From Candidatus Latescibacterota bacterium (lineage in GTDB: Bacteria > Latescibacterota > UBA2968 > GCA-2709665), in assembly GCA_965198095.1 (NCBI GenBank), contig OZ240239.1, positions 118,641 through 182,640 of the forward strand: a stretch of 64,000 nucleotides of DNA, read 5' to 3'. The notes beneath the pieces are model-generated. The model searched no databases. It worked only from the letters and a program-made list of their open reading frames with translations, and was not told where the DNA came from. Shown piece after piece: positions 1 to 64,000 of this stretch. Numbering within the stretch: position 1 is the first letter of the stretch; each line of letters starts with the position of its first letter. The translations under genes were made by a program, and so were the position numbers.

Positions 1-1040
1 AGCTGACCGAGGAGCTCGGCGCCGTCCACGTTGCAGGTCGGGTTGTGGTTGAAATTGAAGATGTAGATGCCGTCCACGCCCTGGTGCCAGGCGTTGCAAG
101 CGGCACCGCGCAGGGCCTCCTTCGACGCGGGCACATACTGCGGACCGGGGCCGATTTGTTCAGACGGACAGGCGTAGACGTGACAGTCCTTGCCTCGGGC
201 CATCTCCACGAACCGGTCGAAGGGCGCGTCCGTGGCCGTATCCCAGTAGACGGAGGGCGAGATGCAGGTCACGGACCGCTGTTCGAGGACCGCCTCCAGG
301 TCCAAACCCATTTCGTGCGTGGCCTCCGGCGTCGCGGCCGTGCGGATCCCGAAACCGAGCGGCCGGCCCCTTTTTTCACCGATTCGGTCGAGCGCCGCGC
401 GGCAGTCGGCCAGGAATTCGGTCAGGATGGGACGGCCTGCTTCGATGTCGGTGAAGCTGACCATCGGCTCCCGCATCAGGTCCAGCTCGAATCCATCCAC
501 GTCATACCGGGTGCAGACCTCTTCCATCAGCCTGATCTTCCAGGCGCGGACCTCGGGCAACGCGTAATTCAGGCCCCGTGGCCCACCGGCCACGCCGTAT
601 CTGCCCTCGGTGCAGTCTTTCGGGATGTTGTATTCCGGGTGGCGCGTTCGCCATTCGGTCAGCCAGGCGAACCGCTCGCCGTGCCGGTCGTTGAAGCGGG
701 TCCCCGGCCAGAACTCCATCCCGGCGTCGTGCGCTGCCTGGACGGCCATCTCCCAGACATCCACGTCCAGGGACCAGAGGTGATGCAGGTTCTCCTGGAC
801 CCGATATTCCTGAAGATTGGTGTAGGTCGTGTTCCTGGGCGGCCTCGCCTCCGGGATCTCCGTCTTGTACCACGGCAGCGCGTCGCCAAGTCCGAACAGG
901 TTGCAGATCACCCGACCCACCTGCGTGCCGATCACCCGCCCGACGGCCTCGTAGACAAACTCATCCGGGCTCATCGGCGGCGCTGTTTGGAGCAGGAAGC
1001 TCCCGTCGTTGTTGTAGATCAGTCGCGGCGCTTCAGACAT
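1..1040 (-). CDS. TIM-barrel glycoside-hydrolase-like protein, subfamily B (N-terminal part; gene runs off the window start)
   Basis: Absent from the ORF track because it has no stop in the window. Reverse complement from ATG 1040-1038 reads MSEAPRLIYNNDGSFLLQTAPPMSPDEFVYEAVGRVIGTQV...YDVDGFELDLMREP...WHQGVDGIYIFNF with no stop down to nt 3. Collinear with the products of 17702-19255 and 19949-21517. Confidence 0.85.
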   Translation of the reverse strand, partial: MSEAPRLIYNNDGSFLLQTAPPMSPDEFVYEAVGRVIGTQVGRVICNLFGLGDALPWYKTEIPEARPPRNTTYTNLQEYRVQENLHHLWSLDVDVWEMAVQAAHDAGMEFWPGTRFNDRHGERFAWLTEWRTRHPEYNIPKDCTEGRYGVAGGPRGLNYALPEVRAWKIRLMEEVCTRYDVDGFELDLMREPMVSFTDIEAGRPILTEFLADCRAALDRIGEKRGRPLGFGIRTAATPEATHEMGLDLEAVLEQRSVTCISPSVYWDTATDAPFDRFVEMARGKDCHVYACPSEQIGPGPQYVPASKEALRGAACNAWHQGVDGIYIFNFNHNPTCNVDGAELLGQ

Positions 1041-1090
1041 CGAGGTTGCAGGCATCTTTCCTCCCGGGCTCTGTTCAGAACGCTGTCGGT

Positions 1091-1912
1091 CTATGCGCCT
1101 CCTGGACCGACCATGGTGTAAGGTGCAGCTTCGTGGATATAGGTGAATTCGATATCGAGAAAGGATCTGTCGAGGTGGTTGTAGAGCGATTCGATCGAGG
1201 CGCACTCACTCACCCCGTGGTTGACGTGGACGAGCCCCATACCCGTGTCGAGGGCATAGCCAGCCATCTCCCACCAGCAGAACTCTGTTGCTACGAAGGC
1301 GTCCGCGCCGTAGCGATCTCTGGCCTCCACCAGACACTCCGGATTGCTGCCCCAGGCGCCGACGTTCGTCGCCAGGCGTTGCACAGGCATATCCGTGCTG
1401 CCCACGACGGCCACGTACTGCTGGCCTAAATCAGCGGTCTTCTCAGCGATCAGAATGCCGATCTCCCCAAGCGTCGTTCCTGCTGCCATCCGGCAGAGGG
1501 CAAAAATCGTTCCCGCCTCGTAGCGTTCGACCGTGTAGTCCGTCAGCCCAAGCGACTTCGGCCACCACTCGCATACGCCCAGCTCTGGATACCGGTCCCA
1601 GAGGTCGTGACACCTGATCGCCGTGATGCCGAGTTCATCCAGGAGCTCACGCTTGGCGTCAGAGCGTGTCCGGTCGAACGATTCCTCGTCGCGATCCTTC
1701 CTCTGCCAGATGATCGGCTCGTGAACGATCACGAGCTGACACTCTTGTTCAGCGGCTTTTCGGATCGCGCGCGTCGTGCCCATCCAGGTCACCGCCGCTT
1801 TCATCACCTCCCGATCGGCAGGCCCGTGTGTGATCCGATCGACCGTGGACTCCGGATCGACCCATCCCTTGCCCATCGCGTGGAGCTGTTGCAGAATCTC
1901 TTTCGCTGTCAA
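1091..1912 (-). CDS. NIF3-family (DUF34 / YbgI-like) dinuclear-metal protein
   Basis: 273 aa. N-terminal VIVHEP and C-terminal DAFVATE...VNHGVSE match the NIF3 metal-ligand pattern (HHP ... TGE ... GHxxSE). Confidence 0.7.
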   Translation of the reverse strand: MTAKEILQQLHAMGKGWVDPESTVDRITHGPADREVMKAAVTWMGTTRAIRKAAEQECQLVIVHEPIIWQRKDRDEESFDRTRSDAKRELLDELGITAIRCHDLWDRYPELGVCEWWPKSLGLTDYTVERYEAGTIFALCRMAAGTTLGEIGILIAEKTADLGQQYVAVVGSTDMPVQRLATNVGAWGSNPECLVEARDRYGADAFVATEFCWWEMAGYALDTGMGLVHVNHGVSECASIESLYNHLDRSFLDIEFTYIHEAAPYTMVGPGGA

Positions 1913-1954
1913 GGCAGAATCCTCGCCAAATGTTGTTGGACCAGCGTGGGACGC

Positions 1955-2947
1955 TCAAACCCAGACCGTTTCAAACAGTCGCATCAGATTCCCTCCCATG
2001 ATCTTCTTCGCGTCGGATTCCGAGTAACCCCTCTTCAGAATGGCACGCGTGACATTGGGAAATTCCGCCGATGACCGAATGCCCTCGGGATTGACGATCG
2101 GAAAATCTACCTTTGCGATCGGACCTTTCCGGCTTTTGCCGATCAGGAGCCAGTCGAAGAACGATTCGGGCCGGCCTTCCGTGAAATCGGTCCCGATCGA
2201 CACGTGATCGATCCCCACGACCTTCACCAGGTAACCGATCACATCCACGAAATCCTCGAGGGTAGACTTGGACCCCGCCGCCAGGAACGGGGGAAAGATG
2301 TTGGCCCCGACGAGTCCCCCCTTCTTGACCAGGGCGAGGAGCTGTTCATCCGTCTTGTTGCGGGGATGATCACACAGAGCGCGCGGATTGGCGTGGGTGA
2401 ACGCGACCGGTTGGGACGATGCCTCAATCGCCTCCATCGTCGTCTGATAACCGACGTGAGAGAGATCGATCAGCAGACCGAGCCGGTTCATCTCTTCGAT
2501 CACCTCCAGACCGAATCGGCTCAGTCCCACATCGGTCCGCTCCAGACACCCGTCCCCCACGTAGTTTCGCTCCATATACGTAAGCTGAATCACGCGCACG
2601 CCGAGCGTCTTGAACGTGGAGAGCAGACGCGAGTCGTGTTCGATCGGCGCGGTATCCTGAAAGCCGAAGATGATACCGACCTTTCCCGCCGACTTGGCCG
2701 CTCTGATGTCGTCCGTGGTCCTCACCGGCATGATCAGGGAGCCGTGGGCCTCGAACATCTCGTTCCATCTCTCGATCTTCTCCACGGTCTCCTGGAAATT
2801 TTCGTGCACCGCGACCGTCGCGTTGATCGCCGTCAGCCCTCCCTGGACGAGAGAACGGAATACCGGTTCACCCCATCGGCTGACCTGCAATCCGTCGATG
2901 ATAATCGAGGCCTCGTGCAAACCCGATGCCCGATCTTCCGCCATCAC
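1955..2947 (-). CDS. Membrane (renal-type) dipeptidase, peptidase family M19
   Basis: 330 aa with IIDG...LIDLSHVG...FTHANPRAL.DHPRNKTDEQL...GGLVG...SIGTDFTEG...IMGGNLMRLF, the typical M19 strand-end motifs. The first His-x-Asp is replaced by DGLQ. Confidence 0.8.
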   Translation of the reverse strand: MMAEDRASGLHEASIIIDGLQVSRWGEPVFRSLVQGGLTAINATVAVHENFQETVEKIERWNEMFEAHGSLIMPVRTTDDIRAAKSAGKVGIIFGFQDTAPIEHDSRLLSTFKTLGVRVIQLTYMERNYVGDGCLERTDVGLSRFGLEVIEEMNRLGLLIDLSHVGYQTTMEAIEASSQPVAFTHANPRALCDHPRNKTDEQLLALVKKGGLVGANIFPPFLAAGSKSTLEDFVDVIGYLVKVVGIDHVSIGTDFTEGRPESFFDWLLIGKSRKGPIAKVDFPIVNPEGIRSSAEFPNVTRAILKRGYSESDAKKIMGGNLMRLFETVWV

Positions 2948-2969
2948 GCCCCACCTTCGGTGACGTCAG

Positions 2970-4091
2970 CTACTTTCGGACGGACACGCTTTCAAGCTTT
3001 GCTTTGTCCAGCTCGACCCCGATGCCTGGCCCTTCGGCCGGCACACTCGCAAATCCATCCCTGACACGCAGAGGCTCACGGGTGATGTCTGCGGCGAGCC
3101 ATCCGTCCGAGCCAAGCGGAAAATCGCCGCCAATCACATTCCAGGTTGCGGCGTAGAAGTGAGCGGCCGTCGCGGCACCCACGCTCGTGGAAGGCTGTCC
3201 TCCAGCATACAGAGGAATGCCTGCCGCATCCGCGATGGCGGCGATCTTTCGAGCCGTGTAGATACCGCCAATCTTCGCCAACTTGATGTCGATGATGGAT
3301 GCCGACTTCTGCTTTACCAGGTCCGTCACCGCGTGGATCGAATTCGCACTCTCGTCTGCCATAATCGGCACCGAGAGCGCCTCTGAGAGACGGGCCATAC
3401 CGTCCAGATCCCAGATGGCCAAGGGTTGCTCCACGAACTCCAGGCCGTAAGGCTCGACCATACGCTTCAGCCTCGAAAGGGCCTCGCTGTATCGCATTCC
3501 TGCGTTTCCATCCACGCGAAACGCGACATCGGGACCCAGGGCCTCTCTCACGGCTGCCGTGTTTCGGACATCGGTCTCCGCATCGGGCGCCCCGATCTTG
3601 CACTTCAGAAGGAAATAGCCTCGATCGGCCTGTCGTTTGGCTTCATCCGCCATCTCGCTTGCCGGTTTCATCCCGATCGACCAGACACAGGAAATCTTGT
3701 CCCGGAAGCACCCCCCAAGCAGGTTGTAGAGCGGCACGTCGAGTGCTCGGGCAGCCAGGTCGTAGACGGCGTCGCTCACCGAGGTCCGGGCGTAGCTGCC
3801 CCCGTTCACCGCTCGCTCCATGTCCTGGTTCAGCTTTTCGATGTCGAAAGGGCTGCGCCCCAGGATCAGCGGCGTGTAAACGTTGCGGATCAGCGACAGG
3901 ATCGTGTCCTGCGTCTCACCGCAGCCCTGAAAGCACGGGATCGGCTGTGTCTCTCCAAGCCCGATCGTTCCGTCATCCGCCGTGACGCGCACGAGGACGT
4001 TCTCCTGCACCTCCAGCGTCCCCGTGGCGATCACCACAGGGATCTTGTAGGGGATGTCGATCGCAATCGCTTCGATCTTCGCGATCTTCAT
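2970..4091 (-). CDS. Enolase-superfamily enzyme, muconate-lactonizing subgroup (dipeptide epimerase or cycloisomerase-like)
   Basis: 373 aa with KCKIG (KxK), FRVDGN, FVEQP, IMADES and IDIKLAKIGG, the MLE-subgroup ligand and base pattern. Lies directly upstream of the M19 dipeptidase. Confidence 0.8.
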   Translation of the reverse strand: MKIAKIEAIAIDIPYKIPVVIATGTLEVQENVLVRVTADDGTIGLGETQPIPCFQGCGETQDTILSLIRNVYTPLILGRSPFDIEKLNQDMERAVNGGSYARTSVSDAVYDLAARALDVPLYNLLGGCFRDKISCVWSIGMKPASEMADEAKRQADRGYFLLKCKIGAPDAETDVRNTAAVREALGPDVAFRVDGNAGMRYSEALSRLKRMVEPYGLEFVEQPLAIWDLDGMARLSEALSVPIMADESANSIHAVTDLVKQKSASIIDIKLAKIGGIYTARKIAAIADAAGIPLYAGGQPSTSVGAATAAHFYAATWNVIGGDFPLGSDGWLAADITREPLRVRDGFASVPAEGPGIGVELDKAKLESVSVRK

Positions 4092-4158
4092 CTCGCCATC
4101 ACCATAGGACTCAAGCAGTTGATTGCGCGAAACTCCGTCGCGAGAATGACCGTTTTAC

Positions 4159-4187
4159 GGTACCCGTGTTTTGGTTGCCCGGTACCC
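4159..4187. repeat. GGTACC-box copy 1 (GGTACCCGTGTTTTGGTTGCCCGGTACCC)
   Basis: Two GGTACC palindromes 22 nt apart. Ends 5 nt after the stop of the 4193-5146 gene and 68 nt before the start of 2970-4091. Confidence 0.8.
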
Positions 4188-4192
4188 ATCGT

Positions 4193-5146
4193 TCAAAATC
4201 CGGCGCCCTTGTCACAGACGTAGAGAAACGGCTCTCCGGCCAGATACCTTCTCAGATTCTCTTTCAACCCATCGGCCCGTCCTCTCCACAGCCGGTCTGA
4301 CACCGAAGAGACGTGCGCCGTGAGGAGCACGTTCTCCATGTCCCAGAGCGGGTTGTCCGGAGGAAGGGGTTCTTGCGCCGTCACATCCAGCCCCGCGCCT
4401 CGAATCCGACCTGAACGCAGCCCGTCGATCAGCGCGGGCTCGTCCACAATGCCTCCACGGGAAATCACGATGACGTATCCGCCCGCCTTCAGCTTCCCCA
4501 GCTTCTCCCGATCGATCAAACCGCGCGTCTCCGGCGTCAACGGGGCCGTGACGACAAACCAGTCGGAAATCTGAAGCAGATCGTCCAGCCGATCCAGGCC
4601 CCACACCGCCTTGACCTCGGCCGGAGGATCGAACGGCCGGACGTCGACGGCAACCACCTCCATCCCGAATCCGTGTGCGCGGCGAGCCACGGCCCTCCCG
4701 ATGTCTCCCAGGGCCAGGATGCCCATGGTCGCCTCGTTCAACTCCACGAACCGGTTGTCGTAGTGCCGCCAGTCCCAGCGGTGCGCCGCCTGATCGGCCC
4801 AGAGGTCGCGTCCGCGGTGGGCAAGCGTCAGCATGAACAGGAAGACGTGATCGGCCATCGGGTTGGCGTGCGGACCCCGGACGTTCGTGAGCACGACGTC
4901 GCTCTCGACCAGTTCCGGGATGGCGGTCACCCGATCCACCCCGGTCCCCAGGATCTGAACCCACTTCAGTTTTTCGGCCGCCAGGAAAGATTCCCGTGAA
5001 AGCTCTCCAAACAAGGCGTCCGCATCCCGAACCTGCTCGATCTCCTCTTCAGGTGTGGCCGCAGGCACAAAATCGATCTCCGGAAACTCCTCGCGAAGCT
5101 CGCCCAGAAACTTGTCCCGCACGTGGCCGGTGACGACAATCTTCAT
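4193..5146 (-). CDS. D-isomer-specific 2-hydroxyacid dehydrogenase family (NAD-binding)
   Basis: Track ORF 4193-5212 trimmed to MKIVVTGHV at 5146, which has GGGAGGAG 7 nt upstream and lies 1 nt after the upstream stop. Motifs GILALGDIGRAVARRA, ISRGGIVDE and HVSS. Confidence 0.85.
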   Translation of the reverse strand: MKIVVTGHVRDKFLGELREEFPEIDFVPAATPEEEIEQVRDADALFGELSRESFLAAEKLKWVQILGTGVDRVTAIPELVESDVVLTNVRGPHANPMADHVFLFMLTLAHRGRDLWADQAAHRWDWRHYDNRFVELNEATMGILALGDIGRAVARRAHGFGMEVVAVDVRPFDPPAEVKAVWGLDRLDDLLQISDWFVVTAPLTPETRGLIDREKLGKLKAGGYVIVISRGGIVDEPALIDGLRSGRIRGAGLDVTAQEPLPPDNPLWDMENVLLTAHVSSVSDRLWRGRADGLKENLRRYLAGEPFLYVCDKGAGF

Positions 5147-5147
5147 C

Positions 5148-6458
5148 TCACGCTCCTCCCTGTTCGTTGTCCGACGTGAACCTGACCTGCCTGAATCGAT
5201 TCGCCAGGTCACGCACCCTTCTTCTGACCTGCTCAGGATCCTCCTCTTTTAGAGCATCCACGATACAGTCCGCGACCTCGGGCACGTCCGCCGCCGTCAT
5301 CCCGGTCCGCGTGAGCTCCTGGACACCCATGCGTATGCCATGGCTTCCGACCTCCCGAGGAATCGCCATCGCCCCCGCGATGATGTTGCACGCCTCAAGC
5401 CTGTCCGCGACCGCCTTGCCCTCGCCGAACGCATCCACGACCAGAAGCAACGTGTGCGTCTCCGTGTAACCCAACGCTTCTCCGATGAGGGGAACCCCGC
5501 GTTCGTGCAGCGCGGCACCCAGCGCCTTCGCATTGCCGATGACCGCGCTCGCGTGCGCTTCGCCGAACTCGATCCACTCCAGGAAGGTGGCTGCGAGGGC
5601 CGGGATGCGTCCGAGATGGTGATTGCTCTCCAGGAGCGGCGCAATCGCAGGGCCGATCTGCTCCGCCAGCGACTCGTCATTCGTCAGGACCAGACCCCCC
5701 TGAGGGCCGGCCAGCGTCTTGTGGGTACTGGAGATCACCACGTCGGCCCCCTCCTCCAGCGGGGATGGGAACCGCTTTCCGGCAATCAGGCCGATGACGT
5801 GGGCCGCGTCGAAGATCAGGCAGGCATCCGGAACATACCGGTCCATGGCCTCTCTGATCGCCCTCACCGGCTGCCGAAACAGGAAGACCCCCGACCCGAT
5901 CGTCACCAGCCTGGGTCTCTCCCTTTCGATGAGCGAGACCGTCTTTTCGAGATCGATGTTGTATCGCGGCCCGTCCCACGGAATCGAGATCGACTTGAGG
6001 TCGATCTCGAGCGGCGTCTCGGACAGCTTCTTGGCGTATTCGTGTCCGTTGAACACCTCCAGGGCCGTGTCCCCGGGTCTGGCGAGTGCGAAGGTCGTTG
6101 CAATACCGGCCAGGTTTCCCGACAGGGGACGCAGGTCGACGTAGGCCGCTCCGAAAAGCTCCTTCGCCAGCTCGTGCGCCAGCGCCTCGATCTCCGCGAT
6201 GTACCGATTTCCCTGGTAATGCCGGTGAAACAGGTCGATGCCGATGTAGTTGCCATACCGGTGATTCAGCTCGTGAGCGAACAGCCGATCCACGAGCGCG
6301 CTCGGGTGATTCTCGGAGGCGATGAGATTCAGGCTGTTCTCCCTGAATTCGCTGTGTCGATCGATCAGGGCATCAATCTGTTGGACTCTCGATTCGAAGT
6401 TCACGTCTCTCCTCGCTGGTAAAAATGTCCTGGTTGTCTTCTGGCCTGAATCATTCAT
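5148..6458 (-). CDS. Serine hydroxymethyltransferase-fold PLP enzyme (divergent SHMT-like)
   Basis: 436 aa with NLIASENHPS, RYGNY..., SSTHKTLAGPQGGLVLT (PLP lysine motif) and HHLGRIPALA. Diverges from canonical GlyA in the folate and substrate loops. Confidence 0.7.
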   Translation of the reverse strand: MNDSGQKTTRTFLPARRDVNFESRVQQIDALIDRHSEFRENSLNLIASENHPSALVDRLFAHELNHRYGNYIGIDLFHRHYQGNRYIAEIEALAHELAKELFGAAYVDLRPLSGNLAGIATTFALARPGDTALEVFNGHEYAKKLSETPLEIDLKSISIPWDGPRYNIDLEKTVSLIERERPRLVTIGSGVFLFRQPVRAIREAMDRYVPDACLIFDAAHVIGLIAGKRFPSPLEEGADVVISSTHKTLAGPQGGLVLTNDESLAEQIGPAIAPLLESNHHLGRIPALAATFLEWIEFGEAHASAVIGNAKALGAALHERGVPLIGEALGYTETHTLLLVVDAFGEGKAVADRLEACNIIAGAMAIPREVGSHGIRMGVQELTRTGMTAADVPEVADCIVDALKEEDPEQVRRRVRDLANRFRQVRFTSDNEQGGA

Positions 6459-6552
6459 GAATTGTCACGGATAGCTGCTTTATTCGCGAATCAATCAACT
6501 CCACCTCGGCACAATGGCTTGTCGAGCGGTTGAGGAAGCGTGTGTGAAGGTG

Positions 6553-6574
6553 GGGCAGACATTCCTGTCTGCCC
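6553..6574. repeat. Perfect 9-bp hairpin GGGCAGACA-TTCC-TGTCTGCCC with an outer GTGAAGG/CCTTCAC extension
   Basis: Read directly. Lies in the 238-nt spacer between the AKR stop (6697) and the SHMT-like start (6458). No U-tract follows on either strand. Confidence 0.5.
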
Positions 6575-6696
6575 TTCACATTGTCCTTCTGCCGGAATGC
6601 ACACAGAAGAAAGGCTTGCGCCGCCCTTATAGAGCCAATACTCGTCGTCGGACGAGAGTTGTATCGAGGGGTCGGTTTTCGCAATGTGCCTCGGAT

Positions 6697-7680
6697 CTAT
6701 CCAATCCAGCCCGGTGTCGTGATCGTATCTGCGATCTCGAAGACACGCTTCAGTTCCTCATCGGAGAGTGACGCCACATCACATACCGCCACGTTCTCCT
6801 CGATCTGTCCGCGGGTCTTCGCACCCGCGATCACGCACGACACCCCCGGGTGGTCCAGAACGAACCGGAGCGCCGCCTGCGCCATCGTCCGACCCGGACG
6901 GGCGATAAAGTCGAGTTGAGGAAGCTTCTTCAGCGCGTCGACCGATTCCGGCCGGTTGAATCGCTCGAACCGCACGTCTTCTTTCGTGAGGGTCTTGGCG
7001 TCCGGGCCGTGGTAGTTTCCGCTCAGCCACCCCTTGGCAAGGGGGACTCGAATCAGCGTCCCGATCTCCTGCGCCTTTGCCCAGTGGAGCAGCGCATCGG
7101 CATCCCGCTCGATCAGGTTATAGCCAATCTGCAGGACGTCGATCGGCCCCAAAGCCCGCAGCTTGTCAATGGCCTCCCGATCGTTGATCGAAATCCCGTA
7201 CCATCTCACCTTCCCCTCCCGCTTGAGCGCCTCCAGCGTCTCCATCACCGCCGGCATGGCCCATTCGTGAGGCACGGCGTGGAGCTGATACAGGTCGATC
7301 CAATCTGTTTTCAACCGCTCCAGGCTGCCTTCACACGCCTCACGGATCCGCCTTCGGACCGACGCTTCGTCCACCTGCCCCTCTTCGATCCCCTGATTGG
7401 GCGCAACCTTCGTGGCGATGATCCATTTCTCCCTTCGGCCCTTCAGGGCCCTTCCGGCCAGGACCTCGCTGTGTCCGCCTCCGTAGCCTTCCGCCGAATC
7501 GATCAGGTTCACGCCCAGCTCCTCGGCCCGGTGAAGAAGCGCGATCGACTCCTCGTCATTCGTTCCCGTCCACCCGTAGAACGATCCATCCTCCCGCTTG
7601 CGCAGTCCCGCGATCGGGAAGGCCCCGAGGCCGATCTCCGACACCTGCAGTCCGGTCTTTCCGAATGTCCGATATTTCAT
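6697..7680 (-). CDS. Aldo/keto reductase
   Basis: MKYRTFGKTGLQVSEIGLGA...DSAEGYGGGHSE...YQLH are typical AKR motifs. Start chosen at the canonical MxYR; the track start at 7701 is also possible. Confidence 0.85.
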   Translation of the reverse strand: MKYRTFGKTGLQVSEIGLGAFPIAGLRKREDGSFYGWTGTNDEESIALLHRAEELGVNLIDSAEGYGGGHSEVLAGRALKGRREKWIIATKVAPNQGIEEGQVDEASVRRRIREACEGSLERLKTDWIDLYQLHAVPHEWAMPAVMETLEALKREGKVRWYGISINDREAIDKLRALGPIDVLQIGYNLIERDADALLHWAKAQEIGTLIRVPLAKGWLSGNYHGPDAKTLTKEDVRFERFNRPESVDALKKLPQLDFIARPGRTMAQAALRFVLDHPGVSCVIAGAKTRGQIEENVAVCDVASLSDEELKRVFEIADTITTPGWIG

Positions 7681-7704
7681 ACGCCAGCACTTCGATGACA
7701 TCGG

Positions 7705-9288
7705 TTATCCGCGATTGTCCTCACCTGAACAAGAGATACGCACGTGCACGTTCTTCACGACGATACCCCTGTTGGAAGGGTCCCGGTTGATCATCCTGAT
7801 CCTGTTCGACCCCTTCAGAATCTGCTCCGGCTCGACGCTGAAGCTGACCCATTCGCCATTCAGCGAGCCGCCCGAAACATCGCGGTCGTTCAGCCTCACC
7901 TCCACGCCCTCCGCAACGCTCAGTCCGTCGGCCTGAATGCTGAGCGTCACATCAGGTCTTTGACCCCGCCGATCGCCCGACGGATCCTCGCCGATCGTCA
8001 TGGTCACCGTGAAAGGCCGTGTGGGCTCGAGCTTCGCGGGACATTCCGGGTCCAGCACGGTGGGCAGCTCACAAAAACGAAGGAGATCTCGAATCTCTCG
8101 CCCCAGGAGAAACCGAAAATGCCCGTCCGAGAAATAGTCCTTGTCGAGCCGTGACAGGAAATCGGGGTCCCCCATCTCTCGCCACCCCGAGCTTTCGGGA
8201 TCGTCCGGCTGGCGTCTCTGTCCTCTCATTCCCGGTCGATTGGGGACGAGGTCGAAGTAGTTGAAGGTATAGACCCCGTCGGCGCCCGAGTGCCAGACAT
8301 TCATAGCGCGAGCGCGGAAATTTCTCATCGGAAGGCCGTCCTGAACGTCGGCCGGTCCCTCACGCCGTTTGGACCCGGACCAGCTCAGGCAGGGATAAAC
8401 CGTCACGCCGTGGCTGCGGCCCAGCGCCACCCACGCATCCCAGGGCGCCAACTCCCACTCGCCCGGAATCAGCAGGTCCACGAGCCCCTGTTCCAGCCAC
8501 GCCCTCACGTCCAGGCCGATCGCCTCGCAGCACGAAACCGAAGCGGGAATCCGCACCGCGACGAGGATCGGGCGCCTCCGCTCCAGGCCGATCCGTTCCG
8601 TCATGTCCCGAACCCGGCGAAGCAGGTCGGTCATCACATCCCGCTCCGCCTGCGTGCAGTCCTTCCCGTTCGCGTTGCACCTGAAGTGAGGCGGGTGGCG
8701 CATCCAGTCCATCTCGATCCCGTCCACGTCGTACCGCTTGCAGACATCCTCCTGCATCCCGAACGCTTTCTCCCGGACCTCCGCCTCGTCGTAGGCCGCC
8801 CCGGACCAGAATCCGAAGGCAGGAGGATCCTCGAGAGACCCGAACAGGAGCTGAGGGTTGTCCCCCTTGAACTGAGACCCCAGCATGTGCCACAGCGGGT
8901 AGGCGTCGTGGATGTCGTTCATCCGCATCGACCAGAAGACCTCGATCCCGTTCGCCCTGCAGAAGTCGACCATGATCTCCAGCGGGTCCAGACCGGCCTC
9001 GTGAAACGCCTTCGTCCGGTTCGCCTCGAACACGCCCTCTCTGGAAACGAACGGCTCGGAGACGTCGCTCATATGGGTCGCCATCCCCAGGCCGGCGCTC
9101 GTGCAGTAGAAGATCGAATCCACGTGCGTGCCGAGGAGGGGCGTCGTTCGGTCGGCCAGGAGCGCCTCGCGACTGATATCCTTGTCGCCAAGCCTATACA
9201 TAATAGTATTGCCGTCGTTATTGAAGATCACGCGCCGCCTGCGATGGGTGGCCTGCTCACGTCTCCTTCTGAGTTCGTCGAGTTGCAC
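7705..9288 (-). CDS. TIM-barrel glycoside-hydrolase-like protein, subfamily A
   Basis: 527 aa with a GTG start. VIFNNDGN...GIEVFWSMRMNDIHD...YDVDGIEMDWMRHPPHF...W.SGADGVYTFNYF. Tandem paralog of 9310-10821. No signal peptide. Family assignment is by pattern only. Confidence 0.8.
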   Translation of the reverse strand: MQLDELRRRREQATHRRRRVIFNNDGNTIMYRLGDKDISREALLADRTTPLLGTHVDSIFYCTSAGLGMATHMSDVSEPFVSREGVFEANRTKAFHEAGLDPLEIMVDFCRANGIEVFWSMRMNDIHDAYPLWHMLGSQFKGDNPQLLFGSLEDPPAFGFWSGAAYDEAEVREKAFGMQEDVCKRYDVDGIEMDWMRHPPHFRCNANGKDCTQAERDVMTDLLRRVRDMTERIGLERRRPILVAVRIPASVSCCEAIGLDVRAWLEQGLVDLLIPGEWELAPWDAWVALGRSHGVTVYPCLSWSGSKRREGPADVQDGLPMRNFRARAMNVWHSGADGVYTFNYFDLVPNRPGMRGQRRQPDDPESSGWREMGDPDFLSRLDKDYFSDGHFRFLLGREIRDLLRFCELPTVLDPECPAKLEPTRPFTVTMTIGEDPSGDRRGQRPDVTLSIQADGLSVAEGVEVRLNDRDVSGGSLNGEWVSFSVEPEQILKGSNRIRMINRDPSNRGIVVKNVHVRISCSGEDNRG

Positions 9289-9309
9289 GTCCCGAATCTC
9301 CGTGAAGGA

Positions 9310-10821
9310 TCAACCCGAATGGGCAATTCGCACGTGAACGTCCTTCAGAAGGACTTTGTTCGACGGATCCCGGTTGATCACCTTGATGGTGTTCGCCCCT
9401 TTTCGGATCCGCTCCGGCTCGACGCCGTAGCTGACCCATTCCTCCTGGAGATCGCCGTTCGAAAGAGCGCGGTCGTTCAGCCTGACTTCCAGACGGTCCG
9501 CTTCGGTCAGACCGTCGACGCGGACGCTCAGCGTCACGCTGGGATTGGATCCCGAGTCCTTTCCGGGCAGGTCTTCGCCAATCGTCACAATCGCCGTGTG
9601 AGGCCGGGTCGGTAAGAGCATCACGGGACTTCCCGGGTCCAGCGCAGTCGGATACTCGTAAAACCGAAGCAGGCCTTTGATCTCCCGCCCCAGCAGAAAC
9701 CGAAAATGACCGTCCGGGAAGTAGTCCTTGTCCAGTCCGGCCAGGAGCTCGGGGTCGCCCACCTCCCGCCAGGCCGCGCTCGATGGGTCGAACAGATTGT
9801 AGGTGTGGATCCCGTCCGCACCCGCGTGCCAGACGTACATCGCCCTGGCGCGGAAGTTCCTGAGCGCGATCCCGTCCTGCACGTCGGGCGGCCCCTGACG
9901 CCGCCTGGATCCTGACCAGGTCAGATCCGGATAGACCGGCACGCCGTGCTCCCGGCCCAGCTTTACCCAGGTCTCCCACGGCGCCAGCTCCATCTCCCCG
10001 GGGACCAGCAGATCCACGAGATCCTCCTTCAGCCACGCCCTCACGTCCAGGCCCATCACTTCGCAGCACCCGACAGAGGCGGGAAGGCGCTCCGCCACGA
10101 GCATCGGGCGGCCGCGCTCCAACCCGACCTGCTCCGTCATCTCGCGAATACGGCGGTGCAGGCCCGTCATGATCTCCCGCTCCACCTGCGTGCAGTCCTC
10201 CCCATTCGTGCCGCATTTGAAATGAGGCGGGTGGCGAAGCCAGTCCAGCTCGATGCCGTCCACGTCGTACCGCTTGCAGACATCCGCAAGCAGCTCGAAC
10301 GCCCGTTCCTGAACCTCCGGTTCGTCGTAATTCAGTCCTGACCACATTCCGTACTCGGATGGGTCTTCCAGCGATCCGTGCAGAACCTCGGGGTGGTCCT
10401 TCTTGAACTGAGGAATCATCTCAGACCACCGCGGCTGGCCGTCGTGGGTATCGTTCATCCGCATAGACATGAAAATCTCGATCCCGTTCTCCCTGCAGAA
10501 GTCGATCATAATCTGAAGAGGGTCCAGACCCGCCTCGTGGAACGCCTCGATCATGTTCGGCGCGAACACACGCGTCTTCGCGAGGAACGGTTCCGCGACA
10601 TCGCTGATGTAGGACACGTGACCCAGCCCTGCGCTCCAGGGGCAGTAGAAGATCGAGTCGACGTGCGATCCGATCAGCCCTGTCGTGCGGTCCGCAAGGA
10701 GAGCTTCGCGGCTCACCTCCTTGAGGTTGTAGACAATATCGCAGCCGTCGTTGTTGAAAATGATCCGACGTTTTCGGTGTTTGGCCTGCTCTCGCTGTTC
10801 CCTCAGTCGTTTCAATTCCAT
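9310..10821 (-). CDS. TIM-barrel glycoside-hydrolase-like protein, subfamily A (tandem paralog)
   Basis: Track ORF trimmed to MELKRLREQ at 10821, which has GAGGAG 9 nt upstream and aligns with the start of the paralog. IIFNNDGC...YDVDGIELDWLRHPPHF. Confidence 0.8.
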   Translation of the reverse strand: MELKRLREQREQAKHRKRRIIFNNDGCDIVYNLKEVSREALLADRTTGLIGSHVDSIFYCPWSAGLGHVSYISDVAEPFLAKTRVFAPNMIEAFHEAGLDPLQIMIDFCRENGIEIFMSMRMNDTHDGQPRWSEMIPQFKKDHPEVLHGSLEDPSEYGMWSGLNYDEPEVQERAFELLADVCKRYDVDGIELDWLRHPPHFKCGTNGEDCTQVEREIMTGLHRRIREMTEQVGLERGRPMLVAERLPASVGCCEVMGLDVRAWLKEDLVDLLVPGEMELAPWETWVKLGREHGVPVYPDLTWSGSRRRQGPPDVQDGIALRNFRARAMYVWHAGADGIHTYNLFDPSSAAWREVGDPELLAGLDKDYFPDGHFRFLLGREIKGLLRFYEYPTALDPGSPVMLLPTRPHTAIVTIGEDLPGKDSGSNPSVTLSVRVDGLTEADRLEVRLNDRALSNGDLQEEWVSYGVEPERIRKGANTIKVINRDPSNKVLLKDVHVRIAHSG

Positions 10822-10856
10822 ATCGCGAAACTCCTCATCTAACGCGTGCGCGAAAC

Positions 10857-10997
10857 AAATCCCCCCTGCCCCTCCCTCGACTCGCAAGCTCGCTCGGGAC
10901 AGGCCTTTGCTAAAGGGGGGAGACTACTCGTACCGACATACTACCCATCAAGAAACGGAATCCTCCCCCTTTGGAAAAGGGGGACTGAGGGGGATTT
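10857..10997. repeat. 141-nt element bounded by imperfect inverted repeats (AAATCCCCCCTGCCCC ... GGGGACTGAGGGGGATTT), MITE-like
   Basis: Terminal IRs read directly. Internal palindrome CCCCCTTT-GGA-AAAGGGGG (10965-10983). The left half recurs at 19704-19742. Confidence 0.55.
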
Positions 10998-11038
10998 CGT
11001 TCGGAATAAAGCATTCTGGTCAGGAACTCATACCGCAA

Positions 11039-13063
11039 TCACACCGCCGTATAAGAAAAATACCGCGCGTCGTTCGCGTCCAGCTCCACCGGAAGACCCT
11101 TCGCCATCAAATCCTTTCCAGAGTACTCGTCCGCCTCGCCCGACTTCTCGTTGGTCACACGATAGGTGCTCCCCGAATCGAGCGACCTCATCCGAATCTC
11201 CAGCCGATCCGTTGTGCCGTAATACCGGAAGACAAGCACGATCCCCTCTTTCGTCCCGTCACGGAACTGTCCGGCGTCCCAATCCGCCTCGTCCTGCGGC
11301 TGCGGCGTCAGGTGATGGTAGTCCTTCATCAGCAGATGCCGAAACCGCTTGTAGACCCCGATCCAGTGCTTCAGGTTCGCCAGCGGCACCGCCTCGATCT
11401 CGTCCATCCTGGCGCTGATGAAGAGCATCCCCGCCATACGGCTGATGCAGGACAGGTCCGAGATCTCCTCGTCCATCCCGATGTGACCCTTCAGCGGCTT
11501 GGGCGCCAGGATCGTCCCGAGGTGACTCGCGGGCAGGAAGGTGTTCCCGCTCAGCTGCATCCGCCGGCAGCGATGAGGATCGCCGCTGAACTCGTTGGCC
11601 CAGCATCCGTGGGACCGCCTCACCACGCCCAGATCGAGTCGGTGCGCCCCGACGGAATTGTTTTGAATGAAGACGTCAGGGTGCCGCTCGAGCAGCCGCT
11701 CCCACACCGAATACAGCCCCTCGTAATACGCGAACTGGATCTTCCCCGTCGGGTCCACGGCCTGCCACGTCGGCAAAGGTCCCTGGTCGCACTCCCAGTG
11801 GATGTATCTCAGCTTCAGTCGCTCGATCACGCCACTGACCAGTTCGAACACATAGTCGCACGCCTCGCGAAGCGCATAGTTCATCAGGCGATATCTGATT
11901 ACCACGAATTTCCAATCGCTCGCACCCTTCGGTGCGTCCGGGAAGAGCAGGTGGGGTTTCTCGTTCCAGATCTTCGTCCCCTCGGAGATCACTTCCAGGT
12001 CGAGGAACAACCCCATACCGATCTCCCTGGAGCGGAGATGTTCCGCCAACGCCTCCATGCCGCGAGGCCACTTCTGCGGGTCTTCAGGCCAGTTCCCAAA
12101 ACCCGTCGCGTGGAGACCCTTGAACCACATGACCACCAAGTCCGCCATCTCTACACCCAGTTCGGCGTTCACATCCGCGTGCAGAAAGAGCTCGTCCTCT
12201 TCAAAGGGCTCCCGGTTTCCCGGCCAGTAGGAATAGGTCACAGGAGGGAGCGCGGCGCCATGGAGCGGAGGGATCAGATGACCCGCGATATACCTTCGCA
12301 GGGCGTTGCTGCCCGCGTCGATGTCGCCCTCGAAGAAGCCGACGTGAACACGCGGAAGCTTCAGGCGCTCGCCCGGCTCCAGGACCAGTCCGTCCACTCC
12401 CGGACCGAGCTTCAGACTCAGGCCAGGTTCAAAGCCCGTGTAAGGCCGTTTCTCATCCGTCCGTTCCTCCGCCTGGACCCGATTCAAGACCTTGAAGTGA
12501 CCGTGCCACAGCCCCGACCACTCGAGGCCGAGAAAGAGTCCGGGTGCGTCCGACCGGGCGCCCGCCGTGGCCAGAAAGATCGGCAGATCCTGGTCCGAGG
12601 AAACGCCGTCTGCCGGCCCGTGGCTGAACTCCGGACCGAACCCCGCCATCGGCATATCCGTGCGCACCCAGTAGACCTCCCTACCCGGATAGCCCAGAAG
12701 CTTCCCGTAGGCACCACCAGAGCTGCTCACGATCTTCGGTATGCCTTCGAACCCGAACAGCGTCATGCTCAGCGCCCACAGGTCTGAAATCGGCTTGGAG
12801 CGCTCCGACGAGGTGTTCGTCAGCGAGAGCTGGTACTCCACCGCACCATAGTCAGGAACAACCTCCACGTGGCAGATCGCATCCAGGCCGGCGTCGCTGC
12901 CGAACCCGAGCTCCCAGCTGTCTTCCGACACCTGCTCGACCCCGTCCTCTGCCCACGTAACAGCGGCATCTTCCATCACGACCGAGAACAGCTCGGTTCG
13001 TTCGATGAACCGGGCCAGTGAAGGCGGGGCCGGCTTCAAGAATGCGTCGAATGTGGCTTGCAT
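11039..13063 (-). CDS. GH36-like (clan GH-D, alpha-galactosidase-like) glycoside hydrolase
   Basis: Start set at MQATFDAF to match the paralog start. Architecture is an N-terminal beta-sandwich followed by a barrel. IHWECDQ sits in the place of the GH36 KWD nucleophile motif, and NSVGAHRLDLG in the place of GGGRxD. Family call is tentative. Confidence 0.75.
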   Translation of the reverse strand: MQATFDAFLKPAPPSLARFIERTELFSVVMEDAAVTWAEDGVEQVSEDSWELGFGSDAGLDAICHVEVVPDYGAVEYQLSLTNTSSERSKPISDLWALSMTLFGFEGIPKIVSSSGGAYGKLLGYPGREVYWVRTDMPMAGFGPEFSHGPADGVSSDQDLPIFLATAGARSDAPGLFLGLEWSGLWHGHFKVLNRVQAEERTDEKRPYTGFEPGLSLKLGPGVDGLVLEPGERLKLPRVHVGFFEGDIDAGSNALRRYIAGHLIPPLHGAALPPVTYSYWPGNREPFEEDELFLHADVNAELGVEMADLVVMWFKGLHATGFGNWPEDPQKWPRGMEALAEHLRSREIGMGLFLDLEVISEGTKIWNEKPHLLFPDAPKGASDWKFVVIRYRLMNYALREACDYVFELVSGVIERLKLRYIHWECDQGPLPTWQAVDPTGKIQFAYYEGLYSVWERLLERHPDVFIQNNSVGAHRLDLGVVRRSHGCWANEFSGDPHRCRRMQLSGNTFLPASHLGTILAPKPLKGHIGMDEEISDLSCISRMAGMLFISARMDEIEAVPLANLKHWIGVYKRFRHLLMKDYHHLTPQPQDEADWDAGQFRDGTKEGIVLVFRYYGTTDRLEIRMRSLDSGSTYRVTNEKSGEADEYSGKDLMAKGLPVELDANDARYFSYTAV

Positions 13064-13116
13064 TTCAGCTCCCGCTTCCTGCAGCAACTACGTCACCATA
13101 CACTTCAGATGCGCAT

Positions 13117-13277
13117 GTCATTCCGAGGAGCCTCTGCAGAGTCAGATCACGCTTTGCCAAAAACTTGGCGTATTTGCGGCGACGAGGAATCTCAAAAGGG
13201 CATTACTCATTGACTATCTCTTGAAGTATCAGCTGCTGCGTAGACTGTTGCGATTCCTGGCTCACGCTCGGAATGAC
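13117..13277 (-). repeat. 161-nt nested inverted-repeat element in the leader of the GH36-like gene
   Basis: Outer arms GTCATTCCGAG (13117-13127) and CTCGGAATGAC (13267-13277) are perfect complements. An inner GAGGAATC / GATTCCTG pair is also present. Homologous to 15379-15541. Confidence 0.7.
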
Positions 13278-13312
13278 AGATTAGGTTGCGAGGTTCCTGT
13301 CGAAAAAGGTGA

Positions 13313-15337
13313 TCACAACTTTTTGTAGGAGAAAAACCTGGCATCATTGGCCTCCAGCTCCGCCGCAAGGCCCTGCGCCATCAAGTCCTTACCCGAACAC
13401 TCCTCCGCTTCGCCCGATTTCTCGTTCGTCACACGATACTGGCTCTTCGGATCGAGCGATCTCATCCTTATCTCCTGCCGTCCTGTCCTGCCGTAAAACC
13501 GGAAGACCAGCACGATTCCCTCCTTCGTCCCGTCACAGAACTGCCCGGCGTCCCAGTCCGCCTCGTCCTGCGGCTGCGGCGTCAGGTGATAGTAGTCCTT
13601 CATCAGCAGATGCCGGGACCGCTTGAAGACCCCGATCCAGTGCTTCAGGTTTGCCAGGGGCGCCGCCTCGATCTCGTCCATCCTGGCGCTTACAAAAAGC
13701 ATCCCCGCCATTCGGCTGATGCAGGACAGATCCGAGATCTCCTCGTCCATCCCGATATGGCCCTTCATCGGCTTGGGCGCCAGGATCGTCCCGAGGTGAC
13801 TCGCGGGCAGGAAGGTGTTCCCGCTCAGCTGCAACCTGCGGCACCGGTGTGGATCGCTCATGAACTCGGTGGCCCATCCGCCGTGGGAACGCTTGATCAC
13901 TCCCAGGTCGAGCCGGTGCGCCCCGACCAGGTTGTTCTGAATGAAGACGTCGGGGTGCCGCTCCAGCAGCCGCTCCCACACCGAGTACAGCCCCTCATAG
14001 AACGCGAACTGGATCTTCCCGGTCGGATCGACGGCCTGCCACGTCGGCAGGGGTGCCTGGTCACACTCCCAGTGGATATACCTCAGCTTCAGGCGCTCGA
14101 TCAGTCCGCTGACCATCTCCAAGACCGTATCGCACGTTTCCGGAAGCGCATAGTTCATCAGGCGGTATCTGAATCCCGCGAACTTGAAGTCGTGCGCCCC
14201 CTTCTTTGGATCCGGGAAGAGCAGGTGCGGTTTTTCGTTCCAGAAATCCGTCCCCTCGGCAACCACCTCCATTTCGATGAACAGCCCCAAACCGATCCCC
14301 TTCGCGCGGGCGTGTTCCGCGAAGGCCTCGATCCCGCTCGGCCACTTCTCCGGATCTTCCGGCCAGTTTCCGTGACTCCTGGGATGGTGACCCCTGACCC
14401 AGGCGACGTCCACGTTTGCCGTCTCGATACCGAGTTCCGCGCTCACGTCCATGTGTTGGCACAACTCATCCTCTGTAAATGGATCCCGGTTCCCCGGCCA
14501 GTAGGAATAGGTCACCTGAGGGAGCGCCATCCCCTCGAGTGGAGGGATCAGATAACCTGAAATGTAGCGGCGAAGGGCGTTGCTGCCGGCGTCGATGTCC
14601 CCCTCGAAGAAGCCGACGTGAACGCGCGGAAGCTTCAGGCGCTCGCCCGGTTCCAGGACCAGTCCATCCACTCCGGGGCCGAGCTTCAGACTGAGGCCGG
14701 GTTCAAAGCGCGTATAACGCCGTTTTTCGTCCGTCCGTTCCTCCGCCTGGCCCAGGTTTAGCGTCTTGAAGTGCGCGTGCCACAGCCCGGACCACTCCAG
14801 GCCCAGAAAGAGTCCCGGTGCGTCCGACTGGGCGCCGGCCGTGGCCAGAAAGATCGGCAGGTCCTGGTCTGAAGACACGCCGTCCGCCGGCCCGTGGCTG
14901 AACTCCGGTCCGAACCCCGACATCGGCATATCCGTCCGCACCCAGTACACCTCCCTACCCGGATAGCCCAGAACCTTCCCGTAGGCACCGCCGGAGCTGC
15001 TCACGATCTTTGGAAGACCTTCGAACCCGGACAGCGTCAGGCTCAGCGCCCACAGGTCCGAAATCGGCTTGCAGCGCTCCGACGAGGTGTTCGTCAGAGT
15101 GACCTGATACTCTACGGCACCATACTCTGCAACAACCTCCACGTGGCAGATCGCATCCAGCCCGGCGTCGCTGCTGAACCCGAGCTCCCAGGTATGCTCC
15201 GATACCTGCTCGACCTGGTCCTCCGTCCACGAAACGGCCGATGCTTCCATCATCACCGAAAACAGCTCCGTTCGCTCGATGAACTCGGCCAGTGAAGGTG
15301 GAGCCGGCTTCAGGAATGCATCGAATGTGGCCTTCAT
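13313..15337 (-). CDS. GH36-like glycoside hydrolase (tandem paralog of 11039-13063)
   Basis: 674 aa, alignable end to end with the neighbouring paralog and highly similar by eye. Same IHWECDQ and LVGAHRLDLG motifs. Confidence 0.8.
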   Translation of the reverse strand: MKATFDAFLKPAPPSLAEFIERTELFSVMMEASAVSWTEDQVEQVSEHTWELGFSSDAGLDAICHVEVVAEYGAVEYQVTLTNTSSERCKPISDLWALSLTLSGFEGLPKIVSSSGGAYGKVLGYPGREVYWVRTDMPMSGFGPEFSHGPADGVSSDQDLPIFLATAGAQSDAPGLFLGLEWSGLWHAHFKTLNLGQAEERTDEKRRYTRFEPGLSLKLGPGVDGLVLEPGERLKLPRVHVGFFEGDIDAGSNALRRYISGYLIPPLEGMALPQVTYSYWPGNRDPFTEDELCQHMDVSAELGIETANVDVAWVRGHHPRSHGNWPEDPEKWPSGIEAFAEHARAKGIGLGLFIEMEVVAEGTDFWNEKPHLLFPDPKKGAHDFKFAGFRYRLMNYALPETCDTVLEMVSGLIERLKLRYIHWECDQAPLPTWQAVDPTGKIQFAFYEGLYSVWERLLERHPDVFIQNNLVGAHRLDLGVIKRSHGGWATEFMSDPHRCRRLQLSGNTFLPASHLGTILAPKPMKGHIGMDEEISDLSCISRMAGMLFVSARMDEIEAAPLANLKHWIGVFKRSRHLLMKDYYHLTPQPQDEADWDAGQFCDGTKEGIVLVFRFYGRTGRQEIRMRSLDPKSQYRVTNEKSGEAEECSGKDLMAQGLAAELEANDARFFSYKKL

Positions 15338-15378
15338 CTCAGCCCCGTTCTACATCACGATACACTTTGCAGGAACCT

Positions 15379-15541
15379 GTCATCCCGAGGAGCCTTTACG
15401 GAGTCAAATCATGCCTTTCTTAAAAACCCTGGCGAATTACGGCGACGAGGAATCTCAGGAAGAAAGTATTCACTTAACAATATCTTGAAGACGTAGCTGC
15501 TCCGTCATGTGTTGAGATTCCTCGCTCGCGCTCGGAATGAC
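15379..15541 (-). repeat. 163-nt nested inverted-repeat element in the leader of the second GH36-like gene
   Basis: Sense strand reads GTCATTCCGAGCGCGAGCGAGGAATCTC ...57 nt... GAGATTCCTCGTCGCC ... GGCTCCTCGGGATGAC. The inner helix is 10 bp and perfect (15447-15456 with 15514-15523). The outer helix has one U-G position. Confidence 0.7.
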
Positions 15542-15595
15542 AAATCGGGTTGTGGACCTTGGTGATACACGCCCATCCGAAAGCCAAATACGTCA

Positions 15596-16783
15596 TCACC
15601 AGCTGGCGATGAATTCCTCCACGTCGAAATCTTCCGGCAAGTCCTGGCAGACGTACTCCATCGGCCCGGACTGGAAGCCCGGAACAAACTGCTCTTCATC
15701 AGATCTGAGCCTCGCGTCCAGCGCAGAGAAACGCTGCCACAGGGTATCGATCTCTTTCTGCGAAAATCGAGGGCCGACAACCTCGTGCTGAGTCCAATCA
15801 CGGAGATAGTTTCTTTGCTTCGGGTGAGAATCGAACCGGAGCTTGTAGACCAGTTTCGAGATGAGGATCAGACAGACGATCCGCGCAGGTTCGGCTGGGT
15901 GAAGCCTTGCAAGTGCATCCTGAAAAGGCTCAACATCCTTGTCCAAAACGGCGCGGAGCAGCGACGTGATCGTATCGCACTCCTCCGCATAAAACGCCGC
16001 GAGTCGATCGTAGACCCGGCGGCCGGATTCCGACAGATATCGGGTGAATCCGAGATCTCGAACAAACCCGGGGACGTACGGAAAGACCGGGCCTCCGAAT
16101 GAACGGTAGCCCAGATGGACTGTCCTGCGCAGCTTGGTCCCGTAGTTGCTGCCCCAGTGGAGAATCGTATTCGTATACACCACCCCGTCGCCCGCTTTCA
16201 ACTCCACCTGAAGGCCATTGGGGAGGGGGACACAGGGGTCCTCGTCCAGCAGGCAGTTCTCCTCGTCGGTATTCGATCGACGGTGACTTCCGGGAATGAC
16301 CCACAGCACGTCGTCGTCGTAGAGCGGGATGTTCCACTGCAGATAGCCCGGAGCGTTTTCCAGCAGGTCGATCTGCAGGCCGCGAAGCGGCCCTTCGTCC
16401 ATCGGATGGATGTCGCGATGCCACTTCGCCGGCCCGTGGTCGCGCACCGGGTTGCACATCATGAAGATGCCTGTGTTCGACGCTTCCTCAGCTTGCATCA
16501 ATTGGCGGTTGACGCCCCTCGTGTTTTCGTGAAGGCAGAACTCCATCGTGTCGGCAGTCGTTTCGTCGATCAGGTTCTGCCATCCCCTCAGCCGGGGCTG
16601 GGGATCGGCCTCCCACACCCCGCCCGGCGGGTCTCCCGGTTCGCGGTCACGGGCCCAGATCTCCCGCTGCCGATCGACAAGCGTCTCGAAATTTTTCCTC
16701 AGCCCCTCGAGTTGATCCGGCGGAATCACCTCACGCAGGATGATGAACCCATCTTTTTTCAGTTGCCCGAGGTCTACATTCAT
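15596..16783 (-). CDS. Phytanoyl-CoA dioxygenase (PhyH) family Fe(II)/2-oxoglutarate oxygenase
   Basis: 395 aa with WHRD (HxD), VIPGSHR and ILHWGSNY (distal His), plus the KDGFIILREV N-terminus typical of PhyH. Confidence 0.75.
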   Translation of the reverse strand: MNVDLGQLKKDGFIILREVIPPDQLEGLRKNFETLVDRQREIWARDREPGDPPGGVWEADPQPRLRGWQNLIDETTADTMEFCLHENTRGVNRQLMQAEEASNTGIFMMCNPVRDHGPAKWHRDIHPMDEGPLRGLQIDLLENAPGYLQWNIPLYDDDVLWVIPGSHRRSNTDEENCLLDEDPCVPLPNGLQVELKAGDGVVYTNTILHWGSNYGTKLRRTVHLGYRSFGGPVFPYVPGFVRDLGFTRYLSESGRRVYDRLAAFYAEECDTITSLLRAVLDKDVEPFQDALARLHPAEPARIVCLILISKLVYKLRFDSHPKQRNYLRDWTQHEVVGPRFSQKEIDTLWQRFSALDARLRSDEEQFVPGFQSGPMEYVCQDLPEDFDVEEFIASW

Positions 16784-16801
16784 CTACAGCAGTCCTGTTC
16801 T

Positions 16802-16825
16802 CCCCCTTCCCTTTAGCGAAGGGGG
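16802..16825. repeat. Perfect 8-bp G/C hairpin CCCCCTTC-N8-GAAGGGGG
   Basis: Read directly. Lies 19 nt upstream of the PhyH start (16783) and 21 nt after the isochorismatase-like stop (16846). Confidence 0.55.
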
Positions 16826-16845
16826 CTGGGGGGTTAGGTCCGTTT

Positions 16846-17517
16846 TCACGCCTTCAGTATGGCCGAAAGCTGCTCCGTCCTCACCAGATCCGCCCAACGC
16901 GATCCGATCAGACAGGGCATGATGTCCTTCGTCCCCTGCGTCTGGAAGAGCACCGCGTCTTCCACCCAGCTGTTTTTGTAACCGTATTCCCGGCTCTGGA
17001 TCAGCGTATAGAACACGCAGGCGTCCCCGAACTGGCCGCAGAGCACGTTGTGCTCGATCCCCGCGTTGCGCAGCATGAAGTCCAGCCCGGTCCCCGTAAA
17101 CGAGGAGCTCGTCGGCTTCTGAATCACGATCTCGCCCTCGATCGGCGCCAGCTCATCGATCACCGACATCGGTTTGCTGCCCACGAGGTCGTAATCCCGG
17201 CCTTTCATGTAGGGCACCATGTCCCGCCCGTCTTTCGTTCGCCTCGCCATTTCCATAAACACCACCGTCCCGCCCGCTTTGCGAAAGACATCCAGCACCA
17301 GCCTGATCCTCGGGATGATCTCCGCCAGCTCCTTCTCGAAGAACGCCCGCCGCTCCTCCAGCGCTTCGGCTTTCAGCCCGGTCTGTCCCGTGACCCACCA
17401 GTCCGGGTCACAGAATCGATTCATCATGTCCACGATAATCAGCGCCGTCCGATCTGGCGGAAGTTGGTCCGCCTCACTCAACCGCGACACCGTGAACTGG
17501 TCCAAATCCACGAGCAT
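16846..17517 (-). CDS. Isochorismatase-family cysteine hydrolase
   Basis: 223 aa with TALIIVDMMNRF and GQFGDACVFYT, the catalytic Asp and Cys motifs. Confidence 0.8.
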   Translation of the reverse strand: MLVDLDQFTVSRLSEADQLPPDRTALIIVDMMNRFCDPDWWVTGQTGLKAEALEERRAFFEKELAEIIPRIRLVLDVFRKAGGTVVFMEMARRTKDGRDMVPYMKGRDYDLVGSKPMSVIDELAPIEGEIVIQKPTSSSFTGTGLDFMLRNAGIEHNVLCGQFGDACVFYTLIQSREYGYKNSWVEDAVLFQTQGTKDIMPCLIGSRWADLVRTEQLSAILKA

Positions 17518-17630
17518 CGGTCTCTCCTTTGCTTTTCGTTTTTCTCAATCTTCTCTGCGACCTCTGCGCCTCGGATCACAATCCTTTGGGGGCAGGCGGT
17601 GATTCTTGGTTCTTGATTTTCCCGATCCCC

Positions 17631-17659
17631 GGTACCCGTGTTTTGCTTTCCCGGTACCC
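17631..17659. repeat. GGTACC-box copy 2 (GGTACCCGTGTTTTGCTTTCCCGGTACCC)
   Basis: Lies 42 nt after the stop at 17702 and 114 nt before the start at 17517. Confidence 0.8.
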
Positions 17660-17701
17660 GGATTTCCATTCCGCAATCCCAAATTCGCAATCCGCAATTG
17701 G

Positions 17702-19255
17702 CTAGCCTCTCATCGGCAGAATCCGGTAATTGATCTCCAGGTTCACGTCGTGGAGCACGAATTCCGTCTCCACCCGCGGATTCCGTTTCCTCAGCACCGC
17801 TTCCACCTCATTCCATCCCTGCTTGATCCAGCCCCCCGCCCTTACATCATATCGAAGCGCATAGTTCCCCTGAAAGGCATTGGGGCCGGGACCTACGGTG
17901 TATTTCTGCGGAACGTCCAGCGGGACGGTCTGCGGCAGGGCTTTTCCATTCAGCTTGAACTCGTATTCGTCCTCCGAGGTCACGCCCACGAGGATCAGCT
18001 CGAGGGTCACTGCATCCACGATCCCCCGCTCACCGGCCTTCTCCAGATCGTCGCTCACCAGAAAACGGATCGTCTCTCCGGAATTCTCCTCCAGCGCAAA
18101 CGGAAGCGGATAGTCACAGCCCTCATAAGCTTCTGGCGAAGGCCACGAGCGGACAGAGCCGAAGGCGGGTGTGACCACATAAAGCTTGTCCCTGAACTCA
18201 AGCGTGGCCGGATCCCCGAGCTGCGACAGGATCTCGCGGTCATCCATCTTCGCCATCGTCTGGTGATGGAAGTTGAACAGGTAGATGCCGTCCACGCCCT
18301 GCCGCCAGGCGTTGAGCGCCCCGGCCCGCAGGGCCGCTTTCGGCGGGCGGCTGTGGCCCCCGGGCCCCACTTGCTCGGAGGTACTGCCCAGGATGCGGCA
18401 GTCCGTGCCCTCGGCCATTTCCAGGAACGACTCGAACGGAAGGTAGGTCACGGTATCCCAGTAGCATGAGGGTGAGACGAAGTCGACGAGCCCCTCCTTG
18501 ATCCATGTCCCTACCTCCAGACCGAGCTCGTGACATTTCTCCGGTGTACCGGCAACGCGAACGCCGAACCCTACAGGACGGCCCCGCGCCTCGCCGATAC
18601 GATTCAGCAGCGCCCGCGCCTCTCGCATGTATTCGGTAAGCATCGGCCGGGCTTCGTCCATGTCGGGATAGTGGTAGCCGGGGTGACGGATGAAGTCCCA
18701 CTCGAACCCGTCCGTGTCGTAGCGCGTGCATGCCTCCTCCACCAGCGCCAGACGATGGGCGCGTACCTCCGGAATCGCAAAGTTCAGACCGGTACTCTGT
18801 TTGTCTGAACGGGGCATCGGGGCGGCGGCCTTGTCGCCCAGCTCGTACTCCGGATGGCTGACCCGCCATTCACTCTTCCACTGGTAACGGGAGCCGTGCA
18901 GGTCGTTGAACCGGTTCGCGATCCAGTACTCCATCCCGGCCTCGTGGGCCGCCTCCAGCGCCACCTTCCAGGGGTCTACCCCTTCCGCCCAGAGCCTCAG
19001 CATAATCTCCTGCTGCCGCCACTCGCTCACATAGCCGACCGTCTCCATGTCGATGCCCTTGGCGCCGGGTACCTCGGTCGGCCACAGCGGAACCGCGTCG
19101 CCGAACCCGAACTGGTGGCAGACCACCGCGTCCACCTGTGTGCCGATAAACCTGCCTACCGACTCGTAGACGAACTCCTCCGGCGTCATCGGCGGTGCGC
19201 AGTAGAGCAGAAAGCTTCCGTCATTGTGGTAGAAAAATTTCGGTGGCTTGGCCAT
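17702..19255 (-). CDS. TIM-barrel glycoside-hydrolase-like protein, subfamily B
   Basis: 517 aa. MAKPPKFFYHNDGSFLLYCAPPMTPEEFVY...YDTDGFEWDFIRHPGY...WRQGVDGIYLFNF. AGGAGGGAG lies just upstream of the ATG. No signal peptide. Confidence 0.85.
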   Translation of the reverse strand: MAKPPKFFYHNDGSFLLYCAPPMTPEEFVYESVGRFIGTQVDAVVCHQFGFGDAVPLWPTEVPGAKGIDMETVGYVSEWRQQEIMLRLWAEGVDPWKVALEAAHEAGMEYWIANRFNDLHGSRYQWKSEWRVSHPEYELGDKAAAPMPRSDKQSTGLNFAIPEVRAHRLALVEEACTRYDTDGFEWDFIRHPGYHYPDMDEARPMLTEYMREARALLNRIGEARGRPVGFGVRVAGTPEKCHELGLEVGTWIKEGLVDFVSPSCYWDTVTYLPFESFLEMAEGTDCRILGSTSEQVGPGGHSRPPKAALRAGALNAWRQGVDGIYLFNFHHQTMAKMDDREILSQLGDPATLEFRDKLYVVTPAFGSVRSWPSPEAYEGCDYPLPFALEENSGETIRFLVSDDLEKAGERGIVDAVTLELILVGVTSEDEYEFKLNGKALPQTVPLDVPQKYTVGPGPNAFQGNYALRYDVRAGGWIKQGWNEVEAVLRKRNPRVETEFVLHDVNLEINYRILPMRG

Positions 19256-19306
19256 GCTCCCTCCTGTATTTGGCTTGGTTTCGATTTCCAGACTACCCTT
19301 TGACGG

Positions 19307-19530
19307 CTAAAGCGCCGCGTAGTCTGGATACAGCTTTCTCAGTTTGATCCGAGCATCGTTTGTCGTGAACCGCCAATGGACAGCCTTGCTTTTGTTGTTG
19401 CGATCGTTCGACCAGGCGGAAGTCTGCTCTTTGAGTCGTACGGCCGCTGATAGACGTCCAAGACATCCTCTATAGCGGCGACAAACGCGGCGTTCTGCTT
19501 GGGCGGAATCACCCAGCACGTTCTCAGGTG
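19307..19530 (-). pseudogene. IS630-family transposase remnant with the catalytic core deleted
   Basis: One frame reads WVIPPKQNAAFVAAIEDVLDVYQRPYDSK, a mid-protein IS630 motif. The adjacent frame reads ...NDRNNKSKAVHWRFTTNDARIKLRKLYPD, the IS630 C-terminus. The DDE domain that should separate them is missing. Confidence 0.6.
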
Positions 19531-19538
19531 AGCTTACG

Positions 19539-19639
19539 TTCGCCAGCAGGAGCTGGCTCCTACCTTATGAACGGCTTGTGAATATTACCTGATTCCAAAC
19601 GCCGGTAAATCCGGTAGGAGCCGCCTCCCGGCGGCGAAC
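19539..19639. repeat. REPIN (inverted REP doublet), stems GCCAGC/GCTGGC and GCCGCC/GGCGGC
   Basis: TTCGCCAGCAGGAGCTGGCTCCTACC ...46 nt... CCGGTAGGAGCCGCCTCCCGGCGGCGAAC. Same unit as the array at 42353-42967. Confidence 0.85.
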
Positions 19640-19703
19640 ACTTCACCCCGATACTCTCAACCGACGGCCTAGAGCACCCGGATACTTGAGGCTTGGTGCT
19701 GTG

Positions 19704-19742
19704 AAATCCCCTCAATCCCTCCCTCGACGCGCAGGCTCGCTC
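19704..19742. repeat. Partial copy of the left half of the 10857-10997 element
   Basis: AAATCCCCTCAATCCCTCCCTCGACGCGCAGGCTCGCTC compared with AAATCCCCCCTGCCCCTCCCTCGACTCGCAAGCTCGCTC. Confidence 0.55.
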
Positions 19743-19913
19743 ACCTCGGTACGGCCGGGAGCCTACGCGGTGCAGGCGGGAAGGGCCTTTTTCAAAGGGG
19801 AAGGTTGCCTATTTGCTTTACGAACGACGAACAACGATCCACGATTTACTCCGCGCCTCTGCGGCGGACTATGCCTTTTCGAATCCGCAATTGAGTGGCG
19901 TTACCGGCTCTGC

Positions 19914-19941
19914 GGTACCCGTGTTTTGCTTTCCCGGTACC
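19914..19941. repeat. GGTACC-box copy 3
   Basis: GGTACCCGTGTTTTGCTTTCCCGGTACC, ending 7 nt after the stop at 19949. Confidence 0.8.
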
Positions 19942-19948
19942 AGGCCCT

Positions 19949-21517
19949 TCATCCTCGCATGGGTAGAATCCGGTAGTTGATCTCGAGGCTCAGGTCGTGG
20001 AACACGAAGTCGGTCTCGATCCCGGAATTCCGCTTCTTGAGCATCGCCTCCACCTGGTTCCAGCCCTGACGGACCCAGTCGCCTACCCTGACATCGTACC
20101 GGAGGGCATAGTTCCCGTGATAGGCATTCGGGCCGGGGCCCACCCGGTAGTGTCGGTTCAGAGCGACGAGGGCCGTCTCGGGCAGCGCCCTGCCGTTCAG
20201 CTTGAACTCGAACTCATCCTCCGAGGTCAGAGAGACCACGATCAGCTCCAGCGTTACGGCATCCAGAATGCCTCTTCTGGCAGCGGTCTCCAGGTCATCG
20301 GCCACCCGGAAACGGACCGTGGTTCCCGATCCCTCCTGCAGCGTCACCGGCAGCTGATGCTCCCATCCCGCGAAAATCGACGTCTCGTGAGGGACCCGCT
20401 TCAAGGCATCAAAAGTACCGGCGATCACATAAAGTTTGTCCTTGAACGCCAGCGTCTCCAGATCTCCGAGTTGTGACAGCACATCCGAATCATCCACGTT
20501 GTAGGTGGTCTGGTGATGGAAGTTGAACACGTAGACGCCGTCCACCCCCTGCTGCCAGGCGTTCATCGCTCCGGCGCGCAGGGCGCCCGCGGGTGGGAGG
20601 GGATGCTGGCCGGGCCCGACCTGCTCCGACGTACAGCCCAGAACGCGGCATTCCGAGTCTTTCGCGATGTCCACAAATTCCTCGAACGGCGAATCGGTCG
20701 CGCTGTCCCAGTGGGGCGCAGGGGAGATGTAGTCCACGAGCCCCTCCGCGATCCACGTCTCCAGCTCCAGACCGATGGCGTGACACTTCTCCAGGGTGAC
20801 TGGACAACGCACACCGAAACCGAGCGGGCGGGCCCGACGGTCGCCGATACCGTTCAGCTTTGTTCTGGCCTCGCGCACGTAGGCGGTCAGGATCGAACCG
20901 TTTTCAGGGAGGTTGGGCACGCTGTGTCCTGGTTCCCGCTGAAAGTCCCACTCGAACCCGTCCACGTCATAGCGCTCGCAGGCCTCCAGCACGATCGCCA
21001 GACGATGAGCGCGCACTTCAGGGATCGCATAGTTCAGACCTGTACACCGCTCGCCGTAAACGCTTCCAGGGCCGTGCAGCCCCGAACCGCACTCATCGCC
21101 CAGCTCATACTCGGGATGCTGCGCGCGAAACTCGCTCCGCCACTCGTAGCGCGGGCCGTGCAGGTCGTTGAACCGCTTCCCAACCCAGTACTGCATCCCC
21201 GCCTCGTGGGCCGCCTCCAACGCCAGCTTCCACGGATCGATCCCCTCCGCCCACAGCCGCTTCATAATCTGCTGCTGCCGCCACTCGCTCACGAAGCCGA
21301 CCTTCTCCCGCTCGATTCCCTTGGCGCCCGGGACCTCCGAAGGCCAGAGCGGCACCGCGTCGCCGAAGCCGTACATGTGACAGACCACGGCGTCCACCTG
21401 GGTGCCGATGAAGCGCCCGACCGCTTCGTAGACGAACTCCTCGGGCGTCATCGGCGGGGCGCAGTAGAGCAGAAAGCTCCCGTCGTTGTTGTAGAAGAAC
21501 TTCGGAAAGGCCACCAT
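19949..21517 (-). CDS. TIM-barrel glycoside-hydrolase-like protein, subfamily B (paralog)
   Basis: 522 aa. MVAFPKFFYNNDGSFLLYCAPPMTPEEFVY...YDVDGFEWDFQREPGH...WQQGVDGVYVFNF. Collinear with 17702-19255. Confidence 0.85.
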   Translation of the reverse strand: MVAFPKFFYNNDGSFLLYCAPPMTPEEFVYEAVGRFIGTQVDAVVCHMYGFGDAVPLWPSEVPGAKGIEREKVGFVSEWRQQQIMKRLWAEGIDPWKLALEAAHEAGMQYWVGKRFNDLHGPRYEWRSEFRAQHPEYELGDECGSGLHGPGSVYGERCTGLNYAIPEVRAHRLAIVLEACERYDVDGFEWDFQREPGHSVPNLPENGSILTAYVREARTKLNGIGDRRARPLGFGVRCPVTLEKCHAIGLELETWIAEGLVDYISPAPHWDSATDSPFEEFVDIAKDSECRVLGCTSEQVGPGQHPLPPAGALRAGAMNAWQQGVDGVYVFNFHHQTTYNVDDSDVLSQLGDLETLAFKDKLYVIAGTFDALKRVPHETSIFAGWEHQLPVTLQEGSGTTVRFRVADDLETAARRGILDAVTLELIVVSLTSEDEFEFKLNGRALPETALVALNRHYRVGPGPNAYHGNYALRYDVRVGDWVRQGWNQVEAMLKKRNSGIETDFVFHDLSLEINYRILPMRG

Positions 21518-21534
21518 TTCCTCCCAAGGTAAAT

Positions 21535-21615
21535 TTCGCCGTCCGGAGACGGCTTTCGGTTGACAGAGACGGCCGCCGTGATCGGATTCGTCGCCGTCTG
21601 GAGACGGATCCTACC
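21535..21615. repeat. Two REP-like hairpins with stem GCCGTC/GACGG(C) in direct orientation
   Basis: TTCGCCGTCCGGAGACGGC (21535-21553) and TCGCCGTCTGGAGACGGATCCTACC (21591-21615). Confidence 0.6.
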
Positions 21616-21722
21616 ATATGAATAGACGTCTGAAACGGTTCAACAACGAACCCACGGTACTCCTGTTCTGATTCCCGGGTGCTCGCCTTCACGATCCACG
21701 AACAACGGTTTTTACGATCCCC

Positions 21723-21751
21723 GGTACCCGTGTTTTGCTTTCCCGGTACCC
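21723..21751. repeat. GGTACC-box copy 4
   Basis: GGTACCCGTGTTTTGCTTTCCCGGTACCC, 17 nt after the stop at 21769. Preceded by CACGATCCACGAACAACGGTTTTTACGATCC. Confidence 0.8.
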
Positions 21752-21768
21752 GAACTAAGCCCTGCTTC

Positions 21769-24243
21769 TCACGATGCCACCCTGAACGCGTATAGCCTCG
21801 CCCCTTCCAGCACCACCTTCAGCCGGACCACCCGCCGGTATACTTCCTCCAGCCGCACCCGCTTCCATCGCACCTCGTGGGCCACGCGGTCTCCCGAGAA
21901 TGGAATACAGTCATCCAGACCCAGCTCCGGAAACAGATTGCCCTCCGCATCCTGCACCTCCACGCGGATGCTGCCGCCCGGGTCGGTCTGTCCGTTCAGG
22001 AGCAGGCGACTCCCTTCCACGACGAGGGGCAGCGTCGTGAACGTTCCTTTGGATCGGATCGGTTCCACGTGCGCGAGCCTGCCCGCCTTGCACTTCGCCA
22101 GGCCGGGCACGACACGGTGCCGCTTCGTCTCCTCGAAAAAGTCCTCCCAGCTCGTGAAAAAGGGCGCGAGCTCGAAGTAGGGGAGCTTGGCCTTGAACGC
22201 TTCCAGCGTGTCGGCAGTGAGATACCCGCCCAGCATATAACGCGTATTTGTCCCCCCGAAGGGGAACCACCACTCCTCTTCCCCGTCGGCGTTCGTGATC
22301 GGCGTGTATTCATTCAGACCGCTGGAGCTGGTATTCCAGCTCCCTATGGGTCCGTTTTCCAGAAGGGGCTTTCGATTCGCCCCGAACTTGCTCCAGTGGA
22401 TCAGGTCCCGGCTCCACAGCAGGTGCTGCCGGTTCTGCTGTGTCGAAAAGTCCCAGTTCAGCAGCGCACCCAGATAGAGCTGGCCGTCCGTGTCGCTCAG
22501 TTCCTTCCCCTCCGGCCTCAGAAACCCGAACCCGTAGAGGGTCGTACCGGGTGGATCGTGTTCGTCCGGTACCGTCTGGTGACGCCGTTCCCAGTTGAAC
22601 CCGTCCCGCGTCCACATCACGGCGCGCGTGCGGATGGCCGCCACGCTGTGCCAGAGGTAAAAGGGCAGCCCCGTGGGCGGATAGGCCGGCGCGTCCGGCC
22701 GGTAGTAATAGAAGAAGGTCTTGCTCTTCCGATCGTAAAACGTGGCCGTGGACCGGCCGCCGGCCTGGAAGAGCGCAAACGGTTCTCCCTCGAACGGATA
22801 GGTGGACGCTCGCTCGTTCGTAGACGTGAGCCTCATGCCGCGCGCGCCGGTCAGGACGGGCCGTCTCGTCAGGGCAAGGAAGGTGTCTCCCCGCCGCTCG
22901 AAGCCCCAGAACTCCCGGTGCTTCGGTTTGAATCCACCCAGGAACTGCTTCGCCGCCTCCATGTTGGCCTTCAGGAAGACCCGGAACACGAAGTTGTCCA
23001 TATCTATCGGTCCGTCCTTCTTGGGATCGTAGAACCGGTAGCGGTACTTCCTCGGAAACGGACGCTCCTTCACGAACGCCGGAAAGCTGTCGAACTCTCC
23101 CGACAACAGGAAATCTTCACCAGACTTGTCCCTCAGAATATTGTTGTTCTTGGATCCCTTGTAGTCCACGATGCCCAGGTCCGGCTTCTCCCACGTCACC
23201 CCATCGTTCGAAACCGTGAGACACAGATACCGGATCGAATACGCCGTGATCGTCGATCGCACACCCATCTTCCACAGCCGTTCGTCCTCGGTAAGCGGAC
23301 CGGCGTAATAGGTGGCGCGAAATTGTCTCGCTTCTTTGTCATACGAGAAAGAGTTGATCTGCAGCTGATCAGGCCCCTCCTCCCAGGGGCGGTCGAGCAC
23401 CGCGATCGGCCCGTCCGACAGGACCTCCAGCTGGTCGGGCGCGTGCTGGAGCCCGGAGGAGGATCCGCAGATCCAGCCGTCCACCATGTACTGGGGCATC
23501 TGCCCGACTCTCAGCGGATTCAACGGGCGCTTCGGCTTGTTGGGCGTCTCCAGGTTGATCTGGCGCACCATGTAGGGCCCCACCGCCTTGCCGCCCTGCT
23601 GGGCCCTCACGCGAAGCCAGAACTCCCCGCGTCCCCATCCCGCCCCGTCGAACGTACACCGCCGTACCTGGCCGTTCAGTTTCAAATCCAGAGGGCCCGC
23701 GAGGCGCTTGTGTCCCTTCGGGTCCACCACATCCACCTTCACCGAGCAGGTCTCTACGCGATCGGGCAGCGTCCGGATCGTGAAGGCCACCTCGGTCTTG
23801 TCGATAAACGCGGCCCGCTCCGGACAACACTCGATGAACTGCCGGAGCGAGTCCACCTGCCCCAGCTTCATCCCGCCGATATCCCCGAAGAAATCGTTCG
23901 CGTCCAGCCTCAGGACGCCCGATCCCACCCGCCTCCCGCCCGCCCTCAGCGTGAGGTCGAACCTGTAGCCACCCAGCGCCCACATCGCTCTCCCCTCGGA
24001 ATCGGTGGCCAGGCTCGGACCATACCGCCCTTCGTCCACGAGCGGATACGTGATCACGACCTCACCGCGGTCGCCCACCCGTTCGGCGTTACCGGTCAGC
24101 TCCTGTTCGAACCCATAGGGCTGCGTCACCTGGACGGTGGCTCGAACAGCCCCCGATTTGAGCCCTGAAGGCCAGCGAAACGTCAGCGCCTGCCTGAAGT
24201 AGCCCCTGTGCTCGAGCTTCAGCCTCAATCTTGACCCATTCAT
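21769..24243 (-). CDS. Large beta-propeller glycoside-hydrolase-like protein with an extra ~290-aa N-terminal region
   Basis: 824 aa. The central and C-terminal part aligns with 51668-53194 and 61192-62712, with repeated S.DG..W blades and a C-terminal ...VRLKVVLEGARLYAFRVAS sandwich. GGAGGAGG lies upstream of the ATG. No signal peptide. Confidence 0.75.
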   Translation of the reverse strand: MNGSRLRLKLEHRGYFRQALTFRWPSGLKSGAVRATVQVTQPYGFEQELTGNAERVGDRGEVVITYPLVDEGRYGPSLATDSEGRAMWALGGYRFDLTLRAGGRRVGSGVLRLDANDFFGDIGGMKLGQVDSLRQFIECCPERAAFIDKTEVAFTIRTLPDRVETCSVKVDVVDPKGHKRLAGPLDLKLNGQVRRCTFDGAGWGRGEFWLRVRAQQGGKAVGPYMVRQINLETPNKPKRPLNPLRVGQMPQYMVDGWICGSSSGLQHAPDQLEVLSDGPIAVLDRPWEEGPDQLQINSFSYDKEARQFRATYYAGPLTEDERLWKMGVRSTITAYSIRYLCLTVSNDGVTWEKPDLGIVDYKGSKNNNILRDKSGEDFLLSGEFDSFPAFVKERPFPRKYRYRFYDPKKDGPIDMDNFVFRVFLKANMEAAKQFLGGFKPKHREFWGFERRGDTFLALTRRPVLTGARGMRLTSTNERASTYPFEGEPFALFQAGGRSTATFYDRKSKTFFYYYRPDAPAYPPTGLPFYLWHSVAAIRTRAVMWTRDGFNWERRHQTVPDEHDPPGTTLYGFGFLRPEGKELSDTDGQLYLGALLNWDFSTQQNRQHLLWSRDLIHWSKFGANRKPLLENGPIGSWNTSSSGLNEYTPITNADGEEEWWFPFGGTNTRYMLGGYLTADTLEAFKAKLPYFELAPFFTSWEDFFEETKRHRVVPGLAKCKAGRLAHVEPIRSKGTFTTLPLVVEGSRLLLNGQTDPGGSIRVEVQDAEGNLFPELGLDDCIPFSGDRVAHEVRWKRVRLEEVYRRVVRLKVVLEGARLYAFRVAS

Positions 24244-24743
24244 GACGCTTTCTTCCTCCTCCTTGCGCCGTCGCGATGACGCCGTGGGCGTACAAACAGG
24301 TGATGAGATTCGGTCCTTACGATCCGAGATTCACCGGGGTGAACGACGCCCGCCGTGACTCCTGCAGGAGTTTCAGGACTTGCCTCTCCCTCCACAGCAC
24401 CTGTACATATTGAGAGCCGCGCTGCTTATGCAGGCGGCTCGCCATAGACCGCTCCTCCGCCGTTGGATCGCGCCGTTTGCGGCTGCCGGCGAGGGCCAAG
24501 ATACGGTCTGAAAATCAGGCCGTCAACCGAAAAAATTGCGCCGGATGACCCCTCCCCCGGCCACGCCCGGCCCTCAGCGCGAGAATGAAATGTCCGTGCC
24601 GAGAGAATCGGGACGTCCCGCTCTGTCGGACTCGTCTACAGACTCATCCGATGCAAGCCAACAAATCGACTCGTCTTTCGGGTGCCGCTGTCGTCGGCTA
24701 CGCTTTCCTAAAGTCACGTTACGGGACTTCGCGCAGTTTCGTA

Positions 24744-24782
24744 ATATAAGACAAGCCGCCCGGAGCAATTGCTCCGGGCGGC
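24744..24782 (-). terminator. Rho-independent terminator after the PorV-like gene
   Basis: 12-bp stem GCCGCCCGGAGC / GCTCCGGGCGGC with loop AATT, followed on the minus strand by TTGTCTTATATT. Confidence 0.7.
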
Positions 24783-24841
24783 CGCCTTATCCTTCGACTT
24801 CGACGCACCCGATCTCTCACCGGGTGCCTGCTCTGTCCGCT

Positions 24842-25888
24842 TTAGAAGGACCCGCTCACCGTAAACCGGATCGGCTTGTGGTCGAGCAGTTCATCCAGCT
24901 CAGAATACGACACGTCGGCCATGATGCTCCGACTACCGCCGAACGTGCCCTTGACACCCGCGCCCACGCTCCAGCTCTGAGCATCATACTTGAACCGGTT
25001 CCCGGCGCGCAGGGCGAGCATGTTGTTGAACCACAGCTCCGCGCCCACGTGATACCGCTGCCAGGAGTCTGTGTGATAGGCGCCCTCGAAGGCCACCGTC
25101 ACATACGTCGGGTCGCCTATGTTGCCCATCACCTCCCCGGCCAGGCCGAGGTTGAAGATCACGGGCTGAGACGACTCGAAGATGTCGATCGCGCTGACGT
25201 CGTTCCCCAGGTTCTTGATGCCCATGCCGATCCTCAGACTCTCGAACCCCGTGTGCATCAGCGTGCCCGCGCTCAGCAGCACCGCGGTGACCTCTTCGTC
25301 CAGACCCAGCTCGGACTTCACGTAACGCAGCTGGACGCCCGCCCCCAACTTGTCGGTCATCTGATAGGCATAGTGAAAACCGATGCCCGTGTCGCCCAGA
25401 TCCAGCATCTGACCCGTGCCTTCCGGGGCCAGGGACGTGGTCTGCTCGACGTCCGGAAAGCTCAGCGTGATCACCGAAAGCCCGACCACGCCGATCGGGG
25501 TGTTGACCGCAACGGCGCCCGTGCGGTAATCCATCTCGCCGAACCACCGCATCCCGCCGAACGACCACCCGAAGTTCTCGATGCCGGCGATCCCGGCCGG
25601 GTTGTAGTAGATCGCGTCCATCCCGTCCGCCACCGCCGTGAAGGCCTCACCCATCGACTCCAGTCGGGCCGTGGGCGCGATCTTCAGGAAGTGGAACGTG
25701 GACGGATTCTGCTTCGTAAAGCGATCGAAGTCCGACAACGTCTCGTCCGAGAGCGACGCCTTCGGATCGAAGGGGATGTCCTGGAAGTCTGTCGTTACGA
25801 TTTCGGCCTGGGCCCATGCCGGGGCAGATGCAAACGGGAGAGCCGCAGCCAGCGCCAGGACGGTTAGCGTGCATACAATCCATTTCAT
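24842..25888 (-). CDS. Outer-membrane beta-barrel protein, PorV/PorQ-like
   Basis: 348 aa. Signal peptide MKWIVCTLTVLALAAALPFASAPAWA. LKIAPTARLESMGEAFTAVADGMDAIYYNPAGIA motif. Alternating beta-strand pattern and a C-terminal ...FTVSGSF ending in Phe. Confidence 0.6.
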   Translation of the reverse strand: MKWIVCTLTVLALAAALPFASAPAWAQAEIVTTDFQDIPFDPKASLSDETLSDFDRFTKQNPSTFHFLKIAPTARLESMGEAFTAVADGMDAIYYNPAGIAGIENFGWSFGGMRWFGEMDYRTGAVAVNTPIGVVGLSVITLSFPDVEQTTSLAPEGTGQMLDLGDTGIGFHYAYQMTDKLGAGVQLRYVKSELGLDEEVTAVLLSAGTLMHTGFESLRIGMGIKNLGNDVSAIDIFESSQPVIFNLGLAGEVMGNIGDPTYVTVAFEGAYHTDSWQRYHVGAELWFNNMLALRAGNRFKYDAQSWSVGAGVKGTFGGSRSIMADVSYSELDELLDHKPIRFTVSGSF

Positions 25889-25928
25889 AGCGTGTTTCCC
25901 TTTATGAATGAGGTTGTTCTCGTCCGTC

Positions 25929-28280
25929 CTACCTGTGGATGACCAGGTAACCGCTCTGCGTCTTCCCGCGGTTTGAGGGAAGCAGGCTCTCCACCACCCA
26001 GTAGTAGACCCCCGTCATCAGCTCGCTGGTGAGTGTAGCGTTCTTCAGCGTGAATTTGGCCTCGCCGGAGGTGCTATTTCTGTGGTAGAGCGTCGAGACC
26101 AGGTCGCCGCCCACGCTGAAGATCGAGATCTTGGCCTGGGTGGGAACGCCCACGAACCGCATCTTGAGCGCCCCGGCGTAGCTCTGGTCGTCCGCCCGGA
26201 TGTTCAGCGGGTTGGGGACCACGCGGATCTGAGTCTCCAGCGCGTCGGCGGCCGCCGTCGGAGGCTGGCTCGGCACAAAATCTTTCAGCGTCCTCTGCTC
26301 GGGTGCCGAATAGCCGCCCTCCATCCCGCCGGTCACGTGAGACGACATCTGCGCGGGCAGATCCGCAAGGGTCTTTGACCCCTCGCTCCAGTCCGACTTC
26401 GCAGAGGCCACGGCCCGCACGTTGTAGAAGTTGGCGAACCCGGCCAGGGACTCCGAATCCGTCCAGGCGTAGGAGGTGCCCGCCCCGGTGGCCGCGACCT
26501 CCTCCTTCAGGATCCAGGGTCCATATTCCGCATAGACCGACTGGTAGACCCGGTAGGCCGTCACGTCGGTCGTCCCGTAGTCAGGATTGATCGCGCTTTC
26601 AGGCGCGCCGGTCCATTCGACCAGGTTTTGAGCCGAATCGCTGTTCTTCACCGTGAAATCGACATCGGGCGGTGTGTTGGGGATCTGCCACTCGTTCGAG
26701 TAGGCGAACAGCGCGTGGCTGATGTTCGTCCACAGCCCTTCGTGGCCCTTGGCCAGCTCGGCATTGCGGAACGCGTCGTCCGTCCCCTTCGACCCGACCG
26801 TGTTCATCGCCCAGCCTGTCGGGTCTATAGGATATCCCGTCTGGGAGTTGATCGTGACGTGGGAGCCGGTGCCCACCACATTCGCCATCACCAGCTTCAC
26901 CTGGTCCCCCGGGTCCATCGTGTAGGGCCCATACAGCAGGTCGACGAAGCCCAGCTCCACTTGCGAAGGCGGCGCGTGGGAAGCCGCCGTCCAGGCGTCG
27001 TAGCGGTCGGCGTTTGAGACCGGGCCTAATCCATCCGCCGGGTCCACGACATCGTTCCCGGACTCTTGCTTCCAGAAGTGCCAGAGCGGCTCTCCCGCGG
27101 GCTCCACATACCCCGCGGCCGCGTCCGCCGCGTTCCAGGCCCCGGTGCCGCTGCTCCTCCAGGCCAGGGCGCCGTACCCGACGTAGTCCGGAGAAAGCGG
27201 CATGCCGTTCGGCCGTAGGCTCGCGTTCAGCCAGCTCGGGTCGACGCAGGCAGCAAGGATGCAGACCTCCGCAATGAACGGGTCGCCCGTGTCGTCGTCA
27301 GGCGTCAACGGGAGGTCCCCGTCCCACTGCACGTGCCAGTTCCGCCCGACAAGATTGGCGTTGCCTTTGAACCCGGCGGCCTCGGAGTAGTCGATCCACT
27401 CGTCCGAATCATCGTCTCTGAAATAGTGCCGGCCGCCGTGGTAGCCGAAGCGGGAGGTGTTGCCGGTCTGGTTGATGTTGAAGCCGTTGATTCCCCCGAA
27501 GTAGGCCCCCGTGATCTGCGAGTCGGAGGTGTTCGTCCAGACCAGCTCGTGGACGAGCATGTCGTCCAGGTCCTGGTTGCTCCAGGCCAGCACTCTCCGC
27601 TTGGCCGTGAGCACGTTGGACCCGCCGTGCTCGTTCGACTCCCACTCCGAGATCATGATCGTCTCGGCCGTATTCTGCAAAGGCGAGTAGATCCCGTAGT
27701 CGTAGTTGTGGATCTCATACGGGTGCTGGGTCGTCGGATCGCCGGATAGCGGCACCGCCCCCGGCCACCAGTTGGACGTGCTCTCTCCGGGTTTCTTAGC
27801 ATCGGATTTACTCGACTTCGTGTTGATGCCCCAGGTCGCCTCGGGGCTGTTCTCGATATCGTAGGTGTGGGGGAGGACCTCCGGGGTGGTCTGCCGCGGC
27901 CCCGTAAAGGAGGCATACTTTTCGCCCCCCACCTGTGTCAGCGAGATCAGGCCCTCGCTCACAGAAAACATCGTGCCCTCGTAGGCCCCGCAGTGCCCCG
28001 TTGGCTTGACACTCCAGTACCAGTCCACCTGAGGGGCCGCGCACGAGCTCGCCGGGGTGCCCGGGAAGCTCAGCATCCACATCCCCCGGTTGCCCTTCCC
28101 TGGGAAGGCCGAGCTGGTGACGCCGTTGTTCGCGAACCCGTTCCAGACGTTTGCCCGGTCCAGGTTGCGCCTCGAGGTCATCATGTTGATCTGGGCGGAG
28201 GCGCTGAACGTGTCTGCGGCAAGCAACGCAGCCGCAGCCAAGCCGAGCACCGCCCATCTCTTCAACTGATTACCGAACAT
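25929..28280 (-). CDS. Secreted protein with an FN3-like domain and a T9SS-type C-terminal sorting domain; function unknown
   Basis: Trimmed to MFGNQLKRWAVLGLAAAALLAADTFSASAQ, a signal peptide with AAGGAG 9 nt upstream. FN3-like PPDVDFTVKNS...VEWTG...YRVYQS. C-terminus VVPNPLN...ISIFSVGGDLV...GVYYWVVE...GYLVIHR. Confidence 0.75.
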   Translation of the reverse strand: MFGNQLKRWAVLGLAAAALLAADTFSASAQINMMTSRRNLDRANVWNGFANNGVTSSAFPGKGNRGMWMLSFPGTPASSCAAPQVDWYWSVKPTGHCGAYEGTMFSVSEGLISLTQVGGEKYASFTGPRQTTPEVLPHTYDIENSPEATWGINTKSSKSDAKKPGESTSNWWPGAVPLSGDPTTQHPYEIHNYDYGIYSPLQNTAETIMISEWESNEHGGSNVLTAKRRVLAWSNQDLDDMLVHELVWTNTSDSQITGAYFGGINGFNINQTGNTSRFGYHGGRHYFRDDDSDEWIDYSEAAGFKGNANLVGRNWHVQWDGDLPLTPDDDTGDPFIAEVCILAACVDPSWLNASLRPNGMPLSPDYVGYGALAWRSSGTGAWNAADAAAGYVEPAGEPLWHFWKQESGNDVVDPADGLGPVSNADRYDAWTAASHAPPSQVELGFVDLLYGPYTMDPGDQVKLVMANVVGTGSHVTINSQTGYPIDPTGWAMNTVGSKGTDDAFRNAELAKGHEGLWTNISHALFAYSNEWQIPNTPPDVDFTVKNSDSAQNLVEWTGAPESAINPDYGTTDVTAYRVYQSVYAEYGPWILKEEVAATGAGTSYAWTDSESLAGFANFYNVRAVASAKSDWSEGSKTLADLPAQMSSHVTGGMEGGYSAPEQRTLKDFVPSQPPTAAADALETQIRVVPNPLNIRADDQSYAGALKMRFVGVPTQAKISIFSVGGDLVSTLYHRNSTSGEAKFTLKNATLTSELMTGVYYWVVESLLPSNRGKTQSGYLVIHR

Positions 28281-28314
28281 GGGTAAGACTCCTTCTGTGT
28301 GAATGCGCTGCCAT

Positions 28315-31300
28315 TTAGAACGACAGGCGTGCACCGAGGACGAACAGGCGCGGCTGTTCCCCTACGCCACCGCCGGTAGGCGCGCCGTAGGACTCTGCCT
28401 GCCCGAGTGAATACCGGGTCATGTCGCGGTAGTCCCCGTACTTCAGGAAGTTCGCGTCGTCGGGCTCAAACGCCGACAGCCCGTAGAGGACGTAGTTGGA
28501 CGTCGTCGGCAGCTCGTCCTTCTGGTTGAACAGGTTCCGGATCTCGACGAAGGCCGTGGCCGTCCCGGACTGGCCGAAGCTGAAGTCCTTCTCCACGTTC
28601 AGGTCGGTCACCGTGTTGATCGGCGAGTTGCGAAGCTGCGTCGGTGCGTCAGGCGGCGTGTAATTATAGGGCGTGCCGCCCTGGACCCGGTAGAGCATCG
28701 TCACACGGCTCCCGGCCAGGGCCTTCATTTTGTAATCGGCCGGGGCCGAGAACAGGAACTGAAGCGCCGCGTAGTTGCGCCGGTCGATCCCGTTCGTCGG
28801 CTTCGGGAGCCGGTAGACATTCCGGTGGCTCGCAAACGTCTGGTCATACCCCTCGACCCGCAACGGCTGCAGCACGTAGCCCTGGGGCCCGTTGTCCGCG
28901 CCCACACCGGCGAGGTGTGCGTCGTAATTCGCCTGTGCGCGAGCCTTGTAGTCGGCCCGTTCCGCGGCCGTCGGGACCCTGGGCGTCTCCGTTCCGTCGG
29001 AATTCGAGTCTACGCCCAGGAAAAAGTCCGGGCCATCCACGAAGGACGGGTCGTGGAAGAAGACCACCGTCCACGTCCCCTGACCCGCCTTCAGCCACTG
29101 CGTGTTCCAGGACAGGTTGAACGAGGTCATCTGGCTGAACATCTTCTTGAATGAGAGCTCGAACCCGCGGGAGGTCTTCACCGTCGAGATGTTGCCCGAC
29201 CGGAAGGAGTTGTCCTTCGTCACGCCGTCCGGCCACAAGTCGGTGTTGGCCACCCAGTAATACCGCCGCTGCATGATCTGCCCCTCCAGGTCCTTGAAGT
29301 AGGCCGTGGAGCTGAGCACGTAGTCGCCGGCGAAGTTCCAGTCTATCCCGGCTTCGAACGTGACCGTGCGCTGGGGGTCGAGGTCCGTCGTGGCATACCG
29401 CTGGTTGTGCGGCTGCTCGAGCGAGTTGCCGAGTTCCGTCTGGTCGATCTGCCCGTTGTCGTTCACATCGGTGTCCACGGTGCGCGACCTGAACCCGCGG
29501 TCGTAGAGGAACTGCTTGGAGGGCATCTCGTGAAGCACGCCGCTGTAGAACCGGATCGTGGAGCGCTCCGTAATCGGGTGCGAGATGCCGAGCCGCGGGC
29601 TCACGTTCGTGATCCAGTCGGTCGACCGGAACGGCACGTTCTCGAAGCGCCGCATCCGCCACCAGTGCCACCACTGCTGGCCGTCCTGCACCCAGATGTC
29701 GCCCGCGTGCAGGGCGTCCGCCCGGAGGCCCGCGTTGATCACCAGGCCCTCGAACTCCATCTTGGTCTGGACGTAGCCCCCGACCTGCTTCGGGTTGAAG
29801 GACTCCCAGCCATCGTATATGTTGCCCTTGCCGGCCATGCGGATCCGCCGCTCATTCCCACCCGGCCTCAGGTCGTGATATTCAAACGCCAGCAGGTCAT
29901 AACGGTAGGCCTCCAGCCCGGCCTTAGCCAGGATCTGCTTGGCCACCTGGCTCGTCACGTCCGCCTTTAACGAGATGCGTTTGCGATCGTGATCCATAAG
30001 CGCATAGACACTGTATTGCTGGGTAAACCCGTAGTCATCCCTCGATTTGGACTCCGACGAGCCCTCCGCAGCGGCAACGTCGGTAGTGGTCCTCGAATTC
30101 TGCCAGGAGACCCGGATGTCGTAGAAGGTCGTCGGCGAGATCGTATGCGTGGCGGTCAAATAGGCGGCACTCTCCTTGAAGGTATGCACGCCGTGGGAAG
30201 CAAACCCCTCCGGCAGGAACATGGCGGAGGCATCCGTGGCGTTTGTCCCCCCCCCAAAATAAAAACGTTTACCAATGAAGGGACCCCGACGGAAATAGCC
30301 CAACTGGTCCCCATCATACTGGTCGCGGGTGGAATGAATACCGCCCACCTTGAACTTCATTGTGCCGCCCGAGCGGAAGGTGAAGCTCCCCATCCCCGAG
30401 AAGTTGCCCGGCGGACCCATGTTGGCGTTGGGGGTGACGGGCGCCGTCCGGTCGGTCTTGGCATTCACGAAGAACCCGGCGTTGTCAGACAGCGGGCCGT
30501 GAACCGAACCTTCGATCCAGTGACCTGTCTTTTCGTCGTAGTCGGTCCGGCTGTGGGACGATGTAAAGTCCGAATCGGACCAGGGGTTGGCCAGCCCGAT
30601 GTAACGCTTGAGCCAGCCGCTGTCGTAGATGTTGGGCCCGAAGTGCTTCACCCCCGGCGGCTCAAACCGGTACTCCAGCTGGCCACCGAATCGGGATCCG
30701 GACTCCCTGGTGACCATGCTGATCACGCCGCCAGAGGCGCCGCCATACTCGGCGTCCATCCCGCCTACGGTCACCACCACCTCCTGCAGTGCGCCCTTGT
30801 TCAGCGGGATCCACTGCTCGTAGTCGAGGTAGGTGTCGTCGTTGAGCATCTTGACGCCGTCCACCTCGTAATACTGCTGAGGCGCGGAGTTGGTCTCTGC
30901 GGTGTCGCTGCCCCGGAGGCGCACGTTGCCGTCCACCGACACCCCGGGCTGCAGCTCGAGCAGGTCATCGGTGTCCCGCGCCAGCGGCACGCTCTGAATG
31001 TCGAAGATGTCGACGACGTAACGGCTCGTCGTCTTGTCGGGTTCCACCGGAGGACGCCGTGCCGTCACCACCATCTCGGCGGCCTCCAGCGTAGCTTCCG
31101 TCATCGTGAAATTCAGTCTGGTCGTGAAGTCCGACTGCACCGACACTTCCTCCTGAGTCGAGGTGACATACCCCACCATCGACGCCGTTACCCGAACGAG
31201 GCCGGGGTCTACCGCAAGGATCAGGTAGTAACCCTCGGCATCGGTCGTGGCGCCGCGCCGGGTGCCCTCGATCACGACGTTGGCCCCCGGAAGCGGATTG

Positions 31301-31422
31301 CCGTCCGCGTCGGCGACCACGCCCTGGACCTTCCCGTACGTGCTGGCCATCACGCTGTCCGGACTGAACACCACCAGCAGCCCGGTCAACAGAAAGCAGA
31401 CGAAACTGAGTAGATATCTCAT
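28315..31422 (-). CDS. TonB-dependent-receptor-like outer-membrane barrel with an N-terminal carboxypeptidase-regulatory-like domain
   Basis: 1035 aa. Signal peptide. GKVQGVVADADGNPLPGANVVIEGT..GATTDAEGYY (CarboxypepD_reg). Plug-like LLELQPGVSV...RLRGS...EVDGV. Terminal ...GARLSF. AGGAGGAG lies 5 nt upstream of the ATG. Confidence 0.8.
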   Translation of the reverse strand: MRYLLSFVCFLLTGLLVVFSPDSVMASTYGKVQGVVADADGNPLPGANVVIEGTRRGATTDAEGYYLILAVDPGLVRVTASMVGYVTSTQEEVSVQSDFTTRLNFTMTEATLEAAEMVVTARRPPVEPDKTTSRYVVDIFDIQSVPLARDTDDLLELQPGVSVDGNVRLRGSDTAETNSAPQQYYEVDGVKMLNDDTYLDYEQWIPLNKGALQEVVVTVGGMDAEYGGASGGVISMVTRESGSRFGGQLEYRFEPPGVKHFGPNIYDSGWLKRYIGLANPWSDSDFTSSHSRTDYDEKTGHWIEGSVHGPLSDNAGFFVNAKTDRTAPVTPNANMGPPGNFSGMGSFTFRSGGTMKFKVGGIHSTRDQYDGDQLGYFRRGPFIGKRFYFGGGTNATDASAMFLPEGFASHGVHTFKESAAYLTATHTISPTTFYDIRVSWQNSRTTTDVAAAEGSSESKSRDDYGFTQQYSVYALMDHDRKRISLKADVTSQVAKQILAKAGLEAYRYDLLAFEYHDLRPGGNERRIRMAGKGNIYDGWESFNPKQVGGYVQTKMEFEGLVINAGLRADALHAGDIWVQDGQQWWHWWRMRRFENVPFRSTDWITNVSPRLGISHPITERSTIRFYSGVLHEMPSKQFLYDRGFRSRTVDTDVNDNGQIDQTELGNSLEQPHNQRYATTDLDPQRTVTFEAGIDWNFAGDYVLSSTAYFKDLEGQIMQRRYYWVANTDLWPDGVTKDNSFRSGNISTVKTSRGFELSFKKMFSQMTSFNLSWNTQWLKAGQGTWTVVFFHDPSFVDGPDFFLGVDSNSDGTETPRVPTAAERADYKARAQANYDAHLAGVGADNGPQGYVLQPLRVEGYDQTFASHRNVYRLPKPTNGIDRRNYAALQFLFSAPADYKMKALAGSRVTMLYRVQGGTPYNYTPPDAPTQLRNSPINTVTDLNVEKDFSFGQSGTATAFVEIRNLFNQKDELPTTSNYVLYGLSAFEPDDANFLKYGDYRDMTRYSLGQAESYGAPTGGGVGEQPRLFVLGARLSF

Positions 31423-31980
31423 CTATTCTCCTCCTAATGCTATCTCGCGAGAAAACTGCGCGGCAGTTGCGACATGGCCTCGTCGATTTGATGATGGCCT
31501 AACGCCGAAGCAATTTGCAACAACGGTGTTGCCGTGCTTACCGTAGAAACGTTAAACGCCATTCAGACAAGGCACCACCTCCTTGAACCTGAAGCGATAA
31601 CAAAAACTGTGAAATACACCCGCGGATTTAGAACTAGATAAACTACGCAGTATACGCTCGGCGTGTCAAGAAAATTCTCAGCTTCAAAAACAGACAGGTT
31701 GGGTAGCCTATTTTTCACGAACGACGCGTTGACTCTTCTCCGGCCCCGACGCGCGGGATGATTGAATTCCCGCGCTCAGAGAAACGGACCGTCTTCCTGC
31801 GTCGGACGCGCGTCTATGAACCTATCCGATGCAACATCAAAGGCCAACACATCGACTCTGTCTTTCCGGTTGTCGTTGTCACAGGCGAGGCTTTTCTGAA
31901 GGCGCGCCAACTCACGTTGCAAACTTCGTGACATGAAACAAGCCGCCCGGAGCAGGATGCGCGGCGTGACATCCGATCTC

Positions 31981-33258
31981 TCACCAGGTGCCGGCTCTGC
32001 CCGCTTCAGAAGGGCCCCTATAGACGGGCTCGAACGTGTCGTCGTCGTCCGCGCCGAACCCCGTGGGCGGATGCACGACGCGCGACGCGCGTTGCAGGAC
32101 ATAGACCACCTTGAGGCTTGAATTCCGAATCACAACCCAGGCAAGCTGGGCGTCATCCCGGGGTCTCAAGGCCACGCCGCGATTGGGGATGGCTCCGGTC
32201 GTCCATCCGTTCACGAGGGCACGATCCAGGGGGAGGCCCACAGTGCCGGTTTGGTCGATGGACGTAAACCGGCTGCTGTCGTAGGTCGTGTAGTGCAACC
32301 GCCCGGATTCTGCACTTGCATCTACGCGGTCGATCTGAAAGGGAAAGACATCGAAAAAGGAAAGGTCCGGATCGACCTCGACCTCCAGCTCAGCGGAATA
32401 GACGGTCCGCCGGGTCAGGTTCGGGACGTCGAATCGGAGGAGCGACCCATACCGGATGCCGGAGGCCACCATCAGCTGATCGGTCTCCGGACGGTCGTCC
32501 GTGCGCGCTCCCCAGTAGGTGTCGTCAACCGCACCGGTCTCAAATCGGTGTGCCTCTCCGCCAAGGGTAAACAGGAACTCGAGCTTGGGGCGCCGCCCCT
32601 CTGTTCCCGGCCTCGAGGCATCCCCCGACGTGAGCACGGTGAGAAACTCCGATCCGGCCGCCGGATGCAGCATCACCTCCAGAAACGGCGCGGCGGCGTC
32701 GGCATCCAGCGCGTCGTCCAGAATCAGTCCGGGAAGGTCGACCGTCAGGCGGCCGGCGCCATCGTCCGTGACAGTGGCGCCGGGTAACGCCGAAGCCGGA
32801 AGGTCGACGTGTGCGGCAGGATCCCGTCTGCTCACGAACGTGCTCGTTTCATCCCAAACCCCCTCCGGGCGGCTGATTTGCAGGTCCGGGATGCCGCGAC
32901 CGCCACCATCCGCGTGCGTCCGGAGATGCATCCGGAGCGATATCATGACAAGGTCGCGAGCGCTGTTGCCGCCCGCCGCGCGAGCCATGGAATCGGCAGG
33001 CATCCGGAAGCGAAGCAAAGACCTCAACACGATCCCGTTCATCCGCCCAACCCGCAACTCGTCAGACTTCCCGTGGACGAGTGGCACGATGCCCTCGAAC
33101 GTCGACTTACCCTCCGAAAGGGCGAGTGGATCCAGTTCTGTCAGGAGCGGCTCGGACGAGACCTCCGACAGCCTTACGACGTCGCCGGACTTCCCGCAAG
33201 AGACGATGGATGCGAACGCCAGAAGAGGCAGTGCGAGGAGGGATTTTGAGAAGGTCAT
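31981..33258 (-). CDS. Lipoprotein of unknown function with two ..SLLRF(R/D)(M/V)P.. beta-sandwich-like repeats
   Basis: Trimmed to MTFSKSLLALPLLAFASIVSCGK, a lipobox with Cys. The last ~10 codons lie inside the duplicated 3' module, so the true stop is uncertain. Confidence 0.65.
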   Translation of the reverse strand: MTFSKSLLALPLLAFASIVSCGKSGDVVRLSEVSSEPLLTELDPLALSEGKSTFEGIVPLVHGKSDELRVGRMNGIVLRSLLRFRMPADSMARAAGGNSARDLVMISLRMHLRTHADGGGRGIPDLQISRPEGVWDETSTFVSRRDPAAHVDLPASALPGATVTDDGAGRLTVDLPGLILDDALDADAAAPFLEVMLHPAAGSEFLTVLTSGDASRPGTEGRRPKLEFLFTLGGEAHRFETGAVDDTYWGARTDDRPETDQLMVASGIRYGSLLRFDVPNLTRRTVYSAELEVEVDPDLSFFDVFPFQIDRVDASAESGRLHYTTYDSSRFTSIDQTGTVGLPLDRALVNGWTTGAIPNRGVALRPRDDAQLAWVVIRNSSLKVVYVLQRASRVVHPPTGFGADDDDTFEPVYRGPSEAGRAGTW

Positions 33259-33403
33259 GGGTCTTCCGGTGCTGCCGCGTCTTCCGTGAACCTTGAATTC
33301 CCTTCGTAAAGCTACGGAAAAGTGGGAAAAAGTAAAGCCTTCCAGGGGTGGTTCTCCAAACGGAATCGGCATTGGGATGGCATACACACACGTCGTCATC
33401 CGC

Positions 33404-34238
33404 GGCTTCGCCAACAGAGTTGGCGATTGGATTGGCGCACCCTAAGTCGCCGTCTGTGGCTTCGCCAACAGAGTTGGCCATAGGATTGGCACATCTTAAA
33501 TCGCAATCTGTGGCTTCGCCAACAGAGTTGGCGATTGGATTCGTGCACCCTAAATCGCAATCTGTGGCTTCGCCAACAGAGTTGGCTCCTACCGGATTTG
33601 GGACGTTATGACATCGGTGAATCCAATAGGCCCAATAATCCGGTAGGAGCCGTCTCCCGACGGCGAACCATCTGATCGCAGTGTGGTGCCTCTGCTGAAC
33701 CTATGGGTGGCGATTGGATTCGTGCACCCTACGTCGCCGTCTGTGGCTTCGCCAACAGAGTTGGCTCCTACCGGATTCGGGACGTTTTGATATCGGTGAA
33801 TTCAATTCACCGGAAAATACGGTAGGAGCCGTCTCCCGACGGCGAACCATCTGATCGCGGTGTGGTGCCTCTGCTGAACCTATGGGTGGCGATTGGATTG
33901 GCGCACCCTAAGTCGCCGTCCATGGCTTCGCCAACAGAGTTGGCAATTGGATTGGCGCACCCTAAGTCGCCGTCCATGGCTTCGCCAACAGAGTTGGCTC
34001 CTACCGGATTCGGGACGTTTTGATATCGGTGAATTCAATTCACCGGAAAATACGGTAGGAGCCGTCTCCCGACGGCGAACCATCTGATCGCGGTGTGCGC
34101 CTCTGCTGAACCTATGGGTGGCCATAGGATTGGCGCACCCTAAATCGCAATCTGTGGCTTCGCCAACAGAGTTGGCCATGGGATTGGCGCACCCTAAATC
34201 GCAATCTGTGGCTTCGCCAACAGAGTTGGCTCCTACCG
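33404..34238. repeat. Hierarchical repeat array: 9 copies of a 54-nt sub-repeat interleaved with 3.5 REPINs (stems GCCAAC/GTTGGC and GCCGTC/GACGGC)
   Basis: TTCGCCAACAGAGTTGGC occurs at 33407, 33461, 33515, 33569, 33748, 33927, 33981, 34159 and 34213. Full 100-nt REPINs are at 33569-33668, 33748-33847 and 33981-34080. A half REPIN is at 34213-34238. Confidence 0.9.
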
Positions 34239-34341
34239 GATTTGTGGCGTTATGACATTGGCGCTACGGAGCGCAAAATACGTGCCGCCAGCAGCTCGGC
34301 TGCCCGCGGCGTTGCGCGCTTCTTCGTGTCACTCCGCGATA

Positions 34342-34380
34342 CGAAAAACAAGCCGCCCGGAGCGCCTGCTCCGGGCGGCT
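34342..34380 (-). terminator. Rho-independent terminator after the SDR gene
   Basis: 13-bp stem AGCCGCCCGGAGC / GCTCCGGGCGGCT with loop GCCT, followed on the minus strand by TGTTTTTCG. Confidence 0.75.
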
Positions 34381-34418
34381 GCTCATTGCCGCGATATGAT
34401 TTCGCCATTTGGAACCGA

Positions 34419-35192
34419 TCAAACCTGGGTCGTGCCGGCCATGGATCCGCCATCAACCGCGATGGTCTGACCGCTGACGTATCGGGATTCGTCAGAGGCC
34501 AGGTAGACCGCCAACTCGGCGATATCTTCGGGCCGACCGAGCCGCCCCAGGGGGACGGCCGCCGCGTTCACGCTCCGTTTCGCCTCGCCGTCTTCGGTCG
34601 ACGCGTAGTAGCGCGCGAGCATGGGCGTATCGGTCGCGATCGGGCAGATCGCGTTGGCGCGAATGGCCTCCTTCGCGAAGTCGATTGCGAGGGACCGGGT
34701 GAGGGCGGTCACGGCCCCCTTCGAGGCGGCGTACAAGGGCATATCGGGCCGGACCCGCAGCGCGGTGAGCGAGGCGATATTGATGATCGAGCCGCCTCCG
34801 CTCTCGATCATCAGCGGAATAGCCTGTTTGCACACGAGCAGGACCGCCAGGACGTTCAGATTCATCGTGCGATGGAAATCGGCCTCGGCCGTCTCCAGCA
34901 GGGGCTTGAGCTCGCAGATCCCGGCGTTGTTGTCCAGGACGTCCAGTCTTCCATACTCGGACCGAATGGCCGCCACTGACTGCCGCACATCGGCCTCGGA
35001 GGTCACGTCCGCCTCCAAGGCCAAGGCGGTTCCGCCCTGGCTCCGGATCCGGTCCGCGACCTTCGACCCGTTCTGCGCATCGATGTCCACGACCACCACC
35101 TTGGCCCCTTCTCTGGCGAAGGCCAGCGCAGTGGCCTGTCCGATGCCGGCTCCGCCGCCGGTGATCAGCGCAACCTTATTCCGTAAACGCAT
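34419..35192 (-). CDS. Short-chain dehydrogenase/reductase (SDR)
   Basis: [18 protein letters not shown]...NNAG...YAASKGAV, the classical SDR motifs. Start trimmed to the canonical position. Confidence 0.9.
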
Positions 35193-35323
35193 AGCCTTGT
35201 CTCGCGGATGATGCATTTGTAGGGGCGAACACGAGGTCCACCCCTACCGATCTGTCTTCCGAATACCATCATTCGATCCGGTCCCCGATAAGACGAACGA
35301 CGATCCAAGGTTTTAAAGTCCGC

Positions 35324-35352
35324 GGTACCCGTGTTTTGATTTCCCGGTACCC
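35324..35352. repeat. GGTACC-box copy 5 (GGTACCCGTGTTTTGATTTCCCGGTACCC)
   Basis: Ends 5 nt after the stop at 35358. Preceded by GACGAACGACGATCCAAGGTTTTAAAG. Confidence 0.8.
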
Positions 35353-35357
35353 GATGC

Positions 35358-36296
35358 TCACGTTTCTCTATAGATCGGCACGTTGGCGACGGCCGCTTCG
35401 ATCTGATCGGGACCGTAGGTCGCCTGATCCGAGCTCGGTACCAGCCGGCTGTCCATACCGGTCATCTCCGCCCGCAGGCCCGTTCTCGCCGCCTTGATCT
35501 CCCGCATTCGAGCCAGCCATCGCGCCCGCGTGAGATGCCCGTCGGGGTTCGAATGCCAGCTGCCAGGGAAGACATCGGGATCGTCCCACGGCGCCGTCTC
35601 TTTCGGTTCGTTGATGATCAACTGCCAGCGGGTGGCCTCCATCTCCGCTTCGGTTTCCGGATACTTGTAGAACCCGACGCGACACATTCTGCGGTCCACG
35701 AAGCCGCCCCAACTGGCGTGCCACAGCCGAACGTCGAAGGCCACGACGTCGCCCGGATCCGCCTCGCAGGCGTAGGCGGGGACGTGCTCCACGCCCCCGA
35801 GCGCCCGCTTGATCGGGTGCGATCCGCCCAGCTTCTGTTTGGCCCTCACGTCGCGCAGCACATCGTGAAACGGATTCTGGTGTGAGCCCGAAATCACCCG
35901 AAGCGCGCCCCTGTCCGCCCGGACCGGCTGGAGATAGAAGAGAAAGCTCACGCCGGACTGGTTGATGTTCACCGTGTCGGGGTGCCATTTGGTGCCTGGG
36001 TTCACGAAGCGCATTACGCTGCACGGCCCGATCGCGAAGACGTCTTCGCCGAACATCCGCTCCGCCGTCCCGACGAACCTCGGGTCTTCGGTCAGCCCGG
36101 AAAGAAACGGCCCGTCCTGGACCCTGAAATAGAAGCCCTGCCGCTTGCTGCCGTCGAACGCGTCATACCGAGAAACGCGCTCGGCCGCGCGCTCGAACTC
36201 GGCGTTGATTGCCTCCACCTCGTCCCGCGTGAACAGGCTTTTCAGGATTACGAATCCGAACGTCCTGAAGTGCGAAAGCTGCTCCTGGGTCAACAT
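35358..36296 (-). CDS. Phytanoyl-CoA dioxygenase (PhyH) family oxygenase
   Basis: Trimmed to MLTQEQLSHFRTFGFVILKS, with AAGGAGGG 8 nt upstream. WHPD, ALRVISGSHQ and RLWHAS. Confidence 0.75.
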   Translation of the reverse strand: MLTQEQLSHFRTFGFVILKSLFTRDEVEAINAEFERAAERVSRYDAFDGSKRQGFYFRVQDGPFLSGLTEDPRFVGTAERMFGEDVFAIGPCSVMRFVNPGTKWHPDTVNINQSGVSFLFYLQPVRADRGALRVISGSHQNPFHDVLRDVRAKQKLGGSHPIKRALGGVEHVPAYACEADPGDVVAFDVRLWHASWGGFVDRRMCRVGFYKYPETEAEMEATRWQLIINEPKETAPWDDPDVFPGSWHSNPDGHLTRARWLARMREIKAARTGLRAEMTGMDSRLVPSSDQATYGPDQIEAAVANVPIYRET

Positions 36297-36351
36297 GAGC
36301 CTTCCCTCCTTTTGCAGCGTCCCCCGTCCCCGCAAAAGACATGCCGTGTGG

Positions 36352-36439
36352 CACCGGCAGCAAGCTGCCGGTGGATCATGATGAGCCTGTTGTGTTTCTT
36401 AGCGTGAGGAATCTTGCACGGGCAGACAAGCTGCCCGTG
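36352..36439. repeat. Doublet of perfect hairpins CACCGGCAGC-AA-GCTGCCGGTG and CACGGGCAG-ACAAG-CTGCCCGTG
   Basis: Hairpins at 36352-36373 and 36417-36439 with mirrored flanks GTGTGGCA.. and ..TGGCACAC. They lie 56 and 121 nt upstream of the PhyH start at 36296. Confidence 0.7.
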
Positions 36440-36517
36440 GCACACGTGACTGGATTCGCGATCTCACGCGCAGAACCACCGGCGATCCGATTCAGTCTTT
36501 CGAACGACGGTTTTTTC

Positions 36518-36543
36518 GGGACACCTGTTTTGATTTCCGCTAC
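36518..36543. repeat. GGTACC-box copy 6 (degenerate: GGGACACCTGTTTTGATTTCCGCTAC)
   Basis: The central TGTTTTGATTTCC is retained but both GGTACC arms are mutated. Ends 4 nt after the stop at 36548. Preceded by TCGAACGACGGTTTTTT. Confidence 0.55.
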
Positions 36544-36547
36544 TCTC

Positions 36548-38164
36548 TCATGCGGTAATTTTCTGCAGCCCCAGCTTTACCGGCACCTCGATCAGCGTCG
36601 GCTTTTCACTCTCAAGCGCCGCCTCGATCGCCGGGCCTATCCCATCAAGCCGCTCCACCCGGACCGCGTCCGCACCAAACGCCTTTCCCAGGGCTACGAA
36701 GTCGGGGTTCACGAGATCCACCTCGCTCCTTTGGCCGAAACGATCGTCCTGTTGAATCCGAAGGATGCCGTAACCCCGGTCGTCAAAGACCAGAATCACG
36801 ACCGGGAGGCCGTACTGTACCGCAGTCGCCAGTTCCTGACAGGTCAGCATGAAGCCCCCGTCTCCGCAGATGGCGACCACCGGCCGGTCCGGATGGGCAA
36901 CCTTGGCCCCCAGGGCAGCGGGAAGGCCGTAGCCCAGCGTGCATCCGCCCATCGGGTAAAGATAGGTGCGCGGCGCATAGATATCCAGCATCTGCCAGCC
37001 CAGGTTGGTGCACACCGTCACATCCATGGCAAAGATCGTTTCCCTCGGGAGCGCGGAACGGACGTCCTGGATCATCCGGGTTTCAACGGGAAGCGCCTCC
37101 TGCCAGAGGCTCCGGACCTCCGCCTTCAGGTCGGCCACCTCGGCTTGACGGCCTTGCCGCGGCAATGAATCTGTCGAAAGCTGACCCAGGATCGCTTCGA
37201 GCGTCGCCGCCGCATCCCCCGCGAGAGGCAGGGCTGCCGGATAGTTTTTTCCGATCATCTCCGGATCGATATCGATATGGATGACCGTCTCCGGAAGCTG
37301 CAGCGTCCACTTATCGGTGGCCAGGTAAGAAAATCGCGTCCCGACGGCCAGCAGCAGGTCGCAGCCCTTGAGATAGTCGCGCACGGGTCGCTGCCCGAGG
37401 AGGTAACCCAGGTGCAGGGGATGATCGGCCGGCAGTGCGCCCTTGCCCAGATTCGTCGTCAGCACAGGGGCCTGGAGCGTTTCGGCGAGCTGTGCAAGCT
37501 CGGCACAGGCCCCGCCGCTCACGACGCCGCCGCCCGCCCAGAGGATCGGGCGCTTCGACTGTTCGATCAGGTCAACCGCTTTCTCGATTCCATCCCGGCT
37601 CGGTGCCGGTCGCGACGGTTGCGAGGCTGCCGGGATCGCCACTTCGTCCGCGGCGTCCAGGACATCTACGGGCAGTTCCAGTGCAACAGGCCTTGGACGA
37701 CCCGACAAAGCGCTGCGAATCGCCGCCCGTAGTTCGGGAACGATCTCCGCGACGCCCGACGCCCTCGCGCTGAAGCCAGTCACTCGCTCCAGCATCCCCA
37801 GCTGGTCGGGCACTTCGTGATAGACGCCTTTGCCGGCGTCGATGTACGCCGAGGGGATCTGCGTGCACAATAGCAGGACGGGGCACGAGTCGCCGTAAGA
37901 TGTAGCAAGCGCCCCGAGCGTATTCAGCGCGGCCGGTCCCGTCGTGGTCAGACAGACGCCGAGCCTGCCCGTCGACCGGGCGTAGCCGTCGGCCATGAAT
38001 GCGGCGCCCTGCTCGTGGCGAACCAGGACGTGACGAATCTCCGGCACGTCCAGCAGCGCGTCATAGATCGACAGGGAGTGGCTGCCCGGGATGCCGAAGA
38101 CGGTATCCACCCCTTCCGCCAGGAGCGTTTGGACAACCGCCTGCCCCCCGGTTAGACGCGGCAT
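36548..38164 (-). CDS. Thiamine-diphosphate-dependent enzyme (acetolactate-synthase large-subunit-like fold)
   Basis: 538 aa with LTGGQAVVQTLLAEGVDTVFGIPG, HEQGAAFMADGYAR and GDGGFM...N (ThDP motif). Confidence 0.85.
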   Translation of the reverse strand: MPRLTGGQAVVQTLLAEGVDTVFGIPGSHSLSIYDALLDVPEIRHVLVRHEQGAAFMADGYARSTGRLGVCLTTTGPAALNTLGALATSYGDSCPVLLLCTQIPSAYIDAGKGVYHEVPDQLGMLERVTGFSARASGVAEIVPELRAAIRSALSGRPRPVALELPVDVLDAADEVAIPAASQPSRPAPSRDGIEKAVDLIEQSKRPILWAGGGVVSGGACAELAQLAETLQAPVLTTNLGKGALPADHPLHLGYLLGQRPVRDYLKGCDLLLAVGTRFSYLATDKWTLQLPETVIHIDIDPEMIGKNYPAALPLAGDAAATLEAILGQLSTDSLPRQGRQAEVADLKAEVRSLWQEALPVETRMIQDVRSALPRETIFAMDVTVCTNLGWQMLDIYAPRTYLYPMGGCTLGYGLPAALGAKVAHPDRPVVAICGDGGFMLTCQELATAVQYGLPVVILVFDDRGYGILRIQQDDRFGQRSEVDLVNPDFVALGKAFGADAVRVERLDGIGPAIEAALESEKPTLIEVPVKLGLQKITA

Positions 38165-38167
38165 GTG

Positions 38168-38956
38168 TCATTCCGCCGTGGGCGGCGTGGGAAAGGGACG
38201 GCCGATCGGGTTGCCCGCAATCAACCCGCCGTCGACGCACAAGACGTGTCCGGTGATGTAGCTGGATTCGTCGGAGGCCAGGAACAGGACCGCATTCGCC
38301 ACTTCGCGGGGCAATCCCCATCGCCCCATCGGGACCAGGTAATTCCCCAGGGCATACTGGTCGCCCCCGACGCGCCAGGAGGTCATCTCGGTCTCGGTCA
38401 TTCCCGGCGCCACGGCGTTCACGCGTATGTTCCGGTCCGCCAGATCGATCGCCAGCGTACGGGTGAGCGCGACGGCGCCGCCCTTGCTCGCCATATACGG
38501 CTCGCGAAGGTGGGATGACTGGATGGCGCCGATCGAGGCGATGTTCACGATGTTGCCCTGCCCGCGCTCCAGGAAATGATCCAGCACGTAGCGGCAGGTG
38601 AACCAGACGCCGTTCAGGTTGACGCCGATCACCTTGTGCCAGTCTTCGTCCGTGAATTCGTTCGGAAATTTGTAGAGGTTGATCCCGGCGTTGTTGACCA
38701 CGATGTCGATCTGACCGAACGTCTCCAGCGTCTTCGCGATGGCAGCCTGCACCGCCTCCGACCGTGAGACATCCGTCTGGGTAACGAGCGCCCGACGTTT
38801 CAGCTCCCGGATCGACTCAGCCGTCTTGTGGGCCCCTTCCTGATCGATCTCGAAGATGGCGACGTCCGCCCCCTCTTCGGCGAATCGGATCGCAGTCGCC
38901 CGGCCGATCCCGCTCCCCGCGCCGGTCACGATGGCCACCTTCTCTTGCAGTCTCAC
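38168..38956 (-). CDS. Short-chain dehydrogenase/reductase (SDR)
   Basis: 262 aa with KVAIVTGAGSGIG, NNAG and YMASKGGV. GTG start overlaps the upstream stop (GTGA). Confidence 0.9.
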   Translation of the reverse strand: MRLQEKVAIVTGAGSGIGRATAIRFAEEGADVAIFEIDQEGAHKTAESIRELKRRALVTQTDVSRSEAVQAAIAKTLETFGQIDIVVNNAGINLYKFPNEFTDEDWHKVIGVNLNGVWFTCRYVLDHFLERGQGNIVNIASIGAIQSSHLREPYMASKGGAVALTRTLAIDLADRNIRVNAVAPGMTETEMTSWRVGGDQYALGNYLVPMGRWGLPREVANAVLFLASDESSYITGHVLCVDGGLIAGNPIGRPFPTPPTAE

Positions 38957-39885
38957 GGGGACCGATGCCCCTTCCGCACGACGCGATTCCGAAGCACGCC
39001 GATCCGTTCGATCTCCAGCTCCACGACGTCCCCCGGCTGCAGCCAGCGATCCAGCTCCAGACCGCAGCCGCCCCCCACGGTGCCGCTCCCGAAAAGCTCC
39101 CCGGGATGGATCGTCTCCCCCATCGAAACGTGGGCGACGAGCTGCCCGAATGTCCAGTAGGATGTACCGGAGCGGTTGTCCGACCAGGTCTCGCCGTTGA
39201 TCCTGGCCGTCATGCGCAGGTCGTAGGGATCCACCTCGTCAGCCGTCACGATGCACGGTCCGATCGACGTCGCGAAGTCCTTCCCTTTGGCCGGCCCGAG
39301 CTTGCACGCCATCTCCCTGCGCTGAATGTCCCGCGCGCTCCAGTCGTTCAACACGGTGTAGCCGAAGATGTGATCCTCGCCCCGCTCCGCCGGGATATCC
39401 CGACCTCCCTTTCCGATGATGATCCCCATCTCCAGCTCGTAGTCCAGCTTCTCGGTGTAGGAGGGCCAAACCAGGTCTTCCTCCGGGCCGATCATCGCCA
39501 GTGCATTCCCCTTGTAATAGGTCGGCATCTCGCGCCAGATCTCGGGCAGCGGTTCCCCGCGAAGCTTCCAGGCGGTCCGCACGTGCTGTTCGAAGATCCA
39601 GAAGTCACGGAACGATCTCGGCCGAGGAAGGGGCGGCAGTAGTTTCACTTCATCCGGTTCGTGCCAGTAGCACGGGTCGTTGTTCGCCAGGGCAGAGTCG
39701 AAGGCCGATCTGGCCGCATCGAGGCCGGCCTCTCCGGCGTCGATCAACGCCAGCATATCCTGGGCGAAGTCTCCCCGGCCCGCATCAGACGCCGCCGCGG
39801 CTGCCAGGTCGAGCACCCGCCCGGCATCGTCCAGCGCCCCCAGGCAAGTCCGGGACGCGCCATCTGTGAAGGTCACGAGCTTCAC
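38953..39885 (-). CDS. Fumarylacetoacetate hydrolase (FAH) family protein
   Basis: 310 aa with FGYTVLNDWSARDIQ and GPAKGKDFATSIGP. GTGA overlap with the upstream gene. Confidence 0.85.
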   Translation of the reverse strand: MKLVTFTDGASRTCLGALDDAGRVLDLAAAAASDAGRGDFAQDMLALIDAGEAGLDAARSAFDSALANNDPCYWHEPDEVKLLPPLPRPRSFRDFWIFEQHVRTAWKLRGEPLPEIWREMPTYYKGNALAMIGPEEDLVWPSYTEKLDYELEMGIIIGKGGRDIPAERGEDHIFGYTVLNDWSARDIQRREMACKLGPAKGKDFATSIGPCIVTADEVDPYDLRMTARINGETWSDNRSGTSYWTFGQLVAHVSMGETIHPGELFGSGTVGGGCGLELDRWLQPGDVVELEIERIGVLRNRVVRKGHRSP

Positions 39886-40838
39886 GTCCGATCCAACCCT
39901 CCGCCGGCCGTCTGCTTGAAGATCTTCAGAAGGGCCAGATCCCGCGCTTTGAGGATCTGCCGCGGTGTCTTGCCGTCGTAATCGTAAAAGCCTTTCCCGG
40001 TCTTGACCCCCATATGTCCCGCATCCACCAACCTCTGCATCGTGCTGTAGGCGGGCATAGCCGAAAGCCGTTTGGCCATCTCCTTCTGGATCGCCAGACT
40101 CACGTCCAGGCCGGTAAAGTCGTAACGTTGCGCCACCCCCACAACGACCATTCGTGGGGCCAGCGAGGCCTTCACCGCCTCATCCAGCTGTTCGGGCGTG
40201 GCCAATCCCCTGTCCAGAAGGTCGTTGACCTCCCGGCCGATCGCCACCTGAAGCCGGTTCACCAGGTAGCCCTGAATAAACCGATCGAGCACCACCGGCT
40301 TCTTGCCCAGGCGCGTCAGAAGTCGGGCGACACGGTCCGCCGTGTCGTCGGACGTCTCGGGGCCTTTGACCACGTCGACGAGCGGAATGATGTAGGGCGG
40401 CGCATACCAGTGCGCGATGCAGAACCGTTCGGGGTTGCGGATGCGTACGATCTCGAACAGGTTCAGGCTGGACGTGTTGGAAAGCAGAATCGTATCCGCC
40501 GGGCAGGCCTCGGCCAGGCGGACGAACAGATCCCGCTTGACTTCCGGGTCTTCAGGAACGGCCTCGAGCGCGAGGTCAACGTCACGGGCCGAAGCCTCCA
40601 GGTCTGTGCTCGTCCCGATGCGTTCGAGGATCGGATCGATCTCCGTGCGGTCCAGCGCCTCCGCTTCGGCCATCATCTCCAGATTGGACCGGATCTGCCT
40701 GAGCGCGCGCCCCAGGATCGACGCGCTCACGTCGACCAGCTGGACGTCGTACCCCCCCGAAGCAAACACCTGGGCCAGACCGTGGCCCATCGTTCCAGCC
40801 CCGACCACGAGCACCCTGTCGCGTTCGGAAGAGGCCAC
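39882..40838 (-). CDS. 3-hydroxyacyl-CoA (3-hydroxybutyryl-CoA) dehydrogenase family
   Basis: VLVVGAGTMGHGLAQVFA Rossmann motif plus the C-terminal dimerisation domain. Start placed at GTG 40838, 1 nt after the upstream TAG. The track start at 40886 would overlap the upstream gene by 47 nt. Confidence 0.8.
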   Translation of the reverse strand: MASSERDRVLVVGAGTMGHGLAQVFASGGYDVQLVDVSASILGRALRQIRSNLEMMAEAEALDRTEIDPILERIGTSTDLEASARDVDLALEAVPEDPEVKRDLFVRLAEACPADTILLSNTSSLNLFEIVRIRNPERFCIAHWYAPPYIIPLVDVVKGPETSDDTADRVARLLTRLGKKPVVLDRFIQGYLVNRLQVAIGREVNDLLDRGLATPEQLDEAVKASLAPRMVVVGVAQRYDFTGLDVSLAIQKEMAKRLSAMPAYSTMQRLVDAGHMGVKTGKGFYDYDGKTPRQILKARDLALLKIFKQTAGGGLDRT

Positions 40839-40839
40839 G

Positions 40840-41604
40840 CTACGCCTCGTCCACGATGGCCACGACTCTCGCGAGCGAACCGTCACCCATCCAGTAACGG
40901 ATCGGAAAGGCGGCGATCGTGACCCGCATCCCGGTCACCTCGTCGATATCTCCGCCCACGTTCTCGATCAGGCCGATGCCGTTCATCAGCATCTTGTTGT
41001 GGGCATACTCCTGAGAAGGGTGCTCCGGCGGGTCGAACTGTTTCGGAAAATCGTCCAACAGCTCCCGTCCCGTCACTTTCTTGTACTTGTCATACACCCA
41101 CGGCGTGCGGTCCGGACCCTTCGTGCACAAGAAGATATCGTTCGCCTGCGTGTCGTGGCCGACACATTTGACACCCTTCTCGACGAACCAGTCCGCGGCC
41201 TCTTTCCACATCCCCGGAGAGAACTGAAAGTATTTCGTGTTGTTTCCCCAGTACTGGTGCCAGCCCGTGTTGATGATGACGATGTCGTCCTTCTGGATCT
41301 CCGGCCTGGCGTGCTCGAGATCCTCGGCCGTGATCAGTTCCCAATCGTTCTTTGGAATGCTCACCACGACGCCTGTCCCATAGTATGTATCCAGCGGAAC
41401 CTCGTCCATGTCGCACCCGTTCTCGTTCACGTGAATCGGAGCGTCCACGTGGGTGCCCACGTGCATGGAGTGTTTGATCATCGTCGTCGTCTGGCCGTTA
41501 TGCTGGGGCATGGAGATCCGCTCGATGATGAGGTCGGGGCTGCCCGGCCAGACCGGCATGCCAAAACCGAACGGGTGCGACAGGTCAACCAGTCGTCTCG
41601 GCAT
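40840..41604 (-). CDS. Cyclase-family protein (kynurenine-formamidase-like)
   Basis: 254 aa with LSHPF...MPVWPG and HVGTHVDAPIH. AAGGAGGG lies 9 nt upstream. Confidence 0.85.
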   Translation of the reverse strand: MPRRLVDLSHPFGFGMPVWPGSPDLIIERISMPQHNGQTTTMIKHSMHVGTHVDAPIHVNENGCDMDEVPLDTYYGTGVVVSIPKNDWELITAEDLEHARPEIQKDDIVIINTGWHQYWGNNTKYFQFSPGMWKEAADWFVEKGVKCVGHDTQANDIFLCTKGPDRTPWVYDKYKKVTGRELLDDFPKQFDPPEHPSQEYAHNKMLMNGIGLIENVGGDIDEVTGMRVTIAAFPIRYWMGDGSLARVVAIVDEA

Positions 41605-41654
41605 CTTGATACGCCCTCCTTGTCCTGAAAGTCCGTCCGCCCATCGCGCTGAGA

Positions 41655-41805
41655 CAAGCCCGGCAAATCCGGTAGGAGCCTTACCTTCGCCAGCAGGAGC
41701 TGGCTCCTACCTTATGAACGGCTTGTGAGTATTACCTGATTGCAAGCCCGGTGAATCCGGTAGGAGCCGCCTCCCGGCGGCGATCCATTCACGCCGATAC
41801 TCGCC
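41655..41805. repeat. REPIN unit preceded by a truncated half unit, flanking the RAYT 3' side
   Basis: CAAGCCCGGCAAATCCGGTAGGAGCC is joined directly to TTACCTTCGCCAGCAGGAGCTGGCTCCTACC ... CCGGTAGGAGCCGCCTCCCGGCGGCGA. Relative to array units, 37 nt carrying one hairpin are missing at a GCC microhomology. Confidence 0.85.
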
Positions 41806-41888
41806 TTGCTTGATCTTACCAATCCGGGAAAAGACACGAGAACGGCCAATCTTCTGGGGTTGCAACATATCTTTTTCTCACCGGATTT

Positions 41889-42323
41889 TCATGGATGTAT
41901 CCGATTTTCATGGATGTATCCGAGATGTCGAGCAAACGCCTCTTTGTTACGAAGCTTATGATCATAGAACCCGCGCTGCCAGAACCTTCCCGTCCTGCAT
42001 TGTAGTCTGTTGATTCCTCTAGCTGTATGGCTTCCGAATGAAGCCATCACGCTGGAAAGATCCTGATCCTCTCCCAAGGCCACGATCAAATGCAAGTGAT
42101 CAGGCATCAGGACGTATCCTTCACATCTGAGACGCTCATTTTCATGAAGCCAGCGCAAACACCGAACGATGAGCTCCGGCACTTCAGATTCCTCTTTCGG
42201 ATTCATTGGGTCGCGAACCAGTGGACCTGTAGTATCGTCCACGCACTTTGTTATGGAGTAGATGGATCCGGGCAAGGAATTACGCCATTTCCTCAGAGCC
42301 GATTGATGGAACCCTCTTTCCAT
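41889..42323 (-). mobile_element. REP-associated tyrosine transposase (RAYT / TnpA_REP, IS200/IS605-type Y1 HUH family) with a frameshifted 3' end
   Basis: 144 aa. HUH motif YVLMPDHLHLIV and RFWQRGFYDH. The catalytic-Tyr motif GYIHEN is followed by a premature stop. Removing one copy of the 19-bp duplication (41884-41921) extends the frame to TAA at 41816, giving ...YIHENPVRKRYVATPEDWPFSCLFPDW. Visibly lower GC than the neighbouring genes. Confidence 0.85.
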
Positions 42324-42352
42324 TTTTTTACACGTATCAACCGACGGCCGAG

Positions 42353-42967
42353 CTTACCTTCGCCAGCAGGAGCTGGCTCCTACCTGATGAACGGCCTGTG
42401 AGTATTGCCTGATTGCAAGCCCGGTGAATCCGGTAGGAGCCGCCTCCCGGCGGCGAACACTTCACCTCGATCCTCGCCTTACCTTCGCCAGCAGGAGCTG
42501 GCTCCTACCTTTTGAACGGCTTGTGAGTATTGCCTGATTGCAAGCCCGGTAAATCCGGTAAGAGCCGCCTCCCGGCGGCGAACACTTCACCTCGATCCTC
42601 GCCTTACCTTCGCCAGCAGGAGCTGGCTCCTACCTCATGAACGGCTTGTGAGTATTACCTGATTTTTCAAACCCGGTAAATCCGGTAGGAGCCGCCTCCC
42701 GGCGGCGAACACTTCACCTTGATCCTCGCCTTACCTTCGCCAGCAGGAGCTGGCTCCTACCTCATGAACAGCTTGTGAGTATTACCTGATTTCAAACCCG
42801 GTAAATCCGGTAAGAGCCGCCTCCCGGCGGCGAACACTTCACCTCGATCCTCGCCTTACCTTCGCCAGCAGGAGCTGGCTCCTACCTCATGAACAGCTTG
42901 TGAGTATTACCTGATTGCAAGCCCGGTAAATCCGGTAGGAGCCGCCTCCCGGCGGCGAACACTTCAC
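42353..42967. repeat. Tandem array of five REPIN units (period 125-127 nt)
   Basis: Units start at 42353, 42478, 42603, 42730 and 42855. Each unit is TTCGCCAGCAGGAGCTGGCTCCTACC + 47-nt spacer + GGTA(G/A)GAGCCGCCTCCCGGCGGCGAAC + linker. The array starts 29 nt upstream of the RAYT ATG. Confidence 0.95.
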
Positions 42968-43186
42968 TTCGCAGAAAGCAAGTATTGGGTGTGCCGTTTT
43001 GTCGTCAAAAGCCGATCGGAGACTAAGTTGTTGAATTTCACGCACCTGAAGCGAGTCTCGTCGCGGGTGTGGATCGATCTGCAAAAACCGGTCTGGGAAG
43101 ATAGGTAGGTAGGGCTTGAACGCTAAAACGTTCTTGGAGGAAGGAGACAGGATCGGTCGGCTGGCGCGCCCACTCTTGCCTCAAGG

Positions 43187-44212
43187 TCAACTCGTGTCGA
43201 TCCGCTCCGCCATCTCCGACATCGTCTGCGCATCCACGGACCGACGGTGCAGGATCGTCTCGAGATTGCCCATATGATCCGAGTGTTCGGGAACCGCCTC
43301 CAGCGCTTCACGAACCTCTTCCCAGGTACATCCGATCTGCCGGGGCTTGTAGCGGGTGCCGCAGGCCTTGAGCATCTCCACGGCCTTCTCGAAGTGCGTC
43401 TCGCAGAGATGACAGGTGATCAGCGTCCCAAGGGCGACGATCTCGCCGTGCAGCGGTTGCTGACCGTGCACCCAGTAAAAGGCGGGGTCCATGGGATGAT
43501 CGATGCTGTGATTCACGTTCTGCTTCATCACCGGGAGGTCCCACCGCTCCCGGCTGATCTCCGCGCAGGTCCGAATGGCCGGGGGTCCGGGCCTTCCCTC
43601 GACGTCCAGATCGGAGGCGTAGCGTTCCACGCGCTCCGATATCCAGGTCTCTATCTCTTCCTGTGCGGCCGTATTCCAAGAATCGCCCGGCAGTCCCTGA
43701 TCCGTCCACCACTTCCAGGCGGCCGCTGCGGCCAGGAAGCAGACGCACTCGCCCATGCCGGCCGCGTTGAGGTAGGGCGGCGCGGCCCAGATCACGTCGG
43801 TGTCCAACAGCACACACTCGGGCACCAGCGTATCTATAATCGCGAGCTTGCCGTCCCGCCGAAGCGGATATGTCAGCTGAAAAATGGCACCGGTCGACAC
43901 GACGGTCGGGATCTGGATGAGCCTGGCCTTCTTCTTCAGGGCGACGTATTTGGCGGCGTCCAGGGCCCTCCCGCCTCCAATTCCGAGGACGTGGGACGTC
44001 TTCGGAAGTTTCTTCACGAGGTCGTTGGAATAGCCTTCCTCCTGGCTGGTCACATATGCCAGGCCCTTGGGCTCGCCCGGCAGCTTTTCCCGAACTGCCT
44101 CCCAGGCCGAGGGCGAGGTCAAAACGACATAACCCTTGAGATCCCGGCATCCGTCCTCGATCACGCGCGTTCCGTAATGGGTAACCCAATCTTTCAATGG
44201 TTTCGTGGCCAT
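43187..44212 (-). CDS. Iron-containing alcohol dehydrogenase / glycerol-1-phosphate dehydrogenase-like (DHQS-like superfamily)
   Basis: 341 aa with GIGGGRALDAAKYVA and IPTVVSTGAIF, followed by a His-rich metal region. Confidence 0.6.
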   Translation of the reverse strand: MATKPLKDWVTHYGTRVIEDGCRDLKGYVVLTSPSAWEAVREKLPGEPKGLAYVTSQEEGYSNDLVKKLPKTSHVLGIGGGRALDAAKYVALKKKARLIQIPTVVSTGAIFQLTYPLRRDGKLAIIDTLVPECVLLDTDVIWAAPPYLNAAGMGECVCFLAAAAAWKWWTDQGLPGDSWNTAAQEEIETWISERVERYASDLDVEGRPGPPAIRTCAEISRERWDLPVMKQNVNHSIDHPMDPAFYWVHGQQPLHGEIVALGTLITCHLCETHFEKAVEMLKACGTRYKPRQIGCTWEEVREALEAVPEHSDHMGNLETILHRRSVDAQTMSEMAERIDTS

Positions 44213-44408
44213 TTATGGCTCCAGTATCGAACGAAATGCGTGATTCCAGACCGGCAGGACAGCCGTAACGGAATGTTAATGCTATAGGATAGCGAATTCG
44301 CACAAAATCTCCAAGCCTTTTCGAGCCTTTGCCGGGGTCCAAACGAGCCGACTTCCGGAATGCCACCGGGAGGATCTGCGACCTTGGGTCCGCACGTTTT
44401 GGCTGACC

Positions 44409-46340
44409 CTACGAAGCACTCACCCACGTCAGAAAGGGTGAGGCGCCGCGATTTCCCCACGCATAGAAAGGGATCGCCGTCACCGGCGCGGCGGTCCCAC
44501 CCTCCCCGCGAAGGACAACGGTCTGGCCCAGGAGGCCTTCCTCCAGGTCGGTTTCGAACCCGGGCAGTTCCCCCACAGGCGCGTAGAGCCCCTCCCCTTG
44601 TCTTGAACGCGCCCCTGTCCCAACACAGATCTCCCACAGGTCGAGACCGGGATTGTCCGCCCCTTCGAAGCAGTAGACGAGGGGCCCCCGCATCAAGGCC
44701 AGTCTGCGTCGCAGGACCTTCACTCGGGGATCCGCCTGTACGCCGACGACCGGCATCGGCAGGTCCAGAATCACGCGGTCTCCCGGGCTCCACTCTCTGT
44801 GGATTCGGCAGTAGGATCCAGGTTCGACCCCACTGACAGCTGTACCGTTGACTTCAACCTTTGGGTTCGAACACCAACCGGGGATGCGCAGGTTCAGATC
44901 GAAGCTCGCGGGTTTCTGGGAAGAAACCTCGAGCTCTACGAGGCCCTCCCACGGATACTGCGTCTTTTGCGAAAGGGCGATCTCCGTACCATCCGGCAGG
45001 TGCCAATCTACGCGGCTGTTGTCGTAGAGGTGGACCCAGAAGCCACTTTCGGACGTGCTATAGATATAGCCGGGAACCGACGCGATCGTACAAAGCACGT
45101 TCGGGGGACAACAGCTGGGCGACAGAGACGCCCAGGTCGTTCTCGGAGGATGATCCCCGAGTGAAGCCAGGGGCACGAGGTAGGAGAAAGTGGTGTGGTC
45201 CAGCGAGACACCCGCCAGGATCCCGTTGTAGAGAATCCGCTCGAAAAGATCGGCATACACCGCCTCACCCGTCACGGCGAGCATCCGCCAGTTCCAGTAG
45301 GCGTTGCCGATCGTCGCGCAGGTCTCCATCCCGGTCGACCCGGTCCAGCCCCATACCCCCTGGGACAGGTCGAAGGCCTCTTCAACTGCCACTTCGGCTT
45401 CCCCGCGTTTGACCGCGATCGATCCAACAATATGCATCTTCCTCTTGGTGACGTCGTTCCAGATCGCGTCCAGCTTGTCCAGGTAGGCCTTATTTCCGGT
45501 TTCCGCGAAGGAGTCCGCGCCGCCGCACATCAGATAGGTCTGGCGAACGAGGTGTGCGGAACGACGGACGCCTACATTCGACCCGATCGCGACGCTCGGA
45601 CCGATTACGGGCGGCTGTCTGAGCAGAGGCGTCAGGAAATGCTCGGCGCCGCGCAGGTAGCGTTCATCGCCGGTCGAACGATACAACTCTACGAGCGCCA
45701 TCTCTATGGCGGGGTGCCCCGCGAACTCCTCGCCTCCGAATTTCGCGCAGACCCGGTCCGCAACGCCCATCGCGCATTCCAGGAATTTATCTTCACCGGT
45801 CGCGCGATGGTGGGCGATGGCCGTCTGGATCAGGTGGCCCGGAGTTGCGAGCCCATACGAGAGCTCGAAATTCTCGCCATAATAGATGTTGAAAAAATCT
45901 TCATTCTGATGTGCCGCGACGAAACCGGCCGCAAGGTCGTTGACCAGACCGCGGATCTCATCATCCTCACCCGACTGAAGCACGAACGCGCACGCTTCCA
46001 GCCACTTCGTCGCGTTCGCGCGCCATGTGTAGGACAGTCCGAGTTTGTTCTGGCCTCTATAGTTCTTGTCCAGAATCTCGAGGGCGGCCCCAATTTCCGG
46101 ACCGTCCGTAGACTGGGAGAATGTCCGGAACGGGCTGATCTGATCGTCCCTGTCGAGCCAGGAGAGGAAGGCCGGAATGCCCGCCCTGCGGCTGGCCTCC
46201 ATTCGCGGCCGCCAGAATCCCGCCTCCATCGTAACGGCCTGAATCGGGACCGGTCTTAGAATGGCGTGGGGGCTCTGAACGGTGGAAACGACGCCCGCCT
46301 CGTTCCAAGCCGGGAGGGTCTTACCTTCCTTGGTACTCAC
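44409..46340 (-). CDS. Glycoside hydrolase family 127 (beta-L-arabinofuranosidase-like, DUF1680)
   Basis: 643 aa with METCATIG (Glu-x-Cys) and SPSCCPPNV (Cys-Cys), matching the GH127 Zn and nucleophile motifs. Confidence 0.8.
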   Translation of the reverse strand: MSTKEGKTLPAWNEAGVVSTVQSPHAILRPVPIQAVTMEAGFWRPRMEASRRAGIPAFLSWLDRDDQISPFRTFSQSTDGPEIGAALEILDKNYRGQNKLGLSYTWRANATKWLEACAFVLQSGEDDEIRGLVNDLAAGFVAAHQNEDFFNIYYGENFELSYGLATPGHLIQTAIAHHRATGEDKFLECAMGVADRVCAKFGGEEFAGHPAIEMALVELYRSTGDERYLRGAEHFLTPLLRQPPVIGPSVAIGSNVGVRRSAHLVRQTYLMCGGADSFAETGNKAYLDKLDAIWNDVTKRKMHIVGSIAVKRGEAEVAVEEAFDLSQGVWGWTGSTGMETCATIGNAYWNWRMLAVTGEAVYADLFERILYNGILAGVSLDHTTFSYLVPLASLGDHPPRTTWASLSPSCCPPNVLCTIASVPGYIYSTSESGFWVHLYDNSRVDWHLPDGTEIALSQKTQYPWEGLVELEVSSQKPASFDLNLRIPGWCSNPKVEVNGTAVSGVEPGSYCRIHREWSPGDRVILDLPMPVVGVQADPRVKVLRRRLALMRGPLVYCFEGADNPGLDLWEICVGTGARSRQGEGLYAPVGELPGFETDLEEGLLGQTVVLRGEGGTAAPVTAIPFYAWGNRGASPFLTWVSAS

Positions 46341-46358
46341 TGGGTGACCTCCCCGACG

Positions 46359-47240
46359 TTATACCGGCATTGTGCGTTTGGTGTGGGCCCGCCCGATCTT
46401 GGCAGGCACTTCTCCCGCAGGCCCACAGGAGCCGATCATCAGGCCCTCGTCGATCATTTCAACCACGGTGTCCGGGAATACAAGATCGAGGAAAAAGACG
46501 TGCGCCTCCTGAAGGGCCGCCTTCACACGCTGGCGGGCCTGCGAGACCGCTTCGGGATAAGGAGGGTCGTGAGCGTCGGGATAACCGAACGACATCGCCA
46601 TGTCGCCGGCGCCCCACTCCCCACAGATGATGCCAGGCACCTTCGCAATCGACTCTGCGTTTTCCAGGGCACGTCTGTTTTCGATCTTGATTCCGAGCAT
46701 GATCTCGCCCACGGGATTCAGCGGCCAGACATCGGCCCGCTTCAAGTATTCCTGGACAGGAAGGCCCCACACTTCCGACGCGGATGCCTGCCCCTTATGA
46801 CCCCTGCGACCGGGATCCAGACCCTGTCCTACACCGAGCTGCTGGAAGGAGTAACGGCAGGATTCGACGAAGGCCTTGACGGCCTCCGGCGTTTCGGCAT
46901 GGGGCAGCGCGACGCCGTGGACCCCCTGCGCGAGGACCTGTTTGATCATCCAGGCGTTCGCCCGGACCACGGCTTCGCTCGTGCCGTCCGTCGGAATGGT
47001 CACGGACACGGCCGGCGTCCGGTGCCCGCTCCGGGTCGGACCGCCATCCACCAGGCCACGCATGAACTCGCCGATGGCGTGGACATCGAACGGATCGTGT
47101 TCCGTCTCGATCCTGATGTAGTCGGCCCACGTACCGGCCATCTCCCGGCCGGCTTCGTAAGAAACCTCCTGTGGATCGATATAGTAAATCGGCTGCCCCT
47201 GCTCGAGCAGTTCGATCGCCCTGTTGATCCGTTTCGGCAT
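46359..47240 (-). CDS. HpcH/HpaI aldolase / citrate-lyase-beta family
   Basis: 293 aa with DYIRIETEHDPFD and the (beta/alpha)8 aldolase pattern. Confidence 0.65.
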   Translation of the reverse strand: MPKRINRAIELLEQGQPIYYIDPQEVSYEAGREMAGTWADYIRIETEHDPFDVHAIGEFMRGLVDGGPTRSGHRTPAVSVTIPTDGTSEAVVRANAWMIKQVLAQGVHGVALPHAETPEAVKAFVESCRYSFQQLGVGQGLDPGRRGHKGQASASEVWGLPVQEYLKRADVWPLNPVGEIMLGIKIENRRALENAESIAKVPGIICGEWGAGDMAMSFGYPDAHDPPYPEAVSQARQRVKAALQEAHVFFLDLVFPDTVVEMIDEGLMIGSCGPAGEVPAKIGRAHTKRTMPV

Positions 47241-47265
47241 CTCTCACCTCCAAAAGATTCACGCT

Positions 47266-48330
47266 TTACACAATGCGCCACCGCGTGCCCATCAGGCAGG
47301 TCTTCTCGTCCAGTTGGTCCTTCTGGTAGTAGACTGTCCAGATCGATTCATCAGCCAACTGAACCGAGGCCGGGTAGCCCAGGTCTGCGTCGTGCGATGC
47401 GCAGACGAGCCCTTCGTTTCCGGCCTCCCAGCTCCTCCCCTCGTCCTTGCTGATACAGGCATACTCTCCGTACGGTGGCCTCCGCTTCCCGTAAACGACA
47501 AGCAGCCATCCGTTGTGCAATCGAATCAAGTGGGGAGGATAACCCCAGATCGAAGTCGGCGCCGCCACTGTCCAGGTCGCCCCGCCGTCCTCACTCAGCG
47601 ACTGCCGCAGAAAGTGCTGCGCTCGGTCTTGGGGTACGTAGCGAAACATCGCGACGAGGCGCCCGTCTTCCGTCTCGACGGCGTGGGGTTCGTGGTAGTG
47701 ATCGATCGATTCATCGGGAGGGATCTCGATCCGACCCAGAAGCACCCAGGAACGGCCGTCGTCCTCCGACTGCTCTACCAGGAGCGCCTCCTCGTCGTGA
47801 AAGATCGTCCTGCCCACGTAGAGGAGCCGTCCGTCACTCAATTCAATTGGACCGTGAGGCGCGCTCTCCTGCGTTCGAACCGGCGCCTCCCAGGTCTTTC
47901 CTCCGTCCCCCGACCGCCGCACCCAGTGCCCCAGCCAGTCACGCCTGTCTTCCTGTGTAAGCGAATCAATAGTCGCCTGCCACCGGTCTGCCGTCTCGTC
48001 GCCGTACTGCTCCCGGTATCTCAGCATCCGCGCTTCCGAAGCGACGCCGGTAAACCAGCTCACCACGATCGCGCCAGATCGAGTCACAATGATCCCCGCA
48101 TCCCGATCATCCACGGGCGTGTCGTTGATCGTCTCCGGGGTACTCCAGTTCGCGCCGCTGTCGGAGGACCGCACGAGCTGCGTCTTGCCGTAGGGACAGA
48201 CGTGTGAATCGCGGTCTCCTGAAAAGGCGACAAGCAATTCTTCTTGTGCCGTCTTCGCGATCGTCGGCCAACCGATGTAGCGACCGGGTTGTTTGCAGAT
48301 CACCTGCGTTGACAATACTTCGATTTCCAC
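47266..48330 (-). CDS. BNR/Asp-box repeat protein (sialidase-like, GH33-type beta-propeller)
   Basis: 354 aa with five Asp-boxes: SSDSGANWS, SGDGGKTWE, SEDDGRSWV, SEDGGATWT and SKDEGRSWE. Confidence 0.8.
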   Translation of the reverse strand: MEIEVLSTQVICKQPGRYIGWPTIAKTAQEELLVAFSGDRDSHVCPYGKTQLVRSSDSGANWSTPETINDTPVDDRDAGIIVTRSGAIVVSWFTGVASEARMLRYREQYGDETADRWQATIDSLTQEDRRDWLGHWVRRSGDGGKTWEAPVRTQESAPHGPIELSDGRLLYVGRTIFHDEEALLVEQSEDDGRSWVLLGRIEIPPDESIDHYHEPHAVETEDGRLVAMFRYVPQDRAQHFLRQSLSEDGGATWTVAAPTSIWGYPPHLIRLHNGWLLVVYGKRRPPYGEYACISKDEGRSWEAGNEGLVCASHDADLGYPASVQLADESIWTVYYQKDQLDEKTCLMGTRWRIV

Positions 48331-48367
48331 GAATTTCCTCCCGTAGAGACGCCCCTGCGGGGCGTCT

Positions 48368-49474
48368 CTACCCGACGCGATGTTCTTCCAGCAATTCGTA
48401 GTTCGGTTCCATCCCCAGGCCGGGCCGATCCGGCACGGTCACATACCCATCCTTGTCCAGGACGAGCGGATCCTTGAAGATGCGGCCGCGCAACGGGTCT
48501 ACCGTTTCGCGATAGAACTCCAGAATCAGACCGTTCGAAATCGCCGCAACGAGGTGGATGTGGACCTCCTGCGCACCGTGCGGGGCGATGCGCAGATCGT
48601 GGGCGGCCGCCAGGGCGGCGACCTGCATGAACTCGGTCACGCCTCCGAGGATCTGGGCATCCGCGTTGAAGATCGCGGCGCTGTCGTGGTCGATCAGGTC
48701 GCGGAATCCATAGCGCGTGTACTCATTCTCGCCCGTGGCAATCGGAATCACCGTCGCCTGCGCAACCTGCGCGTGTCCGCGGTAGTCATCCGGCGCCACA
48801 GGCTCCTCGAACCAGAACGGATCGTAGGGCTCCATCTTGCGGGCCATGTCGATCGCCTCGTAGGCCGCGTAGGCGTTGTTGGCATCCACGAGCAGCTTGA
48901 TGTTGGGCCCGATCGTCTCCCTCACGACACGTACCCGCTCCACGTCCTCGGGGATCGACACGCCGCCCACCTTCATCTTCACCGCTTTCGCCCCCAGGTC
49001 CAGATTTTCCTCCATTTCCCGGGCCAGTTCCTTCAACCCTTTGCCCCCTTCGTAGTAGCCGCCCGCGATATAGGTCGGGATGCGGTCCGTGTAGCCGCCG
49101 AGCAGCTTGTGCACGGATTTGCCCAGAATCTTGCCCATCAGGTCCCACAACGCGATGTCGATCCCACTGATCACCTGCGTCGACATTCCGCGGCGGCCCA
49201 CGATCTTGGGTGTCCACATCCGCTCCCAGATGCGCCGATAGGCGAACGGATCCTCGCCGATCAGGGCCTGCTTGAAATGGTCGACCAGGGCGCTTGTCAC
49301 CTCGCCCGGACGACCCGCCGCGGTGCCCCCGCCCCATCCGATCCCGGTAATGCCCTCGTCCGTCGCGATTCGGATCAGGTTCAGACCGACCGTCGTGTAC
49401 GTATACTTCCCGTTCCGAATCGGTCGGGGGCGCGGCCAGGCGTAGCGCTGCACGGTCACATCGGTAATCTTCAT
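48368..49474 (-). CDS. Enolase-superfamily enzyme, mandelate-racemase subgroup (acid-sugar dehydratase-like)
   Basis: 368 aa with VKMKVGG, LLVDANNAY, FWFEEP, IATGENE and IAPHG. Confidence 0.8.
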   Translation of the reverse strand: MKITDVTVQRYAWPRPRPIRNGKYTYTTVGLNLIRIATDEGITGIGWGGGTAAGRPGEVTSALVDHFKQALIGEDPFAYRRIWERMWTPKIVGRRGMSTQVISGIDIALWDLMGKILGKSVHKLLGGYTDRIPTYIAGGYYEGGKGLKELAREMEENLDLGAKAVKMKVGGVSIPEDVERVRVVRETIGPNIKLLVDANNAYAAYEAIDMARKMEPYDPFWFEEPVAPDDYRGHAQVAQATVIPIATGENEYTRYGFRDLIDHDSAAIFNADAQILGGVTEFMQVAALAAAHDLRIAPHGAQEVHIHLVAAISNGLILEFYRETVDPLRGRIFKDPLVLDKDGYVTVPDRPGLGMEPNYELLEEHRVG

Positions 49475-49565
49475 CCAAGAATCTCCTTACCGATTCTCTT
49501 CGTCAATGACGCAATCTATTGACTATCGTTTCCTTTCTCCGGGCGTTCCCGCCTCCGCCGTCATC

Positions 49566-49619
49566 TTTTGACTTCCCGGTACCCCGTGTCTTGTTCTCCC
49601 GGAACCCGGTACCCGGTAG
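49566..49619. repeat. GGTACC-box copy 7 (expanded)
   Basis: TTTTGACTTCCCGGTACCCCGTGTCTTGTTCTCCCGGAACCCGGTACCCGGTA, ending 8 nt after the stop at 49627. Confidence 0.7.
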
Positions 49620-49626
49620 CTCGCTG

Positions 49627-50547
49627 TTACGCCACGTCACCCAAGATCTGCGCGACGACATCCAGACCCACGAGCTCGCTCCACGCCTGCTGCAGCCTGC
49701 CGCACGCCGGTCCCGGCTTTCCGTTACCGATCGCCATGTTGTTGATCCGCGTCACCGGCCTGAGGCAGAATGGGGTCGAGCTCTCAAAGGCCTCGTCCGC
49801 GTTGCAGACGTCGAACACCTGGAAGTCTCTTTCCACGAACGGAATCTCGAGTCTGTCTGCCAACTCGATCACGGTCTGCCGGCTGATCCCCGGAAGGGCG
49901 TTGCGCAGCGTCGGGGAAACGATCGTTCCCTCCTGAACGATCAGCAGGTTCCCGCCGCTGAACTCGGCCACGTTCCCATCCAGGTCCAGCATCAGCACTG
50001 CTGCCTTCGGGTCGACCATCCTCGCCTCTTTCTCCGCCAGCCAGTAATGCATTCGGCTTCGATATTTCATCTTGGGGTCGATACACTGCGGTGGCACGTG
50101 ACGGGTGGACGGCGTTACCGCGTGCACGCCGTCCCGCACCCCCTCGGTCCAGAAGTGCAGGGGCAGAGCGAAGGTGTGAACACAGACCGTCGGTGCCATC
50201 TCCTGCGTCCCGGCGGAGGTGCCGGCGTAGACCGAAAACGATCCGGCCGTGACGAAGTGGATCACGCCCAGCTCCTTTTCCTTCGGAAGCAGCGCGGCGT
50301 TGTGGTCGATCACCTTCATGGTGATGTCGATCATCTCCTTCGGGCTGATCTCTGTCTGGAAACGGGCGTAGTTCATCGACCGGTAGAGCCGGTCCACGTG
50401 CTCGCCGAGCTTGAACGGCTTCTGGTTGAACGTCCGGGTCATCTCGGTGACCGTTGCGCCCAGCACGACACCGGCGTCGTAGACCGGCAACGCAGCCTCC
50501 GCGTAGGGTATGAATTTTCCCTTCAGGTAGGCGATGGGCTCTTTCAC
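49627..50547 (-). CDS. Class IV (branched-chain / D-amino-acid) aminotransferase
   Basis: 306 aa with LDLDGNVAEFSGGNLLIVQEGTIVSPTLRNALPGISRQTVIELA, typical of fold-type IV enzymes. Confidence 0.8.
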   Translation of the reverse strand: MKEPIAYLKGKFIPYAEAALPVYDAGVVLGATVTEMTRTFNQKPFKLGEHVDRLYRSMNYARFQTEISPKEMIDITMKVIDHNAALLPKEKELGVIHFVTAGSFSVYAGTSAGTQEMAPTVCVHTFALPLHFWTEGVRDGVHAVTPSTRHVPPQCIDPKMKYRSRMHYWLAEKEARMVDPKAAVLMLDLDGNVAEFSGGNLLIVQEGTIVSPTLRNALPGISRQTVIELADRLEIPFVERDFQVFDVCNADEAFESSTPFCLRPVTRINNMAIGNGKPGPACGRLQQAWSELVGLDVVAQILGDVA

Positions 50548-50782
50548 GTCCGATACCCTCCCGCGACGATCTACAAAATACAGCCGCTCATAGCCACATT
50601 ACGCGCGATTGTCCCATCTCAACATACGGAATGTTACACTCCGGCGCGACGCAAATCGGCCCTAGTGACGAATCCTCAGCCGATCGCGCTCTACGGATTC
50701 GAACCACGCCTCCCAGTCATCCTCCGAATGGCGATCCACGATCCGGTCGTCTCTTTTGGGACACGATCGACGAGCGACAGAT

Positions 50783-51553
50783 TTATCTTACGCAGCCCGG
50801 AAAGCACCGCCCCTTGACCCGAAAGTATTCAGGCCCGGGGCCTTCTCGCGTGTAGCGAGATTGGGCGCTCATGTAGGACAGGGCGCTGGCGCGGCGCCAC
50901 CGGTCGGAGCGGTTGGGCGACGTATAGTGGGGCAGCAACGAGTGAAAGAAGAGGCCCGCACCCGCAGGAATGGGGACAACCCTCAACTCGCCGAGTTCGG
51001 CCTGGATTTCATCGTCGATGACGAAATCGTCCGTCACCTGATGATGCGGGAGCGGACCCCGCTTGTGCCCTCCAGGAAGGACCTGCATACACCCGTTTTC
51101 TTCGTCGGTATCGTCAAAGGCGAACCAGCAAGAAACCAGGGCCATCGGTTCGATCGGCCAGTAGGGAGAATCCTGGTGAAACCCTTTGGCCGATCCCACG
51201 CCCGGCGGCTTGGCCAGCAGCGAATTTCGAAACATCTTGATATCAGGTCCCAAGATGCCCTCGACCTTGGAGACGATGGCGGGGTGGGTGCCAAGGCTGC
51301 GAAAGCGGTCATCCCCTTCCACGAGCCCGTCGACCTTCCGAATCCCGTCCCCCGGATGGTCGACGCCGATCTCGCCGCGGGCCACCCTGGGCTCTGTTTG
51401 GAAACGCACGTCGCCCCGGTCCCGGCCTCCGTGCGTGTACGCGCGGAACCGCTCCAGCAAACCTTCGATTTGTTCTCGAGGGAGCAGATGCTCGACAACG
51501 AAGAACCCGTCACGGTCATACGCCACGCGCTCTTTCTGTGTGAGACCCTGCAT
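50783..51553 (-). CDS. Phytanoyl-CoA dioxygenase (PhyH) family oxygenase
   Basis: Trimmed to MQGLTQKERVAYDRDGFFVVEHLL, with AAGGAG 7 nt upstream. FHQD, VLPGGHK and HSLLPHYT. Confidence 0.75.
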   Translation of the reverse strand: MQGLTQKERVAYDRDGFFVVEHLLPREQIEGLLERFRAYTHGGRDRGDVRFQTEPRVARGEIGVDHPGDGIRKVDGLVEGDDRFRSLGTHPAIVSKVEGILGPDIKMFRNSLLAKPPGVGSAKGFHQDSPYWPIEPMALVSCWFAFDDTDEENGCMQVLPGGHKRGPLPHHQVTDDFVIDDEIQAELGELRVVPIPAGAGLFFHSLLPHYTSPNRSDRWRRASALSYMSAQSRYTREGPGPEYFRVKGRCFPGCVR

Positions 51554-51584
51554 TTTCACTCCTTGTATATCGCCAGTCAGAATC

Positions 51585-51606
51585 CACCGGCAGCAAGCTG
51601 CCGGTG
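51585..51606. repeat. Perfect hairpin CACCGGCAGC-AA-GCTGCCGGTG (third copy)
   Basis: Identical core to 36352-36373, followed by CCACAC. Lies 32 nt upstream of the PhyH start at 51553. Confidence 0.7.
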
Positions 51607-51667
51607 CCACACCACACAACATCGATTACGAGACTATATCACCCGCGCCACGGGCACGCTCGAGGCT

Positions 51668-53194
51668 TCAAGATCCGACTCTGAAAGAATAGAGCTCAGC
51701 GTCCTTCATCACAAACCGAAGACGAATCGGCGCTCCTTCCAGTCCCTGTATCGCCCGACGCTCCTTCCACTGCACCTCGTGGTCGATCGCATCGCCTGCG
51801 AACGGAACGGCATCCTCGCGAGAGAAACCCGTGAGCGGCTCCGCGTATTCGTCCAGTACCTCCACCGCCACGCTTCCTCTCGCGGCGCGCGCATTCACGA
51901 ATACTTTCTTTCCTCTCCCCGGATCGAACGGCCGCGTCAACAGTTCTCCCCCGGCGTCCCCGGCGTTCACCGAAACAAACCCGTCCAGGCGAAGCGTGGC
52001 CAGGCCCACCGCCCCCGTGACCTCGCGGCCTTCCACGATCGTATCCCTCACGCGAGAGAGACGCTGTCCGTGGCCCCTGACCTTTCCGGAGTAATAGATC
52101 TTCAGCTCATCGCCGCGTTCGACCATGCCTGTCGGATAGATCTCCATTTCATCCCAGTCTCCGGCCTTCCCGCAGGCCATCAACAGCTGTCGGTCGCATA
52201 CCCGCGTCCAGGCGTGACCGTCCCGACTGAAGGCCAGCTGCGCGTCCATCAGCTTGTCGAGCCCCTCGGCGTCCGAAGGCCTGCCTCCGGTCTCCGGGTC
52301 GGTATTTCCGGTGTGCGTATAGTTGTAGTAGATCCACAGGAACCCGATGTAACAGTCCTCGTACTCGAAAAACGGCATGTTGTAGAACTCAATCCCCGTA
52401 TCATCCTGATCATCCGGCACGAGCACGACGTCATCCTGGGGCAGCGTCCAATGGATGAAGTCCGGACTCGTGCATCGGCCCAGGACCCGAATCCCGCGCG
52501 GCCCCCGCTCGGGGTAGACCAGCCAGGGCATCGGTCTGAAGTAGCCGACATAGGCGTTCAGCCGCGCATCCCAGATCACCCTTCCCGCGCCCAGACCCCG
52601 GTCGAGTACCGGATTTTCCGGGTGGTCGGTCCAGTGGAGCCCGTCTGGCGAGAAGGCAACCCCCACGCGCTGCGATCGGTCCCCCGTGCCGATCACCGCT
52701 TTGAACCGCTTCTGCGGATCCGCGTCGTGTGGATCATACATGGCCGGCTTGCGCGGACACAGATTCGTCTTCTCATCCGAACCGGGAAAGGGCGCCAGGC
52801 CCAAGGGCGGTTTCTCGAAGTGGACGCCGTCCGTCGATACGGCGTAACAGTGGGAATAGACGTTCAAGGGGCCACCCTTTCGCTGCCGAATGTCCAGCCC
52901 GGGCACCTCGACCGAATCGTTTCCGTGAACCCCGTCAACCTTTTCCAGATCCTCGAACCCGGGCAGAGAGTCGTGCACCTTGAAGCAGGTGTACCACAGC
53001 TTGTACAGCCCGTCGTTCTCGTCGTAGATCACCATGTGAGGCGAGGCACCCGTGCCTTCCCACGGATCTTCCGGAACCAGAATGGGATTCTCCGGGTGTT
53101 TTTCGGGCTGATGAAGCACCCGGTAGACATTATCCATCCGGCCGATCAGGTGGTCATCCAGGAAAAGCTGTCGCTTCAACCCGATCTCGATCAC
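51668..53194 (-). CDS. Five-bladed beta-propeller glycoside-hydrolase-like protein with a C-terminal beta-sandwich
   Basis: Start set at in-frame GTG 53194, with AAAGGAG 6 nt upstream. This aligns VIEIGLKRQLFLDDHLI with the paralog ...VGTRKQLFVDDHII. C-terminus ...IRLRFVMKDAELYSFRVGS. Confidence 0.75.
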   Translation of the reverse strand: MIEIGLKRQLFLDDHLIGRMDNVYRVLHQPEKHPENPILVPEDPWEGTGASPHMVIYDENDGLYKLWYTCFKVHDSLPGFEDLEKVDGVHGNDSVEVPGLDIRQRKGGPLNVYSHCYAVSTDGVHFEKPPLGLAPFPGSDEKTNLCPRKPAMYDPHDADPQKRFKAVIGTGDRSQRVGVAFSPDGLHWTDHPENPVLDRGLGAGRVIWDARLNAYVGYFRPMPWLVYPERGPRGIRVLGRCTSPDFIHWTLPQDDVVLVPDDQDDTGIEFYNMPFFEYEDCYIGFLWIYYNYTHTGNTDPETGGRPSDAEGLDKLMDAQLAFSRDGHAWTRVCDRQLLMACGKAGDWDEMEIYPTGMVERGDELKIYYSGKVRGHGQRLSRVRDTIVEGREVTGAVGLATLRLDGFVSVNAGDAGGELLTRPFDPGRGKKVFVNARAARGSVAVEVLDEYAEPLTGFSREDAVPFAGDAIDHEVQWKERRAIQGLEGAPIRLRFVMKDAELYSFRVGS

Positions 53195-53237
53195 ACGTCG
53201 CTCCTTTCGCCCCTTGACTCGAAACCCGAAACTGATG

Positions 53238-54773
53238 CTATCCGAACTGTTGCGGAATAATCCCCCCCGTGGCATCGGGCACGACGGAGAGCCAGCGTGC
53301 ATCGTAAAGGGCGCCCTCGGCATCGAAGACCCGTCCGTCGGGAAGCATGTACTGGTTCGGCGTCGTCGGCTTCTGTCCGGATTGGAATTCCGACGACCGG
53401 GCCCTGTCCGCGGCCATCTGCTGGTGGACCCGCTCCCAGCTGAATCCCTCGAAAAGGGCCTCGCGCATCTTCCGACATCGGGTGGCTTGATGGGGGCTTT
53501 CGGCCAGGTTCGTCTCCTCGTCCGGGTCGTTCACCATATCGAACAGCAGCCGGTCTCCCTTCTCGATATCCACGTACTTCCAGTCCCGGCTCCTCACGAC
53601 ACGCATGGCAGCCGCCGCTTCCTGCTTCGCCGTCTGTTTGTAGTTGATCCTCACGCCATAGTGACAATAGCCCGCGGTCACGTACTCCCGGGGCGCTTCC
53701 GCATCCTCAGGGTCCGCCAGCAGGCCGCTGAAGTCCTTTCCGTCCAGCCCTTCCGGAATCGGAAGACCGGCCAGACCGCAGGTCGTCGGATACAGGTCGA
53801 TGAGCGAAATCGGGTGCGGAACCGGGTGATGTCCTTCCCGTATTCCGGGGCCGCGGATCAGAAGCGGGACCCCGATCGAAGGATCGTAGTAGTTGCCCTT
53901 ACCCCAGAGACCGTGCAGGCCGGCCATCTCTCCGTGATCACTCGTGTAGATGACGACCGTATTCTCCAGCAGGCCGGCATCGCCCACACCCTTCAGGAGT
54001 TCGCCGATGCAGTCATCCGCGAAATCCACGCAGGCGTAGTAGCCTTCCCGTCCGCGCCGGGTTTCCTCAGGCGTAAACTCACGCCAGAGACGTCGCGCGA
54101 AAGGCTCCAGCTTCTCCGCAAAGCCGGAGGGCGGATCGATCGGCGGCAGTCGGTCTCGGTAATACCGGATGTAGCGACCCGGGGCCGTAAAGGGACTGTG
54201 AGGCCGGGAATAGGAGGCACACACGAACCAGGGCGTCTCCGGCTCGCGGCTCTGGTGCTCGAGCAAGAGGGCGATTGTCTCCCTCGTGACGACCACGTCC
54301 TGCAGAAGACTCTCGGGGATCTCGGTGATCCCCCCGCTTGTGGCCGAATGATACGAGGGAAACAGGTCGATCGGCTCGGGCTGATGGCTCAAGCCGTGCC
54401 GAAGATCGCCGTAGGGCCGGACCTGGAATCCCTGCATCTGGTCTCGACCGCCGAAGTGCATCTTGCCGACCAGGCCGGTGCGATACCCGTGCGCCGCGAA
54501 GTGGGCCGGCCAGGTTACGTGCTCGGGAAAAATGATCCAATGGTTGCTCCACGCCGCGCATCGGAAATCATCTTTGCCCGTGAGCAGGCACATCCTCGAG
54601 GGGGTGCAGACCGGCGACGCGCAGAAGGCGTTGTCGAACTGGACCGACCGGCCGGCCAGGTCGTCCAGATGCTGCGTGCGGACGTGCTCATCTCCCGAAA
54701 ACCCGGCTACCTTGGGCGCGTGTTCGTCGGTGAGGATAAGGAGAATGTTCGGTTTGTTTGAGTTTCCGCTCAT
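53238..54773 (-). CDS. Sulfatase (Cys-type, formylglycine-dependent), no signal peptide
   Basis: MSGNSNKPNILLILTDEH...CASPVCTPSRMCLLTGK... plus the downstream GKMHFG and TSDHGE motifs. Confidence 0.9.
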   Translation of the reverse strand: MSGNSNKPNILLILTDEHAPKVAGFSGDEHVRTQHLDDLAGRSVQFDNAFCASPVCTPSRMCLLTGKDDFRCAAWSNHWIIFPEHVTWPAHFAAHGYRTGLVGKMHFGGRDQMQGFQVRPYGDLRHGLSHQPEPIDLFPSYHSATSGGITEIPESLLQDVVVTRETIALLLEHQSREPETPWFVCASYSRPHSPFTAPGRYIRYYRDRLPPIDPPSGFAEKLEPFARRLWREFTPEETRRGREGYYACVDFADDCIGELLKGVGDAGLLENTVVIYTSDHGEMAGLHGLWGKGNYYDPSIGVPLLIRGPGIREGHHPVPHPISLIDLYPTTCGLAGLPIPEGLDGKDFSGLLADPEDAEAPREYVTAGYCHYGVRINYKQTAKQEAAAAMRVVRSRDWKYVDIEKGDRLLFDMVNDPDEETNLAESPHQATRCRKMREALFEGFSWERVHQQMAADRARSSEFQSGQKPTTPNQYMLPDGRVFDAEGALYDARWLSVVPDATGGIIPQQFG

Positions 54774-54902
54774 ATGACGACCTCGCCTTCAAAGACTGGA
54801 TACGAACAACCCGAGAAGCGCGATCCCGGTCGCGGCCAGCACACCCAGAATCAGCGGCCGACAATGTCAGTAACGCGACTGGCGATGCGGCCCTGCATAA
54901 GC

Positions 54903-55097
54903 TCACTCCTTCTCGCTCAGTTTCCGAACAACGCCTCGTCCGTTCTCAAATAGCGCCCTGCTGCATCCTCGTTGAGATCGATTTCCAATCCCGGTGTCTC
55001 CGGCACCTCCCTCCCTGGCCTGAGTGTTCGTGGGCCGCGAAAGGTAGAGCATGAAGCTTCCGTCGTTGTTGTAGAAAAACCGGGGCGGCTTCGCCAT
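54903..55097 (-). pseudogene. Remnant of a subfamily-B TIM-barrel hydrolase-like gene
   Basis: Retains GGGAGG + ATG + MAKPPRFFYNNDGSFMLY and then loses the frame. An EVPETPGLEIDLNE segment, equivalent to PTEVPGAKGIDME, appears in another frame. The rest of the ~520-aa gene is absent. Confidence 0.7.
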
Positions 55098-55214
55098 GCC
55101 TCCCTTTCCATTCGGTGATGAGAACGCCGTGATACGTAGCTCTTTCATCAGCAGAAAGACGCCGGCGGACAGGGTCGTTACCGGCGTCTTTCTGAACAGC
55201 TGGCTTCCGCTGCG

Positions 55215-55949
55215 CTATTTCTTCACTGAAAGGTCGATCATCCTGAACGCATAATCGGCCGGATATCGTGTAATATGGGTTCCCGGATCTTCGTAGTCCA
55301 GGCCTCCGCCGCGAATGACCACCTTGTAAGCGGTGTGCTCCGGACGTGTCGTGTCGCCGATTCTGAAGGTGGTCGTGTTTTCGTAGAGCCCGCTTATGAA
55401 ACTGCCTGGCACGTTGCACCCAGCCGTCATGTTGTAGAAGATGTTCTGAATTCGTTGGATGTGGTTTCGCGCCTCTTCAACCGTCTCGAAATCCGGGATC
55501 GCCTGAGTCAGCGCACTCTGGACAAAGGCATTGTGCTGCCCTTGCAGGTTGCCCACCCGCTGGCGCTTGATCAACTGCCCGGCGTGGGTCCGTCTCACCG
55601 TTTTGAGGCTTTCGCCCGGCCCCCACCAGTCCACCGTGTTGTAGTTGCTTCCAGAGCAGCCCGATCCGACGATCATAACCGAAACGATCGGTTTTTCTTC
55701 CTCAATCGTGATAGACCCGACCTCTCCCTCGATTTCCATCCCTTTGTGGTTGTATTCCAGCCAGTTTTCCACCTTCACATTCCTGTAATGAAACGGAAAC
55801 GTGTAGACGTGATGTTCCGTCTCGAACACTTCCACCTCCTGCAAGTCACCCATCTTGTCCGCGTCAGCTTCCGAGGAATAGCGGGCCAGGTTCTCTGAGA
55901 CCAGCGTGTAGTTGGGACTCCCATCTTCTCTTTCGTTCACCCAGTTCAT
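55215..55949 (-). CDS. Hypothetical protein with no family recognised
   Basis: Trimmed to MNWVNEREDGSPNY, with GAGGAG 8 nt upstream. 244 aa of non-repetitive, non-shadow composition. Visibly less GC-rich than the neighbours. Confidence 0.6.
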   Translation of the reverse strand: MNWVNEREDGSPNYTLVSENLARYSSEADADKMGDLQEVEVFETEHHVYTFPFHYRNVKVENWLEYNHKGMEIEGEVGSITIEEEKPIVSVMIVGSGCSGSNYNTVDWWGPGESLKTVRRTHAGQLIKRQRVGNLQGQHNAFVQSALTQAIPDFETVEEARNHIQRIQNIFYNMTAGCNVPGSFISGLYENTTTFRIGDTTRPEHTAYKVVIRGGGLDYEDPGTHITRYPADYAFRMIDLSVKK

Positions 55950-56094
55950 GCTGTCGCTCCTCTGTCTTCGGGTTGGAACAACGACCGAGTCTTTCTCGAA
56001 TGGTTCTCGTAAGATAGTATTGATGCTTCGAGGCGGGCCAAAAGTCAATCAGAATCCGAATTGATGGCACACTTTGGGTGACGATTCCACCGAT

Positions 56095-56985
56095 TCAACT
56101 CAGACACGCCTCGAGATATTCACGAGCCCGGTTGACCTCCACCGCCACCTCTGCTATGGGTTCCCGAATCGGAATCCCACGCGGCGCAGGATGCATGAAC
56201 ACCTCGGTCCAGCCCGCATATTCGATCTCCTTCAAGGCCGAAACAATCGGAGCGAAATCGAGCGGCCCACGGCCCGGCATCTGCAGCAAGATCTCCTCCG
56301 GCTTCAGCGCCCCGTGACTCCCTTTCCCGTGCTGCCAGGCATAGAAGAGAAACAGCTTGTCGTCGAGGTCGCGGATGAGCTGAGCGACCCGCTCAGGATC
56401 GTCCGGCAGATGATAGGGTGCGAGGGCAATGCCCAGGGGTCTCGACCCGGCGAACTCGGCCAGCCACCGCATCGAGTCGAGCGAGTCGACGATCCAGCTG
56501 GCGTGGTTCTCGATCCCGATCCGGACGCCGAGCGCCTCTGCCAGGTCCAACTGAGGCTGCTGGCGCGCCACAAACTGCTTTACGGCGCGCCTTAAGTCTT
56601 CGCCCTCCAGGTCGGCCGGTCCCCCGCTTCCGCAGACGACAAGCTCGGCATCGAATGCCCTCAAGAAACGGATCTCGTCGTCAAGACCGAAAGGGCCCAG
56701 GTCAAACCGGGTAGAGACGCCCAGCTTGACGCCGTGCGTTTCCAGCATCTCCAAAAATGCATCGTGGCCCATGGCTTCGGCCTGCTCCCGCTGGTTCCCG
56801 TGTACGCGAGGCCAAATGTCCAGATGTTTCGCCCCGACCTTTGGAACCTCGGGAAGGACCCGCGCGAGAGGGGTCGTGCCGTACAGCGAGGACGCGAGCA
56901 GATACCGGAATTGGAAGGGCGGGTCACAACCCATCTTTTTTCCCGTCGAATCGCCGGCGGTGAGGGTCAAACAGAAGGGCGGCAC
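56095..56985 (-). CDS. Sugar-phosphate isomerase/epimerase (xylose-isomerase-like TIM barrel)
   Basis: HLDIW...GVKLGV...IGIENH...EVFMHP pattern. The track start at 56985 is GTG. ATG at 56934 (MGCDPPFQFRYLLASS) is an alternative start. Confidence 0.7.
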   Translation of the reverse strand: MPPFCLTLTAGDSTGKKMGCDPPFQFRYLLASSLYGTTPLARVLPEVPKVGAKHLDIWPRVHGNQREQAEAMGHDAFLEMLETHGVKLGVSTRFDLGPFGLDDEIRFLRAFDAELVVCGSGGPADLEGEDLRRAVKQFVARQQPQLDLAEALGVRIGIENHASWIVDSLDSMRWLAEFAGSRPLGIALAPYHLPDDPERVAQLIRDLDDKLFLFYAWQHGKGSHGALKPEEILLQMPGRGPLDFAPIVSALKEIEYAGWTEVFMHPAPRGIPIREPIAEVAVEVNRAREYLEACLS

Positions 56986-57036
56986 GCGCGCCGCCCTTGA
57001 ACGGATCTTTGAACGAAATCGTGTTCGAGTCCCGCG

Positions 57037-57747
57037 TCAACCGGGCGCCGCCGGATATTCGCCGCACAGATAGCGGGTTCTTGCGACGTCCTCGTCCAGC
57101 TCGGGAAACCGGGTCATCGGTTCAAGAAAAAAATTGTCTGCCAGGTCATCGCAGACGCTGCTGACTTCCCCGCTCACGGTGTATTGCACGCCATCGACTT
57201 CGAGGCCGGTGCCCTCTTCGCCCCAGAACTGGTGAATGGTCCGCGCAGGAAGGCAGACGCTTCGGCCGGGCTCCAGGCAGACCCGGTCTCCCGGATTCAA
57301 CGCAACCGTCTGACCGTCTACCTGCAACGTAAAGGGTTCGTCCGATCGCTTCCCGTCGTCCGTCGCCTTGCAGACCTCCACGAGGATATTGCCGCCGCTC
57401 CGGTTGATGATATCCTCCCGCTTCGAAAGGTGGAAATGTGCCGGGGCGCGCTGGTTTTCAGGGTCCAGAATGAGTTTTTCCGCATAGGTCTTCGGATAGT
57501 TCGCGTTCTTGGCCGACCCGTTCCGGAGCGTCAGCAGCGTCCGACCGATTTCCTTGAACCGCCCGCTTCCGAAATCGGTCACGTCCCAGCCCAACATGCA
57601 GTCGCGAATCTCGTCGGCTTCGGGACCCTTCTTCTGCCAGTCCTCCACGTTCCAGAACGCGAACGGCGGCAGATGAAACCCGAAGTGTTGGAAGACCTGT
57701 ATCGCGGTCTCGACAGATCGCTCTATTTCAGACCGCTTTAATAGCAT
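57037..57747 (-). CDS. D-lyxose/D-mannose isomerase-like cupin
   Basis: 236 aa with KTYAEKLILDPENQRAPAHFHLSKREDIINRSGGNILVEV, the D-lyxose ketol-isomerase signature. Confidence 0.7.
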   Translation of the reverse strand: MLLKRSEIERSVETAIQVFQHFGFHLPPFAFWNVEDWQKKGPEADEIRDCMLGWDVTDFGSGRFKEIGRTLLTLRNGSAKNANYPKTYAEKLILDPENQRAPAHFHLSKREDIINRSGGNILVEVCKATDDGKRSDEPFTLQVDGQTVALNPGDRVCLEPGRSVCLPARTIHQFWGEEGTGLEVDGVQYTVSGEVSSVCDDLADNFFLEPMTRFPELDEDVARTRYLCGEYPAAPG

Positions 57748-57764
57748 TCTCTACCTCCATCGCT

Positions 57765-59270
57765 CTAGCTTTCTTTCGTCTCTCGCCTTTTAACGATCTC
57801 CGACCACGGAACGCCCTTTTCGATGTCCCTGATTTCCCGGGAGAAGGCCTCGTGGTGATAACCCGGCACGGAGGCGAACCTCACCCCTTCGGGCAGCGCT
57901 CCGTGCAGCAGCGGCGGACAAGACCGGTAGCGCAAGAGGTCCATCAGCAGGGCCTCCCGAATCTCCCGGTAGTCGGGGTCGTGCCACCTGTTGTAAATCT
58001 CTCCCGGATCCGTCCGGTGGTCGTAGATCTCGCTCTCGTCCCCTGTCAAATCGAAGGTGATGCGGAAGTCTTCTGTCCGCATCGACATGTGGTGATAGTC
58101 CTTCACGTGTTCGCATAGGACCGCCCGTTTGTTCCACTCCTCCTTGCCCAGAATCGCTGGGACGAGGCTCCGTCCCTGAACCGTGTTCGGCGTCTCAAGG
58201 CCGAGCAGTTCAGTTAGCGTCGGATAGAGATCCACAGACTCCACGAACTTGCCGAACTCCTCTCCCGAAGGCAGCCCACTCGGGTAGCGAATAATCAGGG
58301 GAACCTTGTGAACGCATTCGTAAAACCCGAGGTTCTTCCAGATCAGTCCGTGCTCACCCGCGAAGTCTCCGTGGTCGGAGGCGTAGATGACGATCGTATC
58401 TTCCAGGATGCCCTGGGCCTCCAGCTCCGCAAGCATCCTTCCGATCTGCTCATCGATCAGGGTGACGAGCGCGTAGTAGTAAGCGATACACTGTCTCAGG
58501 TGCGCGTCGTCCCTCGGCCGGTAGGGGTACCAGAGTTCGCCACGCATCGACTGCTGTTGCCGCTCTGACTTGCCCTCAAACGGGTCTTCGGCATTCGCAG
58601 GGACCGTTACCTCATCCGGATCGTAGAGGCGGTCATACGGCTCGGGCACGGTGAGCGGATCGTGAGGCCGTTCGAAACAGACGTAGGCGAAGAACGGCTT
58701 GCCTTTGTCTCGCTCGCGGAGGTATTTCACTGCCTCGTCTCCGCACCAGACCTCCATCGAGTGTTCCAGTGGCAAGGGCGACGTGACCGCGCAGTCGGGG
58801 TGCTGCTTCCATTTGCTCGTATTGTCGTAATCGTCCGCCACCCCTGCGTCAACCAGGCTTCGGAAGTAGTCGCACGTGAGCGGGTCGTCCGGCAGCGCAT
58901 CGGTGTTCGTGCTGAAACAGGTAGTGTCGAACTCTCGTCGGGGCCAGTGCACCCCGATATGTCCCTTTCCGATGAGCGCCGTCTCGTATCCGGCCTGCCT
59001 CAGGGTCGCCGTGATCGGATTCAGGTGGTCTGGCGGCTCATCGATGTTGCCGTGACGCCGATGCCAGTGTTCGTAGATCCCGGTCAGGTAAGAGATGCGC
59101 GATGGGCCGCAGTGCGCGCTGTTGGCGTAGGCCCTGGCGAATCGAATGCCCTCCCGCGCGAGCCGGTCCATGTGGGGCGTCTGGAGCAGAGGCTCGCCCG
59201 CGCAGGACATACAGCGCGCATTATGCTGGTCGCTCAGTACAAAGAGGATGTTGGGCTGTCCGGAAGCCAT
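57765..59270 (-). CDS. Sulfatase (Cys-type), no signal peptide
   Basis: MASGQPNILFVLSDQH...NSAHCGPSRISYLTG...GKGHIG...ASDHGD. Confidence 0.9.
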   Translation of the reverse strand: MASGQPNILFVLSDQHNARCMSCAGEPLLQTPHMDRLAREGIRFARAYANSAHCGPSRISYLTGIYEHWHRRHGNIDEPPDHLNPITATLRQAGYETALIGKGHIGVHWPRREFDTTCFSTNTDALPDDPLTCDYFRSLVDAGVADDYDNTSKWKQHPDCAVTSPLPLEHSMEVWCGDEAVKYLRERDKGKPFFAYVCFERPHDPLTVPEPYDRLYDPDEVTVPANAEDPFEGKSERQQQSMRGELWYPYRPRDDAHLRQCIAYYYALVTLIDEQIGRMLAELEAQGILEDTIVIYASDHGDFAGEHGLIWKNLGFYECVHKVPLIIRYPSGLPSGEEFGKFVESVDLYPTLTELLGLETPNTVQGRSLVPAILGKEEWNKRAVLCEHVKDYHHMSMRTEDFRITFDLTGDESEIYDHRTDPGEIYNRWHDPDYREIREALLMDLLRYRSCPPLLHGALPEGVRFASVPGYHHEAFSREIRDIEKGVPWSEIVKRRETKES

Positions 59271-59355
59271 GTTCGATAAAATCTCGCAGATGACACGGAG
59301 AGACGACCGATTCCATTACTAAGGAATCAGGTTTCACTGTCAAGCAGTAATTCGA

Positions 59356-59805
59356 TCATCGCTCGACTTGGACCCTCCTTGACGTGCCTTTTCTCGGAGT
59401 GACACGGACGACGCCCCGGTCCGCATCCACCACCACCCGATCCCCCGTCGCGATGGTCGAAAACGGGTCACGCTCCAGGTCCGTCATCATCGGGATGCCG
59501 TTCACGATGCACCCGAGGGCGGCCAGGCTGTCGACCTCCACGTTCACGAACGCCACCGGGGCATTTCCTTCCAGCCGGGCCAGGTTCAGCGTCATCGGCG
59601 TCCCGGAAGATCCCTTGGTCGAGCGGATCACGAGCACCCGATCCCTCAGTGATTCACCCTCCAGCGGATGTCCGGAGCCGATCACTTTCCCGGTAATCGC
59701 ATCCACCTCGCCCCAGAAAGAGAGCGTGGCGTCCGCCACCAGCGCCGTCCCCTCGGCCCTTCCCATCACCACCCCTCTGCCCTTGATTTCGATCGTCTCA
59801 GCCAT
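59356..59805 (-). CDS. Aconitase X swivel-domain subunit (DUF126)
   Basis: GRAEGTALVADATLSFWGEVDAITGKVIG..HPLEGESLRDRVLVIRSTKGSSG...APVAFVN. ATG 59805 overlaps the large-subunit stop by 8 nt (ATGGCTGA). Confidence 0.8.
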   Translation of the reverse strand: MAETIEIKGRGVVMGRAEGTALVADATLSFWGEVDAITGKVIGSGHPLEGESLRDRVLVIRSTKGSSGTPMTLNLARLEGNAPVAFVNVEVDSLAALGCIVNGIPMMTDLERDPFSTIATGDRVVVDADRGVVRVTPRKGTSRRVQVER

Positions 59806-61051
59806 CTCCCATCCACTTCCCGGCAACGGCCGCCCGAATGCACGGTTCGGTCTCCGCGATAATCATTTCTGCCCCCAGCATCCCCCGGGCATAATGCGCC
59901 TGTTTGAACCCGTGGGTTACGATGCGCTTGGCCGGGATCCGCATGTTCGTTGGGCAAGTGTCGCACAGGATCCGGCCGCCCGCAGCCTCGATCGCCTCCG
60001 TGTATCCCATCGCGTCCGCGTTCCCCTTGGTTCCCCGGGCCGTATCCACCCAGAGCCTCACCCCCTGGGCGATCTTTTTCCCCCTCAGTAGGCCAGCAAT
60101 CTCAGAAATTTCCTGGATAGACGCGTGAGGACAGCCAAGGATCACGGCGTCGATTTCGTCTCCGGTGTGGGTCCGAAGCGATTCATAGGTCTCCCTCAAG
60201 GCGGCATCGTCAAACACCGTCTCGGGCTCGGGCACATCGCCCTGAAACGCGGCCTCCAGTGTGGGAGCCTCGGGCGTCACGCCCGCGATGTGACACATCG
60301 TCACGCCCCCTGACGTCGCGAGCGCGGCGCACAGCTGCTTCGCCTCATCCTGTGACGGGCGTTCCACGCCGTTGAACACCGGAATACCCAAACCAGCCAA
60401 CTTTCCCGAATAGTAACCGAGCGCCCCCCAGTCCGTCGGGCTGTCCAGGTCTGCGGTCACGTCGATCCGCAGCGTCCCCTTCCGGTTCTCGTCCAGTAGG
60501 ACACCGAACTCGGGTACCAGTCCTAGAAGCGACGCCGCGATCGCGCTCTCCGTCCCGTGCCGCACGGTTCTCGCCCCCAGGATCGAGTTGGCGTAGACCA
60601 CCGCTGAAGACTCGGTCCAGGCGCAGACCTCCCCCTTCAGCGGAACGTTTCCGACGAGATACGGCGCGCACGTGAACGTCGGGATGAATCCGGCCTCAGC
60701 CGCCATGTCTGCCAGTTCCTTCTGCATCCGCACCTGCTCCGGATCGTTTTCAGGCACATCCTGATGGCCCTCCAGTGTGACGAAAGCGGCGTGGACTGTG
60801 CAGGTGCATCCCGGGTGCGTCTGGTGCGCGCAGGCCTCCTTCAGATCTTCCATATACCGGTCGAGTGTTTCCCGGGAAGCCCCTCTGGCCATCAGGTTGG
60901 GAACCGGCAGCAGCGCGTGCGTGTTCTCCACGCGCACCAGCCGCTGCGCACCCATCGCCTCGCCCCACGCGACCAGCCAGCGCATGCACTTGGCCAGGTA
61001 GTCGCCCTTGGCGCCGTCCAGAATGGCCTGCTGTTCTTCAGTAAGATCCAT
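59798..61051 (-). CDS. Aconitase X catalytic subunit (DUF521); the family includes cis-3-hydroxy-L-proline dehydratase
   Basis: 417 aa with N-terminus LTEEQQAILDGAKGDYLAKCMRWLVAWGEAMGA..LV.V...H and conserved Cys positions. Paired with the DUF126 gene. Confidence 0.7.
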   Translation of the reverse strand: MDLTEEQQAILDGAKGDYLAKCMRWLVAWGEAMGAQRLVRVENTHALLPVPNLMARGASRETLDRYMEDLKEACAHQTHPGCTCTVHAAFVTLEGHQDVPENDPEQVRMQKELADMAAEAGFIPTFTCAPYLVGNVPLKGEVCAWTESSAVVYANSILGARTVRHGTESAIAASLLGLVPEFGVLLDENRKGTLRIDVTADLDSPTDWGALGYYSGKLAGLGIPVFNGVERPSQDEAKQLCAALATSGGVTMCHIAGVTPEAPTLEAAFQGDVPEPETVFDDAALRETYESLRTHTGDEIDAVILGCPHASIQEISEIAGLLRGKKIAQGVRLWVDTARGTKGNADAMGYTEAIEAAGGRILCDTCPTNMRIPAKRIVTHGFKQAHYARGMLGAEMIIAETEPCIRAAVAGKWMGDG

Positions 61052-61084
61052 ACGACTCTAATTTTCTTATCACCAGAGTAACAA

Positions 61085-61157
61085 TCGCCGCCGGGAGGCG
61101 GCTCCTACCGGATCAATGAGTGCGATGTATCTGGTAGGAGCCAACTCCCGTTGGCGA
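61085..61157. repeat. Short-spacer REPIN with mixed stems (GCCGCC/GGCGGC and GCCAAC/GTTGGC)
   Basis: TCGCCGCCGGGAGGCGGCTCCTACC ...23 nt... GGTAGGAGCCAACTCCCGTTGGCGA. Confidence 0.85.
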
Positions 61158-61191
61158 CGAAATGACTCACGGTGATTGCATACGGTTTTCC

Positions 61192-62712
61192 TTACTGTTT
61201 AGGAATCTGCAACGCATAAAGCTTCGCGTTGTCCATGGTAAAACGAACTCTGACCGGGAGATGCGCTCCGATATCCGAGTTTCCCCTCCACGTGAACGTA
61301 TGCGCCAGGCTGTCCCCCTTGAAGGTATCACAGTCCTCTCTGGAAAAGCCATCAACAACGTATCCATCCGAGGTTAGAAGTTCGGCGTCAATATAACCTC
61401 CGGACGCAACGGCGTTGACGACAAGTCGATTGCCCGGCGATTGAAGCGGTTTCGTCAACAGTGTAGGCGGGTAATTATTCTTGGTGCTTCTGTGCGAATT
61501 GTCGATCGCGTCGATGGAGACGAATCCGTCCAGCCGCAGCTTGGCCAGCCCGAGCTTTGTGTTACCACCCGCGTCGTGGCGGTTGTCCGTCCCGGTATAG
61601 TAAACCCAGTGCTCATCCCCGACCCGCATCGGGGCCTGTAACATTGCGCACATGCCCCACTCCCAGCTTCCATCCGGACCGAGGGGCAGAAAAGGCCCGG
61701 TTCTCAGCCGTTCCCAGTGGAAACTGTCCCTGCTGTGCGAAAGGTACATATCCATCGTGTCGTGCGCCGTGTGATGTGTCCTCACGAAGCCGAGGTAGAT
61801 GCTCTCGTAGTAGAACGCCTCCATGCCGTAGAAGTCCGTATCGAACGGATCCAGCGCGTCCTTGTCGATCACGGGCGCAGACATCGACCAGTGGATCAGG
61901 TCGTTGCTCTGCATCCTCTGGATCGATCGCTCCGTCCTGTGCACCAGCATCGGACTTGGATAGGGATTTCGACAAAATCCAAGGTACTTCTTGCTCACGG
62001 GATCATACATGATACTAAGCGTCTCGTCTCCTCGCCCGGCACTGATCGGCCCCGGGTCCGGCGTCCAGTGGATCCCGTCGGGGGAATGGAAGACCGCCGG
62101 CTGTCCTCCTCCGTGACCCATCTTGTAGCGTCTGGACGGATCGGCCTCAGGATCCTTCACGACGTATTGACACTTGGTCTCGTAAACGATGTTCGTGTCG
62201 CTGCCATCGGTGTGTTTCACCACGCCCAGCGGCGGCGTTTCCCACTTGATGCCGTCCTCCGAGGTGGCATACAGGATCCTATAGTTATAGCTTCGCACGG
62301 GCACACCTTCTACCGTCAGGCCGTTGTACCACATCTTCCAGATCCCGTCTTCTTCGTCGTAGAGGATCCTTGCCGGCCACGGCGCAGACCTGCCCTCCCA
62401 GTCGTGCGACCGCTGCATGATCGGATTGCCTTCGTACCGCACGGGCTGATTCACCGTCCGCGTCACGAAGGCGGTCGCCCTGAGCAGATGCCCTGGTACG
62501 TCCGCTTCGATCTTGTCGGTTGCCTCGCTCCATCCGTCCAGGTTCGTTCGCTCCTCGGCTGACGCCGGTATCCGCGGCTGTACCCATCGGGCCGTCTCCG
62601 CGAGACGAGGAGAAATCCAGCGCGTCGTCTCGATAATGTGGTCGTCCACAAAAAGCTGCTTGCGTGTACCGACATCAACGATCAGTTCTGATCCTGGAAC
62701 CTGTAACCTCAT
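61192..62712 (-). CDS. Five-bladed beta-propeller glycoside-hydrolase-like protein with a C-terminal beta-sandwich
   Basis: 506 aa. AAGGAGG lies 7 nt upstream. Repeated S.DG..W blades. LAKLRLDGFVSIDA. C-terminus ...VRVRFTMDNAKLYALQIPKQ. Confidence 0.8.
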   Translation of the reverse strand: MRLQVPGSELIVDVGTRKQLFVDDHIIETTRWISPRLAETARWVQPRIPASAEERTNLDGWSEATDKIEADVPGHLLRATAFVTRTVNQPVRYEGNPIMQRSHDWEGRSAPWPARILYDEEDGIWKMWYNGLTVEGVPVRSYNYRILYATSEDGIKWETPPLGVVKHTDGSDTNIVYETKCQYVVKDPEADPSRRYKMGHGGGQPAVFHSPDGIHWTPDPGPISAGRGDETLSIMYDPVSKKYLGFCRNPYPSPMLVHRTERSIQRMQSNDLIHWSMSAPVIDKDALDPFDTDFYGMEAFYYESIYLGFVRTHHTAHDTMDMYLSHSRDSFHWERLRTGPFLPLGPDGSWEWGMCAMLQAPMRVGDEHWVYYTGTDNRHDAGGNTKLGLAKLRLDGFVSIDAIDNSHRSTKNNYPPTLLTKPLQSPGNRLVVNAVASGGYIDAELLTSDGYVVDGFSREDCDTFKGDSLAHTFTWRGNSDIGAHLPVRVRFTMDNAKLYALQIPKQ

Positions 62713-62753
62713 TGATAAGCCTCCTTATCTCGATCCACGATTAGCGGGTTTGC

Positions 62754-62787
62754 GGTACCCGGTACCCGTATTTGACTTCCCAGTACC
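62754..62787. repeat. GGTACC-box copy 8 (GGTACCCGGTACCCGTATTTGACTTCCCAGTACCC)
   Basis: The left arm is duplicated and the right arm reads AGTACC. Ends 6 nt after the stop at 62794 and 42 nt before the start at 62712. Confidence 0.7.
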
Positions 62788-62793
62788 CGGTCT

Positions 62794-64000
62794 CTACTCT
62801 TGCGGAATTTGCAGGGCGAAGAGTCTCGCGTTATCCATGTAAAACCGAACTCTGATGGGAATGCAGCCACCTATATCCGCGTTTCCTTTCCAGGTGAACG
62901 TATGCGCCAGACTGTCCCCGTTGAACGTATCGCAGTCTTCCCTGGAATGCCCGTCGATCACGTTTCCATCTGTTGTCAACAACTCGGCGTCGAGATATCC
63001 CCCGGAAGCGACCGCGTTCACGACGAGCCGGTTTCCCGGCGATTGTAGCGGTTTGGTCAACAGCGTCGGCGGGTAGTTCCTTCCCGCGCGTCGGTGCGCG
63101 TTGTCGATCGCGTCGATCGACACGAACCCGTCCAGGCGAAGCTTCGCCAGCCCCAGACCCGCAGCATCACCATCCCCACCATCGTGCAGTCCCGCTACGC
63201 CCGTATAGTAGAACCAGAGCTCATCACCGACCCTCATCGGGGCCTGAAACATCTGGGCCATGCCCCATTCCCAACTCCCGTCTGATCCTCGAGGCAGAAA
63301 AGGTCCGGTCCGTATCCGCTCCCAGTGGAAACTGTCTCTGCTGTGGGACAGCCACACCTCCATGTGATCAGGGCCCGTTCGGTGAATGTTCACAAATCCC
63401 AGATACATACTCTCATAGTACATCCCCTGCAAACCGTAAAAGTCGGTGTCGAAAGGATCCAGCGGGTCCTTGTCGATGATGGGGGCCGATATCGACCAGT
63501 GGATCAGATCATTGCTCTGCAGCCTCTGGGTCGATCGCTCCGTCCGGTGGGTCAGCCACGGTTCAGGATAGACGTTTCGGCAGAACCCGAGATATTTCTT
63601 GCTCACGGGGTCATACATGATGGACAGGGTCTCGTCCCCTCGGTCGCTCTGGGTCGGACCCGGGTCGGGCGTCCAGTGGATTCCGTCGGGGGAATGGTAG
63701 ACCGAGGCATCGATCGGGGGGTCCCAGTGGAGCAACGGACCGTGACCCATCTTGTAACGCCTGGAAGGGTCTGCGTCTTTGTCCTTCACAACGTACTGAC
63801 TCTTGCATTCGTTCACGATATTCGTGTCGTTCCCATCTCTGTCTTTCGCGACCCCCAGCGTCGGTCTTTCCCACGTGATGCCGTCTTCAGACGTGGCATA
63901 CATCGTGTTGTACACGATCTTCCGTTCAGGGAACTCGTCGACGGTCACGCCGAGGTACCACATCTTCCAGATCCCGTCTTCCTCATCGTACATAATGTCC
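62794..64000 (-). CDS. Beta-propeller glycoside-hydrolase-like protein (tandem paralog; N-terminus beyond the window end)
   Basis: The frame stays open upstream of the track Met (..DIMYDEEDGIWKMWY aligns with internal ..RILYDEEDGIWKMWY of 61192-62712). Collinear to the C-terminus ...IRVRFYMDNARLFALQIPQE. Confidence 0.85.
   Translation of the reverse strand, partial: DIMYDEEDGIWKMWYLGVTVDEFPERKIVYNTMYATSEDGITWERPTLGVAKDRDGNDTNIVNECKSQYVVKDKDADPSRRYKMGHGPLLHWDPPIDASVYHSPDGIHWTPDPGPTQSDRGDETLSIMYDPVSKKYLGFCRNVYPEPWLTHRTERSTQRLQSNDLIHWSISAPIIDKDPLDPFDTDFYGLQGMYYESMYLGFVNIHRTGPDHMEVWLSHSRDSFHWERIRTGPFLPRGSDGSWEWGMAQMFQAPMRVGDELWFYYTGVAGLHDGGDGDAAGLGLAKLRLDGFVSIDAIDNAHRRAGRNYPPTLLTKPLQSPGNRLVVNAVASGGYLDAELLTTDGNVIDGHSREDCDTFNGDSLAHTFTWKGNADIGGCIPIRVRFYMDNARLFALQIPQE

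Follow-up and report, generated by a model that had tools for sequence, protein, structure and literature searches.

A co-directional 64-kb catabolic gene array in Candidatus Latescibacterota with leaderless glycan enzymes and a putative uptake module of its own

Candidatus Latescibacterota is a lineage of the FCB superphylum. The stretch of DNA analysed here (hereafter the window) comprises 64 kb of the chromosome of an uncultured member of this group, and a preliminary description had read it as 45 genes on a single strand, built from expanded families of apparently cytoplasmic glycan enzymes, with control and uptake encoded elsewhere or in uncharacterised elements. Does such a run of genes represent a functional catabolic system, and if so, how would its substrates enter the cell and its genes be controlled?

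The gene count and the single orientation were both borne out. ORF support was judged by the GC content per codon position (GC1~0.63, GC2~0.45, GC3~0.78), a signature that backs minus-strand ORFs only, and on recounting, all 45 supportable genes lie on the minus strand, with a coding fraction of 0.88. The count excludes 33107-33481, which consists of tandem repeats, and 54946-55419, which has a GC3 of 0.49 and overlies a gene remnant; the sole plus-strand call of a crude caller, 50756-53260, was rejected for its antisense signature (GC1>GC3). Were orientations independent, the chance of such a run would be ~6e-14 at p=0.5 and ~3e-6 at p=0.75. In related loci, 59 of the 60 called genes lie on the anchor's strand, and therefore the one-strand run is a property of the region and of the clade, and is not peculiar to the window. 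On the coding strand, G exceeds C at third codon positions (+0.055) as well as between genes (+0.071), which points to this strand as the probable leading strand.

The many short gaps and overlaps described previously are present in part: two overlaps of 4 nt occur and about 12 gaps measure at most 51 nt, but 20 gaps exceed 100 nt, the longest being 1004 nt. Because of these long gaps, together with strong terminators and REP arrays, a single operon is rejected, and the array consists of about 15-20 short transcription units. The following features lie between or among these units, the RAYT gene being a mobile-element gene outside the catabolic set:

24754..24783, minus: strong terminator hairpin (13-bp stem, 11 G-C), directly after the PorV-like gene
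34351..34380, minus: terminator hairpin of nearly the same sequence, directly after the SDR gene 34419-35216
33404..34242, no strand: REP-like repeat array, 54-nt units in 179/233-nt periods
41889..42323, minus: REP-associated tyrosine transposase (RAYT; NCBIfam NF047646, 87 bits vs cut-off 80)
42353..42971, no strand: REP array, 125-nt period x 4.9, flanking the RAYT gene

Pfam and NCBIfam searches of all window products found no transcription factor, sigma/anti-sigma pair or two-component system, in agreement with the preliminary description. A candidate control site is present, namely a near-invariant 28-nt element of two GGTACC palindromes 22 nt apart, which recurs 6-8 times in intergenic DNA after stop codons:

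4159..4186, minus: GGTACC-N16-GGTACC
17631..17658, minus: 28-nt element
19914..19941, minus: 28-nt element
21723..21750, minus: 28-nt element
35324..35351, minus: 28-nt element
49578..49613, minus: variant with a longer spacer

Five 28-mers with at most three mismatches were observed against 0.00 expected. The element is spread over units spanning 45 kb, and persists in genomes with proteins just ~60-66% identical. Compared with shuffled sequence, its RNA hairpin shows no gain in stability (z between -0.07 and -1.7 for five copies and +0.56 for the sixth). As a shared cis-acting control site the element is the foremost candidate, and a factor encoded off the locus would bind it to co-control the units.

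Among the enzymes, the largest family comprises TIM barrels with an NNDG motif, present as five genes and one remnant:

3..1055, minus: family B copy 3 (ORF 3-1205), ~50% identical to 17702-19255
7705..9288, minus: family A copy 1, 63% identical to 9310-10887, catalytic set retained
9310..10887, minus: family A copy 2, probable start near 10818, PDB 6RZD E=2.3e-21, catalytic set retained
17702..19255, minus: family B copy 1, PDB 6RZD E=2.2e-23, family profile E=1.2e-83
19949..21517, minus: family B copy 2, 65.5% identical to copy 1, catalytic set retained
~55020..55097, minus: family B remnant, N-terminal 26 aa, MAKPPRFFYNNDGSF... (tblastn and ORF listing)

Families A and B are ~26% identical (BLASTP). 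The family profile matches the inverting sialidase EnvSia156 (6RZD) over its full length at E=1.2e-83, with Asp14 corresponding to the Asp of NNDG, and D14, R129, D132, H134, R202, R246 and N346 are retained in all five copies; family B copy 3, which the window start truncates at its 3' end and whose probable start is an ATG at ~1055, retains D14/R129/H134/R202/R246/N346. By the residue criteria of PMC6811678 and bioRxiv 2022.06.28.497753, the family is, as judged from sequence, a distant GH156 branch with the predicted catalytic set of an inverting sialidase intact. The EnvSia156 contacts to the glycerol chain are, however, altered in the window copies (N15->G, W164 lost), and NanA, NanK and NanE were not found among the window products by Pfam; for these reasons, sialic acid proper may perhaps not be the substrate.

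The other glycosidase-like proteins and the sulfatases are as follows:

11039..13087, minus: GH36-like (Melibiase) copy 1, Pfam PF02065, 94 bits, 83% identical to copy 2
13313..15337, minus: GH36-like (Melibiase) copy 2, Pfam PF02065, 93 bits
21769..24243, minus: 824-aa protein, family unassigned, C-terminal ~330 aa related to the propeller family (BLASTP)
44409..46340, minus: GH127-family enzyme (beta-L-arabinofuranosidase/aceric-acid-hydrolase family), three Pfam domains, no signal peptide
47266..48330, minus: BNR_2 sialidase-fold six-bladed propeller, Pfam 75 bits, no signal peptide
51668..53323, minus: divergent five-bladed propeller, 31% identical to 61192-62712, true start probably ~53190
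53238..54773, minus: cytoplasmic Cys-type S1 sulfatase, CTPSR motif, Pfam 146 bits, PDB 6FNY E=1.9e-52
57765..59270, minus: cytoplasmic Cys-type S1 sulfatase, CGPSR motif, Pfam 167 bits, PDB 5G2V E=1.1e-57
61192..62712, minus: five-bladed beta-propeller with C-terminal beta-sandwich, GH130/GH43/GH32/GalNAc-deacetylase-like fold
62794..64000, minus: propeller paralog, 5' end cut by the window end, 73% identical to 61192-62712

The propellers noted earlier are five-bladed GH130/GH43/GH32-like folds, and the truncated one has a 92.7% identical ortholog (L006 7916-9445). The 824-aa protein, which has no Pfam or NCBIfam match and no detected signal peptide, is carried by the relative as 2+2 tandem paralogs. 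The best NCBIfam match of the GH127 protein is aceric acid hydrolase (348 bits, below cut-off), a rhamnogalacturonan-II enzyme. The recognisable glycosidase families (GH156, GH36 and GH127) are exo-acting. The sulfatases, 28% identical to each other (BLASTP), are closest to cytoplasmic choline-O-sulfatases (53238..54773) and to the GlcNAc-6-O-sulfatase BT4656 (57765..59270). BLASTP identities support the paralogous pairs and the triplet claimed previously, and tblastn the family B remnant.

Interleaved with these are the remaining genes, chiefly for small-molecule enzymes:

1091..1912, minus: NIF3/DUF34-family protein (Pfam PF01784, 64 bits)
1955..2947, minus: M19 membrane-dipeptidase-family peptidase, no signal peptide (Pfam PF01244, 302 bits)
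2970..4091, minus: enolase superfamily (MR/MLE), muconate-cycloisomerase/epimerase-like (Pfam; NCBIfam best 249 bits, below cut-off)
4193..5146, minus: D-2-hydroxyacid dehydrogenase family (Pfam PF02826, 178 bits)
5148..6458, minus: SHMT-like PLP enzyme (Pfam PF00464; NCBIfam 304 bits vs cut-off 335)
6697..7701, minus: aldo-keto reductase (Pfam PF00248, 201 bits)
15596..16783, minus: PhyH-family Fe/2-oxoglutarate dioxygenase-like protein (Pfam PF05721)
16846..17517, minus: isochorismatase-family hydrolase (Pfam PF00857)
34419..35216, minus: SDR oxidoreductase copy 1 (Pfam, 230 bits)
35358..36335, minus: PhyH-family dioxygenase-like protein (Pfam, 72 bits)
36548..38164, minus: thiamine-diphosphate enzyme, acetolactate-synthase-like (Pfam; NCBIfam 505 bits vs cut-off 571)
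38168..38956, minus: SDR oxidoreductase copy 2 (Pfam; 40% identical to copy 1)
38953..39885, minus: fumarylacetoacetate-hydrolase family, 4-nt overlap with the next gene (Pfam, 197 bits)
39882..40886, minus: 3-hydroxyacyl-CoA-dehydrogenase family (Pfam, 183 bits)
40840..41604, minus: cyclase/arylformamidase family (Pfam, 133 bits)
43187..44212, minus: Fe-ADH_2/glycerol-dehydrogenase-like enzyme (Pfam, 60 bits)
46359..47240, minus: HpcH/HpaI class II pyruvate aldolase family (Pfam, 56 bits)
48368..49474, minus: enolase superfamily, acid-sugar-dehydratase-like (Pfam; NCBIfam talarate/galactarate dehydratase 247 bits, below cut-off)
49627..50547, minus: class IV (branched-chain/D-amino-acid) aminotransferase (Pfam, 126 bits)
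50783..51622, minus: PhyH-family dioxygenase (Pfam, 127 bits)
55215..55949, minus: 244-aa conserved protein (88% identical ortholog in L006)
56095..56985, minus: xylose-isomerase-like TIM barrel, AP_endonuc_2 (Pfam, 55 bits)
57037..57747, minus: D-lyxose/D-mannose-isomerase-family cupin (Pfam 272 bits; NCBIfam 222 bits vs cut-off 350)
59356..59826, minus: AcnX small (swivel) subunit (Pfam, 87 bits)
59798..61051, minus: AcnX large subunit, cis-3-hydroxy-L-proline-dehydratase family (Pfam 408 bits; NCBIfam 247 bits, below cut-off)

None of the catabolic enzymes of the window reaches an NCBIfam equivalog cut-off. The enolase-superfamily pair is 26% identical (BLASTP), and the three PhyH proteins are alike in Pfam family only. 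The 244-aa protein, without a Pfam, NCBIfam or PDB match, is paired with the AP_endonuc_2 gene both in the window and in the relative. With about 16 glycosidase- or sulfatase-like genes against about 23 for small-molecule enzymes, the statement that the window is built from glycan enzymes was overstated.

Signal peptides were sought with a hydrophobic-core heuristic over every alternative start of all window genes, and were found in four consecutive genes only (24842-33414). None was detected at any possible start in the hydrolase-like proteins or in either Cys-type sulfatase, as had been claimed. In-frame stops lie 0-30 codons upstream of the enzyme genes, leaving no room for a signal peptide; the GH156-like proteins have their catalytic Asp as early as residue ~12, and in the sulfatases the catalytic residues begin at residue ~8-16. 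A signal-peptide-like N-terminus is also missing in ~80 of 115 close representatives of the GH156-like family. Given the lack of leaders, cytoplasmic action on imported material would be the simplest reading. Of the intracellular desulfation proposed earlier, the leaderless state of both sulfatases stands, but glycan desulfation by the one at 53238..54773 is not established, as its closest matches are choline-O-sulfatases.

The four exported products form an outer-membrane module:

24842..25888, minus: PorV/PorQ-family (FadL-like) outer-membrane barrel, signal peptide and C-terminal Phe (NCBIfam NF033709, 131 bits vs cut-off 90)
25929..28280, minus: ~783-801-aa exported protein with a type IX secretion CTD-like tail, judged by eye; signal peptide, weak CHU_C match
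28315..31422, minus: TonB-dependent-receptor-like outer-membrane protein, 1035 aa, signal peptide and C-terminal Phe (Pfam PF13620, CarboxypepD_reg, 72 bits)
31981..33258, minus: lipoprotein, lipobox IVSC, DNRLRE domain (NCBIfam NF033679, 34 bits)

The receptor assignment of 28315..31422 rests on its N-terminal ~260 residues (SusC/RagA N-terminus 58 bits, FepA plug 21 bits); no Pfam Plug or barrel match was obtained, and PDB matches are confined to the N-terminal domain. Proteins with this domain at the matching position elsewhere show weak or faint Plug matches, and the layout is probably a CarboxypepD_reg domain, a plug-like segment and then a large C-terminal region forming the barrel. L008 (two copies) and Candidatus Handelsmanbacteria L010 carry the exported series too, always accompanied by a DUF6785/6784 gene; ~800-aa genes lie at the matching position in both, their homology being judged from position and size alone.

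Searches of all window products (Pfam and NCBIfam) found no ABC or MFS transporter and no sulfatase maturase, FGE or radical-SAM, and the window holds no multi-pass membrane protein (hydrophobic 19-mers number at most 1-2 per protein). The reported lack of a regulator, a transporter and a sulfatase-maturing enzyme is thus upheld inside the window. That uptake lies elsewhere applies to the inner membrane, but not to the outer membrane, for which the window has its own TonB-receptor-like and PorV/FadL-like barrels. The flanks were approached through relatives. In the MAG Candidatus Latescibacterota OZ252100.1, orthologs are 88-96% identical with order and strand preserved, and indels (IS elements, an Avd-like gene, DHDPS/PALP genes) set the two regions apart. 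A DUF6785/6784 protein adjoins such enzyme genes in Latescibacterota relatives: it lies ~2.4 kb upstream of the propeller genes in L006, with two genes between, ~0.5 kb upstream of them in L008, and beside GH156-like triplets in L003 and L007. In the closest relative, the ortholog of the window's last gene has a DUF6785 gene ~2.5-4 kb upstream; the apparent lack of an inner-membrane transporter therefore probably reflects where the window ends, with the putative importer just past the high end. The protein, assigned to its family by Pfam, has 9-10 hydrophobic helices by hydropathy count and more in the predicted model (AF2, pLDDT 88, pTM 0.89), whose only significant PDB matches are to the OPT-family barley Yellow Stripe 1 (YS1; E=9e-8, TM 0.63-0.68). 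The known substrates of OPT-family transporters, peptides and metal chelates, do not include glycans.

The explanation that we favour, with moderate confidence, is a co-directional catabolic array with its own outer-membrane module, an OPT-fold importer and cytoplasmic trimming. The exported module would capture oligomers, probably bearing 2-keto-3-deoxy or nonulosonic acid and sulfate groups and possibly glycopeptides, and move them across the outer membrane; the inner membrane would be crossed, as synteny and fold suggest, via the DUF6785/6784 secondary transporter. Trimming and desulfation would follow in the cytoplasm by enzymes that are observed to be leaderless and whose activities are predicted, the glycan set comprising five GH156-like and two GH36-like proteins, four five-bladed propellers, one GH127, one BNR protein and two sulfatases. 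The ~23 interleaved oxidoreductases, dehydratases, aldolases, dipeptidase and aminotransferase would consume the freed monomers. On this reading, the array expanded as genes for exo-acting glycan enzymes of the cytoplasm were duplicated in tandem and lost.

Against this explanation, the operons are possibly unrelated and merely alike in orientation. It is conceivable, though rather unlikely, that there is no functional system at all, strand bias (probably leading-strand) and tandem duplication having aligned unrelated small operons, and that the absence of regulator and transporter simply reflects the sampling of 64 kb. The 20 long gaps, the REP arrays and RAYT gene inside the array, the strong terminators after 34419 and 24842 and the IS elements inside the relative's homologous region fit such an assembly; the co-directionality of other clade loci implies that orientation says little on function, and the TPP enzyme, 3HCDH, cyclase and SHMT-like protein have no evident glycan link. 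Yet gene order is conserved with the relative at 88-96% identity, several genomes have these enzyme families next to DUF6785 and TonB-like modules, and a near-invariant element common to units across 45 kb argues for common control. Export of the enzymes, through mis-called starts, Tat or a non-classical route, as in a conventional periplasmic or surface polysaccharide-utilisation locus, is very improbable. Gene starts are indeed predicted, and type IX secretion components (the PorV-like protein, the CTD-like tail) are present, but the upstream stops, the lack of any alternative start giving a hydrophobic leader and the early catalytic residues speak against it. Moreover, the CTD-like tail, judged by eye, belongs to the 801-aa protein, and type IX cargo requires a Sec leader regardless.

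A question of substrate, compatible with the favoured architecture, is whether the GH156-like paralogs are not sialidases but cleave glycosides of KDN, Kdo, Dha or bacterial nonulosonic acids, which we regard as a tenable minority view. The HpcH-type aldolase (46359-47240) would then split the products and the D-lyxose/mannose-isomerase-family protein (57037-57747) convert the resulting mannose. The presence of both, the retained carboxylate triad and catalytic dyad beside the altered glycerol-chain contacts, the lack of NanA/NanK/NanE in the window and the aceric acid hydrolase match are consistent with it, and EnvSia156 already accommodates KDN (PMC6811678). On the other hand, every assignment stops at the family level and falls short of the equivalog cut-offs, the relative has a DHDPS/NanA-family gene in the corresponding neighbourhood, and the sialic-acid catabolism without a GH33 sialidase reported for Latescibacteria single-cell genomes (PMC4454575) fits a true sialidase.

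Compared with known systems, the GH156-like proteins of the window resemble EnvSia156 in being leaderless, as the catalytic Asp of the latter is already at residue 14, and the exported protein 25929..28280 occupies the place of SusD in a polysaccharide-utilisation locus. We read the window as a regulator-less, SusD-less variant of a polysaccharide-utilisation island, in which imported oligomers, the putative substrates, would be processed in the cytoplasm.

The minus-strand open reading frames (ORFs) tile the window, whose G+C content is ~61%, with GC1 ~0.63, GC2 ~0.45 and GC3 ~0.78, and in the plus-strand ORFs GC1 exceeds GC3, the signature of antisense frames, which bears out the claim of the preliminary description that all the genes lie on one strand. 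Two ORFs were dropped as genes, namely 33107-33481, which is the product of tandem repeats, and 54946-55419, which has a GC3 of 0.49 and overlies a gene remnant; the 45 genes left, the same number as counted previously, cover 88% of the window, and no tRNA genes are found in it. No coding-like composition was seen in the small ORFs of the long gaps, with the possible exception of a 60-codon ORF at 24317-24499 (minus strand; GC 0.67/0.50/0.77) in the 598-nt gap upstream of the gene encoding an 824-aa protein. A row of 45 same-strand genes is far beyond the expectation for independent orientation. As the strand of the anchor gene is shared by 59 of the 60 genes called across four related loci of Latescibacterota, such long one-strand arrays seem typical of these genomes and not peculiar to the window. 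The GC skew of the plus strand is negative throughout, and the excess of G on the coding strand extends to third codon positions (+0.055) and to intergenic DNA (+0.071), which fits its putative placement on the leading strand of replication.

The array is best seen as a large number of short transcription units, which a conserved intergenic element (see below) may link. The short gaps and start/stop overlaps reported earlier do occur, with 4-nt overlaps at two junctions and some twelve gaps of ≤51 nt, but 20 gaps are longer than 100 nt, and strong hairpin-plus-T-run terminators are predicted from the sequence within the array; a single 'super-operon' was therefore rejected. A G+C-rich hairpin of the form GCCGCCCGGAGC-N4-GCTCCGGGCGGC, followed by a T-rich tail, is repeated just 3' of three genes:

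24754-24783, minus strand: terminator hairpin, directly after the PorV-like gene
34351-34380, minus strand: terminator hairpin of almost identical sequence, after the SDR gene 34419
31943-31955, minus strand: partial copy of the hairpin, after gene 31981

This hairpin is predicted to be a reused intrinsic terminator, which bounds the exported module at 24842-33414 and its neighbours, and given the terminators around it, this module appears to form a separate transcription unit. Terminator-like matches are not enriched overall, and two or three strong hairpins alone are convincing; matches to sigma-70 promoters occur at or below the shuffled expectation.

To characterize the gene products, we have searched every one against Pfam, with E-values up to 5 for the unassigned ones, as well as against NCBIfam. 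Among the window products, these searches revealed no DNA-binding regulator, sigma/anti-sigma pair or two-component protein, no ABC or MFS component, and no FGE or radical-SAM sulfatase maturase, in agreement with the preliminary description, and at most one or two hydrophobic 19-residue segments are present in any product. Furthermore, no protein regulator was found in ~100 kb of related loci (L001-L008) or in L009 and L010, two DUF6785 loci that are more distant. Leader peptides were sought as a hydrophobic core behind each possible in-frame start (ATG, GTG or TTG) of the first 90 codons, and only four genes, which are consecutive, were positive:

24842-25888, minus strand: PorV-like barrel
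25929-28334, minus strand: 801-aa protein
28315-31422, minus strand: 1035-aa TonB-receptor-like protein
31981-33414, minus strand: lipoprotein with a DNRLRE domain

The enzyme genes have in-frame stops 0-30 codons upstream of their starts, and the catalytic motifs of their products start very early, NNDG at about residue 10-12 and the core of the sulfatases at residue 8. Thus, no alternative start gives the hydrolase-like proteins or the sulfatases a leader, and their earlier reading as proteins lacking signal peptides stands. The expectation that uptake functions lie elsewhere holds for the inner membrane, for which the window encodes no transporter, but probably not for the outer membrane, as a putative uptake module is found inside the window.

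The 1035-aa protein of this module contains a CarboxypepD_reg domain (72 bits), a SusC/RagA-type N-terminus (residues 2-165 of the model, 58 bits), a plug-like segment (FepA plug, 21 bits) and a C-terminal Phe. Because it has no match to the Pfam Plug or barrel families and its PDB matches are confined to the N-terminal domain, we assign it only tentatively as a TonB-dependent transporter; proteins that share this N-terminal domain and occupy the equivalent position in the relatives give weak or faint Plug matches. The last ~80 residues of the 801-aa protein resemble, by eye, a type IX secretion C-terminal domain, with only a weak CHU_C match in this tail, and neither Pfam nor NCBIfam detected a SusD/RagB homolog. 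The barrel belongs to the PorV/PorQ family (NF033709, 131 bits against a cut-off of 90) and ends in Phe.

The first three of these genes are part of a recurrent series that encodes a CarboxypepD_reg TonB-like protein of ~1035-1130 aa, an exported protein of ~800 aa and a PorV/FadL-like barrel of ~335-348 aa, and is located at 24842-31422 in the window, at 1-6326 and 11923-18624 in L008, and at 1-5111 in L010. For the third gene, the PorV-family match was obtained only with the window protein, and a weak UPF0164 match was found in L010. In these relatives, which belong to Latescibacterota and Candidatus Handelsmanbacteria, the series is accompanied by DUF6785/6784 genes; the window copy has none within the window. 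The series may be an alternative to SusC/SusD.

The paralog families described earlier were each recovered by all-against-all BLASTP. One of them comprises the TIM barrels with the NNDG motif: the two family A copies (7705-9288 and 9310-10887) are 63% identical, and in family B the adjacent pair (17702-19255 and 19949-21517) is 65.5% identical and the copy cut by the window start (3-1205) ~50%, while an N-terminal remnant of 26 aa is located at about 55020-55097. One solved structure was matched by these TIM barrels, i.e. EnvSia156 (6RZD), the inverting exo-sialidase on which GH156 was founded, with E=2e-23 and 2e-21. The five window copies were combined with 24 homologs from databases into a family profile, which aligned with it at E=1.2e-83 (profile positions 12-495 on chain residues 4-489), placing the Asp of the NNDG motif at Asp14; the N-terminal 122 aa of one GH156-like protein used as a query did not recover EnvSia156, whereas the family profile did. 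Structural work has defined a catalytic dyad, in which Asp14 is the general base and His134 the acid, and a carboxylate triad (PMC6811678), and the carboxylate-binding residues Arg129, Arg202 and Asn346 have been used as a criterion for GH156 sialidases (bioRxiv 2022.06.28.497753). Asp14, Arg129, Asp132, His134, Arg202, Arg246 and Asn346 are all present in 5/5 window copies, and the dyad is kept in the aligned homologs (Asp14 in 29/29, His134 in 28/29). The superfamily is large, with 2,776 clusters at 50% identity (E≤1e-30), and a leader is missing in about two thirds of its closest representatives, as in EnvSia156.

The structural study rates the contacts to the glycerol chain as less well conserved than the residues for catalysis and carboxylate binding, and it counts Trp164 and Phe203 among the conserved aromatics of the +1 pocket (PMC6811678). 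In the window, N15 is changed to G in 5/5 copies, F203 to H or E, and W164, according to the pairwise alignment, to K, so the sugar specificity may differ from that of EnvSia156. An earlier survey of Latescibacteria noted sialic-acid catabolic genes and no GH33 sialidase (PMC4454575), and the GH156-like proteins are a candidate for the sialidase missing there. A canonical nan cluster was rejected, as none of the families of the NanA lyase (DHDPS family), the NanK kinase and the NanE epimerase was found by Pfam among the 45 products; a DHDPS-family gene is encoded only in the relatives (L006 and L007). Given the altered contacts, the missing NanA, NanK and NanE, and the genes for an HpcH aldolase, for a protein of the lyxose/mannose-isomerase family and for a GH127 enzyme resembling aceric acid hydrolase, KDN, Kdo or other keto-acid sugars are equally possible as substrates.

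Among the other families, the two GH36-like proteins are 83% identical, the sulfatase pair 28%, the enolase-superfamily pair 26% and the SDR pair 40%, and the three PhyH proteins have only their Pfam family in common. Both sulfatases are S1 enzymes of the Cys type (PF00884, 146 and 167 bits; C/S-x-P-x-R motifs CTPSR and CGPSR); the nearest solved relatives of 53238-54773 are choline-O-sulfatases (E=2e-52), and that of 57765-59270 is the GlcNAc-6-O-sulfatase BT4656 (E=1e-57). Four proteins are related to the propeller family, which has a propeller fold (51668-53323, 61192-62712, 62794 to the window end and the C-terminal part of the 824-aa protein at 21769-24243). Pfam searches with E-values up to 5 returned nothing for this family, the 824-aa protein or a 244-aa protein, a PF22847 label precomputed for some homologs was not reproduced, with weak GH32_N matches alone being seen, and a PDB sequence search with the 244-aa protein also returned nothing. 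About 23 genes encode small-molecule enzymes, including members of the enolase superfamily, SDR, FAH, an HpcH aldolase, a TPP enzyme, AcnX, a protein of the D-lyxose/mannose-isomerase family, an M19 dipeptidase, a class IV aminotransferase and an SHMT-like protein. No catabolic enzyme reached an equivalog-level name in NCBIfam, and a detailed pathway reconstruction was therefore rejected. A protein of ~240 aa without a detectable family always adjoins an AP_endonuc_2 (xylose-isomerase-like) gene, at 55215-55949 with 56095-56985 in the window and as two paralogous pairs in the relative (L006 6046-7776 and 17287-19039).

The closest relative, OZ252100.1, is a 5.66-Mb chromosome of a Candidatus Latescibacterota MAG, in which the orthologs are 88-96% identical and lie in the same order on one strand. 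Their paralog content differs: opposite the window pair at 17702-21517 the relative has three family B genes, and it has two 824-aa genes where the window has one, so gene duplication and loss are ongoing. Several further differences were seen between the two. ISL3- and IS30-type transposase genes lie between the family B copies of the relative (L001/L002 7059-9380 and 21181-end; L003 20560-21546), and the matching site in the window is a 693-nt gap containing a REP unit. Where L006 encodes a 125-aa 23S_rRNA_IVP/Avd-like protein between two propeller genes (9539-9916), the window has 81 nt. At 54774-55214, where the window retains the family B remnant, the relative encodes DHDPS (NanA-family), PALP and Cons_hypoth698 proteins (L006 19292-21521), which suggests that a rearrangement or deletion took place recently and removed a candidate keto-acid lyase. 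In addition, the GH36-like protein encoded at 11039-13087 is 83% identical to its own neighbour, 82% to the ortholog of this neighbour and 75% to its positional ortholog (11039-15337 compared with L002 16735-21018), which suggests gene conversion or independent duplication.

The relative also extends the view beyond the window. The ortholog of the last window gene is 92.7% identical, and upstream of it on the same strand are encoded an AP_endonuc_2 protein, a 240-aa protein and a DUF6785 membrane protein of 576-586 aa with 9-10 hydrophobic helices, with two more 824-aa paralogs further upstream. The DUF6785/6784 gene in question lies at about 3.72 Mb of OZ252100.1. By synteny, a DUF6785 membrane-protein gene would be expected ~2.5-4 kb beyond position 64000; the earlier impression that there is no transporter probably arose partly from where the window was cut. 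DUF6785/6784 genes were located in the related loci as follows:

L003 4703-6688: directly upstream of a GH156-like triplet, in a second OZ252100.1 locus
L006 3736-5496: DUF6785/6784 gene
L007 7957-9945: directly upstream of a GH156-like triplet, in a 4.29-Mb relative
L008 7467-9461: between two triads (TonB-like, ~800 aa, ~335 aa), next to propeller genes
L009 1132-3087: DUF6785/6784 gene
L009 8001-10001: DUF6785/6784 gene
L010 8001-9989: after a triad, with amidase and peptidase genes, in Candidatus Handelsmanbacteria

There are several DUF6785/6784 paralogs per genome, and they often adjoin genes of cytoplasmic hydrolases. Our literature search found no paper mentioning DUF6785, and in Pfam the proteins match only DUF6785 and DUF6784, with no OPT match. 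An AlphaFold model based on an alignment of 36 homologs (pLDDT 88, pTM 0.89) has an OPT-like fold: its only significant PDB matches in Foldseek are to barley Yellow Stripe 1 (YS1; 7WST and 7WSR, E=9e-8 and 3e-7, TM 0.58-0.68 over about 660-670 aligned columns), the next match having E>0.03. YS1 is a proton-coupled importer of the OPT family, whose substrates so far are peptides and metal chelates. Given this fold and the conserved gene neighbourhood, the most economical reading is that the DUF6785/6784 proteins are inner-membrane importers.

As for the coordination of the array, the best candidate for a shared cis-acting site is a 28-nt element, which reads GGTACCGGGAAAGCAAAACACGGGTACC on the coding strand and contains two GGTACC palindromes 22 nt apart from centre to centre. 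Five copies with at most two mismatches are found in the window, against an expectation of 0.00, in addition to one form with a longer spacer and two degenerate ones:

4159-4186, minus strand: 28-nt element, ≤2 mismatches
17631-17658, minus strand: 28-nt element, ≤2 mismatches
19914-19941, minus strand: 28-nt element, ≤2 mismatches
21723-21750, minus strand: 28-nt element, ≤2 mismatches
35324-35351, minus strand: 28-nt element, ≤2 mismatches
49578-49613, minus strand: form with a longer spacer
36518-36532: degenerate form
62754-62775: degenerate form
L002 11562; L003 4505; L006 3628, 7784 and 11528; L008 7277, 9469 and 21234: copies in relatives

All copies lie between genes, at a distance of 7-57 nt from the preceding stop codon (14-57 nt in the window) and of 49-659 nt from the following start. 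The element hardly varies in relatives whose proteins are no more than ~60-66% identical, and it can iterate with a 22-nt period. Its RNA hairpin is no more stable than that of shuffled sequence, so we do not call it a structured RNA, and Rfam at gathering thresholds detected no riboswitch or other RNA in the window. It may serve either as an operator for a factor encoded elsewhere or as a sequence-specific RNA signal.

A second kind of repeat accompanies a gene for a REP-associated tyrosine transposase (RAYT) at 41889-42323 (minus strand; NF047646, 87 bits against an equivalog cut-off of 80). Seventeen copies of an 18-nt REP core, against 0.16 expected, lie in long intergenic gaps and are clustered on both sides of this gene:

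19611: REP repeat
33578-34239: REP repeats
41757: REP repeat
42369-42949: REP repeats
61094-61148: REP repeats

These REP units account for tandem arrays of 54, 125, 179 and 233 nt as well as for the spurious ORF 33107-33481.

Taken together, the best description of the window is that of a polysaccharide-utilisation island of Latescibacterota in a variant form that lacks SusD and regulators, in which an outer-membrane uptake module would feed duplicated cytoplasmic exo-enzymes and sulfatases, with an OPT-fold importer most likely encoded just outside the window. A broader proposal, which we regard as possible but rather doubtful, is that Latescibacterota and neighbouring FCB candidate phyla, e.g. 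Handelsmanbacteria, have an undescribed SusD-independent mode of nutrient acquisition, combining a TonB-receptor-like barrel, a type IX-anchored binding protein of ~800 aa and a dedicated PorV/FadL-like barrel with an OPT-fold DUF6785/6784 inner-membrane importer and batteries of cytoplasmic exo-enzymes, including a keto-acid-sugar branch of GH156, coordinated by the repeated GGTACC-N16-GGTACC element and not by local regulators. If the reading as a SusD-less island holds, it shows how a widespread uncultured phylum may break down glycopeptides or glycans of the acidic or sulfated kind within the cell and not at its surface, its cytoplasmic GH156-like enzymes would be candidates for the 'missing sialidase' of Latescibacteria, a SusD-free outer-membrane uptake triad would recur across candidate phyla, and DUF6785/DUF6784 would gain a first functional hypothesis as an OPT-fold inner-membrane importer.

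The array resembles the SusC/SusD polysaccharide-utilisation loci (PULs) of Bacteroidota in its FCB-superphylum host and its clustered co-directional glycan enzymes, and also in that a large predicted outer-membrane protein, which opens with a CarboxypepD_reg domain and the start of a plug similar to that of SusC/RagA, precedes an exported accessory protein. Unlike these PULs, it has in place of a SusD/RagB homolog a PorV/FadL-like barrel and a protein of ~800 aa whose tail is type IX-like; its enzymes, lacking signal peptides, are cytoplasmic rather than periplasmic or surface-located; it has no hybrid two-component, SusR or ECF/anti-sigma regulator; and it is far larger and mixed with enzymes of amino-acid and organic-acid metabolism. 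With EnvSia156 (Chuzel 2018, PMC6254351; Bule 2019, PMC6811678) the GH156-like proteins share full-length homology, a (beta/alpha)8 core, the catalytic set and the lack of a signal peptide, but they are only ~25-30% identical to it, number five in a single locus, in tandem or nearly so, have Gly in place of Asn15, which contacts the glycerol side chain, and do not keep Trp164 and Phe203 of the +1 site. The DUF6785/6784 proteins of the relatives share the fold of the OPT family (YS1, 7WST), but they are not matched by the Pfam OPT model, and their gene is not inside the window. The RAYT gene with REP arrays on both flanks is similar to known REP/RAYT systems; here it is a passenger inside the array, outside the catabolic function, and it accounts for several of the long gaps. 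Finally, Latescibacteria have been predicted to degrade algal glycans and glycoproteins (Youssef 2015, PMC4454575), and the GH127, sulfatases and M19 dipeptidase noted in that study of the same phylum are also encoded in the window. That study, which predates GH156, assumed extracellular desulfation and the uptake of monomers by classical symporters and ABC systems; the window enzymes, by contrast, are cytoplasmic, and import is likely to rely on TonB-like and OPT-fold proteins.

Follow-up and report, generated by a model that had tools for sequence, protein, structure and literature searches.

A polar, G-rich 22-bp repeat underlies the GGTACC boxes found at gene ends in a marine Latescibacterota lineage

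All 43 predicted genes in a 64-kb stretch of Candidatus Latescibacterota DNA, here called the window, lie on the minus strand, and a short box, GGTACC-N16-GGTACC, recurs in the gaps between them. A sequence-only reading of the window took this box to be the best candidate for an element that punctuates expression along the gene train. What kind of element is it, and what might it do where it stands?

A motif scan of the window for GGTACC-N14-18-GGTACC found five exact copies, at 4159, 17631, 19914, 21723 and 35324, all written on the + strand, against none in 100 dinucleotide-preserving shuffles. A 29-nt consensus returned the same five sites with 0–1 mismatch. The 15-mer GGTACCCGTGTTTTG, allowed up to 3 mismatches, gave 10 matches where 0.97 were expected and contributed 36518, 62761 and a decayed unit at 21656. 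The census is five exact and three degenerate copies, the eight that the sequence-only reading had counted, and gene calls place them, as it had said, in minus-strand intergenic gaps just past stop codons. From the stop to the first GGTACC the exact copies, in the order above, are separated by 6, 43, 7, 18 and 6 nt; these values agree with the earlier ones to within 1 nt, depending on whether a flanking G is counted. The second motif described next to the box, ACGAACGACGATCCACG..TTTT, is also present.

The individual copies, all assigned to the minus strand, differ in their surroundings. Copy 1 (4159..4187) consists of 1.3 repeat units, reads GGGTACCGGGCAACCAAAACACGGGTACC on its G-rich sense strand and lies 6 nt past the stop TGA of a 2-hydroxyacid dehydrogenase gene (4193-5146/5212). 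It has the same sequence in strains L039 and L041, and its orthologue in OZ252100.1 has one additional GGGTACC heptamer. Copy 2 belongs to a composite element (17615..17701) in which, in sense order, a stop TAG is followed by (ATTGCGG)-type heptamers at 17660-17698 (tandem period 7 at 17670-17698), the box itself at 17631-17659 and GGGGATCGGGAAAATC heptamers at 17615-17630. The OZ orthologous gap lacks this composite, and strains L045 and L046 have a second box here, immediately past the stop. Copy 3 (19914..19942), 7 nt past the stop of a GHL10-like gene (19949-21517), is identical at 28/28 positions to its counterpart in L032, and in L045 and L046 its first GGTACC is GCGACC. Copy 4 (21723-21751, within a composite at 21656..21751) lies 18 nt past a TGA, with a TAG 4 nt (TTCG) before the first GGTACC; it is followed by GGGGATC, by GGATCGT-type heptamers and by the decayed unit at 21656-21670. 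The window, L042 and L043 have one unit at this site, L044-L046 have two or variant units, and OZ has a GGGCCC variant. Copy 5 (35324-35352, within 35293..35352) begins 6 nt past the stop of a PhyH gene (35358-36335) and is accompanied by a GGATCGTCGTTCGT module at 35293-35310. It is 28/28 identical to the copy in L031, against 58% identity at the fourfold sites of the flanking genes.

The three degenerate copies have departed from the consensus in different ways. The decayed copy at 36518..36547, TGAGAGAGTAGCGGAAATCAAAACAGGTGTCCC on the sense strand, matches the 15-mer with 3 mismatches and has retained neither GGTACC site. An expanded copy (49566..49620), past the stop of a class IV aminotransferase gene (49627-50547), reads GGGTACC GGGTTCC GGGAGAA CAAGACAC GGGGTACC GGGAAGT CAAAAGAT on the sense strand, and so contains an insertion and additional heptamers, with period 7 at 49598-49618. 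The variant copy at 62754..62790 (sense strand GGGTACTGGGAAGTCAAATACGGGTACCGGGTACC) starts 6 nt past a stop TAG and has its terminal heptamer doubled; in OZ the orthologous position (L015) holds two units.

The box itself is 1.3 copies of a 22-bp tandem-repeat unit, 5'-GGGTACC GGGRAAB CAAAACAC-3' on the G-rich strand. Tandem Repeats Finder reports a 22-bp period and counts 31.5 copies in L008 and, in L012, 5.8 and 8.4. The sequence-only reading had offered two descriptions, a direct repeat and a pair of palindromes; the direct repeat stands, with arrays of up to 31.5 units, and the palindromes are secondary to it. The unit is made of G3N4 heptamers, and typically one more follows it (GGGTACC or GGGGATC). 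Such heptamers flank the core and 7-nt indels are seen, yet the period of the repeat is 22 nt. Short G-rich repeats with a fixed strand polarity occupy the intergenic gaps of one marine Latescibacterota lineage; the box belongs to this set, as do (ATTGCGG)n and GGATCGT/CGTTCGT. Being one of several polar G-rich modules, it is not a singular punctuation element.

Among the data searched, the box family is confined to that single narrow, uncultivated lineage, matching 1 of 185,579 species representatives and one metagenome and none of the viral contigs. No Rfam 15 covariance model matched the window at its gathering score; between 17400 and 21900 the sole match with E<5 was the unrelated COG3860 (16 bits, 19113-19157). 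Within the lineage, a comparison of coding regions with gaps, as the sequence-only reading had proposed, was made in loci of 8–21 kb picked for containing an exact box, with gene calls mostly from our own heuristic (328 kb in total, 82% coding): none of the 83 box matches lies inside a gene, and all 83 are intergenic. Independent public gene calls agree with this placement, and per kb there are 3.16 GGTACC sites in the gaps and 0.13 in coding sequence. The box is preceded by 29 protein families unrelated to one another, and its neighbours, from Lon protease to sulfatase to formate-THF ligase, have no common function. Nineteen of the 33 loci fall within 3.6-4.1 Mb of OZ252100.1, a 0.5-Mb region with genes on one strand.

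How the box lies relative to genes follows a firm geometric rule: the 5' end of the G strand points toward the nearer ORF end, as it does in 50 of 51 gaps (p = 5e-14). Of 57 sites, 51 have a stop as the nearer ORF end and 6 have a start, and at 51 of the 57 the adjoining gene has the G strand as its sense strand. The median distance to the nearer ORF end, mostly a stop, is 22 nt, against 169 nt on the far side; the next start is 66-1483 nt away (median 177). The first GGTACC is 3-8 nt past the stop at 25 of the 47 stop-side sites, with a mode of 6 nt. The six sites of opposite orientation are 13-75 nt upstream of a start codon. Tabulating these distances for the set of loci, another check proposed with the first reading, ties the box to the stop and not to the start. 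The operator that it had listed as a candidate is unlikely given this tie to the stop (about 22 vs 169 nt), the polar conserved spacer and the lack of common function among neighbours; a transcription-factor operator was rejected because the box has neither a fixed spacing to the start nor a coherent regulon.

Could the orientation instead reflect replication? A non-autonomous mobile element, moved by an enzyme such as a single-strand transposase (RAYT or IS200/IS605-like), would take its strand bias from replication, and the orientation of the boxes matches the replichore exactly as well as the gene strand (51/57 each). At L010 (two sites) and L014 the orientation tracks replication rather than the gene; at L003 and L023 (three sites) the reverse holds, which counts against this origin. 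Dispersal behind 29 unrelated genes, a small hairpin and the abundance of REP-like elements in the same genomes would suit mobility, but neither inverted doublets nor a GTAG-type 5' tetranucleotide occur, target-site duplications are lacking as are cleanly filled and empty sites, and the tandem arrays are unlike REP elements or MITEs. We consider mobility of this kind improbable.

As RNA, the box has a stem of 6 bp and a loop of 16 nt, and its core folds at -9.5 kcal/mol, which is not different from shuffled sequences (z -0.2 to -2.1). No compensatory change in the stem was found among 89 distinct copies, and no U-tract follows it on the sense strand, which continues as GGGTACC/GGGGATC/GTAAAAC. 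The judgement of the sequence-only reading that this is no simple terminator is upheld by the short stem, long loop, missing U-tract and shuffle-like energy; an intrinsic terminator would call for a GC-rich stem of at least about 7 bp, a loop of 3-8 nt and a U-tract directly 3' of the stem. The position after stops would be compatible with an intrinsic terminator, on the sense strand or as an antisense mini hairpin with a T-run, and a consensus scan does flag CGCGGTACCCGTG+TTTTGATTTC on the antisense strand. Against this, stems of 4-6 bp contrast with the canonical terminators that the genome uses elsewhere, in other gaps, which have GC stems of 12-13 bp and a T-run. No terminator-like hairpin is present in 37 of 47 box-bearing gaps; the other ten carry a terminator besides the box, and in L002 and L008 it sits between the stop and the repeat. 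A terminator is thus very hard to credit. The G strand might also form a quadruplex, having at least four G3 tracts (loops of up to 12 nt) at 51 of 61 sites, with none on the other strand. However, all loops are 7 nt or shorter at only 3 sites, the candidate has a 12-nt central loop and is absent from 3 of the 5 exact window copies, and ViennaRNA with its G-quadruplex option still prefers the hairpin.

Conservation points to the sequence of the box more than to its structure. Conservation at orthologous gaps had been proposed as a check with the sequence-only reading, and orthologous boxes are identical at 28/28, 28/28 and 27/28 positions while fourfold sites average about 70% identity (58-89%). 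The single free position, 13, is itself kept between orthologues, and the 'loop' CAAAACAC with its non-G positions is as conserved as the GGTACC arms. Alignable intergenic DNA in general is also better conserved than fourfold sites, which weakens the argument for constraint. Recognition by sequence rather than structure is plausible from these alignments, because the loop is conserved like the arms, compensatory changes are absent and orthologues agree at 27-28 of 28 positions against 58-71% identity at fourfold sites.

A protein might read the box as double-stranded DNA, for example a putative nucleoid-associated protein, an insulator, gyrase as at BIME, or a roadblock, with the GGTACC palindromes two helical turns apart. 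The 22-bp period, the palindromic hexamer, conservation of sequence without covariation and the clustering of copies in the 0.5-Mb one-strand region of OZ252100.1 would all fit such a site. Strict polarity and a conserved asymmetric spacer would, however, be superfluous for a protein that reads a palindrome, and the palindrome is lost in array variants: in the L008 array both arms switch together to GGAACC and pairing is lost. No DNA-binding gene was found adjoining the long arrays, and the position is tied to the stop, not to a promoter. We regard this reading as rather unlikely.

The box also turns over. Strains 94-99% identical differ in having one unit or two, most simply through slippage or unequal recombination, and box copies move along with gene 3' ends in paralogue recombination. 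Between species at about 86% identity presence and absence differ, and orthologous gaps differ through module turnover, not clean insertion. Is the box, then, a functionless by-product? A polar mutational process could make and trim G-rich tandem repeats through slippage and structure-induced deletions running from the repeat toward the G-strand 5' side; the repeats would be flush with the nearest ORF because selection halts the deletions there. Consistent with this, the universal rule is a geometric one, valid for starts and stops alike (50/51 gaps), an identical rule holds for a different repeat in unrelated phyla (PMC4692102), and the spacer between stop and box resembles a partial unit. 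Copy number and unit sequence that vary between strains, long homogeneous arrays, the difference in presence at about 86% identity, the narrow lineage and the mixed neighbours are also as expected. It is harder to reconcile with orthologues that are 96-100% identical at about 30% fourfold divergence, including positions irrelevant to structure, and a specific 28-40-nt sequence behind 29 unrelated genes goes beyond slippage alone. We think a by-product doubtful, though it is the alternative we take most seriously.

Among known elements, the box resembles the poorly understood G-rich repeats of other bacteria. The GGGAATC and GGGGA(C/T)T heptamer repeats of Xanthomonas and Nostoc (Rehm et al. 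2015, PMC4692102) keep close to the ORF that lies to the 5' side of their G strand, standing past a stop on the coding strand or before a start on the non-coding strand. They are biased to non-coding DNA, vary in copy number and are mostly transcribed; their quadruplex formation has been measured, and their neighbour genes are functionally incoherent (PMC4692102). The box shares the G3N4 blocks (GGGTACC, GGGGATC, GGGRAAB), the positional rule (50/51 gaps) and the incoherent neighbours. It differs in its 22-nt unit, which combines a palindromic hexamer with the conserved, A-rich non-G CAAAACAC, in having typically 1.3 units and one heptamer instead of four heptamers, in a candidate quadruplex whose 12-nt central loop is predicted from sequence alone, and in its confinement to one Latescibacterota lineage. 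The TAACTGA direct repeats have a 7-nt unit that is not rich in G and stand on the sense strand immediately before start codons (MacGregor 2015, PMC4679880), unlike the G-rich 22-nt unit found mostly past stops. Like them and the STRR repeats, the box is lineage-restricted, intergenic, tandem and fixed in orientation to genes, with post-transcriptional roles proposed and no known means of spread. The cyanobacterial STRR heptamers are lineage-restricted intergenic tandem short repeats.

REP/BIME elements of enterobacteria and pseudomonads are short, dispersed intergenic repeats, mostly at gene 3' ends; they have an orientation, vary between strains and are co-transcribed with the gene before them. 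A REP is a stable imperfect palindrome headed by a GTAG-type motif, often paired with an inverted copy and tied to RAYT transposases. The box is similarly short, dispersed, intergenic, oriented, placed at 3' ends and strain-variable, and its REP-like proximity to stops suggests that it might influence how the upstream cistron terminates or decays. It differs in repeating directly and in tandem, in its weak stem and in forming no inverted doublets; REP/BIME were rejected because every copy is direct and none inverted, the GTAG head is missing and the stem does not covary. REP-like elements in their own right are abundant in the box-bearing genomes. The pneumococcal BOX, whose MITE-like modules of 45-59 nt fold into long stable structures, is also an intergenic modular mosaic with one module of variable copy number; in sequence, module length, structure and MITE-like behaviour the present box is unlike it. 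A MITE was rejected on the lack of a consistent target-site duplication, flanks that are like partial units and gaps that differ by module turnover. Nor is the box an integron attC: the 28-40-nt element has no R''/L''-L'/R' RYYYAAC...GTTRRRY cores (57-141 nt) and stands behind only 8 of about 43 genes, not behind each one, and 40 of 43 window proteins scanned contained no integrase domain.

The explanation we tentatively favour, at somewhat short of even confidence, is that the box is a polar G-rich repeat of the minisatellite type that is transcribed at cistron ends and acts in cis on the transcript, being neither an operator nor an intrinsic terminator. Because most box-bearing gaps lack a terminator, it would be transcribed as the first nucleotides of a 3' UTR or intercistronic spacer, on the sense strand in about nine of ten cases and with the stop codon at its edge. 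There it may act as a weakly structured segment recognised by sequence. The candidate structures, a GGUACC hairpin (about -9.5 kcal/mol) and a 4-12-4 G-quadruplex, would fall inside the footprint of a terminating ribosome, and the box would modulate termination, decay at the 3' end or the coupling between adjoining cistrons. Such an effect at cistron ends may be likened to that of REP elements within about 15 nt of stop codons, reportedly described by Liang, Rudd and Deutscher in 2015. Counting against the proposal are the shuffle-like hairpin without covariation and the GGAACC arms of L008, the six start-side sites, which an RNA 3'-end role leaves unexplained, and the terminator between stop and repeat in L002 and L008.

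A more specific form of cis action, which we put forward as unlikely, is that the 22-nt unit is the site of a putative strand-specific factor, binding RNA or single-stranded DNA, that labels where cistrons end in the lineage's long one-strand gene trains for polysaccharide utilisation. If so, the A-rich segment, the exact abutment to the stop and the 22-nt register would all be read by that factor, and copy number would tune the relative output of neighbouring genes.

The GGTACC-N16-GGTACC box that follows stop codons in the window is a real and highly non-random pattern. GGTACC-N14-18-GGTACC has five matches in the window, at 4159, 17631, 19914, 21723 and 35324, all written on the + strand, and none in 100 dinucleotide-preserving shuffles of the window. 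The 29-nt consensus finds the same five sites with 0–1 mismatch. A 15-mer search allowing up to 3 mismatches gave 10 matches in the window against 0.97 expected, among them decayed copies at 36518 and 62761 and one more decayed unit, at 21656; at 49566 the copy is expanded, with an insertion and additional heptamers. All 43 predicted genes of the window were placed on the minus strand by a gene finder based on codon usage and trained on Pfam-supported ORFs, and every box copy sits in a minus-strand gap; in the exact copies the first GGTACC comes 6, 43, 7, 18 and 6 nt after the upstream stop. These matches and gap positions therefore bear out the sequence-only reading in its coordinates, consensus and distances, and in the second motif that it described beside the box.

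How widely is the box distributed? Among 185,579 species-representative genomes, GGTACCCGTNTTTNNNTTNCCCGGTACC had 38 matches in 33 loci, all in one genome, OZ252100.1. This is not the genome of the window but a relative, a Candidatus Latescibacterota MAG with a complete chromosome of 5.66 Mb, which shares 85–90% nucleotide identity with the window in coding regions; 19 of its 33 box loci lie at 3.6–4.1 Mb, in a 0.5-Mb region homologous to the window. In 241 million records, a looser pattern matched only five short contigs from one JGI metagenome, 92–95% identical to OZ252100.1. It had no match in viral contigs, and a phage origin was rejected on that basis. Protein look-ups identified strains 94–99.8% identical to the window (L039 and L041–L046) and a Tara Oceans contig that is 87% identical (L040); they gave no record for the window protein 2970–4091 or for P0125 and P0132. 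The repeat is absent from the corresponding gap in L047, which carries the next-nearest homologue of the flanking gene (66% amino-acid identity). Because the matches are restricted in this way and the L047 gap is without the repeat, the box family is confined to one narrow marine lineage. A literature search on Latescibacteria repeats gave nothing relevant.

In these relatives the box sequence forms head-to-tail arrays with a period of 22, of 31.5 copies at L008 and of 5.8 and 8.4 copies at L012, and several other loci have 2 or 3 unit copies. The box is thus a stretch of 1.3 copies of a repeat unit of 22 bp, which is GGGTACC GGGRAAB CAAAACAC when read in the sense of the flanking genes. In most cases a partial unit, RRNACCG, comes before it, and a further heptamer (such as GGGTACC or GGGGATC) and NAAAA come after it, in that order. 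The element is about 40 nt in length; CCGGGTACCGGGAAAGCAAAACACGGGTACCGGGTACCG is an example on the G-rich strand (the G strand). Companion short repeats have the same strand polarity as the box: (ATTGCGG)n, for which a period of 7 was confirmed, CCGCAGAGGCGCGGAG, and GGATCGT/CGTTCGT, the second motif of the sequence-only reading.

In the window and the 33 loci (328 kb, 82% coding; up to 4 mismatches allowed) there are 83 box matches in 61 sites, and none is inside a predicted gene. The box is excluded from genes, and independent public gene calls for L041–L046 agree with the intergenic placement. GGTACC itself has a density of 3.16 per kb in intergenic DNA versus 0.13 per kb in coding DNA. Its interpretation as a restriction site (KpnI) was uninformative: like other GTAC hexamers, it is moderately rare in coding DNA.

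The genes preceding the box belong to 29 unrelated protein families, with functions that include Lon protease, formate-THF ligase, hybrid histidine kinase, sulfatase, GH28 and beta-lactamase-fold proteins. The link of the box to gene ends is therefore not merely inherited via gene duplication, and spread by duplication alone was rejected, although recombination between paralogues does move box copies. Such neighbours are also unlike a regulon. An operator, which had been among the earlier candidates, was rejected, since the neighbouring genes are unrelated and no regulator domain was found in the 40 of 43 window proteins scanned. No gene for a binding protein was found beside the long arrays, and a double-stranded DNA binding site is considered less likely.

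The sense-strand core can form a 6-bp GGUACC/GGUACC stem with a 16-nt loop (-9.5 kcal/mol). In 61-nt contexts the folding energy is like that of shuffles on both strands, with z from -0.2 to -2.1 for sense and from +0.5 to -1.5 for antisense. There are no compensatory changes in the stem among 89 distinct copies, in which the paired fraction is 89.9% versus 90.3% in column shuffles. Where the arms vary, either pairing is broken or both arms are changed in parallel; in the L008 array both have become GGAACC, which is the behaviour of a direct repeat, unlike that of a hairpin. A conserved RNA hairpin was rejected on these grounds. On the G strand, 51 of 61 sites have four or more G3 tracts, and the other strand has none. 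The candidate quadruplex would have a central loop of 12 nt, however, and its fourth tract is missing in three of the five exact window copies.

A terminator is also less likely. The sense strand of the box has no U-tract, and other gaps contain canonical terminators (12–13-bp GC stems with a T-run), as well as TTGACN-N17-TATNNT promoters. In 47 box-bearing gaps, a terminator-like hairpin is absent from 37, comes after the box in 9 and before it in 1. The anatomy of the box, its folding energies and the canonical terminators elsewhere all argue against termination, and the earlier rejection of a simple terminator was right. In annotation, boxes should not be labelled terminators or operators. 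No Rfam family matches the box and no tRNA genes were found, so a known RNA family was also discarded; integron attC, MITE and CRISPR-like readings were rejected because their defining features are absent.

The box abuts an ORF on the 5' side of its own G strand. In 50 of 51 gaps the ORF on the side of this 5' end is the closer of the two (p = 5e-14), and the median distance to the ORF is 22 nt on this side versus 169 nt on the 3' side, where no site is within 50 nt of an ORF. At 51 sites the box adjoins a stop codon on this near side, and at six (L001, L010 twice, L014, L021 and L022) a start codon. Of 47 distinct gaps on the stop side, 25 have their first GGTACC 3–8 nt after the stop, with a mode of 6; there is a cluster at 18 nt, in which a second, stop-like TAG is 4 nt before the first GGTACC. 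The stop-box spacer (TGA-AACCG, TAA-AAACCG, TAG-GAACCG) resembles the end of the unit, AAAACACG, so the stop codon is at the element's own edge.

Is this polarity one of transcription or of replication? The GC skew of the loci puts the origin of OZ252100.1 near 2.95 Mb. Transcription and replication polarity are confounded: of 57 sites, 51 have the G strand as leading strand, and 51 have it as the sense strand of the adjacent gene. Among lagging-strand genes, orientation goes with the gene at L003 and L023 (three sites), with replication at L010 (two sites) and L014, and with neither at L022.

The main rival to a function in cis is that the box is functionless and that a polar mutational process left this geometry behind. 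A candidate process is deletion that begins at a structure on the G strand and proceeds in the 5' direction of that strand until halted by selection on the ORF. Such polarity is known from G4-induced deletions in C. elegans. A single-strand transposon is another, less likely, explanation.

Between the window and OZ252100.1, fourfold-degenerate sites are on average 70% identical (range 58–89%). Orthologous boxes are identical at 28/28 positions for 35324 (versus L031) and 19914 (versus L032), at 27/28 for 4159 (versus L017), and at about 23/28 each for 21723 (versus L006) and 62754 (versus L015). The sole free position of the box is 13, which is T, G or C and almost never A, and is the same in orthologues. 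At 35324 and 21723 the box is kept although the adjacent spacer is unalignable between orthologues. Together these features point to constraint on the box sequence itself, including its A-rich part, with the caveat that intergenic DNA, where it can be aligned, is in general more conserved than fourfold sites. The sequence conservation of the box exceeds what a hairpin or quadruplex would need.

The box is also a polar tandem repeat that expands and contracts. There is a 7-nt GGGTACC indel between orthologues at 4159; the box at 17631 is absent from OZ252100.1, and one after gene 31981–33414 is present there and absent from the window. Among strains 94–99% identical, the 824-aa gene is followed by one or two units, or by variant units, and in some copies GGTACC is altered to GCGACC or GGGATC. 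Through recombination the box moves with gene 3' ends: in L045 and L046 a second box follows the 517-aa gene, copying the 3' flank of its paralogue.

Other features of the window were noted. Its genes are on one strand, which is G-rich and presumably leading, and encode sulfatases, GH127, GH36, BNR proteins and sugar-acid enzymes. Tandem paralogous gene pairs with 70–83% nucleotide identity are located at 7705–10887 (unknown family), 11039–15337 (GH36), 17702–21517 (GHL10-like) and 61192–63993 (another unknown family); OZ252100.1 has at least three copies of some of these genes, and recombination between paralogues reshuffles 3' flanks. Just past the window's left end, strain L041 (97–99% identical) has another perfect box (15737–15764), followed by the extra heptamer, with the stop codon of a GHL10-like gene 12 nt before it. 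The gaps after the GH36 paralogues (13088–13312 and 15338–15595) contain inverted pairs of GTCATTCCGAGCG(C/T)GAGC(G/C)AGGAATC, about 110 nt apart, a dispersed palindromic repeat also found in L001 and L027. At 41615–43041 there are about five tandem copies of a 125-nt unit, each made of two REP-like palindromes, GTAGGAGCCAGCTCCTGCTGGCGA and GTAGGAGCCGCCTCCCGGCGGCGA; the pair also occurs as single copies in two other gaps, at 19533–19656 and about 61080–61150. The 1-kb gap 33338–34330 is filled by nested tandem repeats of 54, 179 and 233 nt, which combine the palindrome CTTCGCCAACAGAGTTGGC with the REP-like GGTAGGAGCCGTCTCCCGACGGCGA. Two reading frames on the minus strand at 19256–19520, EDVLDVYQRPYD and HWRFTTNDARIKLRKLYP, resemble, by eye rather than by HMM, what is left of the C-terminal part of an IS630-type transposase, which had been suspected there, and from this remnant onward L045 and L046 differ from the window. 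The paralogous gaps 24244–24841 and 31423–31980 each contain, in order, a strong GC-hairpin and T-run terminator, a TTGACN-N17-18 promoter-like site and a leader of about 250–300 nt, preceding the 824-aa gene and a SusC-like (CarboxypepD_reg) gene; these leaders could hold regulatory RNA.

As most box-bearing gaps are without a terminator, we infer that in about nine cases in ten transcripts include the box, directly behind the stop codon. If it acts at all, it would do so as a G-rich, weakly structured segment recognised by sequence. It would then be within the footprint of the terminating ribosome, and might affect termination, 3' decay or coupling.

Rather than a regulatory box of a new type, the element is a new member of a known but poorly understood kind, the polar G-rich intergenic short tandem repeats. 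REP/BIME elements share its 3'-end location, but REP elements form stable palindromes arranged as inverted pairs, unlike the box. A REP element within about 15 nt of a stop codon has an effect on the cistron before it. The closest likeness is to the GGGAATC and GGGGA(C/T)T heptamer repeats of Xanthomonas and Nostoc, which are over-represented in non-coding DNA in runs of 2 to 26 units (four preferred), are mostly transcribed, and adjoin genes of unrelated function (Rehm et al. 2015, PMC4692102). The rule that the G-strand 5' end is against the ORF was published there, without a mechanism (PMC4692102). The box has the same geometry relative to the ORF, and its building blocks are likewise G3N4 heptamers, but it differs in its 22-nt unit, conserved A-rich segment and palindromic hexamer. 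TAACTGA repeats (PMC4679880) and the cyanobacterial STRR heptamers are looser analogues.

The strain series (86%, 94% and 97–99% identity) shows the repeats changing, and could help to separate transcription-linked, replication-linked and deletion-based explanations. Even if functionless, the box adds a third, unrelated lineage, with a different unit, to the G-strand-5'-to-ORF rule. If a function in cis is true, it would be a compact, sequence-defined mark of gene ends in a phylum without a cultivated member, and at only about 40 nt it is directly testable in reporters.

Follow-up and report, generated by a model that had tools for sequence, protein, structure and literature searches.

The term REPtron denotes a RAYT (TnpA_REP) gene together with its flanking REPs. 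In the REPs called GTAG-1 and GTAG-2, found for example in Pseudomonas putida and P. entomophila, GTAG is followed by additional bases and the tail is 3 bp long; most families fall into sub-families that differ in complementary stem residues, and heterodimers of REPs with different stems are on record (Di Nocera, De Gregorio and Rocco 2013, PMC3733652). For group 3 TnpA_REP, cleavage needs GTAG, binding needs a loop base and the stem must be unbroken, while complementary stem swaps are mild in effect; several REPtrons are often present in one genome (Corneloup et al. 2021, PMC8266576). In P. fluorescens SBW25 every REPIN family adjoins its own RAYT (PMC3116915), and loss of the RAYT leads to REPIN decay (bioRxiv 10.1101/2021.07.10.451892).

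GTAG-1 and GTAG-2 are among the closest known counterparts of the repeats in the 64,000-nt stretch of DNA analysed here (the window). Both have an unpaired GTAG and two further unpaired bases ahead of a short G+C-rich stem without mismatches, then a small loop and a conserved tail of 3 bp, and they share complementary-stem sub-families, heterodimers, tandem clusters, RAYT genes flanked by repeats, and dimers with GTAG inside or outside. Among the matches listed, GGTAGGAGCC followed by GGCGAA also occurs in REPs of P. entomophila, P. massiliensis, Ectopseudomonas, Rhodanobacter and Marinobacterium. Unlike the known cases, the host is probably Candidatus Latescibacterota rather than a proteobacterium, stems of 6 bp carry a conserved 4-nt TCCN loop, against 3-nt loops in the Pseudomonas matches listed, and the doublets, in a sample of 22, are exclusively heterodimers.

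We consider it very probable (roughly 0.85) that the window repeats are GTAG-tagged REPs in two sister REPIN families, each with its own RAYT. Type I, an AG arm with a GC arm, is linked to RAYT-1, and type II, an AA arm with a GT arm, to RAYT-2. The elements are as follows.

19539-19638: isolated type I REPIN; AG arm 19539-19564 (minus strand), GC arm 19613-19638 (plus strand), 48-nt spacer
21535-21560, minus: headless GT-class hairpin, GCCGTC TCCG GACGGC GAA, with ACCGAAA replacing GGTAGGA
21590-21615, minus: GT-class REP with a broken outer pair (TCCGTC/GACGGC), loop TCCA, tail GAC
33407-34237: type II array of nine AA copies (minus) and three GT copies (plus); AA loops all 3-nt TCT
33569, 33748, 33981, 34213, minus: headed AA copies of this array
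33407, 33461, 33515, 33927, 34159, minus: headless AA copies of this array
33642, 33821, 34054, plus: GT copies of this array
41671-41680, plus: truncated REP head (GGTAGGAGCC), fused directly to the inter-unit linker TTACCTTC
41686-41784: type I REPIN downstream of the RAYT gene; AG arm 41686-41711 (minus), GC arm 41759-41784 (plus, tail GAT)
41816-42323, minus: RAYT-1 pseudogene
42359-42959: five type I REPINs in tandem with a 125-bp period; AG (minus), GC (plus)
42359, 42484, 42609, 42736, 42861, minus: AG arms of this array
42432, 42557, 42684, 42809, 42934, plus: GC arms of this array, two with a GGTAAGA head
61084-61158: short-spacer doublet; GC arm 61084-61109 (minus, tail GAT), AA arm 61133-61158 (plus, tail GAC), 23-nt spacer

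A mismatch-tolerant census gave 30 REP hairpin copies in the window (AG x7, GC x8, GT x5, AA x10). The repeats lie where the original prediction placed them and far exceed chance, with 25 matches to GGTAGGAGCCNNC at no more than one mismatch against 1.17 expected, and 25 to GCCNNC-N4-GNNGGC against 3.15; they occupy five intergenic gaps, not seven loci, and the genes flanking each gap are co-directional. The census upheld the four stem classes, with variation confined to the two inner pairs (4 and 5), and the joining of different classes in doublets (AG+GC seven times, AA+GT three times and GC+AA once; copies 21535 and 21590 repeat in the same direction and do not form an inverted doublet). 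Watson-Crick pairing, predicted to be universal at the varying pairs, held for 179 of 180 stem pairs, the sole exception being T.C in the outer pair of copy 21590-21615. The uniformity of the copies had been overstated: they differ not only in the stem but in loop (TCCT, TCCC, TCT, TCCA or TCCG), head and tail (GAA, GAT or GAC), and only about half fit the proposed formula exactly. The loop, supposedly of 4 nt in nearly all copies, is shorter in the nine AA copies at 33407-34237 (GCCAAC-TCT-GTTGGC), the AA arm at 61133-61158 having the 4-nt TCCC. The GGTAGGA head, held to be invariant, is altered to GGTAAGA in two array copies and missing from six (21535, 33407, 33461, 33515, 33927 and 34159), of which the five in the array lie within 54-bp tandem units. 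In the REP unit thus described, GTAG and a further GA lead into a perfect 6-bp G+C-rich stem with a TCCN or TCT loop, and the tail is 3 bp long, GA followed by A, T or C. Since many copies are accounted for by tandem duplication (periods 125, 54, 179 and 233 bp), the independent evidence within the window amounts to about four compensated pair changes, not some 30 copies.

Covariation was evident both inside and outside the window. Among 13 distinct window sequences, 98.7% of cells were paired, compared with 84.8% in shuffles, and none of 500 shuffles attained the covariation score of 0.423 (versus 0.129); slid controls were 15-53% paired. An unbiased metagenome scan with GGTAGGAGCNNNCTCCNGNNNGCGAA, a pattern that leaves three stem pairs free, returned 131 matches, and all three free pairs were Watson-Crick in 120 of them (92%, against a chance expectation of 1.6%), with 18 different cores among the fully paired matches. 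Extended in this way to 44 distinct sequences, the covariation test proposed earlier again came out positive (98.1% of cells paired; score 0.631 versus 0.130). It therefore seems, in agreement with the original prediction, that what is conserved is the hairpin and not the stem sequence. All 22 head-to-head doublets combine two different classes, and the partner pairs recur.

The RAYT-1 gene in the window is frameshifted by a 19-bp tandem duplication (41884-41923). Removal of one 19-bp copy restores a 162-aa REP-associated tyrosine transposase with an HUH motif (H76-L-H78) and a catalytic Tyr136 (codon at 41916-41918), which matches Pfam Y1_Tnp (E=8.9e-8), NCBIfam NF047646 (REP_Tyr_transpos; 115 bits, cutoff 80) and TnpArep in PDB 4ER8 (E=1.7e-11), with which its HUH and Tyr motifs line up. 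Once repaired, the protein shows 100% identity with the product of the intact gene in L244, L247, L248 and L249, which are among the conspecific assemblies sharing about 99% DNA identity (98.4-99.8% over the compared stretches). Comparison covered about ±10 kb around known genes in related genomes. In L244 and L247 only AG+GC doublets surround RAYT-1; the array at 42359-42959 comprises five REPINs in L247 and three in L244, and the whole block is deleted in L245. Between the strains compared we found no insertion polymorphism of a single REPIN, only changes in array size and deletions. AG and GC arms are also retained beside RAYT-1 orthologues of 77-80% identity: the 77% orthologue from TARA has GC+AG arms, and the 80% orthologue, at a syntenic site in OZ252100.1, has AG, GC-like and GCAGCC copies.

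The conspecific assemblies contain a further paralog, RAYT-2, with a length of 161 aa and 55% identity to RAYT-1. In L248 and L249 it lies intact inside an AA/GT array corresponding to 33407-34237, and its neighbourhood contains AA+GT doublets only; a RAYT-2 orthologue of 74% identity has likewise kept GT and AA arms. The window array includes three AA+GT inverted doublets with spacers of about 48 nt, and no counterpart of the RAYT-2 coding sequence is found in the window. The array is thus the remnant of a RAYT-2 REPtron from which RAYT-2 has been deleted. With RAYT-1 frameshifted and RAYT-2 deleted, both enzymes are lost in the window strain, and the local copies are therefore probably recent relics. 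More distant RAYTs (31-53% identity) each have their own arm pair, with head, loop and tail alike in all. The spacer of the 61084-61158 doublet aligns with that of a GT+AA doublet, likewise of 23-nt spacer, beside the RAYT-2 site of L120, and this doublet also lies next to the RAYT-2 orthologue of L251.

Taken together, the repeats are best described as forming REPINs (inverted doublets) and tandem arrays of BIME type that probably belong to REPtrons, the four stem classes being, on present sequence comparisons, the two non-identical arms of each of two families. One transition pair separates the left arms (AG/AA) and one the right arms (GC/GT), and we therefore regard the families as sister REPINs. 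A check had been suggested on whether each stem class has its own RAYT paralog; it shows one paralog per pair of classes, so each RAYT is linked to the two arms of its doublet.

Several features are shared with other systems. As in the REPIN-RAYT systems of SBW25 and P. chlororaphis (Bertels and Rainey; PMC3116915, PMC5581495), there are several REPIN families, each of which has a RAYT of its own at a constant place in the chromosome, as well as REPINs clustered in tandem and inverted doublets with a spacer that form a long hairpin. The 19539-19638 doublet, with inward-facing GTAGGA heads and also present in conspecific L250, folds as such a hairpin in single-stranded DNA at -29.4 kcal/mol (z -5.9), and that at 61084-61158 at -25.9 kcal/mol (z -5.8). 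In contrast to those systems, the arms of a doublet here carry different cores, giving internal loops in the long hairpin, and just one base pair in each arm separates the two families. Further likenesses are that strains differ in whether a RAYT is present or frameshifted and that REPINs decay after RAYT loss (bioRxiv 10.1101/2021.07.10.451892). A DDE_3 IS splits RAYT-1 in L246, and at this one locus in this one strain 5 of 10 REPs carry a single uncompensated mismatch, against 0 of 31 at the RAYT-1 locus in the window, L244 and L247 (Fisher p=3e-4); the pair broken at 21590-21615 is intact in the L250 orthologue (GCCGTC, stem perfect). We counted both as consistent with such decay. With the group 3 REPtrons of Stenotrophomonas maltophilia and Marinomonas sp. 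MWYL1 (PMC8266576), the repeats share short perfect palindromes after GTAG, several REPtrons per genome, and a conservation pattern that matches the needs of the enzyme (loop base(s), GTAG, unbroken stem), although S. maltophilia REPs have an 8 bp stem and a 3 nt loop. The alternation of REPs in type and orientation within mosaic arrays recalls the y, z1 and z2 BIMEs of Escherichia coli (PMC3333891, PMC3479197), the (AG,GC)x5 array at 42359-42959 being BIME-2-like, and the homologous E. coli TnpA_REP is likewise flanked by REPs; the E. coli repeats, however, are imperfect palindromes with a required bulge, while the stems here are perfect and shorter. Single-strand transposons of the IS200/IS605 type also combine an HUH/Y1 enzyme with subterminal, non-identical left and right hairpins and a 5' guide tetranucleotide. 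In contrast to these, the RAYT gene does not travel with the repeats, which far outnumber it, and it scores below the IS200 model cutoff (20.9 vs 55 bits).

On a reading in line with the original prediction, all four classes would be mobilised by a single RAYT that recognises GTAGGA together with a perfect hairpin of any sequence, stem identity being neutral. Head, closing pairs, TCCN loop and tail are common to all classes, and complementary swaps only mildly affect group 3 enzymes (PMC8266576). Furthermore, GC and AA arms are joined in the doublet at 61084-61158. The AA class also occurs beside a RAYT just 53% identical to RAYT-2. On the strength of this last case and the GC+AA doublet, stem class and RAYT lineage do not map one-to-one, which also counts against the reading of two families with separate RAYTs. 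Nevertheless, we think a single system unlikely: in conspecific strains RAYT-1 is found only with AG+GC and RAYT-2 only with AA+GT, orthologues in other species retain the arm pairings, and partner classes are fixed in 22 of 22 head-to-head doublets.

Quasipalindrome correction by intrastrand template switching is an established process, and it or arm conversion could copy a change across the hairpin and so perfect the stems. Most differences between classes amount to one transition pair (AG/AA, GC/GT), and 11 of the 131 metagenome matches (about 8%) are G:T or mismatch intermediates, one of which, GCCAGC...GTTGGC, stands halfway from AG to AA. A mutational process of this kind can coexist with selection for structure. 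As the main explanation it is doubtful, since it accounts neither for the invariance of head, loop and tail, nor for unlike arms in every one of the 22 doublets, nor for mismatches that accumulate and are propagated at the IS-disrupted RAYT locus.

The hairpins might instead serve the host, as RNA or as DNA (mRNA 3'-end stabilisation, transcription attenuation or protein binding sites), with the RAYT incidental; roles of this kind have been reported for REPs (PMC3733652). The copies all lie between co-directional genes and are therefore probably transcribed, they fold as RNA with great stability (-48 to -56 kcal/mol, z -6 to -8) and G:T wobble variants exist. We judge it improbable all the same that this is what keeps the hairpins: no T-run follows the window copies, no Rfam match was found, copy number and presence differ among strains of about 99% DNA identity (one array being lost altogether), and the families follow the RAYT paralogs. 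That the classes are unrelated repeats with chance flank similarity is refuted, with no evidence found in its support, by spacers and outer linkers that align across copies and species, counts 20-fold above shuffles and 18 different cores inside an identical head, loop and tail.

For two sister REPIN families with separate RAYTs, homology with characterised TnpA_REP enzymes suggests that an HUH/Y1 enzyme would bind the folded single-stranded REP, the unpaired GTAG positioning cleavage. Changes in the central stem pairs would be tolerated only if the stem stays perfect, so that copies still replicating would retain a perfect stem and a change of class would show up as a compensated pair. The constancy of head, loop, closing pairs and tail would reflect their presumed role as contact or guide elements, and arrays would then grow or shrink by recombination between units. 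The anatomy and family structure of these repeats hence match published REP/RAYT biology, with its complementary-stem sub-families, heterodimers and several REPtrons per genome.

As the original prediction held, hairpins with compensated stems recur across loci of the window: GGTAGGAGCCNNC, with up to one mismatch allowed, has 25 matches against 1.17 expected, and GCCNNC-N4-GNNGGC has 25 against 3.15. A mismatch-tolerant census, made by searching with the class consensuses and by direct reading of the loci, counted 30 copies in the 64 kb, in four classes named by their two inner pairs: AG (GCCAGC/GCTGGC, seven copies), GC (GCCGCC/GGCGGC, eight), GT (GCCGTC/GACGGC, five) and AA (GCCAAC/GTTGGC, ten). 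The REP unit is extragenic, 25-26 nt in size, with a 6-bp stem. Within the stem, variation among the 30 copies is confined to pairs 4 and 5, and 179 of 180 stem pairs are Watson-Crick, the sole exception, a T.C outer pair at 21590-21615, being perfect in the conspecific locus L250. On a crude ORF map all REPs lie in five intergenic gaps, and 40 of the 42 genes are on the minus strand.

Features of the window and of two conspecific loci
41816-42323, minus strand: RAYT-1, a Y1 transposase pseudogene, between a REPIN (41686-41784) and an array (42359-42959)
33404-33586, 33887-33998 and 34119-34230: 54-bp tandem units with headless AA hairpins
about 34347-34378: G+C-rich inverted repeat GCCGCCCGGAGC-GCCT-GCTCCGGGCGGC, downstream of the adh_short gene
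L249:11397-11882 and L248:11798-12283: RAYT-2, at the site orthologous to window 33407-34237

The compensated stem classes are thus real, but the copies are less uniform than first described. The GTAG+GA head is found in 24 of 30, two of them array copies in which it reads GTAA (GGTAAGA); all 30 have a GAA, GAT or GAC tail; and the loop may be TCCT, TCCC, TCT, TCCA or TCCG, the 3-nt TCT being that of the nine AA copies within 33407-34237. Six copies lack the GGTAGGA head, namely the one at 21535 and five AA copies in the 54-bp tandem units, where four variable bases (GATT, CATA, AATT or CATG on the plus strand) replace the 7-nt head. The copies at 21535 and 21590 are direct repeats rather than inverted ones, and as a pair they fail as a REPIN (z -1.7). 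In the array at RAYT-1, GTAAGA heads two of five GC arms in the window (42557 and 42809), four of five in the conspecific locus L247 and three of three in L244. Judging from GTAG mutants in the literature, these copies may escape cleavage and spread solely through unit duplication. In REPs with a 4-nt loop, such as that at 19613-19638, the GGAG of the head can pair with CTCC, made up of the innermost stem C and the TCC of the loop, which gives a 4-bp hairpin (GGAG-N4-CTCC) as a competitor of the main stem.

Tandem duplications with periods of 125, 54, 179 and 233 bp supply much of the copy count, and because so many copies are tandem duplicates, the window offers about four compensated pair changes as independent evidence. 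The covariation test that had been proposed was applied to the 13 distinct window sequences: 98.7% of cells were paired against 84.8% in shuffles and 15-53% in slid controls, and the covariation score of 0.423 (0.129 in shuffles) was reached by none of 500 shuffles. The GTAG REP family is abundant in metagenomes, and a scan with no constraint on three stem pairs and one loop base extended the result: among the 131 matches listed, 120 (92%) had all three free pairs Watson-Crick, against 1.6% by chance, and at least 18 different stem cores were present. The other 11 listed carried one or two non-Watson-Crick pairs, seven of them with a G:T, and include an intermediate between AG and AA, GCCAGC...GTTGGC. 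For the 44 distinct sequences among the matches listed, 98.1% of cells were paired (25-40% in slid controls) and the covariation score was 0.631 against 0.130 in shuffles. It is therefore well supported that the hairpin structure, rather than the stem sequence, is what is conserved. Chance similarity of flanks around unrelated repeats is ruled out by the counts over expectation, the at least 18 cores in one scaffold and the alignable spacers.

Rfam at its gathering threshold returned no family over the whole window, and a reading of the REPs as intrinsic terminators was rejected as they have no T-run. The inverted repeat at about 34347-34378, which is not related to the REPs, resembles a terminator stem.

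The RAYT linked to the AG and GC classes is encoded beside them. A perfect tandem duplication of 19 bp (41884-41923), spanning the codon of catalytic Tyr136 (41916-41918), disrupts RAYT-1; with one duplication copy removed the gene reads as a 162-aa protein with the HUH motif H76-L-H78 and catalytic Y136. The repaired protein scored 115 bits against NF047646, the NCBIfam model for REP-associated tyrosine transposases (cutoff 80), matched Pfam PF01797 (Y1_Tnp; E=8.9e-8), and had the E. coli TnpArep structure 4ER8, a group 2 protein, as its sole structural match (E=1.7e-11); the perfect stems of the window REPs agree with the cognates of group 3 RAYTs (PMC8266576). An IS200/IS605 identity was rejected, NF033573 giving 20.9 bits against a cutoff of 55. 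AG and GC REPs flank RAYT-1 on both sides, the arrangement that defines a REPtron. The best homologue listed is a 162-aa protein, 80% identical, on OZ252100.1, a Candidatus Latescibacterota MAG chromosome on which the gene order matches that of the window (Fe-ADH, RAYT, cyclase, 3HCDH and onward). Its REPs are of the AG class, a GC-like class and a new GCAGCC class, and those of orthologues on TARA contigs (77% identity) are GC and AG. Upstream of the OZ252100.1 orthologue (L120:9715-9765 and 9875-9925) two GC-like REPs carry loop insertions of about 26 nt, each containing a small hairpin of its own. The homologue listing omitted the intact conspecific RAYT-1 and RAYT-2, so that absence from it is no evidence against paralogs.

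The AA and GT classes are linked to a second paralog. RAYT-2 is intact in the conspecific loci L248 and L249, encodes 161 aa with 55% identity to RAYT-1, and lies inside an AA/GT array with copies of both classes on both sides, its stop codon overlapping the head of an AA-class REP (TGG TAG GAG CCAAC). In the window no trace of its coding sequence was found although the flanks are more than 99% identical, and the array at 33407-34237 is therefore a RAYT-less remnant. In L251, from a close relative of OZ252100.1, an orthologue with 74% identity at the syntenic site likewise lies among GT and AA copies. More remote RAYTs (31-53% identity) each have their own arm pair (GCAGAC/GCAAAC+GTCATC; GCAACG+GCAAGC; GCGGTC+GCGACC; GCCAAC+GCCGAC), with the GTAGGA head, TCCN loop and GA-N tail unchanged throughout. 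Two sister REPIN families, each with two arms, thus account for the four classes, AG and AA, like GC and GT, being one transition pair apart. This linkage contradicts the proposal that one shared recognition system serves all four classes, RAYT-1 going with AG and GC and RAYT-2 with AA and GT. The suggested check, whether each stem class has its own RAYT paralog, gave one paralog per pair of classes.

In L120, a stretch of OZ252100.1, a Y1 gene of 138 aa adjoins a GT+AA doublet; it was considered as a second RAYT and rejected, as it encodes an IS200/IS605 TnpA (NF033573, 77 bits) and falls below the cutoff of the RAYT model. At one and the same site, between identical flanks that include the GT+AA doublet, L120 has this gene (19570-19986) and L251 the RAYT-2 orthologue (1583-2068), which looks like the swapping of one Y1 gene for another at a REP-marked site. 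L120 also holds a further REP type at 26 (plus) and 180 (minus), with a GTGGGA head, stems CCCGAC and CCGGTC, similar loops (TCCA, TTCA) and the GAA tail found elsewhere.

The REPs form inverted doublets with conserved spacers of about 48 nt, in type I (AG arm plus GC arm) and type II (AA plus GT) alike, or of 23 nt. Across all loci every head-to-head doublet (22 of 22) joins two different classes, and the partner pairs recur; the asymmetry of the arms is conserved in its own right. When a whole doublet is folded as single-stranded DNA, the lowest-energy structure is a long hairpin between the arms (-25.8 to -29.4 kcal/mol, z -4.1 to -6.0; RNA fold energies were -48 to -56 kcal/mol). Because the arms differ at the variable cores, its internal loops fall exactly there, and it is thus the local REP hairpin that covaries. 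At 61084-61158 the short-spacer doublet can be aligned with a GT+AA doublet, also with a 23-nt spacer, from the RAYT-2 site of a sister species, so that its GC arm may have arisen independently, by a change from GT to GC. The repetition extends beyond the doublets (19639-19673, 42337-42358 and the array linkers), with CTTACC on the left and GAACACTTCACCYCGATMCTC and TCAACCGACGGCC on the right, so that the repeated unit exceeds two hairpins, as in BIMEs; a linker of OZ252100.1 is similar. The isolated doublet at 19539, also present in the one conspecific compared, is flanked by an ORF pair (17702-21517, 517/522 aa). This and two further adjacent pairs of similar size (7705-10887, 527/525 aa; 11039-15337, 682/674 aa) are apparently tandem paralogs.

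Four conspecific assemblies, retrieved by exact-protein match, share about 99% DNA identity with the window (98.4-99.8% over the stretches compared). Two of them (loci L244/L248 and L247/L249) have an intact RAYT-1 that matches the repaired window sequence at 100% identity, and the frameshift of the window is therefore strain-specific. In L245, RAYT-1 and its REP array are deleted and one GC/AG doublet is left; in L246 a DDE_3 IS splits the gene, the N-terminal half of which is 10% diverged. The RAYT-1 array has 5, 5 and 3 doublets among strains, and the only changes of REP doublets seen between strains were array copy number and REP-to-REP deletions. Uncompensated single mismatches at the RAYT-1 locus affect 5 of 10 REPs in L246 against 0 of 31 in the window, L244 and L247 together (p=3e-4), some having been propagated by unit duplication. 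The pattern fits REPIN decay following RAYT loss, with L246 as the single case.

The whole system is within the known REP/REPIN-RAYT paradigm, and it reveals no new kind of element or mechanism. GTAG-1/2 REPs have unpaired extra bases after GTAG and a 3-bp tail; their sub-families are units with alternative complementary stem residues, and they form heterodimers with different stems, suggested as possibly escaping hairpin-processing enzymes (PMC3733652, Di Nocera et al. 2013). The window units match this superfamily in the short extragenic stem-loop, GTAG with extra bases and the 3-bp tail, and also in complementary-stem sub-families, dimers and clusters of alternating orientation. In group 3 TnpA_REP, cleavage depends on GTAG and binding on a loop base, and the stem must be unbroken; swapping stem residues for other complementary ones is only mildly disruptive, and several REPtrons are often present in one genome (PMC8266576, Corneloup et al. 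2021). Several distinct group 3 RAYT genes per genome are common (PMC5581495). REPIN families that adjoin their own RAYT, with compensatory changes, tandem clusters and two alternative folds, as well as RAYT frameshifts and REPIN decay, have been described by Bertels and Rainey (PMC3116915, bioRxiv 10.1101/2021.07.10.451892). The string GGTAGGAGCC...GGCGAA is present in REPs of Pseudomonas, Rhodanobacter and Marinobacterium. A scan of genome contigs with GGTAGGAGCCN{9,10}GGCGAA was too loose for REP-specific recovery, the matches listed being mostly unpaired chance cases in high-GC actinomycetes.

It is tempting to speculate that the 2-3 bp stem core and the loop length form a specificity code by which paralogous RAYT-REPIN systems stay orthogonal, a reading to which we assign a probability of roughly 0.3. 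If it were true, a single compensated transition in each arm (AG to AA, GC to GT) would have been enough to found a second REPIN lineage, one that replicates solely with a diverged RAYT paralog of its own; the difference between the arms, which is obligatory, would also be selected, for instance for separate folding of the arms or against long perfect palindromes. The added value is modest and lies in minimally different sister REPtrons, with RAYTs 55% identical and hairpins one base pair per arm apart, in a new REP/REPIN-RAYT system from Latescibacterota-like MAGs, a lineage little studied and probably uncultured, and in the wide occurrence across metagenomes, around many stem cores, of the scaffold of GTAGGA, TCCN loop and GAA tail. 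Moreover, one species holds intact, frameshifted, IS-disrupted and deleted RAYT alleles, a natural experiment whose knock-outs would make the proposed specificity code directly testable. This set of strains and paralogs could help to define what TnpA_REP recognises in REPs with perfect stems, and the pace of REP decay after loss of the enzyme.
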